Virus record (IMG/VR): IMGVR_UViG_3300016474_000241
Span: 1-37,447 of that record
Length of the DNA: 37,447 bases
Reading direction: 5' to 3' (one strand)
From: a virus
Lineage: Duplodnaviria; Caudoviricetes
Position 1 is the stretch's first letter; every line of letters starts with the position of its first letter. The notes under the pieces are model-generated. The model did no database searches. It had not been told where the DNA came from and worked only from the letters and a program-made list of their open reading frames with translations. Positions 1 through 37,447 of this stretch are shown here, piece after piece. The translations under genes were made by a program, and so were the position numbers.

Positions 1-22
1 TGGACTTCAACAGCCTGCCGAA
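1..22. repeat. Terminal direct repeat (identical to 37426-37447); circular-contig overlap
   Basis: TGGACTTCAACAGCCTGCCGAA occurs at both ends; the ORF starting at 36357 reads in frame through the junction to TGA at 24-26. Confidence 0.95.
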
Positions 23-31
23 ATGAGGTGA

Positions 32-1951
32 ATGATGGATGTGCGACTCCCTGACGGCACCGTTGTCACGAATGTCCCCGAGGGGATTTCGCAGGGCGAG
101 CTCATGCGTCGCCTGGGCAAGCAGCAGACCTCCGATCTGGTGGCTAAGGCACGCGACGCCGGCATGTCGATGCGCGGCGACGCGATCAACTGGGGCGTGG
201 AGCTCGAGAAGCAGAAGATCGACGAGATGAGCCTGCCCGAGCGCGTGTTCAAGGGCCTGGGCGCAGGCTTTGCCGACATCCCACTTGCAGTGCGCCAGAT
301 CTTTGCAAAAGACAAACCCGAGAACCTGTCCGATTTGGTCAGCGGCGACACGCCAACCAAGCGCCTGCAGCGCGAGGCGGCCGACAAGCGCGAAGTGGAC
401 AAATACCTGTCGAAGCGCACCGATCTCGGCGTGCTGCCCGACCAGGTCTATGGCGTGGACACGCCGACCCTGGGCTCAACCGCACAGTTCTACGGCAAGA
501 CCGCACCGACTACGCTGCTGCCTGCAGCGCGCCTGGCAGGCCTCAAGGGGTTTGCTTCCAACGTCGGCGTGGGTGCCGGCATGGCTGCGTTGGATCCCAC
601 CGTCGAGGGCGAAAGCCGGGCCTGGAACATGGCCACAGGCGGCGCTCTCAGCGGCGTGCTGCCGGCCGCCACCTCGGCCGTGCGCGGCGTCTACAACTCG
701 GTCACCCGTGGCGGTGGCCAGAACCGCGCAGGCGATGAGCTCGCCAAGGTGTTGGCCAAAGGCGGCGCTGACGAGCAAACCGTGCTGCGCCAGACGATCG
801 ACCGTCTGCGCAATGCCCAGCAGGGCAACATTCCGCTGTCCACGGCAGCCCAACTCAAGGACGCGCAGCTGGCGCGGCTGGAGCAAGGTAGTCGAGCTCG
901 CAACGGGGCCAACTGGTACGACTTTGACCAGAACCAGGCCCGCGCTGTGGCCGGTGCGTTCGACGACGCCACCGCCGAGGCCGCCGACCTGGCCTCGCGC
1001 CGCGCCACTCGCGGCACCAACTGGGAAACCAACTGGACGGCCGCCCAGGCCGGCGCTGACGCGGCCAAGTTCGCCAAGGATCTGCCGCAGTTCCGCGCCA
1101 ACCTGGACGTCGCCCTGCGCTCGCCCGAGGCATCAAACCCGGCCACCAGGGGCATGCTCGAGGCCATTGCGGCCGACATCGACCGCGTGACCTCTCAGGG
1201 TATTCCCTACACCCCGGCCCACCTGCAGCAGATTCGCGCCAACCTGAGCGCCAAGTGGCACCCCAAGAACGACACCGCGTTCACCAAGGCCGATCGCAGC
1301 TCGCCGGCGCGCCTGTCGGTCATGCAGGAGGTGGACAACATCCTCAACAACGCCACCGGCGGCAAGTGGGCCAACGTGGTGGGCGGCTATGCGGCCGACA
1401 GCAAGCTGGTGGAGGCCTCCAAGGCCGCCGGCCGCGCTCGCAACCAGTTCTACGACCCGCAGACGGGCCGCGTGCTGGGTGTGGCTGCTGACCCCAACGG
1501 CGACATCCCCAAGATCACAGAGGCGGCCCTGGGGCGCTCGATGAACGCCGGCAAGGGTCAGTTCTCGACCGACGCCGAAACGCGCTTGGCGGCCATCCTG
1601 GAGGCCCTGCGGGCCCAGAACATCGTGCAGGGCGTCAAGCGCTCGGCCACGGCCGGCGGCGGCAGCGACACGGCCTCCAACCTGTACGCCGCGAAAGCTG
1701 CCGGTAAGGTTGCCGACGCCTTGGGTGCGTCCGGCAGCATGACTGCGGCAGCCACCAAAACAACGCTTGAAAAGCTCGGTGAGCTGGCCACGGCCACAAA
1801 GGACCGCGCTCTGGCCGAAGCGCTGCAGAACCCGCAGCAAATGGTCGCCGTGCTTGAGCGAAAATTGAAGGCAGGCGCACCGCTGAATGCACAAGAACAA
1901 TACCTGCTGTCCCTGCTGCGCGCAGCACCGGCGGCCGCCACATCGAATTGA
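32..1951 (+). CDS. Internal virion / DNA ejection protein (putative)
   Basis: 639-aa Ala-rich helical ORF with GAGGTG RBS; last of the run of ejection-type genes before the tail fibre, as in P22/T7-like podovirus synteny. Confidence 0.6.
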   Translation: MMDVRLPDGTVVTNVPEGISQGELMRRLGKQQTSDLVAKARDAGMSMRGDAINWGVELEKQKIDEMSLPERVFKGLGAGFADIPLAVRQIFAKDKPENLSDLVSGDTPTKRLQREAADKREVDKYLSKRTDLGVLPDQVYGVDTPTLGSTAQFYGKTAPTTLLPAARLAGLKGFASNVGVGAGMAALDPTVEGESRAWNMATGGALSGVLPAATSAVRGVYNSVTRGGGQNRAGDELAKVLAKGGADEQTVLRQTIDRLRNAQQGNIPLSTAAQLKDAQLARLEQGSRARNGANWYDFDQNQARAVAGAFDDATAEAADLASRRATRGTNWETNWTAAQAGADAAKFAKDLPQFRANLDVALRSPEASNPATRGMLEAIAADIDRVTSQGIPYTPAHLQQIRANLSAKWHPKNDTAFTKADRSSPARLSVMQEVDNILNNATGGKWANVVGGYAADSKLVEASKAAGRARNQFYDPQTGRVLGVAADPNGDIPKITEAALGRSMNAGKGQFSTDAETRLAAILEALRAQNIVQGVKRSATAGGGSDTASNLYAAKAAGKVADALGASGSMTAAATKTTLEKLGELATATKDRALAEALQNPQQMVAVLERKLKAGAPLNAQEQYLLSLLRAAPAAATSN

Positions 1952-1962
1952 AGGAGTGACAC

Positions 1963-4782
1963 ATGCCACGCAACGCATCCGGCGTCTACACGCTGCCCGC
2001 GGGGAACCCGGTCGTACCGGGTACAACAATCGACGCCGCCTGGGCGAATGACACGCTCGAGGACTTGGCCAACGAGGTCACCAACAGCCTCTCGCGCACC
2101 GGCGCTGGCGGCATGCTGGCTCCCTTTCGCCTGGCTGACGGCACCGTCACCGCCCCCGGCATCGCCTGGCTGAACGAAACCAACAGCGGCCTGTACCGCA
2201 GCGGCGCAGGCTCGACCTGGATGTCGATCCTCGGCGTGAACACCGCCCAGTTCTCGACCGTCGGCCTGACCATCCCGTTTGGCAAGGCGCTGACCGCGCA
2301 GGGCAACGCCAGCGTGGCGGGCACGTTTGCTGTCGGTGGCCACACAACGCTGTCTTCGACGCTTGCCGTGACTGGTGCGCTTACCGCATCGGGTGGAGTT
2401 ACTGGCAACGTCACCGGCAACGTGACGGCCGCCAGCGGCACATCGTCGTTCAACGACGTGACCATCAACGGCTCGCTGGACATGGTGGCCGGCAGCTCGG
2501 CCACGATTACCGGCCTGAGCAACCCGACCAACGCATCGGACGCGGCCAACAAGGGCTACGTTGACACGCAGGACGCGCTCAAGCTCTCGCTGACTGGCGG
2601 GACCATGAGCGGCAACATCGCAATGGGCGGCAACCTGGTCACCGGCCTGGGCTCTCCTGTGGCTGGCGGCGACGCCACCAACAAGACCTACGTTGACGCC
2701 CAGGTCGCCACTCGCTTGGCATTGGCTGGCGGCACGATGTCCGGCGCCATCGCCATGGGCAACAACAAGGTCACTGGCCTTGCCACCCCAACCGCGGACG
2801 CTGACGCAGCCACCAAGGCCTACGTTGACAGCGTGGCCCAAGGCCTTGATGTCAAGGCATCCTGCCGCGCCGCCGCCACCGGCAACATCACCCTGTCGGG
2901 CACCCAGACGATCGACGGCGTGGCCGTCGTGGCTGGCGACCGCGTGCTGGTCAAAGATCAGTCCACCTCGGCCAACAACGGCATCTATGTGGTGTCCGCT
3001 GGTAGCTGGTCGCGCTCGAGCGACATGGATACATGGTCCGAGTTCCCCGGTGCGTTTGTGTTTGTCGAAGACGGCACCGTCAACGACAACTCGGGCTGGG
3101 TCTGTACCGTGGCCCCTGGCGGCACGCTGGGCGTCACTCCCGTGACTTGGGAGCAGTTCTCTGGCGCTGGTCAGATCAATGCCGGCACCGGCATGACCAA
3201 GACCGGCAACACGCTCAACGTCAACACTGCCTCGTCTTCGCGCATTGTCGTCGGCGCTGACGACATCGACCTGGCCACCACTGGCGTGACCGGCGGCACC
3301 TACAAGTCGGTGACGGTGGACGCCTATGGCCGCGTGACCGCAGGCACAAACCCGACCACGCTGGCCGGCTACGGCATCACCGACGCCTACACCACCACCC
3401 AGGTGGATGCCGCGCTCGCGCTGAAGTTGAACCTGACCGGCGGCACCATGAGCGGTGCCATCGCGATGGGCAGCAACAAGATCACAGGCCTGGGCACGCC
3501 GACCAACACAACCGACGCCACGACCAAGACCTACGTTGACAGCGCCGACGCACTCAAGCTGAACCTCACGGGCGGCACGATGTCGGGCGCGATCGCAATG
3601 GGAGCGAACAAGATCACGGGCATGGCCGATCCGACCAACCCGCAGGACGCCGCGACCAAGAACTACATCGACACGATCTTTGGCTCGACCATCAGCGCGG
3701 CCGCTTCTGCCACCGCCGCGGCAAACAGCGCATCGGCTGCCGCAACCTCGGCCACCAACGCCGCGACCAGCGCCAGCAACGCAGCCACGTCGGCCACCAG
3801 CGCCGCGAACACCTACACGACCTTCAACAACCAGTACCTGGGCAGCAAAACCAGCGACCCGAGCGTCAACAACTCGGGCGGCGCGCTGGTGGGGGGCAAC
3901 TTGTACTGGAACAGCACCGCCAACGAGATGCGCGTTTACACGGGCACTGCCTGGTTGACCGCATACCTGCCCGCGACCGGCTACCTAGCGCTGTCGGGCG
4001 GCACGATGACTGGCAGCATCGCGTTCAACGGTGCAGGCCTAAAGATCACGGGCGATCTGAGCAACGCGACGATTAACAGCCGCCTGCTGATCCAGAGCAG
4101 CACCGCAAACGGCGACACTGGTGTGGTTGCGGTCCCCAACGGTACCGCAACCACCGCGACATGGCGCGCCTACAACTCGGTTGATGCCGACAACGCATCG
4201 GTAGCCATATTGGGCGCGTTCGGTGCGACCGATGTGCGTGTGTCTTCCGACAAGTCGGGCACCGGCTCCTACCTGCCGCTGACGTTCCATGTTGGTGGCT
4301 CTGAGCGCGGGCGGGTCACTACCGGCGGCAACTGGCTGATTGGAACATCGACCGATAACAGTACCGACAAGTTGCAAGTGACCGGCAGCATGTCGCTTAG
4401 CAGCGCGCTGCGCGTGGGCGCTTCGCCGTCTGCAGGTACTTCTGGTCAGGTGCTCACTTCCGCTGGCCCCAGTGCTGCGCCAACTTGGCAAACGCTAAGC
4501 ACAAACACGGCCACGCAAAGCACCATCAACACAAACACAACAGCCGCGGCGGGCACTTACTACACAATCACTGCCTCACTTACTCTGACCTTGCCTGCTA
4601 GTCCGAGTGCGGGTCAGTTTGTAGGCTTTTCAAATATGAGCGGCACAACAACGCCAGTGATTGCGCGTAATGGACTGAAGATCATGGCGTTGGCTGAAGA
4701 CATGGTATTGAACAACTCAAACGCACGCGGGCTTTTAATCTACACCGATGCAACAAACGGCTGGGTGCTCTTCAACGACTAA
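1963..4782 (+). CDS. Tail fibre protein
   Basis: 939 aa, Thr/Gly/Ser/Ala-rich; repeated LxLxGGTMSGxIAMGxNx(V/I)TG..P...DAxxKxYVD units; GDRVLVKDQ..NGIY and VTVDAYGRVT fibre motifs; AAGGAG RBS. Confidence 0.85.
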   Translation: MPRNASGVYTLPAGNPVVPGTTIDAAWANDTLEDLANEVTNSLSRTGAGGMLAPFRLADGTVTAPGIAWLNETNSGLYRSGAGSTWMSILGVNTAQFSTVGLTIPFGKALTAQGNASVAGTFAVGGHTTLSSTLAVTGALTASGGVTGNVTGNVTAASGTSSFNDVTINGSLDMVAGSSATITGLSNPTNASDAANKGYVDTQDALKLSLTGGTMSGNIAMGGNLVTGLGSPVAGGDATNKTYVDAQVATRLALAGGTMSGAIAMGNNKVTGLATPTADADAATKAYVDSVAQGLDVKASCRAAATGNITLSGTQTIDGVAVVAGDRVLVKDQSTSANNGIYVVSAGSWSRSSDMDTWSEFPGAFVFVEDGTVNDNSGWVCTVAPGGTLGVTPVTWEQFSGAGQINAGTGMTKTGNTLNVNTASSSRIVVGADDIDLATTGVTGGTYKSVTVDAYGRVTAGTNPTTLAGYGITDAYTTTQVDAALALKLNLTGGTMSGAIAMGSNKITGLGTPTNTTDATTKTYVDSADALKLNLTGGTMSGAIAMGANKITGMADPTNPQDAATKNYIDTIFGSTISAAASATAAANSASAAATSATNAATSASNAATSATSAANTYTTFNNQYLGSKTSDPSVNNSGGALVGGNLYWNSTANEMRVYTGTAWLTAYLPATGYLALSGGTMTGSIAFNGAGLKITGDLSNATINSRLLIQSSTANGDTGVVAVPNGTATTATWRAYNSVDADNASVAILGAFGATDVRVSSDKSGTGSYLPLTFHVGGSERGRVTTGGNWLIGTSTDNSTDKLQVTGSMSLSSALRVGASPSAGTSGQVLTSAGPSAAPTWQTLSTNTATQSTINTNTTAAAGTYYTITASLTLTLPASPSAGQFVGFSNMSGTTTPVIARNGLKIMALAEDMVLNNSNARGLLIYTDATNGWVLFND

Positions 4783-4791
4783 GGAGAATTG

Positions 4792-5481
4792 ATGTCTAAC
4801 TTCACAACATTTTCACCCACTGGAAGTTCCAGCAAGTTCCAAGAATTCACCTCTACGGGAACTTTCACTCCAAGTGCGGCATTGCTCGCTAACGGCGGGT
4901 TCGTAAATATCATTTTGGTCGGAGGCGGTGGTGGCGGTACGTCGGGGTCAGGTGGCGGAGGCGGTGGTGGTCAGGTCGTAATAAGAACTGTCAAGGTCAC
5001 AGGGGCCACGACAGTCACGATTGCCGCATCGGCATCAGCGGGCTCAAACGGAAACAACTCTACTTTTGGCTCACTCGCTACGGCGTATGGCGGATTCACA
5101 GGGCCTGGCAGCACAGCAGGGGGTGCTGGAGGAGGGAATAGATCAAACTTCACAGTCGGTGATGCCACCATCGCTGATGGTGCGTATTTTGGGGCAGTAT
5201 TTGGGGCAGGTGGTAACGGCTCTTATGGCGGCCAGCACGGCACTTTTTCAGGAGGTGGAGGTGGGGCCAACGGAACATCGCCCCGTGATCGAGGCGGCAG
5301 TTGCGGAGTATCCGGCGCAGTTGGTGGCTTGCGCACTTCAAGTGGCCCAAACGGAGGGGGCGGTGCGTCTTGGGGCGACGGCGCTAATGGCGGCTCTTCA
5401 GCCGCTGCAAACACAGGCGGCGGCGGCGGTGGCAACGGCTCTGGCGGTTCTGGGTACTGCCTTGTTCAATGGTGGGAGTGA
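4792..5481 (+). CDS. Glycine-rich tail-fibre-associated / receptor-binding protein
   Basis: FTSTGTFT..IILVGGGGGG..GGSGYCLV glycine-rich domain pattern; AAGGAG RBS overlaps the upstream stop; ATG at 4792. Confidence 0.7.
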   Translation: MSNFTTFSPTGSSSKFQEFTSTGTFTPSAALLANGGFVNIILVGGGGGGTSGSGGGGGGGQVVIRTVKVTGATTVTIAASASAGSNGNNSTFGSLATAYGGFTGPGSTAGGAGGGNRSNFTVGDATIADGAYFGAVFGAGGNGSYGGQHGTFSGGGGGANGTSPRDRGGSCGVSGAVGGLRTSSGPNGGGGASWGDGANGGSSAAANTGGGGGGNGSGGSGYCLVQWWE

Positions 5482-5484
5482 TTC

Positions 5485-5688
5485 ATGGAAAACAAAATTG
5501 CTTGTATCAAAAACGGCGTAGTAGAAAATGTCATCGTTTGCGATGACGCTTTTGCACAAACGCTTGGGTATGACGCTGTGGTCAACGTCACAAATTATGT
5601 CGGCGTTATGCAGCAAGGCATGCTTTACGTTAATGGTCAGTTCTTGCCTGCGCCAGACCCAATTTTGGAACAACCGAATCTCAACTAA
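5485..5688 (+). CDS. Small tail-fibre accessory protein
   Basis: 67 aa; ACIKNGVVENVIV..G.LY.NGQF..P pattern commonly follows glycine-rich fibre genes. Confidence 0.6.
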   Translation: MENKIACIKNGVVENVIVCDDAFAQTLGYDAVVNVTNYVGVMQQGMLYVNGQFLPAPDPILEQPNLN

Positions 5689-5709
5689 CAGGATTTGTAA
5701 CTTCAAAAA

Positions 5710-6033
5710 ATGTCGATCGCCTACACCTGGCAGTTTGATTCACTTGATGTGTTCCCGACCTACCAGACAGTGACCGACGCGGTGGAAAGCATGCACTGGC
5801 GGCTCACGGCCGATGACGGCCTGGGCCACCAGGCGCAGGCTTATGGTGAACAGAAGACGGGGCCTATCGACCCAGACAACTTCATCCCTTACGACGACCT
5901 GACGCTGGCCGACGTGCAGGGGTGGTGCGAGACGCAGATGGGGCCCGAGCTGGGCGTGGTGAAGGCCGCGCTGGTGGGCCAGATCAACGAGCAGATCTCA
6001 CCGTCGGTGGTGTCTTTGCCGCCACCTTGGTGA
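5710..6033 (+). CDS. Tail-fibre accessory/assembly protein (hypothetical)
   Basis: 107 aa; YTW..HWR..FIPYDDLT..V.GW..LPPPW pattern seen next to phage fibre genes. Confidence 0.6.
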   Translation: MSIAYTWQFDSLDVFPTYQTVTDAVESMHWRLTADDGLGHQAQAYGEQKTGPIDPDNFIPYDDLTLADVQGWCETQMGPELGVVKAALVGQINEQISPSVVSLPPPW

Positions 6034-6048
6034 TGCGATAATCGCCAC
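6016..6048 (+). promoter_or_regulatory. Putative promoter for the lysis cassette with an overlapping operator-like site
   Basis: TTGCCG (6016)-15 bp-GATAAT (6037) with an extended TG; GATGCG-ATAAT-CGCCAC (6032-6048) resembles the 17-bp operator family. Confidence 0.4.
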
Positions 6049-6092
6049 ACAAAAATGATTCCTCAACCCACGACACGCCACTGGAGATTTAC

Positions 6093-6272
6093 ATGGAACT
6101 GACGATTCAACTGGAGCTGAACGAAGTCAACGCGGTGCTGGATGCGATCGGGGCACTCCCGACGAGCACAAACACTTGGCCGATCGCGGCCAAGATCCGC
6201 GCACAGGCTGCCGCTCAGCTCCCGCAACAGCAGGAGCAGCAAGATGGCGGGCAGGGAAGTACAGCTGACTGA
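6093..6272 (+). CDS. Small hypothetical protein (59 aa, not in ORF track)
   Basis: GGAG RBS, then MELTIQLELNEVNAVLDAIGALP...; read by hand. Confidence 0.65.
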   Translation: MELTIQLELNEVNAVLDAIGALPTSTNTWPIAAKIRAQAAAQLPQQQEQQDGGQGSTAD

Positions 6273-6432
6273 CGAGCAGATCGAGGCGATCGCGGAGCGA
6301 GCTGCCGAGGTTGCCTTTGAGAAGATCTACAAGGAGGTCGGCAAGACCGTCCTGACCAGGCTCGCATGGATGGCCGGCGCTGCAGTCGTCGGTTTCTTCA
6401 TGTGGGTGGGCACCGGGCACACGCCCAAGTGA
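6244..6432 (+). CDS. Small membrane protein, lysis region
   Basis: AGGAG RBS, ATG at 6244 (MAGREVQLTDEQIEAIAERAAE...), one C-terminal TM segment. Confidence 0.65.
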   Translation: MAGREVQLTDEQIEAIAERAAEVAFEKIYKEVGKTVLTRLAWMAGAAVVGFFMWVGTGHTPK

Positions 6433-6439
6433 GCCTGAC

Positions 6440-6904
6440 GTGATTGCCGAGCTGGCCGCCGCCAACGCCGCGTTCGCGGTTATCAAGCACGCTGTCGCCA
6501 ACGCTGGCGACATCATGGCCGCCGGCCAAAAGCTGTTCGACTACTTCGACGCCAAGGCTGCCATTCAGCGCAAGGTCAACGAGCGCGCACAGGGCAAAGG
6601 CAGCACCGAGGGCTCGAGCGACTGGGAAGAGTTCCAGGCCCTCGAGCAGCTCAGGGCGCAGGAAGAGCACCTGCGCGAATCCATGATCTACGCCGGCCGC
6701 CCAGGCCTCTGGGACGACTGGCTCAAATTCCAGGCCGAGGCTGCGCGCAGGCGCAAGGCAGCCGTCGAGGCCGAGATTAAACGCAAGAAGGCGGTGCGCG
6801 ACCGCATCGAGCAGGCGTTCTGGTGGGGCGCGCTGGTCGTCACGCTGAGCTGCGCGGCCGCTTTCTTTGCCGTGCTGTCTTCGATGTTCAAAGGAAGGGG
6901 CTGA
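6440..6904 (+). CDS. Hypothetical membrane-anchored protein, lysis region
   Basis: 154 aa, GTG start, coiled-coil plus C-terminal TM helix. Confidence 0.65.
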   Translation: MIAELAAANAAFAVIKHAVANAGDIMAAGQKLFDYFDAKAAIQRKVNERAQGKGSTEGSSDWEEFQALEQLRAQEEHLRESMIYAGRPGLWDDWLKFQAEAARRRKAAVEAEIKRKKAVRDRIEQAFWWGALVVTLSCAAAFFAVLSSMFKGRG

Positions 6905-6906
6905 TC

Positions 6907-7410
6907 ATGCTGTCGTTGTTGTCCACCCTCGGAGGCCTGCTGATCAGCGGGCTGCCCAAGCTCCTGGAGTATTTCCAGGCCCGCGCTGACCACAAGCATG
7001 AGCAGGAGCTGGCGCGCATCCAGACCCAGCACGACCTCGAGATGGCCGCCAAGGGCTTTGCCTCGCAGCAACGCATCGAGGAGATCAAGTTCGACCAGCT
7101 GGCGCTGCAGACCGACGCGCAGATGACCACGGCCGCCCTTGATCACGACAAAGCCGTGCTGGCCAAGGCCTCGCGGTGGGTGGCCAACTACGTCGGCACC
7201 GTGCGCCCCACGGTGACCTACATCTTTGTGTTTGAGCTGGTGTCGATCAACGCCTTCCTCTGCTACTACCTCTGGACCCACCCCGGCCTGGTGACCGGGA
7301 TCGAGGACGTGCTGCGGTACTCGGACATCATCTTCAGCACCGACGAGATGGCCATGCTGGGCGGCATCATCGGCTTCTGGTTCGGCAGCCGGGGCTGGAG
7401 CAAGAAGTGA
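6907..7410 (+). CDS. Holin (3-TM type, putative)
   Basis: N-terminal amphipathic helix, VRP.VTY TM segment, C-terminal IIGFWFGSR; directly upstream of the lysozyme. Confidence 0.7.
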   Translation: MLSLLSTLGGLLISGLPKLLEYFQARADHKHEQELARIQTQHDLEMAAKGFASQQRIEEIKFDQLALQTDAQMTTAALDHDKAVLAKASRWVANYVGTVRPTVTYIFVFELVSINAFLCYYLWTHPGLVTGIEDVLRYSDIIFSTDEMAMLGGIIGFWFGSRGWSKK

Positions 7411-7937
7411 AGCTGTCGGATCAGGGCGCGGCCCTGATGCACAGGTTTGAGGGCTGCCGGGACCGCCCCTACCTGTGCCCAGCCCATATGTGGACCATCG
7501 GCTACGGCCACGTCCTGTACCAAGACCAGCTGCGGCTGCCGATGGCCAGGACGCCCGAGACGCGGACAATCCCGATGATCCGCAAAGAGTACCCGCTGCG
7601 GCCCGAGCACTTCCGCATCTGGAGCAAGGAGGAGATTGATGCGCTATTCCAGGCTGATGTCGCTTCTTTTGAGCGCGGTGTTCTACGACTTGCTCCCGGC
7701 CTGGCTGGCCATCAAGGCGCTTTTGACGCTTGCGTCTCTTTCGCGTTTAATGCCGGGCTAGGCAACTTCCAGCGCTCCCAGATCCGCATGAAGGTGAACC
7801 GGGGCGACTGGCAGGGCGCGGCCGATGCGCTCATGCAATGGACCAAGGGCGGTGGCAGGGTGCTGCCCGGCCTGGTGGCCAGGCGCAAGGCAGAGCGCCA
7901 GCTTTTCTTGTCAAGCGCTCAAGAAACTGTGCCATAA
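7407..7937 (+). CDS. Endolysin, GH24 phage lysozyme
   Basis: FEG..PYLCPA..WTIGYGH (E-8x-C-5x-T triad), FDA.VSFAFN.G, W.K.GG..LPGL..RR..E..LF. Confidence 0.92.
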   Translation: MKLSDQGAALMHRFEGCRDRPYLCPAHMWTIGYGHVLYQDQLRLPMARTPETRTIPMIRKEYPLRPEHFRIWSKEEIDALFQADVASFERGVLRLAPGLAGHQGAFDACVSFAFNAGLGNFQRSQIRMKVNRGDWQGAADALMQWTKGGGRVLPGLVARRKAERQLFLSSAQETVP

Positions 7938-8106
7938 ATGTGCCGCGCACCGTGACGATTGCAGTTGCCATTGCAAACCTTGGCCCGTTAATTCGGGCCT
8001 TTTTTGTATCCTTTAGGATTGTGATTCTGGTGAGTTTTTCTCCTAAGCCCTTGTCGCTGTTGAGTTTTTGTAGACGTAGAATCGGATTTGTGCCATTTTT
8101 GTGCCA
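7928..8106. other. attP site: arm-type repeats flanking a tRNA-His anticodon-loop core
   Basis: Tandem TGTGCC(A/G) pairs with 11-bp period at 7928/7939 and 8089/8100; central GGATTGTGATTC (8016-8027) identical to the tRNA-His anticodon region; lies near the 3' end of int. Confidence 0.75.
7982..8005 (+). terminator. Intrinsic terminator after the lysis cassette
   Basis: GGCCCG-TTAATT-CGGGCC followed by T6. Confidence 0.8.
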
Positions 8107-8123
8107 CAAACAAGGTTTTCAGT

Positions 8124-8200
8124 GGTGGCTGTAGCTCAGTTGGTAGAGCCCTGGATTGTGATTCCAGCCGTCGTGGGTTCGAGTCCCATCAGCCACCCCA
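8124..8200 (+). tRNA. tRNA-His (GUG), complete, with G-1 and encoded CCA
   Basis: GGTGGCTG..CAGCCAC-C-CCA acceptor stem with the G-1:C73 His identity element; anticodon arm CTGGA-TTGTGAT-TCCAG; T-loop TTCGAGT; 77 nt. Confidence 0.97.
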
Positions 8201-8204
8201 TTTT

Positions 8205-9161
8205 TCACAGCCCGACCCTCTCCGCAGCCGCGGCCAGGTGCTCGGGCGAGAGGTGGGCGTAACGCTGCACCATCTCATGCGAGTGCCACCCCCCCAGCTC
8301 CTGCAGCACTGATAACGGCGTTCCGGCCATCGCGTGCCAGCTTGCCCAGGTGTGACGCAGGTCGTGAAACCTAAATCCAGGCACTCCAGCGCGCTTGCAG
8401 GCCGCCTCCCAGGTGTTGGCCCACACCCGCGTCATTTCGCCCCATACGCGCCCTGTGCGGGGCTCTGGCAAAGATGCCAGCAGCTCCCTGGCTTGCCTGT
8501 TCAGGGGCACCACAATGCGATGCCCAGCCTTAGCCTCGTCGGCCTCCACAACCGCCACGCCGCGCTCTAGGTCTACCTTCTCCCAGGTCAGGCCAAAAAC
8601 ATTCGATCTTCTCAACCCGGTGAGCAAAGCAAAACGGACTGGCATCCGATACTTTTCCGGGAGACAAGCAATCAAAACTTCAGCTTGTTCGCGTGTCAGA
8701 AATGCGACGCGGCGCTTGGGTTCTGCCTCGGACTTGAGGACGGGTGCGCGGTCCAGCCAGTCCCAGTCGCGCTCGGCAGAGCGCAACATAGCCCGCACCA
8801 GGGCGCGATAACGGTTCCTGGTGCTCCCGGTCACGTCCTGAGGCAACGCCTCCTCGATGTCGTCGCGGGTGATGTCAGCAAGCTGCTTGGCTCCCAGCTT
8901 GGGCAGGAAATAGTTGATCTTGTCCTGATCCTCGCTGATTGACTTCTTGTGGCCGCGCTCTGTGAGCCAGCGCGCACAGGCATCCTTAAAGGTCTTCTTG
9001 GGGCGAGCCTTGAGAACCTTGCCTTGCCACAGCTCGGCCCTGCGAATGTCGTACAGGTTCTGCGCTTGCTTTTTGTCGTTGGTCTTGAGTGATTCCCGGA
9101 TGCGAACGCCATTGATTTGAACGTCCATCCAGTACACGTCGCCGCGAAGTTTGATAGCCAT
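8205..9161 (-). CDS. int: Tyrosine integrase (P22 Int-like)
   Basis: TGLRRSN, K(AG), FHDLRHTWASW, LGGW, MVQRYAHL catalytic motifs; N-terminal arm-binding-type domain; AAGGA RBS. Confidence 0.95.
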   Translation of the reverse strand: MAIKLRGDVYWMDVQINGVRIRESLKTNDKKQAQNLYDIRRAELWQGKVLKARPKKTFKDACARWLTERGHKKSISEDQDKINYFLPKLGAKQLADITRDDIEEALPQDVTGSTRNRYRALVRAMLRSAERDWDWLDRAPVLKSEAEPKRRVAFLTREQAEVLIACLPEKYRMPVRFALLTGLRRSNVFGLTWEKVDLERGVAVVEADEAKAGHRIVVPLNRQARELLASLPEPRTGRVWGEMTRVWANTWEAACKRAGVPGFRFHDLRHTWASWHAMAGTPLSVLQELGGWHSHEMVQRYAHLSPEHLAAAAERVGL

Positions 9162-9185
9162 GTCGTGGGTTCCTTCAGTTGTTAT

Positions 9186-9220
9186 GGTGAGATTCTCGCA
9201 ACTTGCTGCAGTATTGTCAA
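9186..9220 (-). promoter_or_regulatory. int promoter with overlapping 17-bp operator
   Basis: Minus strand TTGACA-17 bp-GAGAAT with extended TG; operator GGTGAGATTCTCGCAAC (9186-9202) covers the -10. Confidence 0.7.
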
Positions 9221-9228
9221 CTACCAGA

Positions 9229-10572
9229 TTAAATTGACACAGCAGCGTCTATCCGGGCTCCAATCCAGCGCACCACAGGTACAGCCCATGAGTTGCCCAG
9301 CGCCTTGTAGCGCGGGCCGTCCGGGCACTCGCTGGCGGGCTTCTTGCGCCAAGGGATGGCGGTGTAGTTGTCTGGGAAGCCTTGCAAGCGCTCGCACTCC
9401 ACGGGTGTGAGGCGGCGCACGGACATCGTGGGCGGTTGCATTGCCATCTGATGTTCAGGAATTCGCCCAGCCCGCAGCGTGCCAGCGGTGTCGTACTGCT
9501 GAACGCCAAATTCGCTGTCTTGAAAGATGCCGATTGGCTGCGCCACCCCTTGAGTGGCGTGTGTGTCCACGGTGTAGCTGGTGCCGTCATCGTTCCAGCC
9601 TTTGCCGTTCTGCGCCTTCTCTCTGGGCGTGACATCCTGCAAGGCGATTGGATGCGCCGCAAACAGACTGCCATTAGTCGCACTGGCGTTGCCGTTCCAC
9701 TTCGTGCCGTAGGCGGCGGTTAGGCAGTCTGCGGTCTGCTGGAAGGCGATGGGCGCTTCATGGTTACAAGTCAATGTTGGGCCACGGTCAAAGCCGATTT
9801 CTGCCCCGCCTTGGCCGTGAGCCATGGTTATGATGGCTTCGCACTCGACTCGCTCGTTGCCTGTGCGACTGAACGGAGGGCCGTTTGTAACGCAGGGGGC
9901 AACTCTTTCCCCCGCTTCTCGGCTCGGCGCAGAATCCCGGCGCACGCCGTCGAACTCAAAAAGAACCGAGGCGGGATCGAAGTCGTTTCGAGCACTTGCG
10001 ACAACGAACACACGGCGGCGTCGTTGGGCCACTCCGAAATATTGGGCGTCGAGGATGCGCCACGCGACTGTTCTCTGGGGACCATACACACAACCAGCGT
10101 TCGGCCATTTGCCCCTTGGCGGTTCCACTGCACCATCTTCACCGGCAAGGCCTGCCAGAAAGCATCCGAAGGCGTTGTCTTTGGTGCTGAGCACTCCGGG
10201 GACGTTTTCCCAGAAGATGATGCTGGGAACAAGTCCAGCGTGAAGGCGTCGTGTGTCGATTGCATTGGCGATCTCGCAGAAAACTAAGGACAGGTTGCCG
10301 CGAGAATCGTCCAGTGACTTCCTCAGGCCGGCTACGGAAAATGCTTGGCACGGTGTGCCACCGCAGAACAGGTCTGGAGCCTCGACCTCACCGCTGGCGA
10401 TGCGGTCTGGCAGTAGTGTCATGTCTCCAAGGTTTGGGACATCAGGGTAGTGGTGCTTGAGCACAGCAGAAGGGAAGGGCTCGATCTCGGAAAGCCACGC
10501 AGCCTTCCAGCCCCAAAGCCCCCACGCGACCGATGCGGCCTCGATGCCAGAGCAGACAGAACCGAACTTCAT
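9229..10572 (-). CDS. DNA cytosine-5 methyltransferase
   Basis: Motifs I (CSGIEA), IV (GGTPCQAFS), VI (ENV), VIII (QRRRRVF), IX (RRLTPVECERLQGFP) and X (YKALGNS). Confidence 0.95.
   Translation of the reverse strand: MKFGSVCSGIEAASVAWGLWGWKAAWLSEIEPFPSAVLKHHYPDVPNLGDMTLLPDRIASGEVEAPDLFCGGTPCQAFSVAGLRKSLDDSRGNLSLVFCEIANAIDTRRLHAGLVPSIIFWENVPGVLSTKDNAFGCFLAGLAGEDGAVEPPRGKWPNAGCVYGPQRTVAWRILDAQYFGVAQRRRRVFVVASARNDFDPASVLFEFDGVRRDSAPSREAGERVAPCVTNGPPFSRTGNERVECEAIITMAHGQGGAEIGFDRGPTLTCNHEAPIAFQQTADCLTAAYGTKWNGNASATNGSLFAAHPIALQDVTPREKAQNGKGWNDDGTSYTVDTHATQGVAQPIGIFQDSEFGVQQYDTAGTLRAGRIPEHQMAMQPPTMSVRRLTPVECERLQGFPDNYTAIPWRKKPASECPDGPRYKALGNSWAVPVVRWIGARIDAAVSI
9828..10265 (-). CDS. Nested alternative-frame ORF, M.EcoHK31I beta-subunit-like
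   Basis: EWPN..VCSLSQVLET..FFLS..GILRRAEKRGKELP resembles, from memory, the overlapping beta polypeptide of M.EcoHK31I-type C5 MTases. Confidence 0.6.
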   Translation of the reverse strand: MQSTHDAFTLDLFPASSSGKTSPECSAPKTTPSDAFWQALPVKMVQWNRQGANGRTLVVCMVPREQSRGASSTPNISEWPNDAAVCSLSQVLETTSIPPRFFLSSTACAGILRRAEKRGKELPPALQTALRSVAQATSESSAKPS

Positions 10573-11045
10573 ACACCGAGCCCCCAGCAGGCGATCAGGC
10601 AGGCCTCGGCTTTGCCATCATCCTTCACGCGCTTGAACTCGCCCGCGTGCGCCGGCCAGATCTGGGCGGCCTTGGCGCGGGCCGCGTCCTTGCCGCCGTT
10701 GAGCTTCATGTCCTTCTTCCACTTGGCGGGGGTCACCGTCTGAGTGGGGATGGCCAGGCCACCCAAGACGCCCAGCACGATGCCGAAGGCTTGGCCGAAG
10801 GCGAACATGGAGCTCACCCCTTGACCAGGCATTGCGCCCACCTGCTCGACGTAGGCGACGGCGCCCTGGTCGGCATACAGTCGCAGCTCTGCGGCCAGCA
10901 TTTCGGGGCTCACGCGGCGCTTGGCCTTGCCCCCACTGATCACCTCCACGCTGGGCATGTCGAACACATGCACCAGCTTGCCGTTGTCCTCGAGGATGGC
11001 GATCGCGCCCGATGCGCCGGGATCGACGCCGATGATGAATTTCAT
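10569..11045 (-). CDS. RuvC-like Holliday junction resolvase
   Basis: IIGVDPG, YVEQV, VTPAKWKK, DDGKAEA acidic catalytic pattern. Confidence 0.85.
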   Translation of the reverse strand: MKFIIGVDPGASGAIAILEDNGKLVHVFDMPSVEVISGGKAKRRVSPEMLAAELRLYADQGAVAYVEQVGAMPGQGVSSMFAFGQAFGIVLGVLGGLAIPTQTVTPAKWKKDMKLNGGKDAARAKAAQIWPAHAGEFKRVKDDGKAEACLIACWGLGV

Positions 11046-11437
11046 TCCTGCTCTTCTTTCTTTCTGAGGGCCCGCAGCTGGCTGCGTGACAGGCCTAGGT
11101 TGAACACACTGTTGGCCCGCAGCTTGAGCTGCGACCGCGCCCAGTAGCGGCGCTTGATTTCCTTCTGGTCAGAGATGGGCTTGGGTGCATCCTTCCCTGA
11201 CCCGATCGCATAGAGGGCCCGCGGGTAGGTTCGCTCGCCCTCCATGTCGTAGACGTACTCCTTGACGTAGATGCGCTTGCCCGATACAGGCGTGCGCTTG
11301 TTAAGTCGTGACACGACAGACACGACTTCATCTTTAGGACGGCCCAAGCGCTTGCAAATCTCTGATCGCGTCATGGGGCCTTCCTCTTCGAGCATTCGTA
11401 GGATCTCCCGCACAATGCCCCCTCGCTTGGTCGTCAT
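11042..11437 (-). CDS. Winged-HTH DNA-binding protein
   Basis: ILRMLEEEGPMTRSEICKRLG..V..VVSRL; start at 11437 coupled (ATGA) to the upstream stop. Confidence 0.65.
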   Translation of the reverse strand: MTTKRGGIVREILRMLEEEGPMTRSEICKRLGRPKDEVVSVVSRLNKRTPVSGKRIYVKEYVYDMEGERTYPRALYAIGSGKDAPKPISDQKEIKRRYWARSQLKLRANSVFNLGLSRSQLRALRKKEEQE

Positions 11438-11613
11438 TTTTTCCTCGCCACTGCTCGCCTGGTCCAGCACACGGCGCAGATCCAGCGCCCGTTGCCCATG
11501 TCCATGCCGCCCTCTGGCGGCTTCTTGGTTTCGCACTTGTCGCACGTCTTGAAGCGGTGCGCGGGCTGCGCCACGTTGCCCTTGAGGTCGATGCTTTGCT
11601 TGACGAAACTCAC
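11434..11613 (-). CDS. Small zinc-finger protein
   Basis: CDKC...WICAVC; GTG start overlaps the upstream TGA. Confidence 0.6.
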   Translation of the reverse strand: MSFVKQSIDLKGNVAQPAHRFKTCDKCETKKPPEGGMDMGNGRWICAVCWTRRAVARKK

Positions 11614-11741
11614 AGCGCATTCCATCCCAACATGAAAATCAAATACCAGGCCTTGAAACACAGGCCCACAAATGCGATCAGCACGCCGACCATCAGCCAG
11701 CTGATCACGATCGCGGGCACGACTTGCAGCAGCCACTTCAT
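11610..11741 (-). CDS. 43-aa hydrophobic membrane peptide (not in ORF track)
   Basis: MKWLLQVVPAIVISWLMVGVLIAFVGLCFKAWYLIFMLGWNAL; coupled at both ends (ATGA/GTGA); GGAGG RBS. Confidence 0.65.
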   Translation of the reverse strand: MKWLLQVVPAIVISWLMVGVLIAFVGLCFKAWYLIFMLGWNAL

Positions 11742-12925
11742 GCGCCACCTCCCATCTTCTTCATGGCCTCGACGGCGGCCGCTGTCTTCTTGCGCAGCTC
11801 GCGCTTGGGCGGCGCGTCAGGCTTGACCGGGATGTCGTCGGGGTGCGTGGCCAGCTCCTCGAGCCAGTCCATGTGCACGCCGCCGCTGACCATCGTGCTG
11901 CCGGGTATCTGCTCCTTGATCTCGACCACGTTGGCCAGGAGCTCGCCGGGGCACTGGTGCAGCTCTTTGCTGCTGAACACCGGGCCGTAGCCTTCGACGC
12001 GCTCGGGGCCGTTCACGAACATCACGCCGGTGGCGCGGTGCTTGTACGCCACCCACGTCTCGCCGCCGTCGATGGGCTCGCCGTAGGGCACCAGCGTGGG
12101 GATCATCAGGTGCTGGTTGCAGGCCTGGCGCTGCATCTCGGTGGTGATCTCGGCGTTGTGGTGCTGGCACTGCCATGAGGCATTCTCAACAGGCGTGGCG
12201 TGGCAGCAGGTGCGGCAGTTGACCTCGGCGGCCAAGCCGCCGTGGCAGTGCTTCCACATGTTGCACATCTTGCAGATGTAGTAGGCCGGGTCTTCGCTGA
12301 GCTTGCCTGGCGGGTTGGGAGCCTCGATCAGGTATTCGGCCTTGAGCTTGAGCGCGATGAACCGGTCTTTGTCGAAATGGACCCACTCGCAGTACACGTC
12401 GTCGGTGTTCTTGTTGACGCCCATGTAGAGGGCGCGGTCGATCTCCATGAGGCCCATGTAGACCTGCATCTGGCCGTAGTGCTGGGGCTTGGACCCTTGC
12501 ACCTTGTTCTTGACCAGGTCCATGAACGACTTGTCGCTGTGCGTCTTGAACTCCAGCACGCAAATACTCTTGGGCGCCTCGGGCACGCCCTGGGCGACGC
12601 CATCGAGCGAGCCGCCGAAGTGCCCATTGCACGCGCTCACGCGCCATTGGTCACCGTTCTCGTCGGTGTCCCAGACGGTGGCACCGATGCCGCGCAGCTC
12701 CTCGATGAGCCTGGCCTCTTCGCGCTTGCCGGTGTCGAACAGGCGCAGGATGCGGCCCTTGAACTCAGGCTTGAGCACCCAGCGCCAGGTCAGCCAAATG
12801 TAGCGCTCGCACTCATGGCCGATCAGGGACGCGCCCATGTGTGGGCGGTGCTCCTGCGGCTTGGATTCGTACCAGCGGACGATCGCCGCGCTGGTGCTGT
12901 GTTGTGATTCGGGAAGTTGTGCCAT
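11738..12925 (-). CDS. Cas4/RecB-like PD-(D/E)XK exonuclease
   Basis: GASLIGHEC, GSLDG, LEFKT, QMQVY, CKMC..C metal-cluster cysteines; sits in the Sak4-SSB recombination module. Confidence 0.8.
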   Translation of the reverse strand: MAQLPESQHSTSAAIVRWYESKPQEHRPHMGASLIGHECERYIWLTWRWVLKPEFKGRILRLFDTGKREEARLIEELRGIGATVWDTDENGDQWRVSACNGHFGGSLDGVAQGVPEAPKSICVLEFKTHSDKSFMDLVKNKVQGSKPQHYGQMQVYMGLMEIDRALYMGVNKNTDDVYCEWVHFDKDRFIALKLKAEYLIEAPNPPGKLSEDPAYYICKMCNMWKHCHGGLAAEVNCRTCCHATPVENASWQCQHHNAEITTEMQRQACNQHLMIPTLVPYGEPIDGGETWVAYKHRATGVMFVNGPERVEGYGPVFSSKELHQCPGELLANVVEIKEQIPGSTMVSGGVHMDWLEELATHPDDIPVKPDAPPKRELRKKTAAAVEAMKKMGGGA

Positions 12926-12941
12926 CGTTGTCTCAAAAGGT

Positions 12942-13023
12942 GGGGCCTACTCGCTGCGTCTGGTGCGGAGTTGCACCGCTTCACTTTCGTGATCGCCTTC
13001 GTCCAGCATCCGCTTTCGGCCCC
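12942..13023 (-). ncRNA. Candidate structured intergenic RNA
   Basis: GGGGCC/GGCCCC closing stem, GAAA/GAGUA internal loop (loop-E/S-turn like), CUGG/CCAG stem, UCAC-GAAA-GUGA GNRA hairpin. Confidence 0.55.
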
Positions 13024-13028
13024 GTTGT

Positions 13029-13238
13029 TCACTGTCGTCCGAACCAGCTCTCCATCGTCCTGATGGAGCTCTTTAATTCGGTTTCGGAGGGCCTCGACTT
13101 GTTGTAAGTCTTCAGCGCCTTCGCGTGGTCTTTCCTGTAGCTGCGAACCTCTTGGATGCTGCCGCCGCTCTTGATGTACGGTGGTAACTGTTCAACAAGA
13201 GGGCGCAGCATGTTTTTGAGGTCCGCGCTCAAGATCAC
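13029..13238 (-). CDS. Hypothetical protein (69 aa)
   Basis: C-terminal part of the long track ORF; GTG start coupled to the SSB stop (GTGA). Confidence 0.55.
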   Translation of the reverse strand: MILSADLKNMLRPLVEQLPPYIKSGGSIQEVRSYRKDHAKALKTYNKSRPSETELKSSIRTMESWFGRQ

Positions 13239-13711
13239 TTCTCCCAGGGCTTGCGCGCCGGGGCTGCGGCCGCAGGGGCGGGCGCTGCGGGGCGAGCTGC
13301 AGGAGCTGCAGGCTTGGCCGCGCCAGCGTTGACGTAGCCCACGATGCGGTTGCGCTCGGGATCCTTGCGGTCGATCTCGACGTTGGCCACGAAGGGGATG
13401 TCGTGCAGCTGCACGGTGTCGTCCAGCTCGGTGACGCCCACAGCAAAGCACAGGGCCGCCAGCGCTTCCTTGGCGATCTCCTCGGCCTGCTTGTTGGGGT
13501 TGTCCACGTTCAGGCGCTCCCAGTGACGGCGGCCGCTGTGCTCGCCAGCGATGACTTGCATCTCGAGTTCGAGGTAGTGGCCGGTGCCGGCCTTGGTGGG
13601 TTTCACGTCCGACTTGACGATGATCATGTCGTAGCTGCCTGCGGGCAGAGGCCCGTAGGTGCGCGGCTGCATCGGCTCGACGGTATTGGCGTTGAAGTTG
13701 AAGGTTGCCAT
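13235..13711 (-). CDS. DUF669-type single-stranded DNA-binding protein
   Basis: PLPAGSY..I..S..K.TK.G.G.YL.LE; Pro/Ala-rich tail ending KPWEK; next to the Sak4-like ATPase. Confidence 0.8.
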   Translation of the reverse strand: MATFNFNANTVEPMQPRTYGPLPAGSYDMIIVKSDVKPTKAGTGHYLELEMQVIAGEHSGRRHWERLNVDNPNKQAEEIAKEALAALCFAVGVTELDDTVQLHDIPFVANVEIDRKDPERNRIVGYVNAGAAKPAAPAARPAAPAPAAAAPARKPWEK

Positions 13712-13720
13712 CGTTTTTCC

Positions 13721-14476
13721 TTAGTTGGCGGGGGTGGTGGATGCTGCAAGAGCAGCGGCGAATGCTTCCCAATCGAGGGGCATGTTCTTGAGGCCGAACC
13801 GATTGCCGCCCATGTGCGCGGGGTGCGGCTCGACGTGCAAGATTCGTTTGCCGGTGGTGCGGGCTTTGATCTCTTTGTTGCCAAAGCCTGAGGCCGTCTC
13901 GGTCGTGACGATCTGATAGTTGGCCCAGCCGATCACGTCGGCCCACTCCTGCACCAAAGCAGCAGCGCGGTCGTGCAGCTTCAGGACGTACTGGTCGTAG
14001 CCGTCGTGCATCGGGCTCTCGAAGTGCTTGATCTTGTCGTGCGCGATCAGGATCACGGCCATGTTCTTCTGCTGGCGCAGCTCCTCGAAACCGCTGAGCA
14101 GGTTGCGCCACTCCTCGGCGGCCGCGATGTAGCCCTTGCCGTAGCCTGGCGCTTCGATGTTGGCCCACTTGTTCTCAGCGCAGACGTGCGCGTGCAGCAG
14201 GGGCTCGAGCCAGTCCAGCGAGTCGAGGAAAACCGAGTTGAAGTTGTGGTCCTCCTTGAGCAGCGTGCCGATAGCGGAATACACATCGGCAAGCGATTGG
14301 CACAACGGGAAGGCCGAAGCATCGACCGCATCGGCGCCGTCCTCAGTCAGGATGCCGACCGCGTTGGGGGCCATCGCGGCGAACGTCGTCTTGCCGATCT
14401 TGCCGGGGCCGGCGATCACGATCTTGGGGGCGCGCAGGCGTTTGGTGCGCGAGATGGATGCAAGGTTAAATGCCAT
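13721..14476 (-). CDS. Sak4-like AAA_24 ATPase (single-strand annealing)
   Basis: GPGKIGKTT Walker A, FLDSLDWLE, GYGKGY, ILIAH, EWADVIG. Confidence 0.85.
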   Translation of the reverse strand: MAFNLASISRTKRLRAPKIVIAGPGKIGKTTFAAMAPNAVGILTEDGADAVDASAFPLCQSLADVYSAIGTLLKEDHNFNSVFLDSLDWLEPLLHAHVCAENKWANIEAPGYGKGYIAAAEEWRNLLSGFEELRQQKNMAVILIAHDKIKHFESPMHDGYDQYVLKLHDRAAALVQEWADVIGWANYQIVTTETASGFGNKEIKARTTGKRILHVEPHPAHMGGNRFGLKNMPLDWEAFAAALAASTTPAN

Positions 14477-14780
14477 TGGTTTTTCTCCGATAGGTTCGTG
14501 TGAGCCTGGCGTGTGCGCTCAGGCGAAGTGATTGTCGATACCCGACGGGCTCGATCAGGTGAGCGAACTTCTTGGCCAGGCCGCCCCACGCGTTAACGTG
14601 GTGAGGCTGGCCGATGCCGTAGCGCTCGACGCAGGCGCGGAAGTCCTCGAGCGCGAACTCCTCAGGGGCCTCTGTGCGCAGCCACCATTGGAATGCGAGC
14701 CCGACTTCATCGGCCCACGCGGCAGCGTTGTCCAGCACCTGCTTGATGCCGGCATCACGCAGCTGTTGCCCGGTGTTCAT
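14466..14780 (-). CDS. Hypothetical protein
   Basis: 104 aa; GQQLRDAGI and PHHVNAWG motifs; coupled within the operon. Confidence 0.65.
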   Translation of the reverse strand: MNTGQQLRDAGIKQVLDNAAAWADEVGLAFQWWLRTEAPEEFALEDFRACVERYGIGQPHHVNAWGGLAKKFAHLIEPVGYRQSLRLSAHARLTRTYRRKTNGI

Positions 14781-15163
14781 TCTTTGAACACCACCTTGAC
14801 GCCGGTCTTGGCCGGCGTGACCGTGACCGCCGGGGCGATCTGCCGCCAGGCATCGGGCGAGTGCTCGCGCAGCGCCTTGAGGATCGACTCGTCGGCCTTG
14901 ACCTCGGTCTTGATGGGCCGGGCCTCCTCGGGCCAGTTGGCCGTGAGCTCCTGCAGCTTGGCCACGTCGGCCTTGTAGGTCAGCTTGCCGGTCAGCGAGA
15001 TCTTCACGCCCATCGGCGTGGCGAACGTCTCCATGCCCTCCTCGCGTGCAGGATGGATCGCAAGGATCTGCTCCTCGATGGCCACGCGCTCGTCGCGTGC
15101 ATTTTCTTCCCTGCGTTTAGCGATGGCCCACTTGTTGGCCAAAATGTCGATTTGTTCCATCAT
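14777..15163 (-). CDS. Hypothetical protein (recombination module)
   Basis: 128 aa, N-terminal coiled coil, coupled within the operon. Confidence 0.7.
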   Translation of the reverse strand: MMEQIDILANKWAIAKRREENARDERVAIEEQILAIHPAREEGMETFATPMGVKISLTGKLTYKADVAKLQELTANWPEEARPIKTEVKADESILKALREHSPDAWRQIAPAVTVTPAKTGVKVVFKE

Positions 15164-15345
15164 TTTTTTCCCGTTGTTTTGGTGGTTGGAGGCAAACAGT
15201 CTTTTGGAAGATCGTCCGATCTCACAAATTCAAGGGTTGTGAAACGATGGTTGTTTGCGCACTCATAGCGGCGGCGTTTTGTGTGATCAGATCGAGTTCG
15301 TGTTTCCAAAACGTCAGCCCAGGCGTTGCATCGAGGACAATTCAT
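15160..15345 (-). CDS. NrdR-N-like zinc-ribbon protein
   Basis: MNCPRC...VLETR...RRRYEC...RFTTLE; ATG at 15345 coupled to the upstream stop. Confidence 0.7.
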   Translation of the reverse strand: MNCPRCNAWADVLETRTRSDHTKRRRYECANNHRFTTLEFVRSDDLPKDCLPPTTKTTGKK

Positions 15346-15524
15346 TGTGAAAGCCCCATCACCAAGCATGCGGCAAAACCAACGCCAATGAAAGCAGCCA
15401 GCGCATAGCCAGCCCATCGCTCCCAAGTCGGGATGCGGTAAGCCATCGGTCGCACAGAGGCGTAGCCGTAAGTGAAGGTGCAGTCCGCAAGCGTGCGGGG
15501 TGTGGTGATGTGGGAGGGTTTCAT
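15342..15524 (-). CDS. Small membrane protein
   Basis: AGGAG RBS, 60 aa, C-terminal TM. Confidence 0.65.
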   Translation of the reverse strand: MKPSHITTPRTLADCTFTYGYASVRPMAYRIPTWERWAGYALAAFIGVGFAACLVMGLSQ

Positions 15525-15538
15525 GTTGTGGGCTCCTG

Positions 15539-15733
15539 TCATTGTTTGAACTTGTATTGGTCGGGGGCGTACTCGTTCCAGATCTTGCCCTTGGGATCGA
15601 CCTGGGCGCGTAGCCCGAGGATCTTCTGGCTGACTGCTTTGCCGCGTGACCAGGCCGTGTGGTCGTCGCTGTAGTCGTAGAACCAGTCGTGGGTTGCGAG
15701 CAGTTCGCGGTAGAGCTGTTCTCCTAGGGTCAT
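15539..15733 (-). CDS. Hypothetical early protein (HDWxYxYSDD motif)
   Basis: GAGG RBS, ATG at 15733; first gene of the leftward operon. Confidence 0.7.
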   Translation of the reverse strand: MTLGEQLYRELLATHDWFYDYSDDHTAWSRGKAVSQKILGLRAQVDPKGKIWNEYAPDQYKFKQ

Positions 15734-15762
15734 CGTTGTCCTCGTTGTGTTGTTGACGATGG

Positions 15763-15796
15763 AATGATTACAACACAACGATGCGAAAAACACAAC
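15763..15796 (-). promoter_or_regulatory. PL-like early promoter with two tandem 17-bp operators
   Basis: Minus strand TTGTGT-17 bp-TGTAAT; operators AATGATTACAACACAAC (15763-15779) and GATGCGAAAAACACAAC (15780-15796). Confidence 0.65.
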
Positions 15797-15804
15797 GTCC
15801 AAGC

Positions 15805-15831
15805 AAAAAAGTCGGGATTAGTAAAAATCCC
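15805..15831 (-). terminator. Possible terminator after the repressor gene
   Basis: GGGATT/AATCCC stem followed on the minus strand by a T6 run. Confidence 0.4.
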
Positions 15832-15838
15832 AGCAATT

Positions 15839-16420
15839 TCAGGATGGCTTGATCCACAGCACAGGTGAAGCCCAAACAATGTTCACGTCAGTGATGGTTT
15901 CATCACTTGGCCACAAAATGATGTTTTGACTTTCTTTCCTGTAGCCCTTCCTGATCATGCCCATCAACTGCTTGCCATCTTTCGTAGCGCAGACGCAGAT
16001 GTTGTCCATGTGGTGCGTTGGGTCGCTCTGAGCGGGGCTCACAAAAAGCAGCCAACCATCTTTGATGCTGGTGTGTGTGCGCACTTGGACTGCATATGTT
16101 CCAACTGGACAATCGCCTGGCCCAATCACAATGTCATGCGTGCCGTGAGGCATCGCGGTGATGTTTCCATACGAATCCATATGAGCTGCAATCGGCACCT
16201 TGCGGACGTCTTCTGTTACGTCAATGCCAGCCTTGCGCATGACCTCAAGCAAAGGAACACCAAGAATCATTGAAATTTGGTGTGCTTCGTGCGGCGTCAT
16301 TTTGCGTCTACCGCGCAACATCAGCGACACGGCCGCCGCGTCGAGTTCCAACATTTTGGCCAATCCTCGTTGAGAAATTTTCTTGTCAGCCAATCTGTCT
16401 TTGAACCACAAAGTATCCAT
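15839..16420 (-). CDS. cI: CI-like repressor (XRE HTH plus degenerate S24-like C-domain)
   Basis: ISQRGLAKMLELDAAAVSLMLRGRR HTH; VPI..GTYAVQV..IKDGWLLFV C-domain; divergent from a small HTH gene. Confidence 0.8.
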   Translation of the reverse strand: MDTLWFKDRLADKKISQRGLAKMLELDAAAVSLMLRGRRKMTPHEAHQISMILGVPLLEVMRKAGIDVTEDVRKVPIAAHMDSYGNITAMPHGTHDIVIGPGDCPVGTYAVQVRTHTSIKDGWLLFVSPAQSDPTHHMDNICVCATKDGKQLMGMIRKGYRKESQNIILWPSDETITDVNIVWASPVLWIKPS

Positions 16421-16452
16421 GTGCGCCTCTGAGTATGTGAGGAAGGGCAGTC

Positions 16453-16559
16453 ATGATGTCATATTCTCCCTGTTGAGTCAATCTCAATACCCGGATCGTA
16501 CAGGATATTAGAAATCTTTGCTCATTGCCGTAGATACATTAAGATGATGAAATCGCATC
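16453..16559. promoter_or_regulatory. Divergent PRM/PR switch region with two operators
   Basis: Minus strand TTGACT-17-CATCAT; plus strand TTGCTC-16-TAAGAT; operators GTTGAGTCAATCTCAAT (16472-16488) and GATGATGAAATCGCATC (16543-16559). Confidence 0.6.
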
Positions 16560-16578
16560 AACCCTTTGGGATTAAAAA

Positions 16579-16821
16579 GTGACCATAGAAACCATCCACA
16601 CCCACGATCCGGCGTATACCGTCATAGAAAAATTGGGCGGTAAGAGTTTTGTTGCCGAGCAACTGAGTCTTGATAAATCAACGCTTTCCAGGTGGTGCCA
16701 GCCGAGGCCGATGGGGACGGGTGGAGTTATTCCGCAAAAGCACTGGGCGCGCTTGCTGGAGATGGCCGCAGAGCAGCGCGTGCGCCTGACGCTCAAGGAG
16801 CTGGCCGCGATCGAGGCTTGA
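16579..16821 (+). CDS. cro: Cro-like HTH protein
   Basis: VIEKLGG.SFVAEQL.LDKSTLSRW...GG.IP; divergent from cI. Confidence 0.75.
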   Translation: MTIETIHTHDPAYTVIEKLGGKSFVAEQLSLDKSTLSRWCQPRPMGTGGVIPQKHWARLLEMAAEQRVRLTLKELAAIEA

Positions 16822-16823
16822 TC

Positions 16824-18983
16824 ATGGTCTACGAAGTGCAACAGACCATGACCAACAGCGACTTCCTTGCCGAGGTCTACGGCGACCTGGGCGACAACGA
16901 GTTCGGATGGATCACCACCTTCCGAGCTGACCCCGGCAACGCGCCGCCCCTGGTCTGGGGCGGTCGCTTCTACAAGGGCACGACCAACCAGGCAGCCCTG
17001 ATCGACAACGCCCAGGACGACAACGCCTACTTCTGCACCGCCGTGCTGCAGCCGACCGAGGACGGCGAGTTTTTCCGGCGCAAGGACTGCTTCGTGCGCC
17101 TGGCCGTGCTCGCGCTCGACGACGTGCCCATCGAGGAGGTGGACAGCTGCTCCTACGCGCTGCAGACCAGCCCAGGCAAGCACCAAGTGGGCATCTTCCT
17201 GGACTGCGACGACCCCGACACCTACAACCGCCAGCTGATCGACCGCGTGATGTCTTCGCTCGCAGTCCGCGGGCGCAGCAACGACGCGTCGGGCAATGCG
17301 TGCGTGCGCTACGTTCGCCTGCCGATCGGCACCAACACCAAGCCGCGGGCAGCCGGGCCGTGGAAGGTGCAGATGGTCGTGTGGGCCCCGAACATCCGCT
17401 GGACCCTGGCTGACGCCTGCGCCGCGTTCGGCATCGACCTCGACAACCTGCGCATGGCCACGGCGATCGAGCGCACGGCGACGAGCTCCAAGGGAGCGGG
17501 CACCGGCACCCATGCGGGCGAGATGATCGTGGGGCTGACAGATCCACAACCAGAAGCACGCGCCTATCACGACAACATCACTCGCTTGGCAGCATCGTTG
17601 ATTTCGGGCGGCATGTTCCCTGGTGCCGCCGTCGAGTTCTTGTACAGCCTGATGGACCAGGCTAAGCCATCGACGCGAGAGGAAGAGGAGCTGCGTCGGT
17701 GGGAGACACGCAGGGCTGAGATCCCGCGAGCCGTAAAAAGTGCCGAGAAATTCGCACCCGAGGAACGTAAGGCGCCGCAGATTACGGTAAACCTCCAACT
17801 TGCGCAAGATGATCAACGAGTTGATGAGGCTGCTGCTCAAGAAAACACCGGGCAATTGGTGCCGCTTGACTGGCACAAGTTGTCCGAAACAGAGCCCGAG
17901 CCCACAAACTGGCGCGTCGAGGGCTGGTTGCCTGAGCGCACTGTCACCCTCCTGGCCGCCAACGGGGGCGTGGGCAAGTCCAACTTGTCCCTGCAGATGG
18001 GCGTGGCAATGGCCACCGGCAGCGAGTTCATCGGCGTGCCCACCAGGCCCAGCCGCGTGCTGGTGATCAGTGGCGAAGACGAGGGCCGCACCGTTCACTT
18101 CCGTGTAGCCAACATCTGCCAAGACCTGGGCATCCCTTTGTCCAGCCTGGCCGACAGGATGATGGTCTACGACATGACCCAGACCGACTGCGTGCTCTGG
18201 CGCGATGGCAACCCGACCGAGCGCATGCAGTGGCTGGCCGACACCGTCGTGCGCCACCGCGCTGAGGTCGTGATCATCGACAACGCCTCCGACGTGTTCG
18301 CCGACAACGAGAACGACCGCACCGCCGTGCGGGGTTTCATGCGGTGCCTGAACACGATTGCCCACGGCACGGGCGCGGCCATGCTGCTGCTGGCCCACGT
18401 TGACAAGGCCAGTGTGCGCGCTGGCGCAGGCCTGGACAGCAACAGCACCTTCAGCGGATCCACCGCCTGGAACAACAGCGCACGCTCGCGCTGGGCGATG
18501 GTGCGCGAGGACAACGCGGTGGTGATCCGACATGAGAAGTGCAACCTGGGCCCGCTGCAGGAGGAGATCCGGCTTGAGTTTGATCCGCACGCCAAGGTGT
18601 TCAAGCGCTTTGGCACGGTGCCAGGCAACCAGGCTGCGGCCAAGCTGGTGCGAAATGCCCACCGTGCTGCGATTCTCAAACTGGTGGGCCGGCACGCGGC
18701 TCAGGGCGTGAACCTGTCCATGAAGGCCAACGCGCCCAGCACCAACGTCTACAACGTGCTGGCCGACGATCCCGACTTCCCGGTGCGCCTGGACCGCAAG
18801 ACCTTTTTCGGCCTGCTGCGCGACCTCGAGAACGAGGGCCTGGTCGGTCAAGAGACGTATCGCAAGGCCAACAGGACCACAGGGCAGCGCGTGGTGCTCA
18901 CGGCTGCAGGCGAAGCACGCGTGGCCATCGGATCAGGAGCTGGCCCGACGTGGGCGCAACGACAAGAAGGAGCAGAGGAATGA
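16824..18983 (+). CDS. Primase-helicase fusion (RepB-type primase plus AAA_25/RepA-like helicase)
   Basis: LALDD, LQTSPGKHQ, YVRLP.GTNTK primase motifs; AANGGVGKS Walker A, VIIDN Walker B, LLAH, GSTAW..SAR; ATG at 16824. Confidence 0.85.
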   Translation: MVYEVQQTMTNSDFLAEVYGDLGDNEFGWITTFRADPGNAPPLVWGGRFYKGTTNQAALIDNAQDDNAYFCTAVLQPTEDGEFFRRKDCFVRLAVLALDDVPIEEVDSCSYALQTSPGKHQVGIFLDCDDPDTYNRQLIDRVMSSLAVRGRSNDASGNACVRYVRLPIGTNTKPRAAGPWKVQMVVWAPNIRWTLADACAAFGIDLDNLRMATAIERTATSSKGAGTGTHAGEMIVGLTDPQPEARAYHDNITRLAASLISGGMFPGAAVEFLYSLMDQAKPSTREEEELRRWETRRAEIPRAVKSAEKFAPEERKAPQITVNLQLAQDDQRVDEAAAQENTGQLVPLDWHKLSETEPEPTNWRVEGWLPERTVTLLAANGGVGKSNLSLQMGVAMATGSEFIGVPTRPSRVLVISGEDEGRTVHFRVANICQDLGIPLSSLADRMMVYDMTQTDCVLWRDGNPTERMQWLADTVVRHRAEVVIIDNASDVFADNENDRTAVRGFMRCLNTIAHGTGAAMLLLAHVDKASVRAGAGLDSNSTFSGSTAWNNSARSRWAMVREDNAVVIRHEKCNLGPLQEEIRLEFDPHAKVFKRFGTVPGNQAAAKLVRNAHRAAILKLVGRHAAQGVNLSMKANAPSTNVYNVLADDPDFPVRLDRKTFFGLLRDLENEGLVGQETYRKANRTTGQRVVLTAAGEARVAIGSGAGPTWAQRQEGAEE

Positions 18984-19270
18984 CACCAAAACAAGAGGCC
19001 GCGCTGCGCGAATACTTACAAGAGGCCATCGTGCCTTTGATAGAGCAGGTGCTGGTTAAGAAACTAGGGCAAGCCATGTCGTTTGCGGCAGAAGAACTGA
19101 TCCAGCCAAAACCAGCAAGCAAGCCGTGGGTGGGGCTTAGCACTGACGAAATGAAAGAAATTGCAAACCGCTATCACCTTAAACCGCCTAATGTGCCTGT
19201 TGCTTTTAGAGCCATCGAAGTTAAGCTGCGGGAGAAGAACACACCACAACAAAGCAAGGGGGATGCATGA
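18980..19270 (+). CDS. Hypothetical protein (WVGL motif)
   Basis: ATGA-coupled; KPWVGLSTDE..FRAIE.KLREKN module. Confidence 0.65.
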   Translation: MTPKQEAALREYLQEAIVPLIEQVLVKKLGQAMSFAAEELIQPKPASKPWVGLSTDEMKEIANRYHLKPPNVPVAFRAIEVKLREKNTPQQSKGDA

Positions 19271-19974
19271 CACCATTAATCCGTGAAATGGTAAAGATGG
19301 TGTCTGTTGTTGATTTTGACCCGGTAGATTTGCAATGGTTTGATTTATCTGGCTACGTCAACGACCAAAGCCACGCTGTTACTGAGCCATTGATGACACA
19401 TCGCCCACCATTTGAGAAAAACATTGTGGTGTGGCGTGGCAAAACACGAAGCCATGTTTCTTACGACACCATTTTTATGGTGGTCGGCAATGACCCGCAA
19501 CAAGGCGTACTGGTGACCATGTGGAAGGGGCCAACTGGCAAACAACCCCAAAGATTCCCGACGATGGTTTACGTGGCTGACGGTGAGATGCTGCGCTACG
19601 GCTCAATGGACGATGGTGTTGAGCTTGAGAAAGACGTTGCCGAACTGATGTTGGCTTATGTCGGTAATTGGTTGGAGTCGTTGTCACTGCGTAATGAGGC
19701 TTATGTGCCAGTGGTGCAACAAACCTTCACCAACCGCAGGAAGATCGCGCAAGGCAAGACACCTACATACGACTGGAAAACAGTTGTTGTTGAGCCTGTA
19801 AAGCAGCGCAAAGAGGATCAAGGTGGCACACACGCCAGCCCAAGACTGCATGACCGCAGGGGACATTTGCGCCGACTGCAAAACGGCAAGACCTGTTGGG
19901 TCAAGCCTCACAAGGTTGGTGATGCAAGCAAAGGCGTGGTGTTCCACGACTATCAAATCAAGGGGGACGCATGA
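19267..19974 (+). CDS. Hypothetical protein with C-terminal HxRRGH motif
   Basis: 235 aa; HASPRLHDRRGHLRR..WVKPH.VG. Confidence 0.75.
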   Translation: MTPLIREMVKMVSVVDFDPVDLQWFDLSGYVNDQSHAVTEPLMTHRPPFEKNIVVWRGKTRSHVSYDTIFMVVGNDPQQGVLVTMWKGPTGKQPQRFPTMVYVADGEMLRYGSMDDGVELEKDVAELMLAYVGNWLESLSLRNEAYVPVVQQTFTNRRKIAQGKTPTYDWKTVVVEPVKQRKEDQGGTHASPRLHDRRGHLRRLQNGKTCWVKPHKVGDASKGVVFHDYQIKGDA

Positions 19975-20129
19975 ACCAACCTTGGTTTATCAGATTTGGC
20001 TGGTGGCTGTGCGAAAAGACGGGCCACCTCGGAGCGCGGTCAGGCTGGATTTACAACGGTTACTTCCACAAGGAATGCAAGCTGTGCGGACGCATCATCA
20101 GTGAACCTATCAAGAAGGAGAAAGCATGA
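19971..20129 (+). CDS. 52-aa Cys/His protein (not in ORF track)
   Basis: MNQPWFIRFGWWLCEKTGH...ECKLCG; ATGA-coupled at both ends. Confidence 0.6.
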   Translation: MNQPWFIRFGWWLCEKTGHLGARSGWIYNGYFHKECKLCGRIISEPIKKEKA

Positions 20130-20239
20130 CTGAAATTGCTTGCTTGCTGTTATGGCTGGCCTGTATTGGGTTAGCTTGTTGGGCAGACCTGATCGCACAG
20201 AAACATATTGAGAAAGGACGGGACGAAGCATGGAAATGA
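20126..20239 (+). CDS. 37-aa membrane peptide (not in ORF track)
   Basis: AAGGAG RBS; MTEIACLLLWLACIGLACWADL...; ATGA-coupled. Confidence 0.55.
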   Translation: MTEIACLLLWLACIGLACWADLIAQKHIEKGRDEAWK

Positions 20240-20826
20240 AAGAAGAATGGTTGATGCCCGGTGCAGTTGTGCCGGTTGACGCAGAAACTACTGCCGCGCT
20301 TGTGGCCGAAATCAAGCGGCTGATTGGCGTTGTTGGTGACATGGCTTTGAACATGCAGCCAGCACAGCAGCAGAAGGAAGGATTTGCATCACCCGGAGGA
20401 GGTTACGTGCCTGCAATCCCAAGGCAGATTCCGCTTGACTGGAAACTTGTGCCAAGGAAAGCAACACCAGAAATGCTGAGAGCAATGGATGAATGCGCCC
20501 AAGAAGGGTATGACGAGCGTCTTTATGAAGGCATGGCTTCATCTGTTTACATGGCTGCTTGGGATGCTTCGCCAGTGATGGGCAGTTTTCCGACTAGTAA
20601 TACGTTTAAAGAATGGTTTTACAGCAAACCACATCGAGCCAAGTACAGCAGTAACCATCCTGCATATCTAGCAGCGCAAGAAGCATGGGAGGCTGCACAT
20701 GAGGCGTGTGCGAAGGTGTGCGATGAGAAGGTCGATGCTGAATACGCCACGGGCAAGGTGGATCACAACGAGATGGGCTGGACGCAGGCTTGCGCCGCCG
20801 CCATCCGCGCAAGGGGGCAGGAATGA
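20236..20826 (+). CDS. Mosaic hypothetical protein
   Basis: WKLVPRKATPEM and EACAKVCD..CAAAIRARG modules typical of phage accessory ORFs. Confidence 0.65.
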   Translation: MKEEWLMPGAVVPVDAETTAALVAEIKRLIGVVGDMALNMQPAQQQKEGFASPGGGYVPAIPRQIPLDWKLVPRKATPEMLRAMDECAQEGYDERLYEGMASSVYMAAWDASPVMGSFPTSNTFKEWFYSKPHRAKYSSNHPAYLAAQEAWEAAHEACAKVCDEKVDAEYATGKVDHNEMGWTQACAAAIRARGQE

Positions 20827-21206
20827 GTACCCACGGTGATGGCGGCAAGGGCTCGCAGCGCAGGCCCGGCGAGGGTTACCAGGATGGCTGGGACAGGATC
20901 TTTGCAGGCAAGAAAAAAGGCCCGCTTGGGGCCTTGTTGGCTGCTGCACCCAGTGCACCCACTGGTCAATCGCCTGCGGCGATTGTAGCAGAGAAATGCA
21001 GCAGTCAGTGCAGGGCACAAGTGCCCCCACTGGGGTGTGGGGCACACTTGTGCACCCACTGCACGGGGTTTGCACCTACTAGTGGGTGCAGAGTGGGTGC
21101 AACTGAGTGCAGTGCACCTCACTCCCCCAGTGGGAGTGAGTGCACCGAACCCACTCAGATAGGGTGTGGGAGTGAGTGCGTGCAGTTATCCACAGGCAAG
21201 GAGTGA
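20823..21206 (+). CDS. Hypothetical protein (GGKGS..GWDRIF N-terminus; C-terminal part reads through the repeat array)
   Basis: ATGA-coupled start; only the first ~32 codons look protein-like. Confidence 0.4.
   Translation: MSTHGDGGKGSQRRPGEGYQDGWDRIFAGKKKGPLGALLAAAPSAPTGQSPAAIVAEKCSSQCRAQVPPLGCGAHLCTHCTGFAPTSGCRVGATECSAPHSPSGSECTEPTQIGCGSECVQLSTGKE
20913..20935 (-). terminator. Hairpin terminator (minus strand, possibly bidirectional) bordering the repeat array
   Basis: A-run + AAGGCCC-GCTTG-GGGCCTT. Confidence 0.45.
20945..21194. repeat. Putative replication origin: TGCACCCAC-type iterons plus DnaA box
   Basis: Direct and inverted TGCAC(C/T)-type repeats at 20945, 20954, 21051, 21071, 21081(rev), 21092(rev) and 21113; hairpin 21112-21145; perfect TTATCCACA at 21186-21194. 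Confidence 0.6.
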
Positions 21207-21209
21207 TGA

Positions 21210-21335
21210 ATGAAATTGTCAAGTTTGATCGTCGTCGGTGTGGTCGCAGTGGTCGCGGGGGTTTGGGTCAAGGCCTGGCAGTGCGAGGAGATGTTCCCGC
21301 ACGCCAGTGTTGTCGCGTGCGTGATGTGGAGATAA
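21210..21335 (+). CDS. 41-aa membrane peptide (not in ORF track)
   Basis: AAGGAG RBS; MKLSSLIVVGVVAVVAGVWVKAW... Confidence 0.55.
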   Translation: MKLSSLIVVGVVAVVAGVWVKAWQCEEMFPHASVVACVMWR

Positions 21336-21342
21336 TCTGGCC

Positions 21343-21903
21343 ATGATGGAAACGCAGCAACAAACCGATCTTGGGCAGCAGCTTCAGAGCGCTGTCCTGC
21401 AAGCCGCGATGGACACTGTGGATGCGTCCAGTGGTGATGACGAAAAACGAACGAAAAACGAGAAAAAGCGAGCCGTGAGCCCGCTCACGGGGGCGCCCGT
21501 GCCAGCGGGGCGCCCGAAGAACGTGAAGAACCGGCTGACGAACCTGCGCGAGGCCGTGCTCGAGGCGTTCGACACGGTCGGCGGCCCTGCGTACCTGGTG
21601 CAGCTTGCGCAGGGCACGCAGAGCGATCGGGCCGCGTTCGTGGGCCTCGTCAGCAAGGTGCTGCCCACGCAGGTGAACGCCCAGGTCGGGGGCGGCGTGC
21701 AAATTCAACTGAGCTGGCTTGGATCGCGCCAGATTGGCACAACCGTGGCACAAGAGCCCGAGCAGATTACGCAAGTCGTTGATTTACAAAAGGATTCGGC
21801 TGGGAGGTATCGGATTATTGATCCGACAGGAGCGCCGGAAGGCGGCCAGGCGCCGGCGGGGGCGGCGGGGCAGGACGGCGCAGGAGGCGCTGATGGGGCT
21901 TGA
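21343..21903 (+). CDS. Terminase small subunit (putative)
   Basis: GRPKNVKNR..LREAVLEAF..VGG..YL..AFV.LV.KVLP; lies upstream of terL. Confidence 0.65.
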   Translation: MMETQQQTDLGQQLQSAVLQAAMDTVDASSGDDEKRTKNEKKRAVSPLTGAPVPAGRPKNVKNRLTNLREAVLEAFDTVGGPAYLVQLAQGTQSDRAAFVGLVSKVLPTQVNAQVGGGVQIQLSWLGSRQIGTTVAQEPEQITQVVDLQKDSAGRYRIIDPTGAPEGGQAPAGAAGQDGAGGADGA

Positions 21904-22070
21904 GGCCACCACACCCTTGGCTGCCTGGCGATCGGCCCGCCACGGCCCGGCCAGGCCTGCTCCCGGCTCCGTCCTGCGATTTCCTGACCCCCCACCCCCC
22001 ATCGAGCCGGTGGTGGGGGCCGGGCAAAAGCCAGGGGCCCCTCCCGATTTTCTGAAACCCAAAAAAGCAT

Positions 22071-22087
22071 TTTGAGAAAACCGCAAC
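22071..22087. promoter_or_regulatory. 17-bp operator abutting the ATG at 22088
   Basis: TTTGAGAAAACCGCAAC fits the TTGAG-N5-CGCAA family. Confidence 0.55.
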
Positions 22088-22366
22088 ATGACCCACGACA
22101 TCAACACCACCCTCAACGAGCGCGGCAAGCGTTACGGCACCTTCAAGGACCACGCCGAGATCAGCCAGCGCCTCAAGGGCGTGCTGCGCAAGTTTGAGGC
22201 TGAGCGAGGTTGCGACCTTGACCCCGACCAGAGAGAAGCTCTTGAGATGATGGCGCACAAGATTGCCCGCATCCTGAACGGCGACCCGAACTACGCCGAT
22301 AGCTGGCACGACATCGCCGGCTACGCCCAGCTGGTGGCCGACCGGCTCAACGGAGTGGCGCGTTGA
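22088..22366 (+). CDS. DUF6378-like protein
   Basis: LNERGKRYG..KIARILNGDP...DSWHDIAGYA. Confidence 0.8.
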   Translation: MTHDINTTLNERGKRYGTFKDHAEISQRLKGVLRKFEAERGCDLDPDQREALEMMAHKIARILNGDPNYADSWHDIAGYAQLVADRLNGVAR

Positions 22367-23703
22367 ACCTGGCCGAGTACCAGCCCAGGAGCGTTTTCCT
22401 CCCGCTCCACAACCGCGACAAGCGCTGGACCGTCGTCGTGGCGCACCGCCGCGCCGGCAAGACGGTGGCCATGTGCGCGGACCTGGTGATCGGCGCGCTC
22501 GAGACAGCGCTGCCCAAGCCGCAGTTCGCCTACCTGGCCCCGCAACGGGATCAAGCTAAACGAGTGGCCTGGTCCTACCTCAAAGACCTGAGCCGCCCCT
22601 ACTGGTCCAAGCCGCCCAACGAGTCCGAGCTGAAGATCACGATCAACAACGGCCACGGCGGCGAGAGCACCATCTACGTCGCGGGCGCGGACAACTACGA
22701 CGCGCTGCGCGGCATGTACTTCGACGGCGTGGTGCTGGACGAGACGGGTCAGATCAGACCGAGCGCCTGGTACACGGTGCTGCGCCCGGCGCTGTCTGAC
22801 CGTCGCGGCTGGGCCATCTTCGCCGGCACGCCCGCCGGCAAAAATATGTTCTGGAACCTCAGAGAAGAGGCCAGACTGAACCCGAGCACGCACCTGCTGC
22901 TCGAGCTGCCCGCGAGCAAGACCGGGATCATCCACCCCGACGAACTGCGCGACGCCAAGGTGCAGATGACCGATGAGGCGTTCCTGGTCGAATACGAGTG
23001 CTCATTCGACGCTGCGGTGCCTGGTGCGTACTACGCCAAGCTGGTGGGCGACGCCTACAACGAGGGCCGCGTGGGCAAACACCCTGTTGACCCCGCGTTC
23101 CCCGTCAACCTGGTGGCCGACCTGGGCTTTACCGACAGCTGCAGCTGGTGGGGCTGGCAGGAAACCCACGACGGCCTGCGCATCGTGGACTTCATGGAGG
23201 ACGACAACCAGCCGATCCAGCACTACATCGACTGGATCAAGTCCCGGCCGTACCTGGTCAACCCCAAAGGCATCTGGCTGCCGCACGACGCGAGGGCAAA
23301 AAGCCTGCAGACGGGCAAGTCGATCATCGAGCAGTTTCTGGCCAACGGGATCCGGCCCCAGCTGGTGCCCGAAATGTCGCTGCAGGACGGCATCGAGGCG
23401 GCCAGGCTGACGCTGCCGAGCTGCTACTTCGATGAGGAGGCCTGCTACGACGGCCTCGAGCACTTGCGCGCCTACATGCGCGAGTGGGACGAGAAAACGC
23501 AGACCTACCGCAACAAGCCCAAGCACGACCAACACAGCCACGGGGCTGACAGCTTCCGCTACCTGGCCCTCGCTGCGCGCCCTGTGTCGCGGAAATCGCA
23601 CCGCGCACCTACAATCACATCACTGCCCAGGAGCGCCAATTACGGTTTCGCTCTCAATGACATTTGGGACTGCCGACCAAGAGATTCGGGAAGGATCGGA
23701 TGA
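22363..23703 (+). CDS. terL: Terminase large subunit
   Basis: HRRAGKT Walker A, VVLDE Walker B, GTP coupling motif, ADLG and HGADSFRY nuclease motifs; TTG start with GGAG RBS. Confidence 0.93.
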   Translation: MNLAEYQPRSVFLPLHNRDKRWTVVVAHRRAGKTVAMCADLVIGALETALPKPQFAYLAPQRDQAKRVAWSYLKDLSRPYWSKPPNESELKITINNGHGGESTIYVAGADNYDALRGMYFDGVVLDETGQIRPSAWYTVLRPALSDRRGWAIFAGTPAGKNMFWNLREEARLNPSTHLLLELPASKTGIIHPDELRDAKVQMTDEAFLVEYECSFDAAVPGAYYAKLVGDAYNEGRVGKHPVDPAFPVNLVADLGFTDSCSWWGWQETHDGLRIVDFMEDDNQPIQHYIDWIKSRPYLVNPKGIWLPHDARAKSLQTGKSIIEQFLANGIRPQLVPEMSLQDGIEAARLTLPSCYFDEEACYDGLEHLRAYMREWDEKTQTYRNKPKHDQHSHGADSFRYLALAARPVSRKSHRAPTITSLPRSANYGFALNDIWDCRPRDSGRIG

Positions 23704-25646
23704 TGGATCAAGCAAAGATCACCAGCGACAGCGACTTCAAAGACAGCCCCACGGGGCTGGCGCAGCGCTGGCAAGTAGAAATCGAAGCGGCCGGCAAAGA
23801 GCTGGGCCCCTTCCACGCCAAAGCCAACAAGATCACGCAGCGCTACCTCGACAAGCGCGACGCCTACGGCCGCGACGAGAGCAAGGTCAACCTGTTTTGG
23901 TCCACGATGCAGGTGCTGCTGTCGATGCTGTACGCCCGCCCGCCCAAGGCCGACGTGAGCCGCAGCTGGCAGGACTACGACGACGACGTGGCCCGCGTGG
24001 CCGGCACGATGCTGCAGCGCATGCTCAACCGCAGCTTCGATGACAACGTCTCCCCGTGGGACGGCGCAGTGCGCCAGGGCATCGAAGACTGGCTGGTGGT
24101 GGGCCTGGGCCAGATCTGGCTGCGCTACGAGGTCGAAACCGAAGAGTACGAAGTGCCCGCGGTGTTTGACGAGTTCGGCCAAGAGCTCAGCCCCGCGCAG
24201 ATCGCCGAGCGCATCACCAACGAAGAGGCCCCCTGCGACTACATCTACTGGGAGGACTTTTTCTGGTCCCCCGCACGCACCTGGCATGAGGTGCGCTGGG
24301 TGGCGCGCCGCGTCTACATGACCAAGGACCAGCTCGCTGCCCGCTTTGGTGAAGAGATTGCCCGCATCGTCCCGCTGGCCGGCAACACCAAGCCCAAGGA
24401 CGTGAACGACCAGACCACGAAGTTCGACCCGTGGAGCAAAGCCGAGGTGTTCGAGATCTGGTGCAAAGAAAAGCGCAAGGTCTACTGGTACGCCAAGGGC
24501 TGCGACGTGATCCTGGACGTGAAAGACGACCCGCTGGGCCTTGATGGTTTCTTCCCGTGCCCCAAGCCCGTGGTGGCCAACGTCACCTCAAGCAACTTCA
24601 TGCCTCGCGCCGACTACCTATTCGCCGAGGACCAGTTCCAGGAGCTCGATGAGATCAACACGCGCATCACCTGGCTGACTCGCGCTGCCAAGGTGGTGGG
24701 CGTTTACGACAAGAGCGCCGAAGGCATCCAGCGCGTGTTCAACCAGGGCACCGAAAACCAGCTGATCCCGGTGGACAACTGGGCGATGTTTGCCGAGCGC
24801 GGCGGCATCAAGGGTCAGGTGGACTGGATCCCGATCGACCAGGTCGTCAACGCGATCGACCACCTGCGCCAGTACCGCCAGGACAAGGTGATGCAGATCT
24901 ACGAGGTGCTGGGCATCTCCGACATCATGCGCGGCAGTTCCAAGGCCAGCGAGACGGCCGCCGCGCAGCAGATCAAGGCGCAGTTCGGCAGCACCCGCAT
25001 TCAGCTCAAGCAGTTCTACATCGCCGAGTGGATCACTGGCGCGCTGCGCATCAAGGCCGAGATCATCTGCAAGCACTTCCAGCCCGAGACGATCATTCGC
25101 CGCAGCAACATCGAGCGCACCGCCGACGGCCCACTGGCCATGCAGGCCATTCAGCTCCTGAAAGACGAGGAACTCGCCGAGTACCGCATCAACATCGAGG
25201 CCGACAGCATGGCCGCGTTGGACTGGGCGGCCGAGCGCGACGCCGCCGTGCAGTTCATGCAGGGCCTGGGCGCGTTCATCAGCCAGGTGGCCCCGATGGC
25301 CCAGCAGGTGCCGGGTGCCGCACCGGTGCTGCTGTCGCTGCTGCAGTGGAGCGTGAGCAAGTTTCGCGTCAGCACCCAGATCGAGGGCGTGCTCGACCAA
25401 GCGATCGCCGGCCTCAAGCAGACGATGGGTGCACCCAAGCAGCCCGACCCGATGCAGCAAGCCATCGTGCAGGAGAAGCAGGCCGGCGCGGCCGAGCGCA
25501 TGGCCAAGGCCAAAGACACGCAGATGGACGCCATCGGCAAAGAGGCGCAGCTGCAGGCGCTGGGTGTCATGCAGCCGCAGTCCAACCTTCCCCCGGCCCA
25601 GCCGCAAATGCCGCCCGTGGGCAGCGGCATGCCCCCGATGCAGTGA
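23700..25646 (+). CDS. Portal protein
   Basis: ~648 aa directly after terL; GISDIMRG..ETA.AQQIK; Gln/Pro-rich tail typical of podovirus portals. Confidence 0.85.
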   Translation: MMDQAKITSDSDFKDSPTGLAQRWQVEIEAAGKELGPFHAKANKITQRYLDKRDAYGRDESKVNLFWSTMQVLLSMLYARPPKADVSRSWQDYDDDVARVAGTMLQRMLNRSFDDNVSPWDGAVRQGIEDWLVVGLGQIWLRYEVETEEYEVPAVFDEFGQELSPAQIAERITNEEAPCDYIYWEDFFWSPARTWHEVRWVARRVYMTKDQLAARFGEEIARIVPLAGNTKPKDVNDQTTKFDPWSKAEVFEIWCKEKRKVYWYAKGCDVILDVKDDPLGLDGFFPCPKPVVANVTSSNFMPRADYLFAEDQFQELDEINTRITWLTRAAKVVGVYDKSAEGIQRVFNQGTENQLIPVDNWAMFAERGGIKGQVDWIPIDQVVNAIDHLRQYRQDKVMQIYEVLGISDIMRGSSKASETAAAQQIKAQFGSTRIQLKQFYIAEWITGALRIKAEIICKHFQPETIIRRSNIERTADGPLAMQAIQLLKDEELAEYRINIEADSMAALDWAAERDAAVQFMQGLGAFISQVAPMAQQVPGAAPVLLSLLQWSVSKFRVSTQIEGVLDQAIAGLKQTMGAPKQPDPMQQAIVQEKQAGAAERMAKAKDTQMDAIGKEAQLQALGVMQPQSNLPPAQPQMPPVGSGMPPMQ

Positions 25647-25654
25647 GGTGACAC

Positions 25655-26017
25655 ATGAAAAAGGCTGAAGAGTTTGTGAGCCTGGTCCTGCTGGACCGCG
25701 ACACCGCGCACCTCGCGCACTGGAAGACCAAGAGCTACGCCGAGCACAAGGCGCTCAACACCTTCTACGACGAGCTGCTCGAGCTCATCGACGGGTTTGT
25801 CGAGCAGTACCAGGGCTACTACGGCGGCCGCATGGCCATCGAGCGCGCAGACAACGGCAAGAGCGAAGACATCCGCGAGGCCCTCGAGGACCGCGTCGAG
25901 TGGATCGAGATGTACCGATACCAGATCTGCGATGAGGATGAGACATCGCTGCAGAACACGATCGACGAGATCATCAGGCTTTACCAGAGCACCCAGTACA
26001 TGCTGACGTTGGAGTGA
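25655..26017 (+). CDS. DUF5856 / Dps-ferritin-like four-helix protein
   Basis: HLAHW.TKSYAEHKAL..FYD.L..L.D.FVE.YQG. Confidence 0.75.
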   Translation: MKKAEEFVSLVLLDRDTAHLAHWKTKSYAEHKALNTFYDELLELIDGFVEQYQGYYGGRMAIERADNGKSEDIREALEDRVEWIEMYRYQICDEDETSLQNTIDEIIRLYQSTQYMLTLE

Positions 26018-26021
26018 CGAA

Positions 26022-27317
26022 ATGGACGCTCAGTCTTTGATCGACGCACTGCGAGCTCGAGCAAAAAAGTTCGTCTCACTTGACACGCCCGGCGACCAAG
26101 ACCTGGCCGATGTGGCCACCGACATTGGTGCCGGATTTGTTCCCGGCGTGGGCACGGCGCTAAGCGCCCGCGACTTTGAGCGCGCCCGGCGCGAAGGTGA
26201 TGCGCTCGGCATGGGTCTTTCCGCGATAGGCATGGTGCCCGTCCTGGGCGGCGTCACGCGAGGCGTGAGCAAGGCCGCAAAAGAGGGCATGACCGCCGCC
26301 GAGAAGGCCTGGATGACCCGCATGGAAAAGGTGGCCCGCAATAAAGGCGTGCAACACCGCGAGGCTTTGCGCGAAGGTGGCGAGACTATCGTGGACGATC
26401 TGCACACTTTTGCGCCTCGCACCATCATTTCCCCCGAGGAGCTGCTGGGCAAGGTCGGTGTGCAGGTGCAGGGCGATCGCAGCCGGGCCGCCGCGCTGAT
26501 TCGCCAGCTCCGCGGCGTCCCGCTTGAGGAGGGCGTGCGCCTGGAGGGCGGCCCCGCCTACGCGCAGCTCAACAAAGAGCTGGGCACTGGGGCCGGCTGG
26601 GCCAGCATGAAGGGCGCTGCAGCAGGCAAGCAGAAGCAATTTGAGCGCGCTGCCGACGCGACCGGCCGCGAGCCAATTGGCGTTTACAGCGCAATGGGCC
26701 TGGACGGCGTGGACTTTGCCACCCCCGTGGCCGAGTCAATGATCAAGGCGCTGCGACTGCACCGCCCGAACAAAGCGGCCATCGTCGCGGCCGACAAGGA
26801 AATTCGCCGCCTCGCTCCCGAGTTTGTGGGGCTGCAGTCGCAGGACGCGCTGGCGCAAGCGCTTGGCAGGGGCGGCTTCCCGATGGAGGGTGCTGGCCAG
26901 CTGCGCAAGGCGATTGCCAACACGCTGAAGAAGGCCGAGTACCAGAACCAGGGCTTCCCGGTCTACGACGACATCATCCAGGCCGTGACGCAGCCCCAAC
27001 TGATGGACGTGCCGATCGGCGCATCTGGGTTCACGATGTTCCGCGCCAAGCCTGGATCCCCGCTGATCACGGGCGCGGACGTGAAGATGCCTCACGGGTC
27101 ATACGACAGCGTGATCCCCGGTGAATACATCGGGGGTCTTGAGCGCTCGATCCCTGCCGAGGTGATGTACCCCAAGACCTACGAAAAGCACCGGGCGCTT
27201 GGCCGCAATCCTGCGCAAACGCACCGTTCCATGCAGGTCAACAACTCGGACTACGAGGTGTTCGATCAGCAGTGGCTGGACGGAGTCATGAATTACCTGC
27301 GCCGGGGCGGTCAATGA
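26022..27317 (+). CDS. Hypothetical protein with N-terminal pre-toxin TG-like helical hairpin
   Basis: GAGFVPGVGTALSARD...LSAIGMVPVLGG followed by a ~300-aa domain of unknown function. Confidence 0.7.
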   Translation: MDAQSLIDALRARAKKFVSLDTPGDQDLADVATDIGAGFVPGVGTALSARDFERARREGDALGMGLSAIGMVPVLGGVTRGVSKAAKEGMTAAEKAWMTRMEKVARNKGVQHREALREGGETIVDDLHTFAPRTIISPEELLGKVGVQVQGDRSRAAALIRQLRGVPLEEGVRLEGGPAYAQLNKELGTGAGWASMKGAAAGKQKQFERAADATGREPIGVYSAMGLDGVDFATPVAESMIKALRLHRPNKAAIVAADKEIRRLAPEFVGLQSQDALAQALGRGGFPMEGAGQLRKAIANTLKKAEYQNQGFPVYDDIIQAVTQPQLMDVPIGASGFTMFRAKPGSPLITGADVKMPHGSYDSVIPGEYIGGLERSIPAEVMYPKTYEKHRALGRNPAQTHRSMQVNNSDYEVFDQQWLDGVMNYLRRGGQ

Positions 27318-27474
27318 GCGCCTGCAGATTGGTGGCCAACGCTTCCATGCGCTCGCGCACGTCGTTGGCGATGTCCATCTGCACCGCCTGCGGCAGCGCT
27401 GAGAATGCGTCCGCGAACTTGCACACCGTCTCGGCGGTGTCGGGATCGTATTGGACCTGAATGACTGTTTTCAT
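27286..27474 (-). CDS. Small antisense-strand gene within the late region (62 aa)
   Basis: Strong GAGGTG RBS; extended -10 TGaTAAACT upstream; 3' end overlaps the 26022 gene. Confidence 0.6.
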   Translation of the reverse strand: MKTVIQVQYDPDTAETVCKFADAFSALPQAVQMDIANDVRERMEALATNLQALIDRPGAGNS

Positions 27475-27488
27475 TGGATCACCTCAAT

Positions 27489-27505
27489 ATTGAGTTTATC
27501 ACAAC
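27489..27505. promoter_or_regulatory. 17-bp operator between divergent genes, abutting the ATG at 27506
   Basis: ATTGAGTTTATCACAAC; contains the minus-strand -10 element. Confidence 0.6.
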
Positions 27506-27832
27506 ATGACCAGACGCAGATTCATCCAGCGGCGCGAGCCGCCCTACGACCTGATCGAGATCACCGACGACTACCAGCCCGAGGTGCGCGCTGATTCTGG
27601 CGCGCTCTGGGGCGATCGTTCCTACGACGGCATGCGCGCCCCTGATGGCACCGACATCAGCACGCGCACAAAGCACCGCGAGTACATGAAGGCCGCGGGC
27701 GTGACCACGATGGACGATTTCAAAGATACCTGGGCGAAAGCCAAGGTCGAGCGCGAGCGGTATTACACCGAAGGCGGCTCATTTAAGCGTGCCGACATAG
27801 AGCGCGCCATTTATCAACTCCAGAACAGGTAA
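27506..27832 (+). CDS. Conserved head-region hypothetical protein
   Basis: DGT.IS.R.KHREYMK..GV; precedes the scaffold gene. Confidence 0.7.
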   Translation: MTRRRFIQRREPPYDLIEITDDYQPEVRADSGALWGDRSYDGMRAPDGTDISTRTKHREYMKAAGVTTMDDFKDTWAKAKVERERYYTEGGSFKRADIERAIYQLQNR

Positions 27833-27835
27833 ACC

Positions 27836-28990
27836 ATGAGCGAACCCACGACAACGATGCGCGATGCCCTTGAGGCCGCGTTTAAAGAGGCCGAAGAATC
27901 ACCGAAGGCCTCGGACCCCACCCCCGAGCCTGCACCGGCCGCGATCGACACAGATCCTGCGCCAGCTGATGCGCCTGCGGGCGACACGCCTCAGGCTGCT
28001 GACCAGGATCTGAACGCCCTGGCTGAAGATCAGCCCAAGGGTGGCCAGCCCCGCGACGAGAGCGGAAAGTTCAAGGCCAAAGAGCCCGCTGAGCCGCCCG
28101 CGCAAGAGCTGCAAGATCAAGGTATGCAACCGGGTCCGAAATCGGGCCCAAAGAACCACCCCGACCGGGCCCCGCAGGCCTGGCGTCCTGAGGTGCGCGA
28201 GCACTGGGCCCAGCTGCCCGAGCCTGTGCGCGCCGAGATCGCCCGGCGCGAGTCTGAGCACGCCCGCTTCATCCAGGAAAGCAGCGAGGCGCGCAAAACC
28301 ACCGAGGCCCTGATGAAGACCATCGCCCCCTACGAGGCCTTCATCCGCGCTGAGAACTCAAACCCCATACAGGCCATCGACAACCTGATGAGCACGGCTG
28401 CGCGCCTTCGCACTGGCACCGCGCCCGAGCTCGCCCAAATGATGGCCGGCCTGGTCAACCAGTTTGGCACCGGCCGCTTTGGCAACGGGTTCATCGAGAT
28501 GCTCGACAGCGCGCTCGCCGGCCAGGCCCCAAAGCAAGACCCGCAGCAGGCGGCCATCGAGCAGGTGCTTAACCAGCGCCTCGCGCCCGTGCAGCAGATG
28601 CTGACCCAGTTCCAGCAGGCCCAGCTCGCCCAGCAGCAGCAGGTGGCCAGCTCCGCGCAAAACGAGGTGTCGGACTTTCTGAGCCGCGCCGAGTTTGGCG
28701 AGGACGTGCGCGAGGACATGGCCGACCTGATGGAGGCCGCCACGCGCCGCGGGCAAACCCTAAGCCTGGCCGATGCCTACAAAAAGGCCTGCCTGATGAA
28801 CGACAACGTGCGGTCGGTGATTGCCCAGCGCGTGCGCGCCCAGGGCGCTCAGCAGGGCACCCAGGCCGCGCAGAAGGCGCGATCGGCCGCGGTGCAGGTT
28901 TCTGGCGCTGCACCGATGGGCGCGCTCAAGCAAGACCCCACCGACGTGCGCTCCGCGATCGAGGCTGCCATTGCGGCGTCCTCACGGTGA
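27836..28990 (+). CDS. Scaffolding protein (putative)
   Basis: Acidic, Pro/Ala/Gln-rich; PRDESGKF and APQAW..E....W..LP motifs; directly upstream of the capsid gene. Confidence 0.75.
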   Translation: MSEPTTTMRDALEAAFKEAEESPKASDPTPEPAPAAIDTDPAPADAPAGDTPQAADQDLNALAEDQPKGGQPRDESGKFKAKEPAEPPAQELQDQGMQPGPKSGPKNHPDRAPQAWRPEVREHWAQLPEPVRAEIARRESEHARFIQESSEARKTTEALMKTIAPYEAFIRAENSNPIQAIDNLMSTAARLRTGTAPELAQMMAGLVNQFGTGRFGNGFIEMLDSALAGQAPKQDPQQAAIEQVLNQRLAPVQQMLTQFQQAQLAQQQQVASSAQNEVSDFLSRAEFGEDVREDMADLMEAATRRGQTLSLADAYKKACLMNDNVRSVIAQRVRAQGAQQGTQAAQKARSAAVQVSGAAPMGALKQDPTDVRSAIEAAIAASSR

Positions 28991-28999
28991 TTGCATAAT
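28971..28999 (+). promoter_or_regulatory. Sigma70-like promoter for the capsid gene
   Basis: TTGCGG-17 bp-CATAAT. Confidence 0.55.
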
Positions 29000-29170
29000 C
29001 ACACCACCGGGCAGCGCAATCTGCCCGTGGTGTGCCCAAGCACCCCAGCCACCGCATGATTCCTTAGGAGACGCATCGGCGTCCCACCTACGGCAAAGAC
29101 GGACTGAGATCGGTTCGCGTAGGCGCATCTGAAACCAGACCAGGCGCAAGCCTTTTTTGCACTCAGATGA
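29000..29170 (+). ncRNA. Structured leader of the major capsid gene
   Basis: Consecutive stems at 29000-29034, 29070-29083, 29087-29123 and 29126-29169; the last encloses AGGC-GCAA-GCCT+T-run and ends at the RBS. Confidence 0.5.
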
Positions 29171-29180
29171 AGGAGTCATC

Positions 29181-30152
29181 ATGTCTTTTCCAAACGTAAG
29201 CGATATCGTCGCAACGACGATTCAGTCGCGCACCCGTCAGATCGCTGACAACGTCACCAAGAACAACGCTCTGCTGAGCCGCCTGAACCAGCGCGGCAAC
29301 GTCAAGACCATCAGCGGCGGTAACGTGATCTTTGAAGAACTGTCTTTCGCTGAAAACGCGAACGGCGGCTTCTACTCTGGTTACGACCTGCTGCCCGTGG
29401 CCGCTCAGGACGTGATCAGCGCTGCCGAGTACCAGATCAAGCAGTACGCCGTCCCGGTCGTGATGTCTGGCCTCGAAATGCTGCAGAACAGCGGCAAAGA
29501 GCAGTTCATCGACCTGTTGGAAGGCCGTCTGAACGTGGCCGAGGCCACGATGGTCAACCAGCTGGCTCAGTCGATCTACTCCGACGGCACCGGCTCTGGC
29601 GGTAAGGAAGTCACCGGCCTGAACGCCGCTGTGCCCTCTGACCCGACCACCGGCACCTACGGCGGCATCAACCGCGCAACCTGGACCTTCTGGCGTTCCA
29701 AGCTGTACGACTTCAGCGCCCAGACCGTGACCCCCTCGGCCACGACCATCCAGGCCGGCCTGAACGCTCTGTGGGCTCAGCTGGTCCGCGGCACCGATCG
29801 TCCCGACCTCATCGTTCTGGACAACAACTACTGGTCGTACTACATGGGCAGCCTGCAAGCGCAACAGCGCTTCACCTCGCCCGAGACTGGCAACCTGGGC
29901 TTCCCCACACTGAAGTTCATGGACGCCGACGTGGTGCTCGACGGTGGTATCGGCGGCTACTGCCCGGCTAACACCGGCTTCATGCTCAACAGCAAGTACA
30001 TCAAGTGGCGTCCCCACAAGGATCGCAACATGGTGCCGCTGAGCCCGAACCGCCGCTACGCCATCAACCAGGACGCTGAAGTTCAGATCCTGGCCTGGGC
30101 CGGCAACCTGACTACCTCTGGTGCTCAGTTCCAGGGCCGCATCCAGAACTAA
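29181..30152 (+). CDS. Major capsid protein
   Basis: 323 aa, strong codon bias, AAGGAG RBS, follows the scaffold; IYSDGT...GL..., YGGI.R....W patterns. Confidence 0.88.
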   Translation: MSFPNVSDIVATTIQSRTRQIADNVTKNNALLSRLNQRGNVKTISGGNVIFEELSFAENANGGFYSGYDLLPVAAQDVISAAEYQIKQYAVPVVMSGLEMLQNSGKEQFIDLLEGRLNVAEATMVNQLAQSIYSDGTGSGGKEVTGLNAAVPSDPTTGTYGGINRATWTFWRSKLYDFSAQTVTPSATTIQAGLNALWAQLVRGTDRPDLIVLDNNYWSYYMGSLQAQQRFTSPETGNLGFPTLKFMDADVVLDGGIGGYCPANTGFMLNSKYIKWRPHKDRNMVPLSPNRRYAINQDAEVQILAWAGNLTTSGAQFQGRIQN

Positions 30153-30164
30153 GTTTTGGTGGCC

Positions 30165-30220
30165 TGTCGTGGGTCAACCTTTCCCGAGGGGGTGGTTGAC
30201 CCACTCCCCTCGGGTTTTTT
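30165..30220 (+). terminator. Terminator with overlapping antiterminator after the capsid gene
   Basis: Terminator stem 30183-30214 + T6; mutually exclusive 11-bp stem GTGGGTCAACC (30169-30179)/GGTTGACCCAC (30194-30204). Confidence 0.75.
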
Positions 30221-30234
30221 GAAGGAGAAATGAA

Positions 30235-30420
30235 ATGGCAGCAACCTATGGTGCAGCAGTGTCTGCAAACGCTCCCGCCGTCGTTGACACCAACGCCTCG
30301 CAAGGCACTGGTGCAGTCAGCGAAGGCATCGGCCTGATCGGCGCTGACGGCGTCAGCATCGGCGGCTCCCGCATCGGTGGCGACCCCGGCACCGACCTCA
30401 AGTTTGAAACCAACCAATAA
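30235..30420 (+). CDS. Small virion protein (putative)
   Basis: AAGGAG RBS, 61 aa, Gly/Ala-rich. Confidence 0.65.
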   Translation: MAATYGAAVSANAPAVVDTNASQGTGAVSEGIGLIGADGVSIGGSRIGGDPGTDLKFETNQ

Positions 30421-30431
30421 AGAGAAAAAAG

Positions 30432-31049
30432 ATGATGCAACCCACGACACCCACTATTTTTGAAGAGCCCAGCGACTGGGCCAAGCCTGACGAGACGCGC
30501 TTTGCCGCGGACAACAAGCTGTACGTCGAGTTTTTCCGCAAGCCCGTCCTGCAGCCTGGCAAGAGCCGCGACGCCGGCCGCGCCGTGTACGAGGAGGTGG
30601 ACTACGTCCGCATCCATGTGCCTGGCGACAAGTCCTCGGTGATCGAGCGACCTGTCTCGCAGATGGACATCTTCCGATTCCAGGACCGCTACAACAAGTG
30701 GAAGGCTGGCCAGGAAGAGGCCGTGACCGGCACACCGCTGACCGCTTTGCCGGGCATGACACCGTCCAAGGTCGAGGAATACAAGTTCTTCAAGCTGGTG
30801 ACTGTCGAGCAGCTCGCCGAGGCCAACGACAACTTGGGCGCAAAGTTCATGTCCTTCCAGCAGGACAAACAGCGCGCCAAGGCTTTCCTCGAGGTGGCGA
30901 AGAACAACGCTCCCATCGAGCGCATGAACGAAGAGCTTGCCAAGCGTGACGCTGAGCTCGAGGAGTTGCGTGCAATGGTCACGACCCTCCAAGCCAACGC
31001 CAAGAGCAGCAAGCGCGCAGTCGCGGCCACAGCCGAGACGGCCGAGTAA
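30432..31049 (+). CDS. Conserved hypothetical protein, head-tail region
   Basis: 205 aa; GTPL..LP...TVEQLA; C-terminal coiled coil. Confidence 0.75.
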   Translation: MMQPTTPTIFEEPSDWAKPDETRFAADNKLYVEFFRKPVLQPGKSRDAGRAVYEEVDYVRIHVPGDKSSVIERPVSQMDIFRFQDRYNKWKAGQEEAVTGTPLTALPGMTPSKVEEYKFFKLVTVEQLAEANDNLGAKFMSFQQDKQRAKAFLEVAKNNAPIERMNEELAKRDAELEELRAMVTTLQANAKSSKRAVAATAETAE

Positions 31050-31061
31050 CAGGAGCAGGGG

Positions 31062-31811
31062 ATGGCCTTTCAAATTGTCAACGAGTCCACGCTATCGGCC
31101 ATTGTGCAAAACGTGGCCTCGATGGTGGCCTTCCCCGTGCCCTCCGACCCCGCCGGCGATCCTGACCCGACGGTGCAGCAGTTCGTGCAGGCCGCCAACA
31201 TGGCCGGCATCGAACTGCTGACCATGTACGACTGGCAGGAGCTGATCAAGAACTACGTCATCCCCATCCAGTCGGACTACAACCAGCAGCGCGAAAAAGG
31301 TTTCCCGCTACCCGAGGACTTCTTCGACTGGATTGACCAGACCAACTGGAACGCGACCACGCAGTTCCCGTCGCTGGGCCCGGTGTCGCCGCAGATGTGG
31401 CAGCAGCTGCTCATCCGCACGACGCTGCCTGTGCTGTCGTTTTACTGGCAGGTCCGCGACAACCTGATCTACGTCCTGGCTCCCCCGAATTCGCCACAGA
31501 CGATGAACGTCTTTTACCTGTCCCAAGCCTGGGTGCAGGACCAGGACGACCCGACGCTCTACAAGAACCGCATCACCAAGAACGGCGACAAGGCGCTGCT
31601 CGACCCCACGCTGATCACGCTGTACACCCGCGTGAAGTGGCTTGAGATGAAGGGCCTCGACACCGCAGCCGCCATGCGCGACTTCCAGATCGCGTTTGAA
31701 AACCGCAAGGGATCCGAAAAGGGCGCGCCAGTGCTCAGCATGGCCCGCGACTTCCGCTTCCCGTACATCCAGCCGCTGGTCAATACGCCTGATACTGGCT
31801 ATGGAGGTTGA
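31062..31811 (+). CDS. Head-tail adaptor / tail tubular protein A-like
   Basis: 249 aa; YDWQEL..LP.DF; position before the nozzle gene. Confidence 0.65.
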   Translation: MAFQIVNESTLSAIVQNVASMVAFPVPSDPAGDPDPTVQQFVQAANMAGIELLTMYDWQELIKNYVIPIQSDYNQQREKGFPLPEDFFDWIDQTNWNATTQFPSLGPVSPQMWQQLLIRTTLPVLSFYWQVRDNLIYVLAPPNSPQTMNVFYLSQAWVQDQDDPTLYKNRITKNGDKALLDPTLITLYTRVKWLEMKGLDTAAAMRDFQIAFENRKGSEKGAPVLSMARDFRFPYIQPLVNTPDTGYGG

Positions 31812-31813
31812 TC

Positions 31814-33406
31814 ATGCCGCTGCAGCCGCTTGCCCCCTTCAAAGTTCCTAGAAGGGCATCTGCCGCACAGACTGCGCAGATCGCCGTCATTCCCGCCCCG
31901 ACGGGCGGCCTGAACTACCGCGACCCCATCAGCGCCATGTCGCCGATGGACGCGCTGATCCTGACCAACTTCATCCCTAAACAGCAGGGCGTCGAGCTCC
32001 GCAAGGGCTGGCAGCAAACCACTGCGTCGTTGGAACAGTCGATCGAGTCGGTGTTTGGCTACACCGCCCCGAACCCCGAAGACAACAAGGTGTTCGTGGC
32101 CGCCAACGGCAACATCTACGACGTGACCGACGGCACCTACACAGTGGCCGTTTCGGGCACCGGCAGCGATGCGGACGAGTGGTGGACCACGCAGTTCTCG
32201 ACCCCCGGCGACACCTTCCTGCTGGCCGTCTCGCCTGGCGCGGGCTACTGGACTTACAGCACGGGTTCCGGCTGGGTGGACCGCACCTCAAGCACGACTG
32301 GCCTGCCCGCCACCGTTCGCACGGTGGCCGTGTGGAAGCAGCGCGTGTGGTTCACGGCCGAGGGCGATTCCAACGTCTACTACCTCGACAACGTGGACGT
32401 GGTGACGGGCACGGCCACATCGTTTGCGATGGGCTCGACGCTGCGCAACGGCGGCTACTGTTCCGCGCTGATCAACTGGACGATGGACGCCGGTTTCTCG
32501 ATCGACGACTACCTGATCGTGGTCGGCACCGAAGGCGACATCGGCGTCTGGGAGGGCACCGACCCGACCAGCCCCGACACCTTCCGGCTGCGCGGGGTTT
32601 GGTACGTCGGCCCGGTGCCGCGTCATGGCCAGTATTTCACGCCCTTTGGCGGCGACGTGATGATCGTCTCCGAGCTTGGCTTGGTCCCCATGTCCAAGCT
32701 GGTCGCCGGCCAGTACAGCCAAGACCAGCAGATCGGCCCGGCCAGCAAGATCCAGTCGGTGTTTGCGCCCTTGGTGCGCAAGCAGATCAACCAGAAATTC
32801 TTTGATGTGTTCGTGGTGCCGTCGTCCGACGTGCTGGTGATCAAGATGCCGGCCGACGCAGGAACCTATCGCCAGTTCGCCATGAACGTCACCACGGGTG
32901 CCTGGTGCCAGTTTGTGGGGATGCCCATGCGCAGCGCGGCTGTCATCGGTGGCCAGCTCTACTTTGGCACCAACGACGGCTACACCTGCTTGGGCTTGCA
33001 TGGCAACAAGGACGGCGCAGACGAATTCGGCGTGGGCGGCAACCCAATCGAAGGTGACGTGCAGACGGCTTTCCAAGCCTTCAACACGCCCGCGCAGCTC
33101 AAAAAATTCGGCATGGCGCGTCCGATCTTCATCGCTACCGCCGAGCCGGCTGTCAAGCTGGTAGTGAACACGCAGTTCTTGTTCAGCACCGTCGGCGGCT
33201 CCCCGTACTTCTTTGAGGACGACAGCGGTATCTGGGACGTGAGCCAATGGAACGGCGCAAATTGGGTTGGCCAGAACACCTACCAGGCATGGTTTGGTAC
33301 GACGGGCCTGGGGTATTACGGCTCGCTGCGCATGAAGGTGCGCGGCCTGCCAGCAACTGTATTTACGTCCGCTCATATGATGACTGAGCTGGGCGGCGTG
33401 ATGTGA
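31814..33406 (+). CDS. Tail tubular protein B / packaged-DNA stabilisation (nozzle) protein
   Basis: ~530 aa, beta-rich; PAPTGGLN.RD..N..P....V.LRKG; podovirus synteny. Confidence 0.7.
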   Translation: MPLQPLAPFKVPRRASAAQTAQIAVIPAPTGGLNYRDPISAMSPMDALILTNFIPKQQGVELRKGWQQTTASLEQSIESVFGYTAPNPEDNKVFVAANGNIYDVTDGTYTVAVSGTGSDADEWWTTQFSTPGDTFLLAVSPGAGYWTYSTGSGWVDRTSSTTGLPATVRTVAVWKQRVWFTAEGDSNVYYLDNVDVVTGTATSFAMGSTLRNGGYCSALINWTMDAGFSIDDYLIVVGTEGDIGVWEGTDPTSPDTFRLRGVWYVGPVPRHGQYFTPFGGDVMIVSELGLVPMSKLVAGQYSQDQQIGPASKIQSVFAPLVRKQINQKFFDVFVVPSSDVLVIKMPADAGTYRQFAMNVTTGAWCQFVGMPMRSAAVIGGQLYFGTNDGYTCLGLHGNKDGADEFGVGGNPIEGDVQTAFQAFNTPAQLKKFGMARPIFIATAEPAVKLVVNTQFLFSTVGGSPYFFEDDSGIWDVSQWNGANWVGQNTYQAWFGTTGLGYYGSLRMKVRGLPATVFTSAHMMTELGGVM

Positions 33407-33416
33407 GGAGAGTGAA

Positions 33417-34430
33417 ATGGCCAGCGCACCGAGCTTAAGAGATCTTGTCGAGTCAACGGGAACGACGATTGACGACTGGTTCTATAACACCGCAAATCCT
33501 CAGTACGACCAAAATCAGAAACTGCTGGCAGACGCCAGCAGCGCTCTATACGGCAATGTTGGAGCAAACCTGGACACTCGAAACTGGGATGAGATCCTGG
33601 CTTCGGACAACACAATTCAGGCGGCAAACGACGCGCTTGCCGCGATGTATTCGGACCCGACTTACAGAGAGAAAAACACAGCAAATTTGGCTCAGCAAGG
33701 GTACAGCCCGGCTCAGGCGTACTACACCTACAACCAGATGAACGATCGTGTGGGCGCGAATTATGTGCCGACTTTAAATGAGGTAAACGCGGTCAACGAT
33801 TACTTTCAACAGCTCGGCATTCCAGATGTCAAATGGAGTTTTGACGGTGGCAAGGTGAACACCAGCGGCACCGCCGGCGGGTCATCTGTCAATACTGGCG
33901 TTAATACTTTGAGTGCAGGCGGCTCCCAAGTCAATCAAGTAGCGGCCGGCAGCCAAAGTCAGCAGCCCCAGGTGATGGGGCCCTTGCTGCCTGGCACTTA
34001 CGGCGGCGGCTGGAATGGTCGTCAGGCCGTGGGTGCGGCCGACGGCTCAATGATGGGCGCGGGCGACGCCAACTACCACAGCTCGCTGATCAGGTCGCTG
34101 CGGCAAAACTCGATGACGCCGTTCAGCACCAACGCAGGCGTGCTGATGGCCCCGAATCAGGGCTCCACCAGCAGCAACTGGACGCCGCCTATCAATGGCG
34201 GCGGCGGCGCTTTCAACCCGCAAGTGCTCAACTCCCGCGTGGCGTCCCCGCAGGAGATTGCGGACTGGAACGCCTACAGCACCTATCGCACCAACTCGCT
34301 GAACTCAAAAACACCGATCGTGAGCTTCGCCGAATGGCTGGCTGGCGGCAAAGTCGATGGCACAAAGCAGGATCCGACGACTCCGACCGTGACTGACCCC
34401 GTTTATGACTCAAGCCTGGGTGGTGGATGA
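33417..34430 (+). CDS. Hypothetical virion-region protein
   Basis: 337 aa, Asn/Ser/Gly-rich, GAGGAG RBS. Confidence 0.65.
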   Translation: MASAPSLRDLVESTGTTIDDWFYNTANPQYDQNQKLLADASSALYGNVGANLDTRNWDEILASDNTIQAANDALAAMYSDPTYREKNTANLAQQGYSPAQAYYTYNQMNDRVGANYVPTLNEVNAVNDYFQQLGIPDVKWSFDGGKVNTSGTAGGSSVNTGVNTLSAGGSQVNQVAAGSQSQQPQVMGPLLPGTYGGGWNGRQAVGAADGSMMGAGDANYHSSLIRSLRQNSMTPFSTNAGVLMAPNQGSTSSNWTPPINGGGGAFNPQVLNSRVASPQEIADWNAYSTYRTNSLNSKTPIVSFAEWLAGGKVDGTKQDPTTPTVTDPVYDSSLGGG

Positions 34431-34831
34431 AGCTGGTAACCGACAAGCCCGGTGAGCACCCAGTGATCTGGGAATGGATGAGGCGGCGCGTCGGATTGCC
34501 CTGGTCGTCGGACCTTAGGACGATCGGGGTGATGCGGGACGATGGGACAATAGCGGCAGCAGTTGGATTCAACTCTTGGACGCATGAGAGCTGCTGGATG
34601 CACGTCGCGTTCGACGGGCCTCACAGCATGACCAGAGATCTGATGCGGGCGGCGTTCAAGTACCCGTTTCAGGACTGTGGCAAGGCGGCGATCTACGCGC
34701 TGCCGTACAAGGACAACGATGAAGCGATGCGCTTCATCCCGAAGATGGGTTTTAGGGAATTGGCGCGGACTGTGGACTGCGTGATGTTTGAAATGAAGGC
34801 AGAGGACTGCCGCTGGATCAAGGAGAACTGA
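34427..34831 (+). CDS. GNAT-fold tail-assembly protein
   Basis: AAF.YPF...N..A.RF..KMGF.E; precedes the ejection genes as in many podoviruses. Confidence 0.7.
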   Translation: MKLVTDKPGEHPVIWEWMRRRVGLPWSSDLRTIGVMRDDGTIAAAVGFNSWTHESCWMHVAFDGPHSMTRDLMRAAFKYPFQDCGKAAIYALPYKDNDEAMRFIPKMGFRELARTVDCVMFEMKAEDCRWIKEN

Positions 34832-34832
34832 C

Positions 34833-35978
34833 ATGGGTGGAAAAGGTAGCGCACCAGCGACGCCCGACTATCTCGGCGCAACACAGCTTCAGGGCGAGCT
34901 CAACAAAGAGAACCTGAACACGCAGAACTACGCCAACCGACCGACGATCAACACGCCGTTCGGTACGCAGTCGTGGGGCACTCAGTCGGTCACTGACCCG
35001 GCCACCGGCCAGGTCGTCACGCAATGGACGCAGAACAACACGCTTGCGCCGGGCTTGCAGAGCGCGTTGCAGGACCAGATCAACATTCAGTCGGGCCGCA
35101 GCAACCTGGCCAACAACTTCATGGGCCGCGTGGCCAATGAGTACGGCACCGCGCCCGACTACAGCAACCTGCCCAACATGGCGCAGGCGGCGCAACCCGG
35201 CAGCCTGCAGACCGGCACCACCGACTATGTGCCCGGCCTGGCCACGTCGTTCAACTTTGGCAGCCCGCTTCCCCAGTTCGATTCGTCCTACCGCGACACG
35301 GTGGCGAACCAGCTGATGCAGAAGATGCAGCCGACGCACGACTACCAACAGCGCCAGCTTGAGGCCAAGCTATCAAACATGGGTTTCCGCGCCGGCACCG
35401 AAGGCTACGACCGCGAGCTCAAGAACCTGGCCAACCGCCAGGCAGCCGAGCGCTACAACGCGCTCGACACTGCAGGCAACGAGGCACAGCGCCTCTACAA
35501 CATGCAGATGGGCACCGCGCAACAGTCGTTCAACCAAAACCAAGCTGCGGCCCAGTTCCAAAACCAGGCCTTGGGTCAGGCCAACGCGCTCGACCTCGCC
35601 AACATGCAGGCGGGCAACCAGGCGATGGCGCAGCAGTACAACCTGAACCAGCAGTTTGCGAACTCGCAAAACCAGCTGCGCCAGCAGGCGATCGCCGAGA
35701 TGCTGCAGCGTCGCGGCACCTCGCTCAACGAGATGAACGCGCTGCTCAATGGCCAGCAGGTGCAGATGCCTCAAATGCCGTCGTTCAACACCGCCGGCAT
35801 GGCGCAGACGCCCAACATCGTCGGCGCGCTGCAGTCGCAGTACGACGCGCAGCTGGGTGCGTACAACGCCCAGAACGCAGGCATGAACAATCTGCTTGGT
35901 GCTGGTGCTCAGCTGGGCGCGGCGTATCTGATGGGGCCGGCAGGTGCTGCTGGCAGCAAGGGCCTGTTCGGCTTCTAA
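34833..35978 (+). CDS. DNA ejection / pilot protein (putative)
   Basis: MGGKGSAP start, Gln/Asn/Ala-rich, Gly-rich hydrophobic C-terminus. Confidence 0.65.
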   Translation: MGGKGSAPATPDYLGATQLQGELNKENLNTQNYANRPTINTPFGTQSWGTQSVTDPATGQVVTQWTQNNTLAPGLQSALQDQINIQSGRSNLANNFMGRVANEYGTAPDYSNLPNMAQAAQPGSLQTGTTDYVPGLATSFNFGSPLPQFDSSYRDTVANQLMQKMQPTHDYQQRQLEAKLSNMGFRAGTEGYDRELKNLANRQAAERYNALDTAGNEAQRLYNMQMGTAQQSFNQNQAAAQFQNQALGQANALDLANMQAGNQAMAQQYNLNQQFANSQNQLRQQAIAEMLQRRGTSLNEMNALLNGQQVQMPQMPSFNTAGMAQTPNIVGALQSQYDAQLGAYNAQNAGMNNLLGAGAQLGAAYLMGPAGAAGSKGLFGF

Positions 35979-35988
35979 GGAGTAAACG

Positions 35989-36357
35989 ATGAACGACGAT
36001 CTGATGTTTGACTACCTGGTCGCAATGGGCCAGATGCGCCCAGAAGAAGCCGAGCTCAAGAAAAAGCAGGCAATGGTGGACGCGCTGCGCAAGGGTGCGA
36101 TGACGCCCATGCAAGGCGAGATGATCGGCAAGCACTACGTTGCCCCCGGCATCGCTGGCGCGATCAGTCAGCTCGGCCAGGCCTACATGGCTGGCCAAGG
36201 CCAGCAAGGCGTCGATGCGCAGCAGCGCGACATGAACTCGCGCCAGGCTCAGCTGCTCGAGGATCTGCGCAAGCGCCGCCGTGGCATGGCCAGCGGCTAC
36301 GCGGGTGACCCCACGGCCATCGGCTACGACACAGGCTACGACTTTGGAGGCCAATGA
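35989..36357 (+). CDS. Small internal virion protein (putative)
   Basis: AAGGAG RBS, 122 aa, G..IG..YVAP motif. Confidence 0.6.
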   Translation: MNDDLMFDYLVAMGQMRPEEAELKKKQAMVDALRKGAMTPMQGEMIGKHYVAPGIAGAISQLGQAYMAGQGQQGVDAQQRDMNSRQAQLLEDLRKRRRGMASGYAGDPTAIGYDTGYDFGGQ

Positions 36358-37447
36358 TGCCTTTCGATCCAATGACCCCCACCGACTACAGCCTGGTGCC
36401 TGAGGATGTGCCTCAACCAGGCATGGTACTCAAGAAGGCCCGCGCCAAAACCTCGGCCGGCGGCACGCTGAGCAACACCGTCGCGCCTGGCGAGTCGGTG
36501 CTGCCCTACACGCGCCAGCGCTTGGCCAAGGTGTACGGCGAGCTCGACAAGCTCGACAACCAGGACGTGGACACCAGCGCGCTGCAAGCCTTCGCCAAGC
36601 AGCAAGGCGAGCAAGGTCAAAGTGCCATGCTCAACGCGCTGGCGGCTCAATTTGCCGGCGAGAACTTTGATCCGATCCAGGCCCAGTACACCAAGCGCGC
36701 AGCTGCAGCCTCCGAACCGATGAAGATCGGCGGCGGCATTCTCACGCCCGAAGGCCAATTCATCAAAGACCCGTTCGCCATGCGCGACTCGCGCCGCACC
36801 TCGCTCGAGCGCCAGGCCGCCAGCATGGAGAAGCTGCTCACCGATGAGCGCGAGCACGCGCTGCGCCGCGAAGACCGCCTACGCTCTCAGGAATCGCTGG
36901 ACGCCTACCGCAACGCGACCTTGGCTCTCCGAGGCAACGACGGTGCTCACGACTCTCGCCTGTGGCGCGCCGAGGACACGCTGCGCAACGACTTCGACAA
37001 GCTGACCAAAGACCTGCGCGAAGAGGTGAACGCCACCGGCAAGATCACGCAGATTGTGGGCGCGACACCGCCTGGCCAAAAGCCCGACGCGATCACGCAG
37101 CAGTCGCTGGTGATCCTGCTCAACAAGTTCCTCGACCCCGGCTCGGTGGTCCGCGAGGGTGAATTCGACCGCGTGGTGAAAGCGCAGGGCCTTGAGGGCC
37201 GCGCACGCAACCTGTCCGACCGCATCCTCAAGGGCCAGCCCCTGGACGCCAACACGATCGCGCAGATCAACGGCTTGGCGCAGCTCTACAGCGAGGCGGC
37301 CAACAGCAAAATCCAGAAGTACGCCAACGACTACACCGCAATCGCCACGCGCCGCAAGCTGAACCCGGAGAACGTGATCAGCGACCCGCGCTACCGTGGT
37401 GCCGGTTCTGCCGGCGGCAACGTGGTGGACTTCAACAGCCTGCCGAA
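36357..37447 (+). CDS. DNA ejection protein (putative); continues across the circular junction to the stop at 24-26
   Basis: Missing from the ORF track because it has no stop in the window; MPFDPMTP...KFLDPGSVVREGEF...VVDFNSLPK*; GGAGG RBS. Confidence 0.75.
   Translation, partial: MPFDPMTPTDYSLVPEDVPQPGMVLKKARAKTSAGGTLSNTVAPGESVLPYTRQRLAKVYGELDKLDNQDVDTSALQAFAKQQGEQGQSAMLNALAAQFAGENFDPIQAQYTKRAAAASEPMKIGGGILTPEGQFIKDPFAMRDSRRTSLERQAASMEKLLTDEREHALRREDRLRSQESLDAYRNATLALRGNDGAHDSRLWRAEDTLRNDFDKLTKDLREEVNATGKITQIVGATPPGQKPDAITQQSLVILLNKFLDPGSVVREGEFDRVVKAQGLEGRARNLSDRILKGQPLDANTIAQINGLAQLYSEAANSKIQKYANDYTAIATRRKLNPENVISDPRYRGAGSAGGNVVDFNSLP
37426..37447. repeat. Terminal direct repeat (copy of 1-22)
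   Basis: Exact 22-bp identity. Confidence 0.95.

Follow-up and report, generated by a model that had tools for sequence, protein, structure and literature searches.

The 3' untranslated region (UTR) of the major capsid gene of this phage carries a conserved seed hairpin and terminator which, judging from sequence comparison, probably (roughly 70%) act as a small RNA (sRNA), one that pairs in trans with several phage gene starts, where it is predicted to keep ribosomes from loading. A motif complementary to the seed recurs in the window (the whole 37,447-nt stretch of DNA analysed) and lies mainly at gene starts, the structure of the 3' UTR is conserved, and seed and motif co-vary across relatives. 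Because the seed and its gene-start complements change together, the mRNA of the capsid gene likely has a second role as a small RNA turning genes down.

The motif is enriched at gene starts

A preliminary description of this DNA reported nine exact copies of ACCCACGAC, all of which we recovered at the same coordinates and on the same strands. It expected less than one copy of the 9-mer at random, in agreement with a shuffle mean of 0.27, and none of 100 shuffles got to 9. Among 9-mers, ACCCACGAC ranks first under Markov orders 1–4 and second under order 5 (expected 1.14). Five copies are coding in our own list of coding sequences (CDSs). Enrichment also held against the codon-preserving nulls that had been proposed as a check, as shuffling codon order within CDSs gave a mean of 0.19 copies and reached 4 in 0 of 2000 trials, and synonymous resampling with the protein fixed reached 5 coding copies in 20 of 2000. 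The mean of the latter is already 1.76 coding copies, so amino acids account for part of them, and three do coincide with in-frame Thr-His-Asp, as previously claimed.

Start regions, defined by a simple ATG plus Shine-Dalgarno (SD) rule of our own, contain five of the seven sense copies (P ~1e-5, start regions being 5.5% of the sequence). These five lie in the ribosome-loading regions of gp6093, int, DUF6378, the putative scaffold and gp30432, span about -29 to codon 6, and have predicted opening energies of 0.3–1.5 kcal/mol, against a median of 5.4. The label of gene-start motif is therefore apt for these five and wrong for the copies at 15686 and 23164. The 13-bp identity between 6064-6076 and 30438-30450 was reproduced, as was the complementarity of 12 nt between 30165-30176 and 22089-22100. 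The sites discussed below are:

27844..27853, + strand: putative scaffold target, codons 3-6 of 27836-28990, the best co-varying site
30440..30449, + strand: gp30432 target, first codons of the gene
6066..6075, + strand: gp6093 target, non-coding, immediately 5' of the SD
9161..9170, - strand: integrase target, between the SD and ATG of int (8205-9161)
22089..22100, + strand: DUF6378 target, covering the start codon, 12-nt complement
15525..15533, - strand: degenerate site, SD-ATG spacer of the ORF starting at 15524
16600..16608, + strand: near match in the first codons of a cro-like gene, a weak candidate
15686..15694, - strand: exact copy, codons 14-16 of the ORF starting at 15733
23164..23172, + strand: exact copy inside the terL coding sequence

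A structured element follows the capsid gene

The single inverted copy behind the capsid gene belongs to the following arrangement:

28971..28999, + strand: predicted capsid promoter of the sigma70 type, sharing sequence with the stop codon of the scaffold gene, -10 at 28994-28999
29181..30152, + strand: major capsid gene (phrog_9953, E 3e-115)
30153..30220, + strand: capsid 3' UTR element, predicted regulatory RNA with AU-rich linker, seed hairpin and intrinsic terminator with U-tract
30161..30175, + strand: seed hairpin P1, arms 30161-30165 and 30171-30175, loop 30166-30170
30165-30174, + strand: seed, within the P1 hairpin region
30169..30204, + strand: alternative helix A:C, predicted anti-terminator, A 30169-30179 with C 30194-30204
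30183..30220, + strand: terminator stem B:D and U-tract, B 30183-30191, D 30206-30214, U-tract 30215-30220

P1 keeps at least 4 bp in 56 of 62 distinct elements, and its frequent G-U pairs indicate an RNA of the + strand. Double changes occur at 6 of the 8 pairs of terminator stem B:D. For A:C, 85.3% of cells are paired and 17 show a change in each partner, a result seen in none of 500 shuffles; the helix has at least 8 bp in 48 of the 62 elements, lacks this length in 14, and is predicted to mask the 3' part of the seed too. A full H-type pseudoknot of A:C with B:D was rejected, as the C-D linker is 1 nt in the window; because such a linker cannot span an 11-bp helix, we treat the two as alternatives, i.e. 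as mutually exclusive conserved helices of the kind found in attenuators. Location in a 3' UTR together with an intrinsic terminator and U-tract is what is expected of a 3' UTR-derived sRNA. A point against this reading is that, by secondary structure alone, the UTR RNA needs 8.2 kcal/mol for the full 9-mer to open, more than tRNA-His (6.3).

No Rfam covariance model matched over the element in a search of the window with E up to 5 or of 10 loci with E up to 1, and our covariance model R1 found no second copy in the window; R1 takes in capsid coding sequence, so its matches in distant loci are uninformative about the RNA. The predicted capsid promoter is conserved in relatives and carries a degenerate operator-like palindrome. 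Consensus scanning gave nothing resembling a promoter around the 3' end of the capsid gene, and such scans also missed both the capsid promoter and the capsid terminator. A search of RNA sequencing data matched 15 runs, none with half of the query words. Contigs from four RNA runs are relatives and cover the region, although contigs cannot show RNA ends or levels. Capsid patterns matched about 1200 stored stretches; the phages of the family are uncultured and temperate.

Seed and targets change together across relatives

On the capsid side, the 40 C-loop loci contain 74 sense copies of ACCCACGAC and none of ACCCACCAC, and the 31 G-loop loci contain 19 copies of ACCCACCAC and none of ACCCACGAC. 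The longest perfect complement between UTR and scaffold start is 8.7 nt for a locus's own pair, against 6.7 for mismatched pairs and 5.4 for random windows; it reaches at least 8 nt in 58 of 70 (permutation test, 0 of 100000). In all 42 distinct pairs of seed and scaffold start, the variable base of the loop is paired; the base preceding it is paired in 30 of 42 (16.9 when shuffled), and seedless loci keep the target core in 0 of 8 cases. On the tree, four seed changes and four target changes give four joint ones, at the same steps.

The same holds genome-wide, since each clade's top 8-mer at gene starts is the complement of its own seed. In 14 C genomes 54 of 105 copies of CCCACGAC fall in start regions (5.5% of sequence), where it is the top 8-mer and its antisense form numbers 2; in seven G genomes this is true of 14 of 31 copies of CCCACCAC. 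Compared with permutations of its letters, the motif ranks 1 of 168 (54 vs 7). Within clades, non-coding flanks agree better with their own seed (4.23 vs 3.63 of 8, p 0.0009; collapsed p 0.004), and compensation involving several bases is seen in a non-coding leader of G043 and in the spacer before int of G046. Letters that co-vary stand at third codon positions or outside coding sequence. These data strongly support that part of the earlier RNA-network idea which placed the regulator in the capsid 3' UTR.

A conserved seed complementary to distant initiation regions, with compensatory change, is thus present, although at the loop base this amounts to only 2 independent pairs on starred branches (sign test p 0.5). 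The independent switches may be as few as one, because the AU test fails to reject a single C-loop clade (p 0.055). Flank bases track loosely, s-1 having 9 and 11 changes and 17 joint. One clade, with a seed ending in GGCT, keeps the element and has matches in 0 of 207 start regions, and four 71-88% complete contigs of this clade gave 0 matches. Among six further genomes, G042 has 3 matches against 3 control matches, G044 has 1 in 68 starts and G045 0 in 43. G-form copies in C genomes also fall at starts in 6 of 38 cases.

Conservation differs between sites. The name scaffold for 27836-28990 is putative, being positional, with an atlas lead (PF09306) at 0.88 only. The gp30432 site is retained in 13 of 13 C-loop genomes and is replaced by the G form in G017. 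The copy at 6066 had been placed before the ribosome-binding site (RBS) of a lysis cassette; it does lie upstream of a gene, but this gene is gp6093 (6093-6272, 59 aa), first of a block whose end is the endolysin. Its 8-nt core is present in 12 of 12 homologues found, and it is compensated in an apparent G043 homologue. The int site is exact in 2 of 13 C-loop relatives, with one further wobble variant, and has the G form in G046; DUF6378 itself was found in only 1 of 20 relatives. Exact copies of the 15525-15533 site precede the homologous start in 3 of 10 homologues (G011, G012, G013). For the cro-like near match, the last 8 letters occur in 4 of 13 C-loop homologues and the G form in G017. 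The 15686-15694 copy, which falls on an HDW/FDW/QDW protein motif (exact 9-mer in 0 of 11 homologues, last 8 letters in 4), is probably a by-product of protein coding. The terL copy, kept in 0 of 18 homologues and predicted to be buried (opening energy 5.6 kcal/mol), is probably due to chance or coding.

Alternative explanations

The preliminary description had considered tRNA-His, or a fragment of it, as the antisense partner:

8125..8200, + strand: tRNA-His, adjoining the integrase 3' end, read as attP, sharing the 9-mer with the seed

Its matches of 11, 12 and 13 nt to the int, scaffold and terL copies are real, it shares nine nucleotides with the seed, and a host tRNA-His is present regardless of attP. 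Nevertheless, pairing of tRNA-His (phage or host) or a 3' fragment with the sites is very improbable. Relatives sharing this motif network have their integration sites at tRNA-Leu, -Ser or -Cys, attP differs among C-loop phages, and G-loop phage sites mismatch tRNA-His, including those of G046, which encodes a full tRNA-His and whose start-region motifs, the int site among them, match the capsid seed instead. Targets thus do not follow the tRNA sequence, as they would for a tRNA-fragment regulator. Moreover, the T-stem holds five of the nine bases, and the extra letters matched by tRNA-His are Glu codon letters common to the G clade. On attP variation and the G046 mismatch we rejected tRNA-His as regulator: it is read as the attP of a swappable integrase module, not as the co-varying partner. 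The motif was also rejected as an integrase core site, as attP varies and the motif does not, and relatives' partial tRNA copies begin at the anticodon loop rather than the T-arm.

Could ACCCAC[G/C]AC be an asymmetric protein site, bound either as DNA (like a stoperator) or as RNA (by a translational repressor), with a specificity that has drifted from clade to clade and with the post-capsid copy one more inverted site? The motif is oriented with transcription, like L5 stoperators in the accessible part of PMC9283540, several copies lie directly behind promoters, a change of protein specificity would likewise switch all sites at once, and the seed loop persists in the clade without targets. 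We consider this reading, the other arm of the preliminary description, quite unlikely, given that every lineage with the element has a single inverted copy in a + strand RNA hairpin loop, that flanks beyond the core follow their own seed, and that sites track start codons, mid-operon too. A separate palindromic family overlaps promoters (75 vs 6 control matches in 61 stretches), the phage repressor (15839-16420) is a CI-type HTH protein, with a zinc-finger protein encoded at 15160-15426, and the 21 genomes have 0-9 exact copies of either 9-mer form, against the more than 20 13-mer sites per genome of stoperators. Chance, combined with N-terminal Pro-Thr-Thr coding and C/A-rich leaders, can point to the coding copies expected with amino acids fixed and to the two unconserved window copies. 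It is hardly credible overall and largely refuted for the five start sites by the third-position and non-coding co-variation and the permutation rank.

The element might instead be an RNA-triggered attenuator, in which phage mRNAs whose start regions are free would bind the seed as it is transcribed, preventing A:C and forcing termination, thereby controlling the genes behind the capsid gene. Helix A:C co-varies, overlaps the seed and is predicted to be the first to fold during transcription, and the window's two folds differ by 4.7 kcal/mol. However, the elements without an A:C of at least 8 bp include deep-branching ones with seed-matching scaffold starts, and a single seed whose many partners are tied to start codons looks more like a regulator than a sensor. 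Attenuation is therefore unlikely, although it can coexist with the sRNA.

Proposed mechanism

For the preferred reading, a trans-acting sRNA, we propose that the promoter overlapping the stop codon of the scaffold gene would give capsid mRNA as a transcript of its own, expected to start near 29003-29006, which would put any pairing with the scaffold start in trans. After termination, RNAs left whole or cut back at the AU-rich linker to ~65 nt would present the 5-nt loop; from this loop a 9-14 bp duplex would nucleate as P1 opens. Pairing at -29 to codon 6 would repress initiation, as pairing at such positions does in bacteria according to the accessible part of PMC8383071. During lytic growth, transcription of the capsid gene would then turn down scaffold, gp30432, gp6093, integrase and some of the early genes. 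In most lineages, A:C would mask the seed in read-through RNA, coupling regulator output to termination.

A two-way hub is a more tentative possibility, in which the terminated capsid 3' end would repress a regulon spread over the whole genome and, through the same pairing, the anti-terminator would be blocked and the terminator locked. If so, the regulon would comprise scaffold, integrase, recombination and lysis-side genes, and one 9-nt seed would couple capsid output, scaffold-to-coat ratio and tail-gene read-through with no protein regulator.

Comparison with known systems

The element is likely a variant of the 3' UTR-derived sRNA idea with capsid mRNA as source. As far as the accessible parts of the cited papers describe them, OppZ and CarZ (PMC7398697) and CpxQ (PMC8383071) are likewise short RNAs at mRNA 3' ends which share the terminator and are predicted to pair with the start regions of genes that belong to the same pathway or operon; here, the source is a phage capsid mRNA, the many phage targets span early and late modules, and an alternative helix can mask the seed. 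GcvB (PMC3879156) and DapZ, the latter also in a 3' region (PMC8383071), use a multi-target G/U-rich seed against C/A-rich sequence beside the SD, whereas our element differs in sequence, has perfect 8-14 nt sites in phage genes, presents its seed in a hairpin loop and yielded no internal promoter by consensus scan.

Phage RNA loops that pair with their own ribosome-binding regions, with specificities that differ among relatives, are described for c4 RNA of P1/P7, sar, OOP and aQ in the accessible part of PMC12197685, with one or two neighbouring targets, unlike the structural-gene tail and its targets here; our element has no c4 Rfam match, and its loop-presented pairing with RBS regions is a prediction. 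CisR (PMC13250501), VpdS and PreS (PMC12197685; bioRxiv 10.1101/2024.10.31.621285) also control phage mRNAs or the lytic cycle, but CisR is host-encoded, PreS targets mainly host genes, and the accessible text describes a capsid 3' UTR source for none of them. Dispersed, asymmetric, transcription-oriented repeats are known as Cluster A stoperators (PMC9283540) and Cluster K start-associated sequences (SAS), the latter at start codons (PMC3203893). They are 13-mers in 11 to >20 copies, SAS include the SD, and the accessible parts of both papers describe no co-varying antisense partner. An extension to mycobacteriophage SAS was not supported, as Angelica's sole inverted copy is inside annotated gene 92; the parts of Pixie and TM4 examined have none, and no conserved antisense partner was found there.

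In 6 of the supplementary files of Fremin 2023 (PMC10690425), five strings had 0 matches. No paper on this capsid 3' UTR element was found in the mainly open-access literature searched.

Implications

Proteins are usually held responsible for the balance of scaffold to coat and for shutting down early functions, as in the autoregulation of the P22 scaffold. Here, in a widespread family, the structural mRNA's own tail appears to carry such control, and nature has supplied matched seed and target variants. For unexplained start-associated phage repeats, the finding suggests a search rule, namely to seek a single inverted copy in a structured UTR.

Motif copies at gene starts

The 9-mer motif occurs in nine exact copies in the window against 0.27 expected and ranks first among all 9-mers under Markov orders 1-4, which bears out the enrichment proposed in the preliminary description. 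Against a codon-preserving null the excess stood only in part: coding constraint accounts for some copies, since resampling that preserves the proteins gives an expected 1.76 coding copies and reaches the five found in 20 of 2000 trials. Seven of the nine copies are sense to their genes. The claim that these mark gene starts held for five, in the initiation regions of gp6093 (6066), int (9162), DUF6378 (22091), the putative scaffold gene (27844) and gp30432 (30440), and failed for those in terL and at 15686. The latter two were set aside, as none of 18 terL homologues keeps a copy and the other coincides with a conserved xDW protein motif.

Seed and start sites change together

The proposal that the capsid 3' UTR controls translation starts is supported by the seed, its complement of the motif, and the start sites changing together across relatives. 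Of 77 capsid loci whose ends were usable (the window and 76 others), 72 have a GT[C/G]GT-type loop 3' of the capsid stop codon, that of L035 being a false call in coding sequence. Although the loci within each set are related, the 40 with a C loop contain 74 sense copies of ACCCACGAC and none of ACCCACCAC, whereas the 31 with a G loop contain 19 of ACCCACCAC and none of ACCCACGAC. For the 70 loci that offered a UTR as well as a scaffold start (capsid identity <64%, scaffold starts out of reach and two miscalled starts having been excluded), the mean length of the longest perfect complement was 8.7 nt in own pairs, 6.7 nt in mismatched pairs and 5.4 nt in random windows. The loop base is complementary to the scaffold start in all 42 distinct pairs, by way of a synonymous Thr codon change on the target side, and neighbouring positions likewise pair above shuffles. 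The target core is kept in none of eight seedless loci and is unmatched in four of 62 seeded ones, three from one clade plus L177, where an 8-nt match was missed by the search pattern. On the capsid tree, seed, target and pair need four changes each; only two independent seed/target pairs fall on starred branches, too few for significance, and the tree test does not reject a single C-loop clade (p 0.055).

Across 14 C-loop genomes, including the window, 54 of 105 copies of CCCACGAC lie in start regions, which make up 5.5% of sequence; no other 8-mer is as common in these regions, and among 168 permutations it comes first. In seven G-loop genomes, 14 of 31 copies of CCCACCAC but none of three of CCCACGAC lie in start regions. 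A G-loop pattern retrieved a further 21 loci, of which seven had been seen before and one was no capsid locus; these yielded 14 versus 0 of 414 starts. Flanks beyond the 7-nt core fit their own seed better than same-clade seeds (p 0.0009 over 35 non-coding sites; p 0.004 over the 32 left once collapsed). In relative G043, whose seed differs, the leader of an apparent gp6093 homologue, judged from N-terminus and offset alone, has a 10-nt complement of the G043 seed at the offset that the 6066 copy has in the window.

Scaffold, gp30432 and gp6093 are stable targets across relatives; sites at int, Sak4 and leftward genes are gained and lost. In genomes G042, G044 and G045, seed-matching starts exceed controls slightly if at all. 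One clade (L283-L297 and G038-G041) retains seed hairpin, anti-terminator and terminator after the capsid gene, with no match among 207 starts in 16 loci, and in its four contigs (71-88% complete) only the seed itself was found, without complementary sites; the element may have targets in the host there or act in cis alone.

Structure of the capsid 3' UTR element

In the element a small hairpin, whose loop and 3' arm hold the seed, precedes a terminator with a U-tract. Over an alignment of 29 sequences, 90.3% of the cells in this fold are paired, with 48 double changes; for the alternative helix A:C the figures are 85.3% and 17. Neither result was equalled in 500 shuffles; the shuffles disregard relatedness, and the structures were picked from these very sequences. 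Among 62 distinct elements, 56 have the seed hairpin and 48 an A:C helix of at least 8 bp. Opening the whole 9-mer has a predicted cost of 8.2 kcal/mol, and binding would therefore have to begin at the 5-nt loop. Six capsid leaders (L040, L042, L044, L045, L046 and L048) carry a perfect seed complement about 1080 nt before the seed, which could be a variant internal stem or serve self-regulation.

Protein sites and tRNA-His

A stoperator-like reading, with the motif as a DNA site for a protein, is disfavoured: the motif tracks start codons, and its lone inverted copy occupies the loop of an RNA, a placement that a DNA site leaves unexplained. Promoters carry a distinct palindromic family, overlapping the -10 regions ahead of int, gp6093 and cI/cro, with eight matches at one mismatch against 1.0 expected and, across 61 stretches, 75 against 6 in the control.

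Operator-like sites and a candidate regulator in the window
6033-6046, 9188-9201, 16473-16486, 16544-16557, 22072-22085, 15781 and 27491-27504: palindromic operator-like sites, conserved in relatives
15160-15426 (-): zinc ribbon protein, Ogr/Delta-like or NrdR-like, leftward operon; barely above both Pfam cut-offs

The palindromes are likely CI/Cro repressor operators, including those at int and the head of the lysis block, and the zinc ribbon protein is a candidate transcription regulator. In phage Angelica the sole inverted SAS copy (L318:28635-28647) falls within gene 92 as annotated and overlaps in part a predicted hairpin loop situated behind a strong hairpin; the portions of Pixie and TM4 retrieved contain none.

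The tRNA-His suggested earlier as the pairing partner adjoins the integrase 3' end, and a host tRNA fragment may play a side role in C-loop phages. The motif stays while the attP tRNA varies: relatives sharing it have tRNA-Leu, -Ser, -Cys or -His pieces there (identified by anticodon), and G013, which has a Ser integration site, carries seven copies. G046, despite encoding a full tRNA-His, has the G form in the int spacer and at other starts, in agreement with its own capsid seed. The 9-mer common to tRNA-His and seed is best read as coincidence. Close relatives (L081-L120) exchange tRNA-His, -Leu, -Ser, -Cys and -Met integration sites 3' of the integrase; G003 and G014 each combine a complete tRNA-His with an additional 3' half.

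Proposed mode of action

The window spans an entire virus record of 37,447 bases, whose ends overlap by about 22 bases, and has the gene content of a temperate tailed phage (integrase, CI-like repressor, Sak4-like recombinase, terL, portal, capsid, endolysin). Among named capsids, BUCT555 (71%) and Mx8 (64%) have the closest; the best match among genome contigs (85%), in a MAG labelled Polaromonas, is a weak hint of a Burkholderiales host.

A ~180-nt structured capsid 5' leader (29003-29180, +), with invariant motifs, variable hairpins and a stem adjoining the Shine-Dalgarno, is conserved in 27 aligned sequences and differs in other lineages; it has no Rfam match and may gate capsid translation. 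Six loci (L010, L033, L063, L070, L208 and L215) have in its place, between scaffold and capsid, an extra reading frame that stops shortly ahead of the capsid start and by eye looks similar to an HNH endonuclease.

The conservation of a -10 element overlapping the scaffold stop codon makes it probable that the capsid gene has its own transcript, which stops at the terminator; its 3' UTR would then pair with the scaffold start in trans. An operator-like palindrome lies in the capsid promoter and takes the canonical form in G003 and G046; its presence suggests expression during lytic growth. For the five start sites the predicted opening cost is low (0.3-1.5 kcal/mol versus a median of 5.4), and their predicted duplexes with the seed segment come to -19 to -31 kcal/mol before opening costs.

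The element matches no Rfam family, and no description of it was found in the literature searched, which included six supplement files of PMC10690425. Its predicted mode of action is that of OppZ/CarZ (PMC7398697) and GcvB/DapZ (PMC3879156; PMC8383071), and like c4 it would aim a loop at the phage's own starts (PMC12197685). Base pairing anywhere between the RBS and codon five inhibits translation initiation (PMC8383071), which makes repression the likely sign of regulation.

Follow-up and report, generated by a model that had tools for sequence, protein, structure and literature searches.

tRNA-dependent lysogeny, in which the phage itself carries the tRNA that its integration takes from the host, has been proven by experiment in actinobacteriophages, for which the system takes in Fionnbharth (K4), Cain (K6), Cluster L, Gaia, BrutonGaster, OneUp and Mollymur (Guerrero-Bustamante and Hatfull 2024, PMC10865867). 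According to Table 2 of that paper, none of the phages that rebuild the host tRNA has a cognate tRNA of its own; the Fionnbharth tRNA is located elsewhere and has its own promoter, and the authors leave the evolutionary order of tRNA gain and core change open (PMC10865867). The same paper cites the Lactobacillus johnsonii prophage Lj965, which is reported not to rebuild its tRNA and to carry a cognate one; it differs from the present phage in being a prophage of a Firmicute. The locus described here shares with the actinobacteriophages a tyrosine integrase, a short core (8-17 bp there) in a tRNA gene, flanking arm pairs, a cognate phage tRNA unlike that of the host and close relatives that rebuild the host gene. 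It differs from them in host phylum and isotype (His here; Lys, Ile2 and Leu there), and from Fionnbharth in that the tRNA lies 105 bp from the core and has no promoter. Unlike in the actinobacteriophage table (PMC10865867), five sites here have both a rebuilding 3' half and a full tRNA. That system has been proven by experiment, whereas the present one is predicted from sequence.

An earlier note on this DNA knew of no such layout in a proteobacterial podovirus. This was too broad, as Sinorhizobium meliloti AK21 and RU11/001 are reported to carry prophages like podovirus Lo5R7ANS in which tRNA-Leu(UAG) is broken centrally and a replacement is carried (PMC11476347; see also PMC12429752). Phage vB_MloP_Lo5R7ANS (NC_025431) of Mesorhizobium has arm-like GTGACAA repeats, a full tRNA-Leu at 8569-8651 and a short anticodon-loop copy at about 8672, followed by further arms. 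As the present phage probably is, it is a short-tailed phage of proteobacteria, and next to its short core stands a complete tRNA of matching isotype, but it is a T7-like member of the Autographiviridae from Alphaproteobacteria and uses tRNA-Leu(UAG). Its tRNA lies between the left arms and the core, on the other side than here, and would thus end at attR, where it could not use the host tRNA promoter. The promoter-capture layout proposed below would therefore still differ from that of Lo5R7ANS. No further precedent beyond the actinobacteriophages, the Lo5R7ANS-like prophages and Lj965, and no paper on the use of a host promoter by a replacement tRNA, was found in the literature covered, which takes in few subscription papers.

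The window, that is, the whole stretch of viral DNA that was analysed, is a single contig of 37,447 bases (G+C 61.6%) whose ends overlap by 22 nt, so that the genome is a closed circle. PHROG matches identify terminase, portal, capsid, tail and endolysin genes, a repressor-like gene and an integrase, and the capsid is 71% identical to that of Stenotrophomonas phage BUCT555 and 64% to that of Myxococcus phage Mx8. Among the 43 ORFs scanned no tape-measure or sheath PHROG was matched, from which we infer a short-tailed virion. The repressor-like gene supports a temperate life style. At least half of the sequence words of 7400-9200 are present in 15 runs from seven studies, all of freshwater, aquatic or estuary metagenomes; no RNA run is among those listed, and run X1 is possibly the source of the window and does not count as independent. 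The core is spanned between its arms by single contigs in the independent runs X3, X8 and X13, so its arrangement is not an assembly artefact. Along the sequence the endolysin gene is followed by the left arms, the terminator, the core, the right arms and tRNA-His, and then by int on the opposite strand, and 7928-8106 is likely to be the attP of a temperate phage. The features are as follows.

7407..7937, plus strand: endolysin gene (PHROG 7, E 3.8e-46), its stop codon inside the left arm pair
7928..7945, plus strand: left pair of predicted Int arm-type sites, TGTGCCA and TGTGCCG, with an 11-bp period
7951..7957, plus strand: likely third left arm-type repeat, CGTGACG, read from the sequence
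7982..8005, plus strand: intrinsic-terminator-like hairpin (7982-7999) plus T-run to 8005
8017..8031, plus strand: longest block in common with a tRNA-His of host type (stem CCAGA/TCTGG); the predicted right core-type site TCTGG is part of it
8019..8025, plus strand: attP core TTGTGAT, equal to the tRNA-His anticodon loop (positions 32-38) and the predicted 7-bp strand-exchange region
8044..8056, minus strand: position of the IHF-like site, degenerate in the window (three mismatches by eye)
8089..8106, plus strand: right pair of predicted Int arm-type sites, TGTGCCA twice, a paired repeat
8124..8200, plus strand: complete tRNA-His(GUG) with G-1, C73 and encoded CCA, anticodon stem CTGGA/TCCAG
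8205..9161, minus strand: tyrosine integrase of 318 aa, convergent on the tRNA (PHROG 1, E 9e-68; PF00589)
9192..9220, minus strand: weak sigma-70-like promoter upstream of int, TTGACA-17-GAGAAT
15839..16420, minus strand: repressor-like gene (PHROG 4, E 6.3e-09)

Both arm pairs are where the earlier note placed them, and the paired motif is enriched: TGTGCCR-N4-TGTGCCR occurs three times in the window against none in 100 shuffles, the third copy (21735-21752, minus strand) lying far from attP. The lone heptamer is at chance level (19 seen against 21.5 expected), so only the paired form is informative. To this can be added the likely third left repeat, since in relatives the first left arm is followed, about 24 bp on, by CGTGACA or TGTGCCA. 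The left pair starts 90-93 bp before the loop in 52 distinct sites (the filter admitted 88-95), while the distance from the loop start to the right arms is 69-71 bp in short-core sites and 91-92 bp in those close relatives that have a tRNA 3' half. The two distances differ by about two helical turns, which would be expected had the intasome geometry been preserved through the loss of the 3' half. The sequence WATCAANNNNTTR, which we take to be the IHF consensus, is matched with at most one mismatch at the +25 offset in all but four of the 32 short-core sites, that is in 28; the exceptions are the window, L001, L002 and L264. The terminator-like hairpin just left of the core is likewise where the note had put it. 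It occurs at the same place in 12 of the 52 sites, including the canonical L009, L017 and L320, and is missing there in most other short-core lineages. Its presence in canonical sisters means that it predates the short-core layout and is not special to it. It would end transcription of the lysis operon before the core, and at attR it would shield the host from this transcription.

The integrase is of the tyrosine family, with R184, K211, H266, R269, W292 and Y301, presumably the catalytic residues of the recombinase, invariant in 13 close homologues. The promoter upstream of int is weak because one such site was found where 0.8 were expected by chance. The best annotated matches are integrases of P22-like and APSE-like phages (39-41% identical), and in a tree from a careful search (26 rows) the integrases that target tRNA-His group together as a clade (100/98), apart from six sister integrases with a tRNA-Cys 3' half in their attP. 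Canonical integration at an anticodon loop, as in the P22-like and APSE-like phages, has in common with the present system the integrase superfamily, a predicted 7-bp loop overlap and an architecture of arms and IHF sites. Williams, in 2002, is said to have described such a loop-crossover class of tRNA-gene integrases. For loop-class tyrosine integrases the 7-bp anticodon loop is the usual overlap.

The earlier note had pointed to GGATTGTGATTC at 8016-8027 as a copy of the anticodon region of the tRNA-His at 8153-8164, and the letters agree; these are the only two matches in the window even with one mismatch allowed (shuffle mean 0.16). The short copy of the anticodon region stands, but the homology that matters is with the host gene rather than with the tRNA that the phage carries. 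Compared with four tRNA-His genes of host type, the identity runs to 15 bp (L201), 13 bp (L198) and 12 bp (L083 and L204), covering 8017-8031 with the CCAGA/TCTGG type and 8015-8027 with the CAGGA/TCCTG type. Among the 32 short-core sites the bases that flank the loop vary: -1 is A, C or T, and +7 is T or A, followed by C-Y-G-G. Homology is thus confined to the 7-bp loop, and the core conserved across relatives is only TTGTGAT plus W-C-Y-G-G. Although TTGTGAT was part of the filter by which the 52 sites were classed, it is also present in all 16 loci that were selected by their integrase and have the region in view.

Relatives of the locus have one of three layouts. Layout A has the core with a tRNA-His 3' half and no full tRNA, layout B the 3' half together with a full tRNA beyond the right arms, and layout C, the window's type, a short core and a full tRNA. 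Layout C was found in 32 other distinct viral sites. The integrase query gave 20 viral loci, 16 of which have the att region in view (of the others, three stop at the edge of a contig and one is only 26% identical), and in all 16 a tRNA-His loop lies between arm pairs (8 C, 5 B, 3 A). Two scans with motifs of the window gave 44 loci when a full tRNA was required, which favours C and B, and 50 when only the left arms and the core were. The 50 comprise 28 short cores with the right side in view, 4 B, 14 A, three that are cut off and one that is unrelated. A script classed the 52 distinct sites as 32 C (window included), 11 A and 5 B, with four left unclassed (L304 is C; in the other three the contig ends too early). 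The integrases of eight of the 11 A sites form a distant group with about 39% identity, one of them being only partly covered, while the A-type L009, L017 and L320 have integrases 76-79% identical to the window's. Sister integrases that are 75-79% identical carry an ordinary 3' half, alone or with a full tRNA.

The sisters L009, L010, L017 and L320 use a canonical 3'-half attP at the same gene, and their tRNA-His 3' halves speak indirectly for this gene as the place of integration. Unlike these, the window has no tRNA 3' half between its arms or from the core onward, identity to the host genes ending at 8031 at the latest, and attL could not rebuild the gene. The full tRNA might in principle be the att core itself, as a long duplication with 8016-8027 a leftover, since it shares 70 or 71 of its 77 bases with host genes and abuts int. 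However, its place is beyond both arm pairs and no arms follow it, and in the canonical sisters the 3' half begins where the short core stands, at 90-92 bp from the left arms, which makes this hardly credible. In Burkholderiales, duplicated tRNA-His 3' halves similarly start at or a few bases from the loop (L181, L182, L184 and L189). The comparison with relatives thus bears out the note's choice of the short core, and the region around 8019-8025 is almost certainly a real attP for tRNA-His.

An intact tRNA-His about 100 bp to the right of the core had also been claimed, and ARAGORN calls tRNA-His(GTG) at 8125-8200, 105 bp from the core, with G-1 at 8124. Comparison supports both its place outside the arms and its conservation as a structure. 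In 11 distinct phage copies all 242 of 242 cells are paired, with compensatory changes at four pairs in the acceptor and T stems. These make 12 compensatory cells against a shuffle mean of 2.9, and four such pairs were reached in 47 of 500 shuffles, though the shuffles ignore relatedness in both counts. The fold of 8019-8200 is not above that of shuffles (z -1.3), though the cloverleaf forms. Four bases separate the tRNA end from the int stop, and read-through past the tRNA could, speculatively, give antisense RNA to int. In a blastn search with this region against annotated phages, 535 records matched, in the tRNA part only, and none covered 80%.

The attP and tRNA module thus appears to work like tRNA-dependent lysogeny, for it combines a tyrosine-family integrase (PHROG 1, PF00589, invariant residues), arm-type sites flanking the core (fixed-distance paired repeats, predicted to bind Int), a core of 12-15 bp that is too short to rebuild the host tRNA, and an intact phage tRNA of the same isotype (the ARAGORN call, G-1/C73/CCA and the compensatory changes). 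The predicted crossover by the integrase lies inside the 7-bp anticodon loop of the host tRNA-His gene, of which there is usually one copy. Since attP has no 3' half, integration would cut the host gene into two parts, with the complete phage tRNA-His taking its place. Lysogeny without the phage tRNA would then be lethal. On this evidence the break and replacement of the host tRNA-His is probable.

How far the lysogen would depend on the phage tRNA turns on the host, which appears to be a Comamonadaceae-type member of the Burkholderiales. One member of the cluster has a label that assigns it to a Burkholderiaceae MAG, and the label of a partial member points to an Alphaproteobacteria MAG; the contigs of both are short. 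The family to which the Hydrogenophaga MAG G001 belongs was taken as the host family, and 143 of the 151 genomes sampled from it have a tRNA-His match. In this probable host family the gene is mostly single-copy, with one match in 136 of the 143 genomes and two in the other seven. In those seven, 12 stretches were viewed; the genes are intact, one is cut by a contig end and none is split. The two-match genomes, the fit that a 7-bp overlap could find at other sites and a host known by inference alone would be in keeping with a tRNA that is dispensable, either in a host with two tRNA-His genes or with the core used at non-tRNA sites. But several of the double copies stand at contig ends and look like assembly repeats, and tRNA-less short cores would then be expected, whereas the search that did not require a tRNA found a full tRNA-His in 28 of 28 short-core loci. 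A dispensable tRNA is therefore very unlikely.

The host and phage genes differ in their promoter regions. A -10 box (at least 5/6) lies 4-22 nt upstream in 29 of 30 host tRNA-His genes against 0 of 38 phage copies, in scans that cover sigma-70-like sites only. The one host gene without it (L217) is an intact gene beside an unrelated integrase-like ORF. TAGAAT at 8077-8082 was considered as a phage -10 box and rejected, having no -35 at 16-18 nt and not being conserved in L002. This asymmetry fits capture of the host promoter. After integration attL would consist of the host promoter, the host 5' half, 8019-8200 and int, and attR of the lysis end, left arms, terminator, loop and host 3' half. 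The host tRNA promoter would come to lie about 140 bp upstream of the phage tRNA, with nothing between to stop transcription, and the long leader would be trimmed by RNase P; in 38 leaders no terminator-like hairpin was found between core and tRNA.

The break and replacement could also take place with transcription of the tRNA from a phage promoter, or through read-through, along the lines of Fionnbharth, whose tRNA has its own promoter (PMC10865867). A 4-of-6 hexamer upstream of the tRNA in all five both-element forms and the restriction of the scans to sigma-70-like sites leave room for this. In the short-core sites, however, a -10 box of even 4/6 adjoins the tRNA in 0 of 33 and a weak sigma-70-like promoter lies in the leader of only one of 33, and after integration only about 100 bp of attP, followed by host sequence, would stand upstream of the tRNA. 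A phage promoter or read-through as the driver is therefore unlikely. That the host promoter drives the phage tRNA is fairly likely, and tRNA-dependent lysogeny of this host-driven kind, its junctions and dependence being predicted from the arrangement of the elements, is probably the right account of the locus.

Integrated copies were sought in several ways, and none was found. The attL pattern had no match in viral contigs and one in metagenome contigs, which is false (L228, an intact tRNA-His of the ordinary kind that belongs to a Pro-Arg-His cluster and has an arm-like 7-mer by chance); its four matches in 401 genomes of the order are all intact tRNAs. No integrase of more than 51% identity was found in a profile scan of genome contigs (34 of 64 parts, generic patterns), and none of more than 49% in protein searches of 401 genomes of the family, 401 of the order and 1 + 14 of the genus; three sets of 136 relatives, samples that overlap with the other genome sets, have the same ceiling of 49%. 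The longest contig among the homologues listed is 41.6 kb. Among the contig ends listed in seven metagenome runs, none breaks off at the core into a host tRNA half, and contig breaks in run X2 fit strain variants. Left arms are retained in 42 of the 44 loci of the scan that required a tRNA (two are cut off), so these loci are unintegrated. The canonical sister forms were likewise not seen integrated, so the blank does not single out the short-core form.

The want of a lysogen in these searches, and the redundant tRNA kept by the both-element forms, would suit a tRNA that serves lytic growth, by translation supply or defence against nucleases, with integration rare or absent and the core only loosely kept. 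Against such a role, the integrase is intact and accompanied by a repressor-like gene, and the core, arm spacing and IHF-like site are fixed while neighbouring bases diverge. In the window the terminator also parts the late operon from the promoterless tRNA, and as the phage anticodon loop is the same as the host's, nucleases that read the loop would likely cut both. A purely lytic role is thus quite unlikely, and break and replacement remains the preferred reading.

The anticodon stem of the phage tRNA is CTGGA/TCCAG in all 38 phage copies, and TCCAG occurs at no attP core. By hand count, the 5' anticodon stem in 150 host-family matches is CAGGA in 94, CCAGA in 52 and CTGGA in one, and the 3' halves of the A and B phages match the CAGGA and CCAGA host types. 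The stem could make the tRNA immune to the phage's own integrase. Yet CTGGA/TCCAG is present in 30 of 201 genomes of the order, some only one base from the phage copy, so a single acquisition from another lineage could explain it without selection for immunity. A CTGGA-type host for the phage is possible.

In the integrase tree A and B rows are mixed among the C lineages. Layout C needs two or three changes and forms a single group in 0 of 200 bootstrap trees, though the starred branches taken alone are compatible with one origin. The pattern suggests that canonical repair is probably ancestral and that layouts were switched or swapped more than once. Compared with L009, layout B has an insert, about 95 bp long and bounded by an imperfect 6-7-bp repeat, which lies between the right arms and the int stop and contains the tRNA; B may be an intermediate or a recombinant. 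The five sites that carry both a 3' half and a full tRNA mean that a site can retain the tRNA even though rescue does not depend on it.

These strands can be drawn together in a reading that is possible but doubtful, in which the tRNA is activated by integration, its stem is immune to Int and the layouts record the evolution of tRNA-dependent lysogeny. The tRNA would be cut off from phage transcription in the free genome and on only behind the host promoter at attL, so that excision and integration would toggle which tRNA-His the cell uses. The CTGGA/TCCAG stem would protect the tRNA against the phage's own integrase and that of superinfecting kin, and the tRNA would have been gained first, with two helical turns of the 3' half lost afterwards.

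What is new here is the tRNA-His isotype, the predicted promoter capture at attL and the series of half-only, both and full-only sites. The locus would extend tRNA-dependent lysogeny to a widespread group of freshwater phages, with a likely betaproteobacterial host and a new isotype. Tools that find att sites by long tRNA duplications would likely miss such prophages. Among integrases that are 75-95% alike, the sites with a 3' half only, with both elements and with a full tRNA only provide a natural series. Should the tRNA be driven from the host promoter, 1.3 kb holds the entire system, which would give a self-selecting integration module.

Canonical 3' halves, which would restore the host tRNA from attP, occur together with the same arm motif at loci of related integrases that target other tRNA genes. 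As judged from sequence, tRNA-Cys is the likely target of the sister integrases at loci L115-L118 and L121-L124 (64-72% identical to that of the window), and a tRNA-Ser(CGA)-like gene that of two others (L125 and L135; 55-64%); each of these loci carries both features. At two further loci, L119 and L128, whose integrases are 58-61% identical, an apparent 5' half of tRNA-Ser(GGA), read by eye, lies downstream of int, stops at the anticodon loop and is accompanied by inverted arm repeats; L127 probably has the same arrangement. An attP of this kind would restore the gene from the opposite side.

In some short-core phages (L101, L104, L105 and L108), inserts of ~260-430 bp lie between the tRNA and int, and the core-to-tRNA distance keeps to 101-112 bp despite them.

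Sequence elements also point to an unannotated site in Mesorhizobium phage vB_MloP_Lo5R7ANS:

NC_025431 (L340), about 8520-8840: candidate attP

Its order is arm-like repeats, a full tRNA-Leu, a short anticodon-loop copy at about 8672 and further arm-like repeats. At a host tRNA-His locus (L217 1483-3022, genome G006), the tRNA has an altered T-stem and no -10 box close by, and is followed downstream by IHF-like sites and then a large unrelated integrase-like ORF.

Elsewhere in the window, the following were recorded:

9229-10572: DNA methyltransferase gene, containing two long alternate-frame ORFs
9828-10265 (145 aa) and 9249-9683 (144 aa), minus strand: these alternate-frame ORFs, from the ORF list
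25655-26017: candidate starvation-inducible (Dps-like) gene, by PHROG family match, between the portal and capsid genes
21735-21784, minus strand: third arm-like pair with IHF-like site, inside ORF 21343-21903

The ORF holding the third arm-like pair lies directly upstream of the terminase large subunit gene, and the IHF-like site, a perfect one, precedes the pair by 32 bp. Three of five related complete phage records (G796, G797 and G800) have the pair at the homologous position, each accompanied by a similar IHF-like site. The pair could belong to a packaging site or serve as a remote site for Int binding. Its presence there also implies that Int may not be the sole binder of the arm motif.
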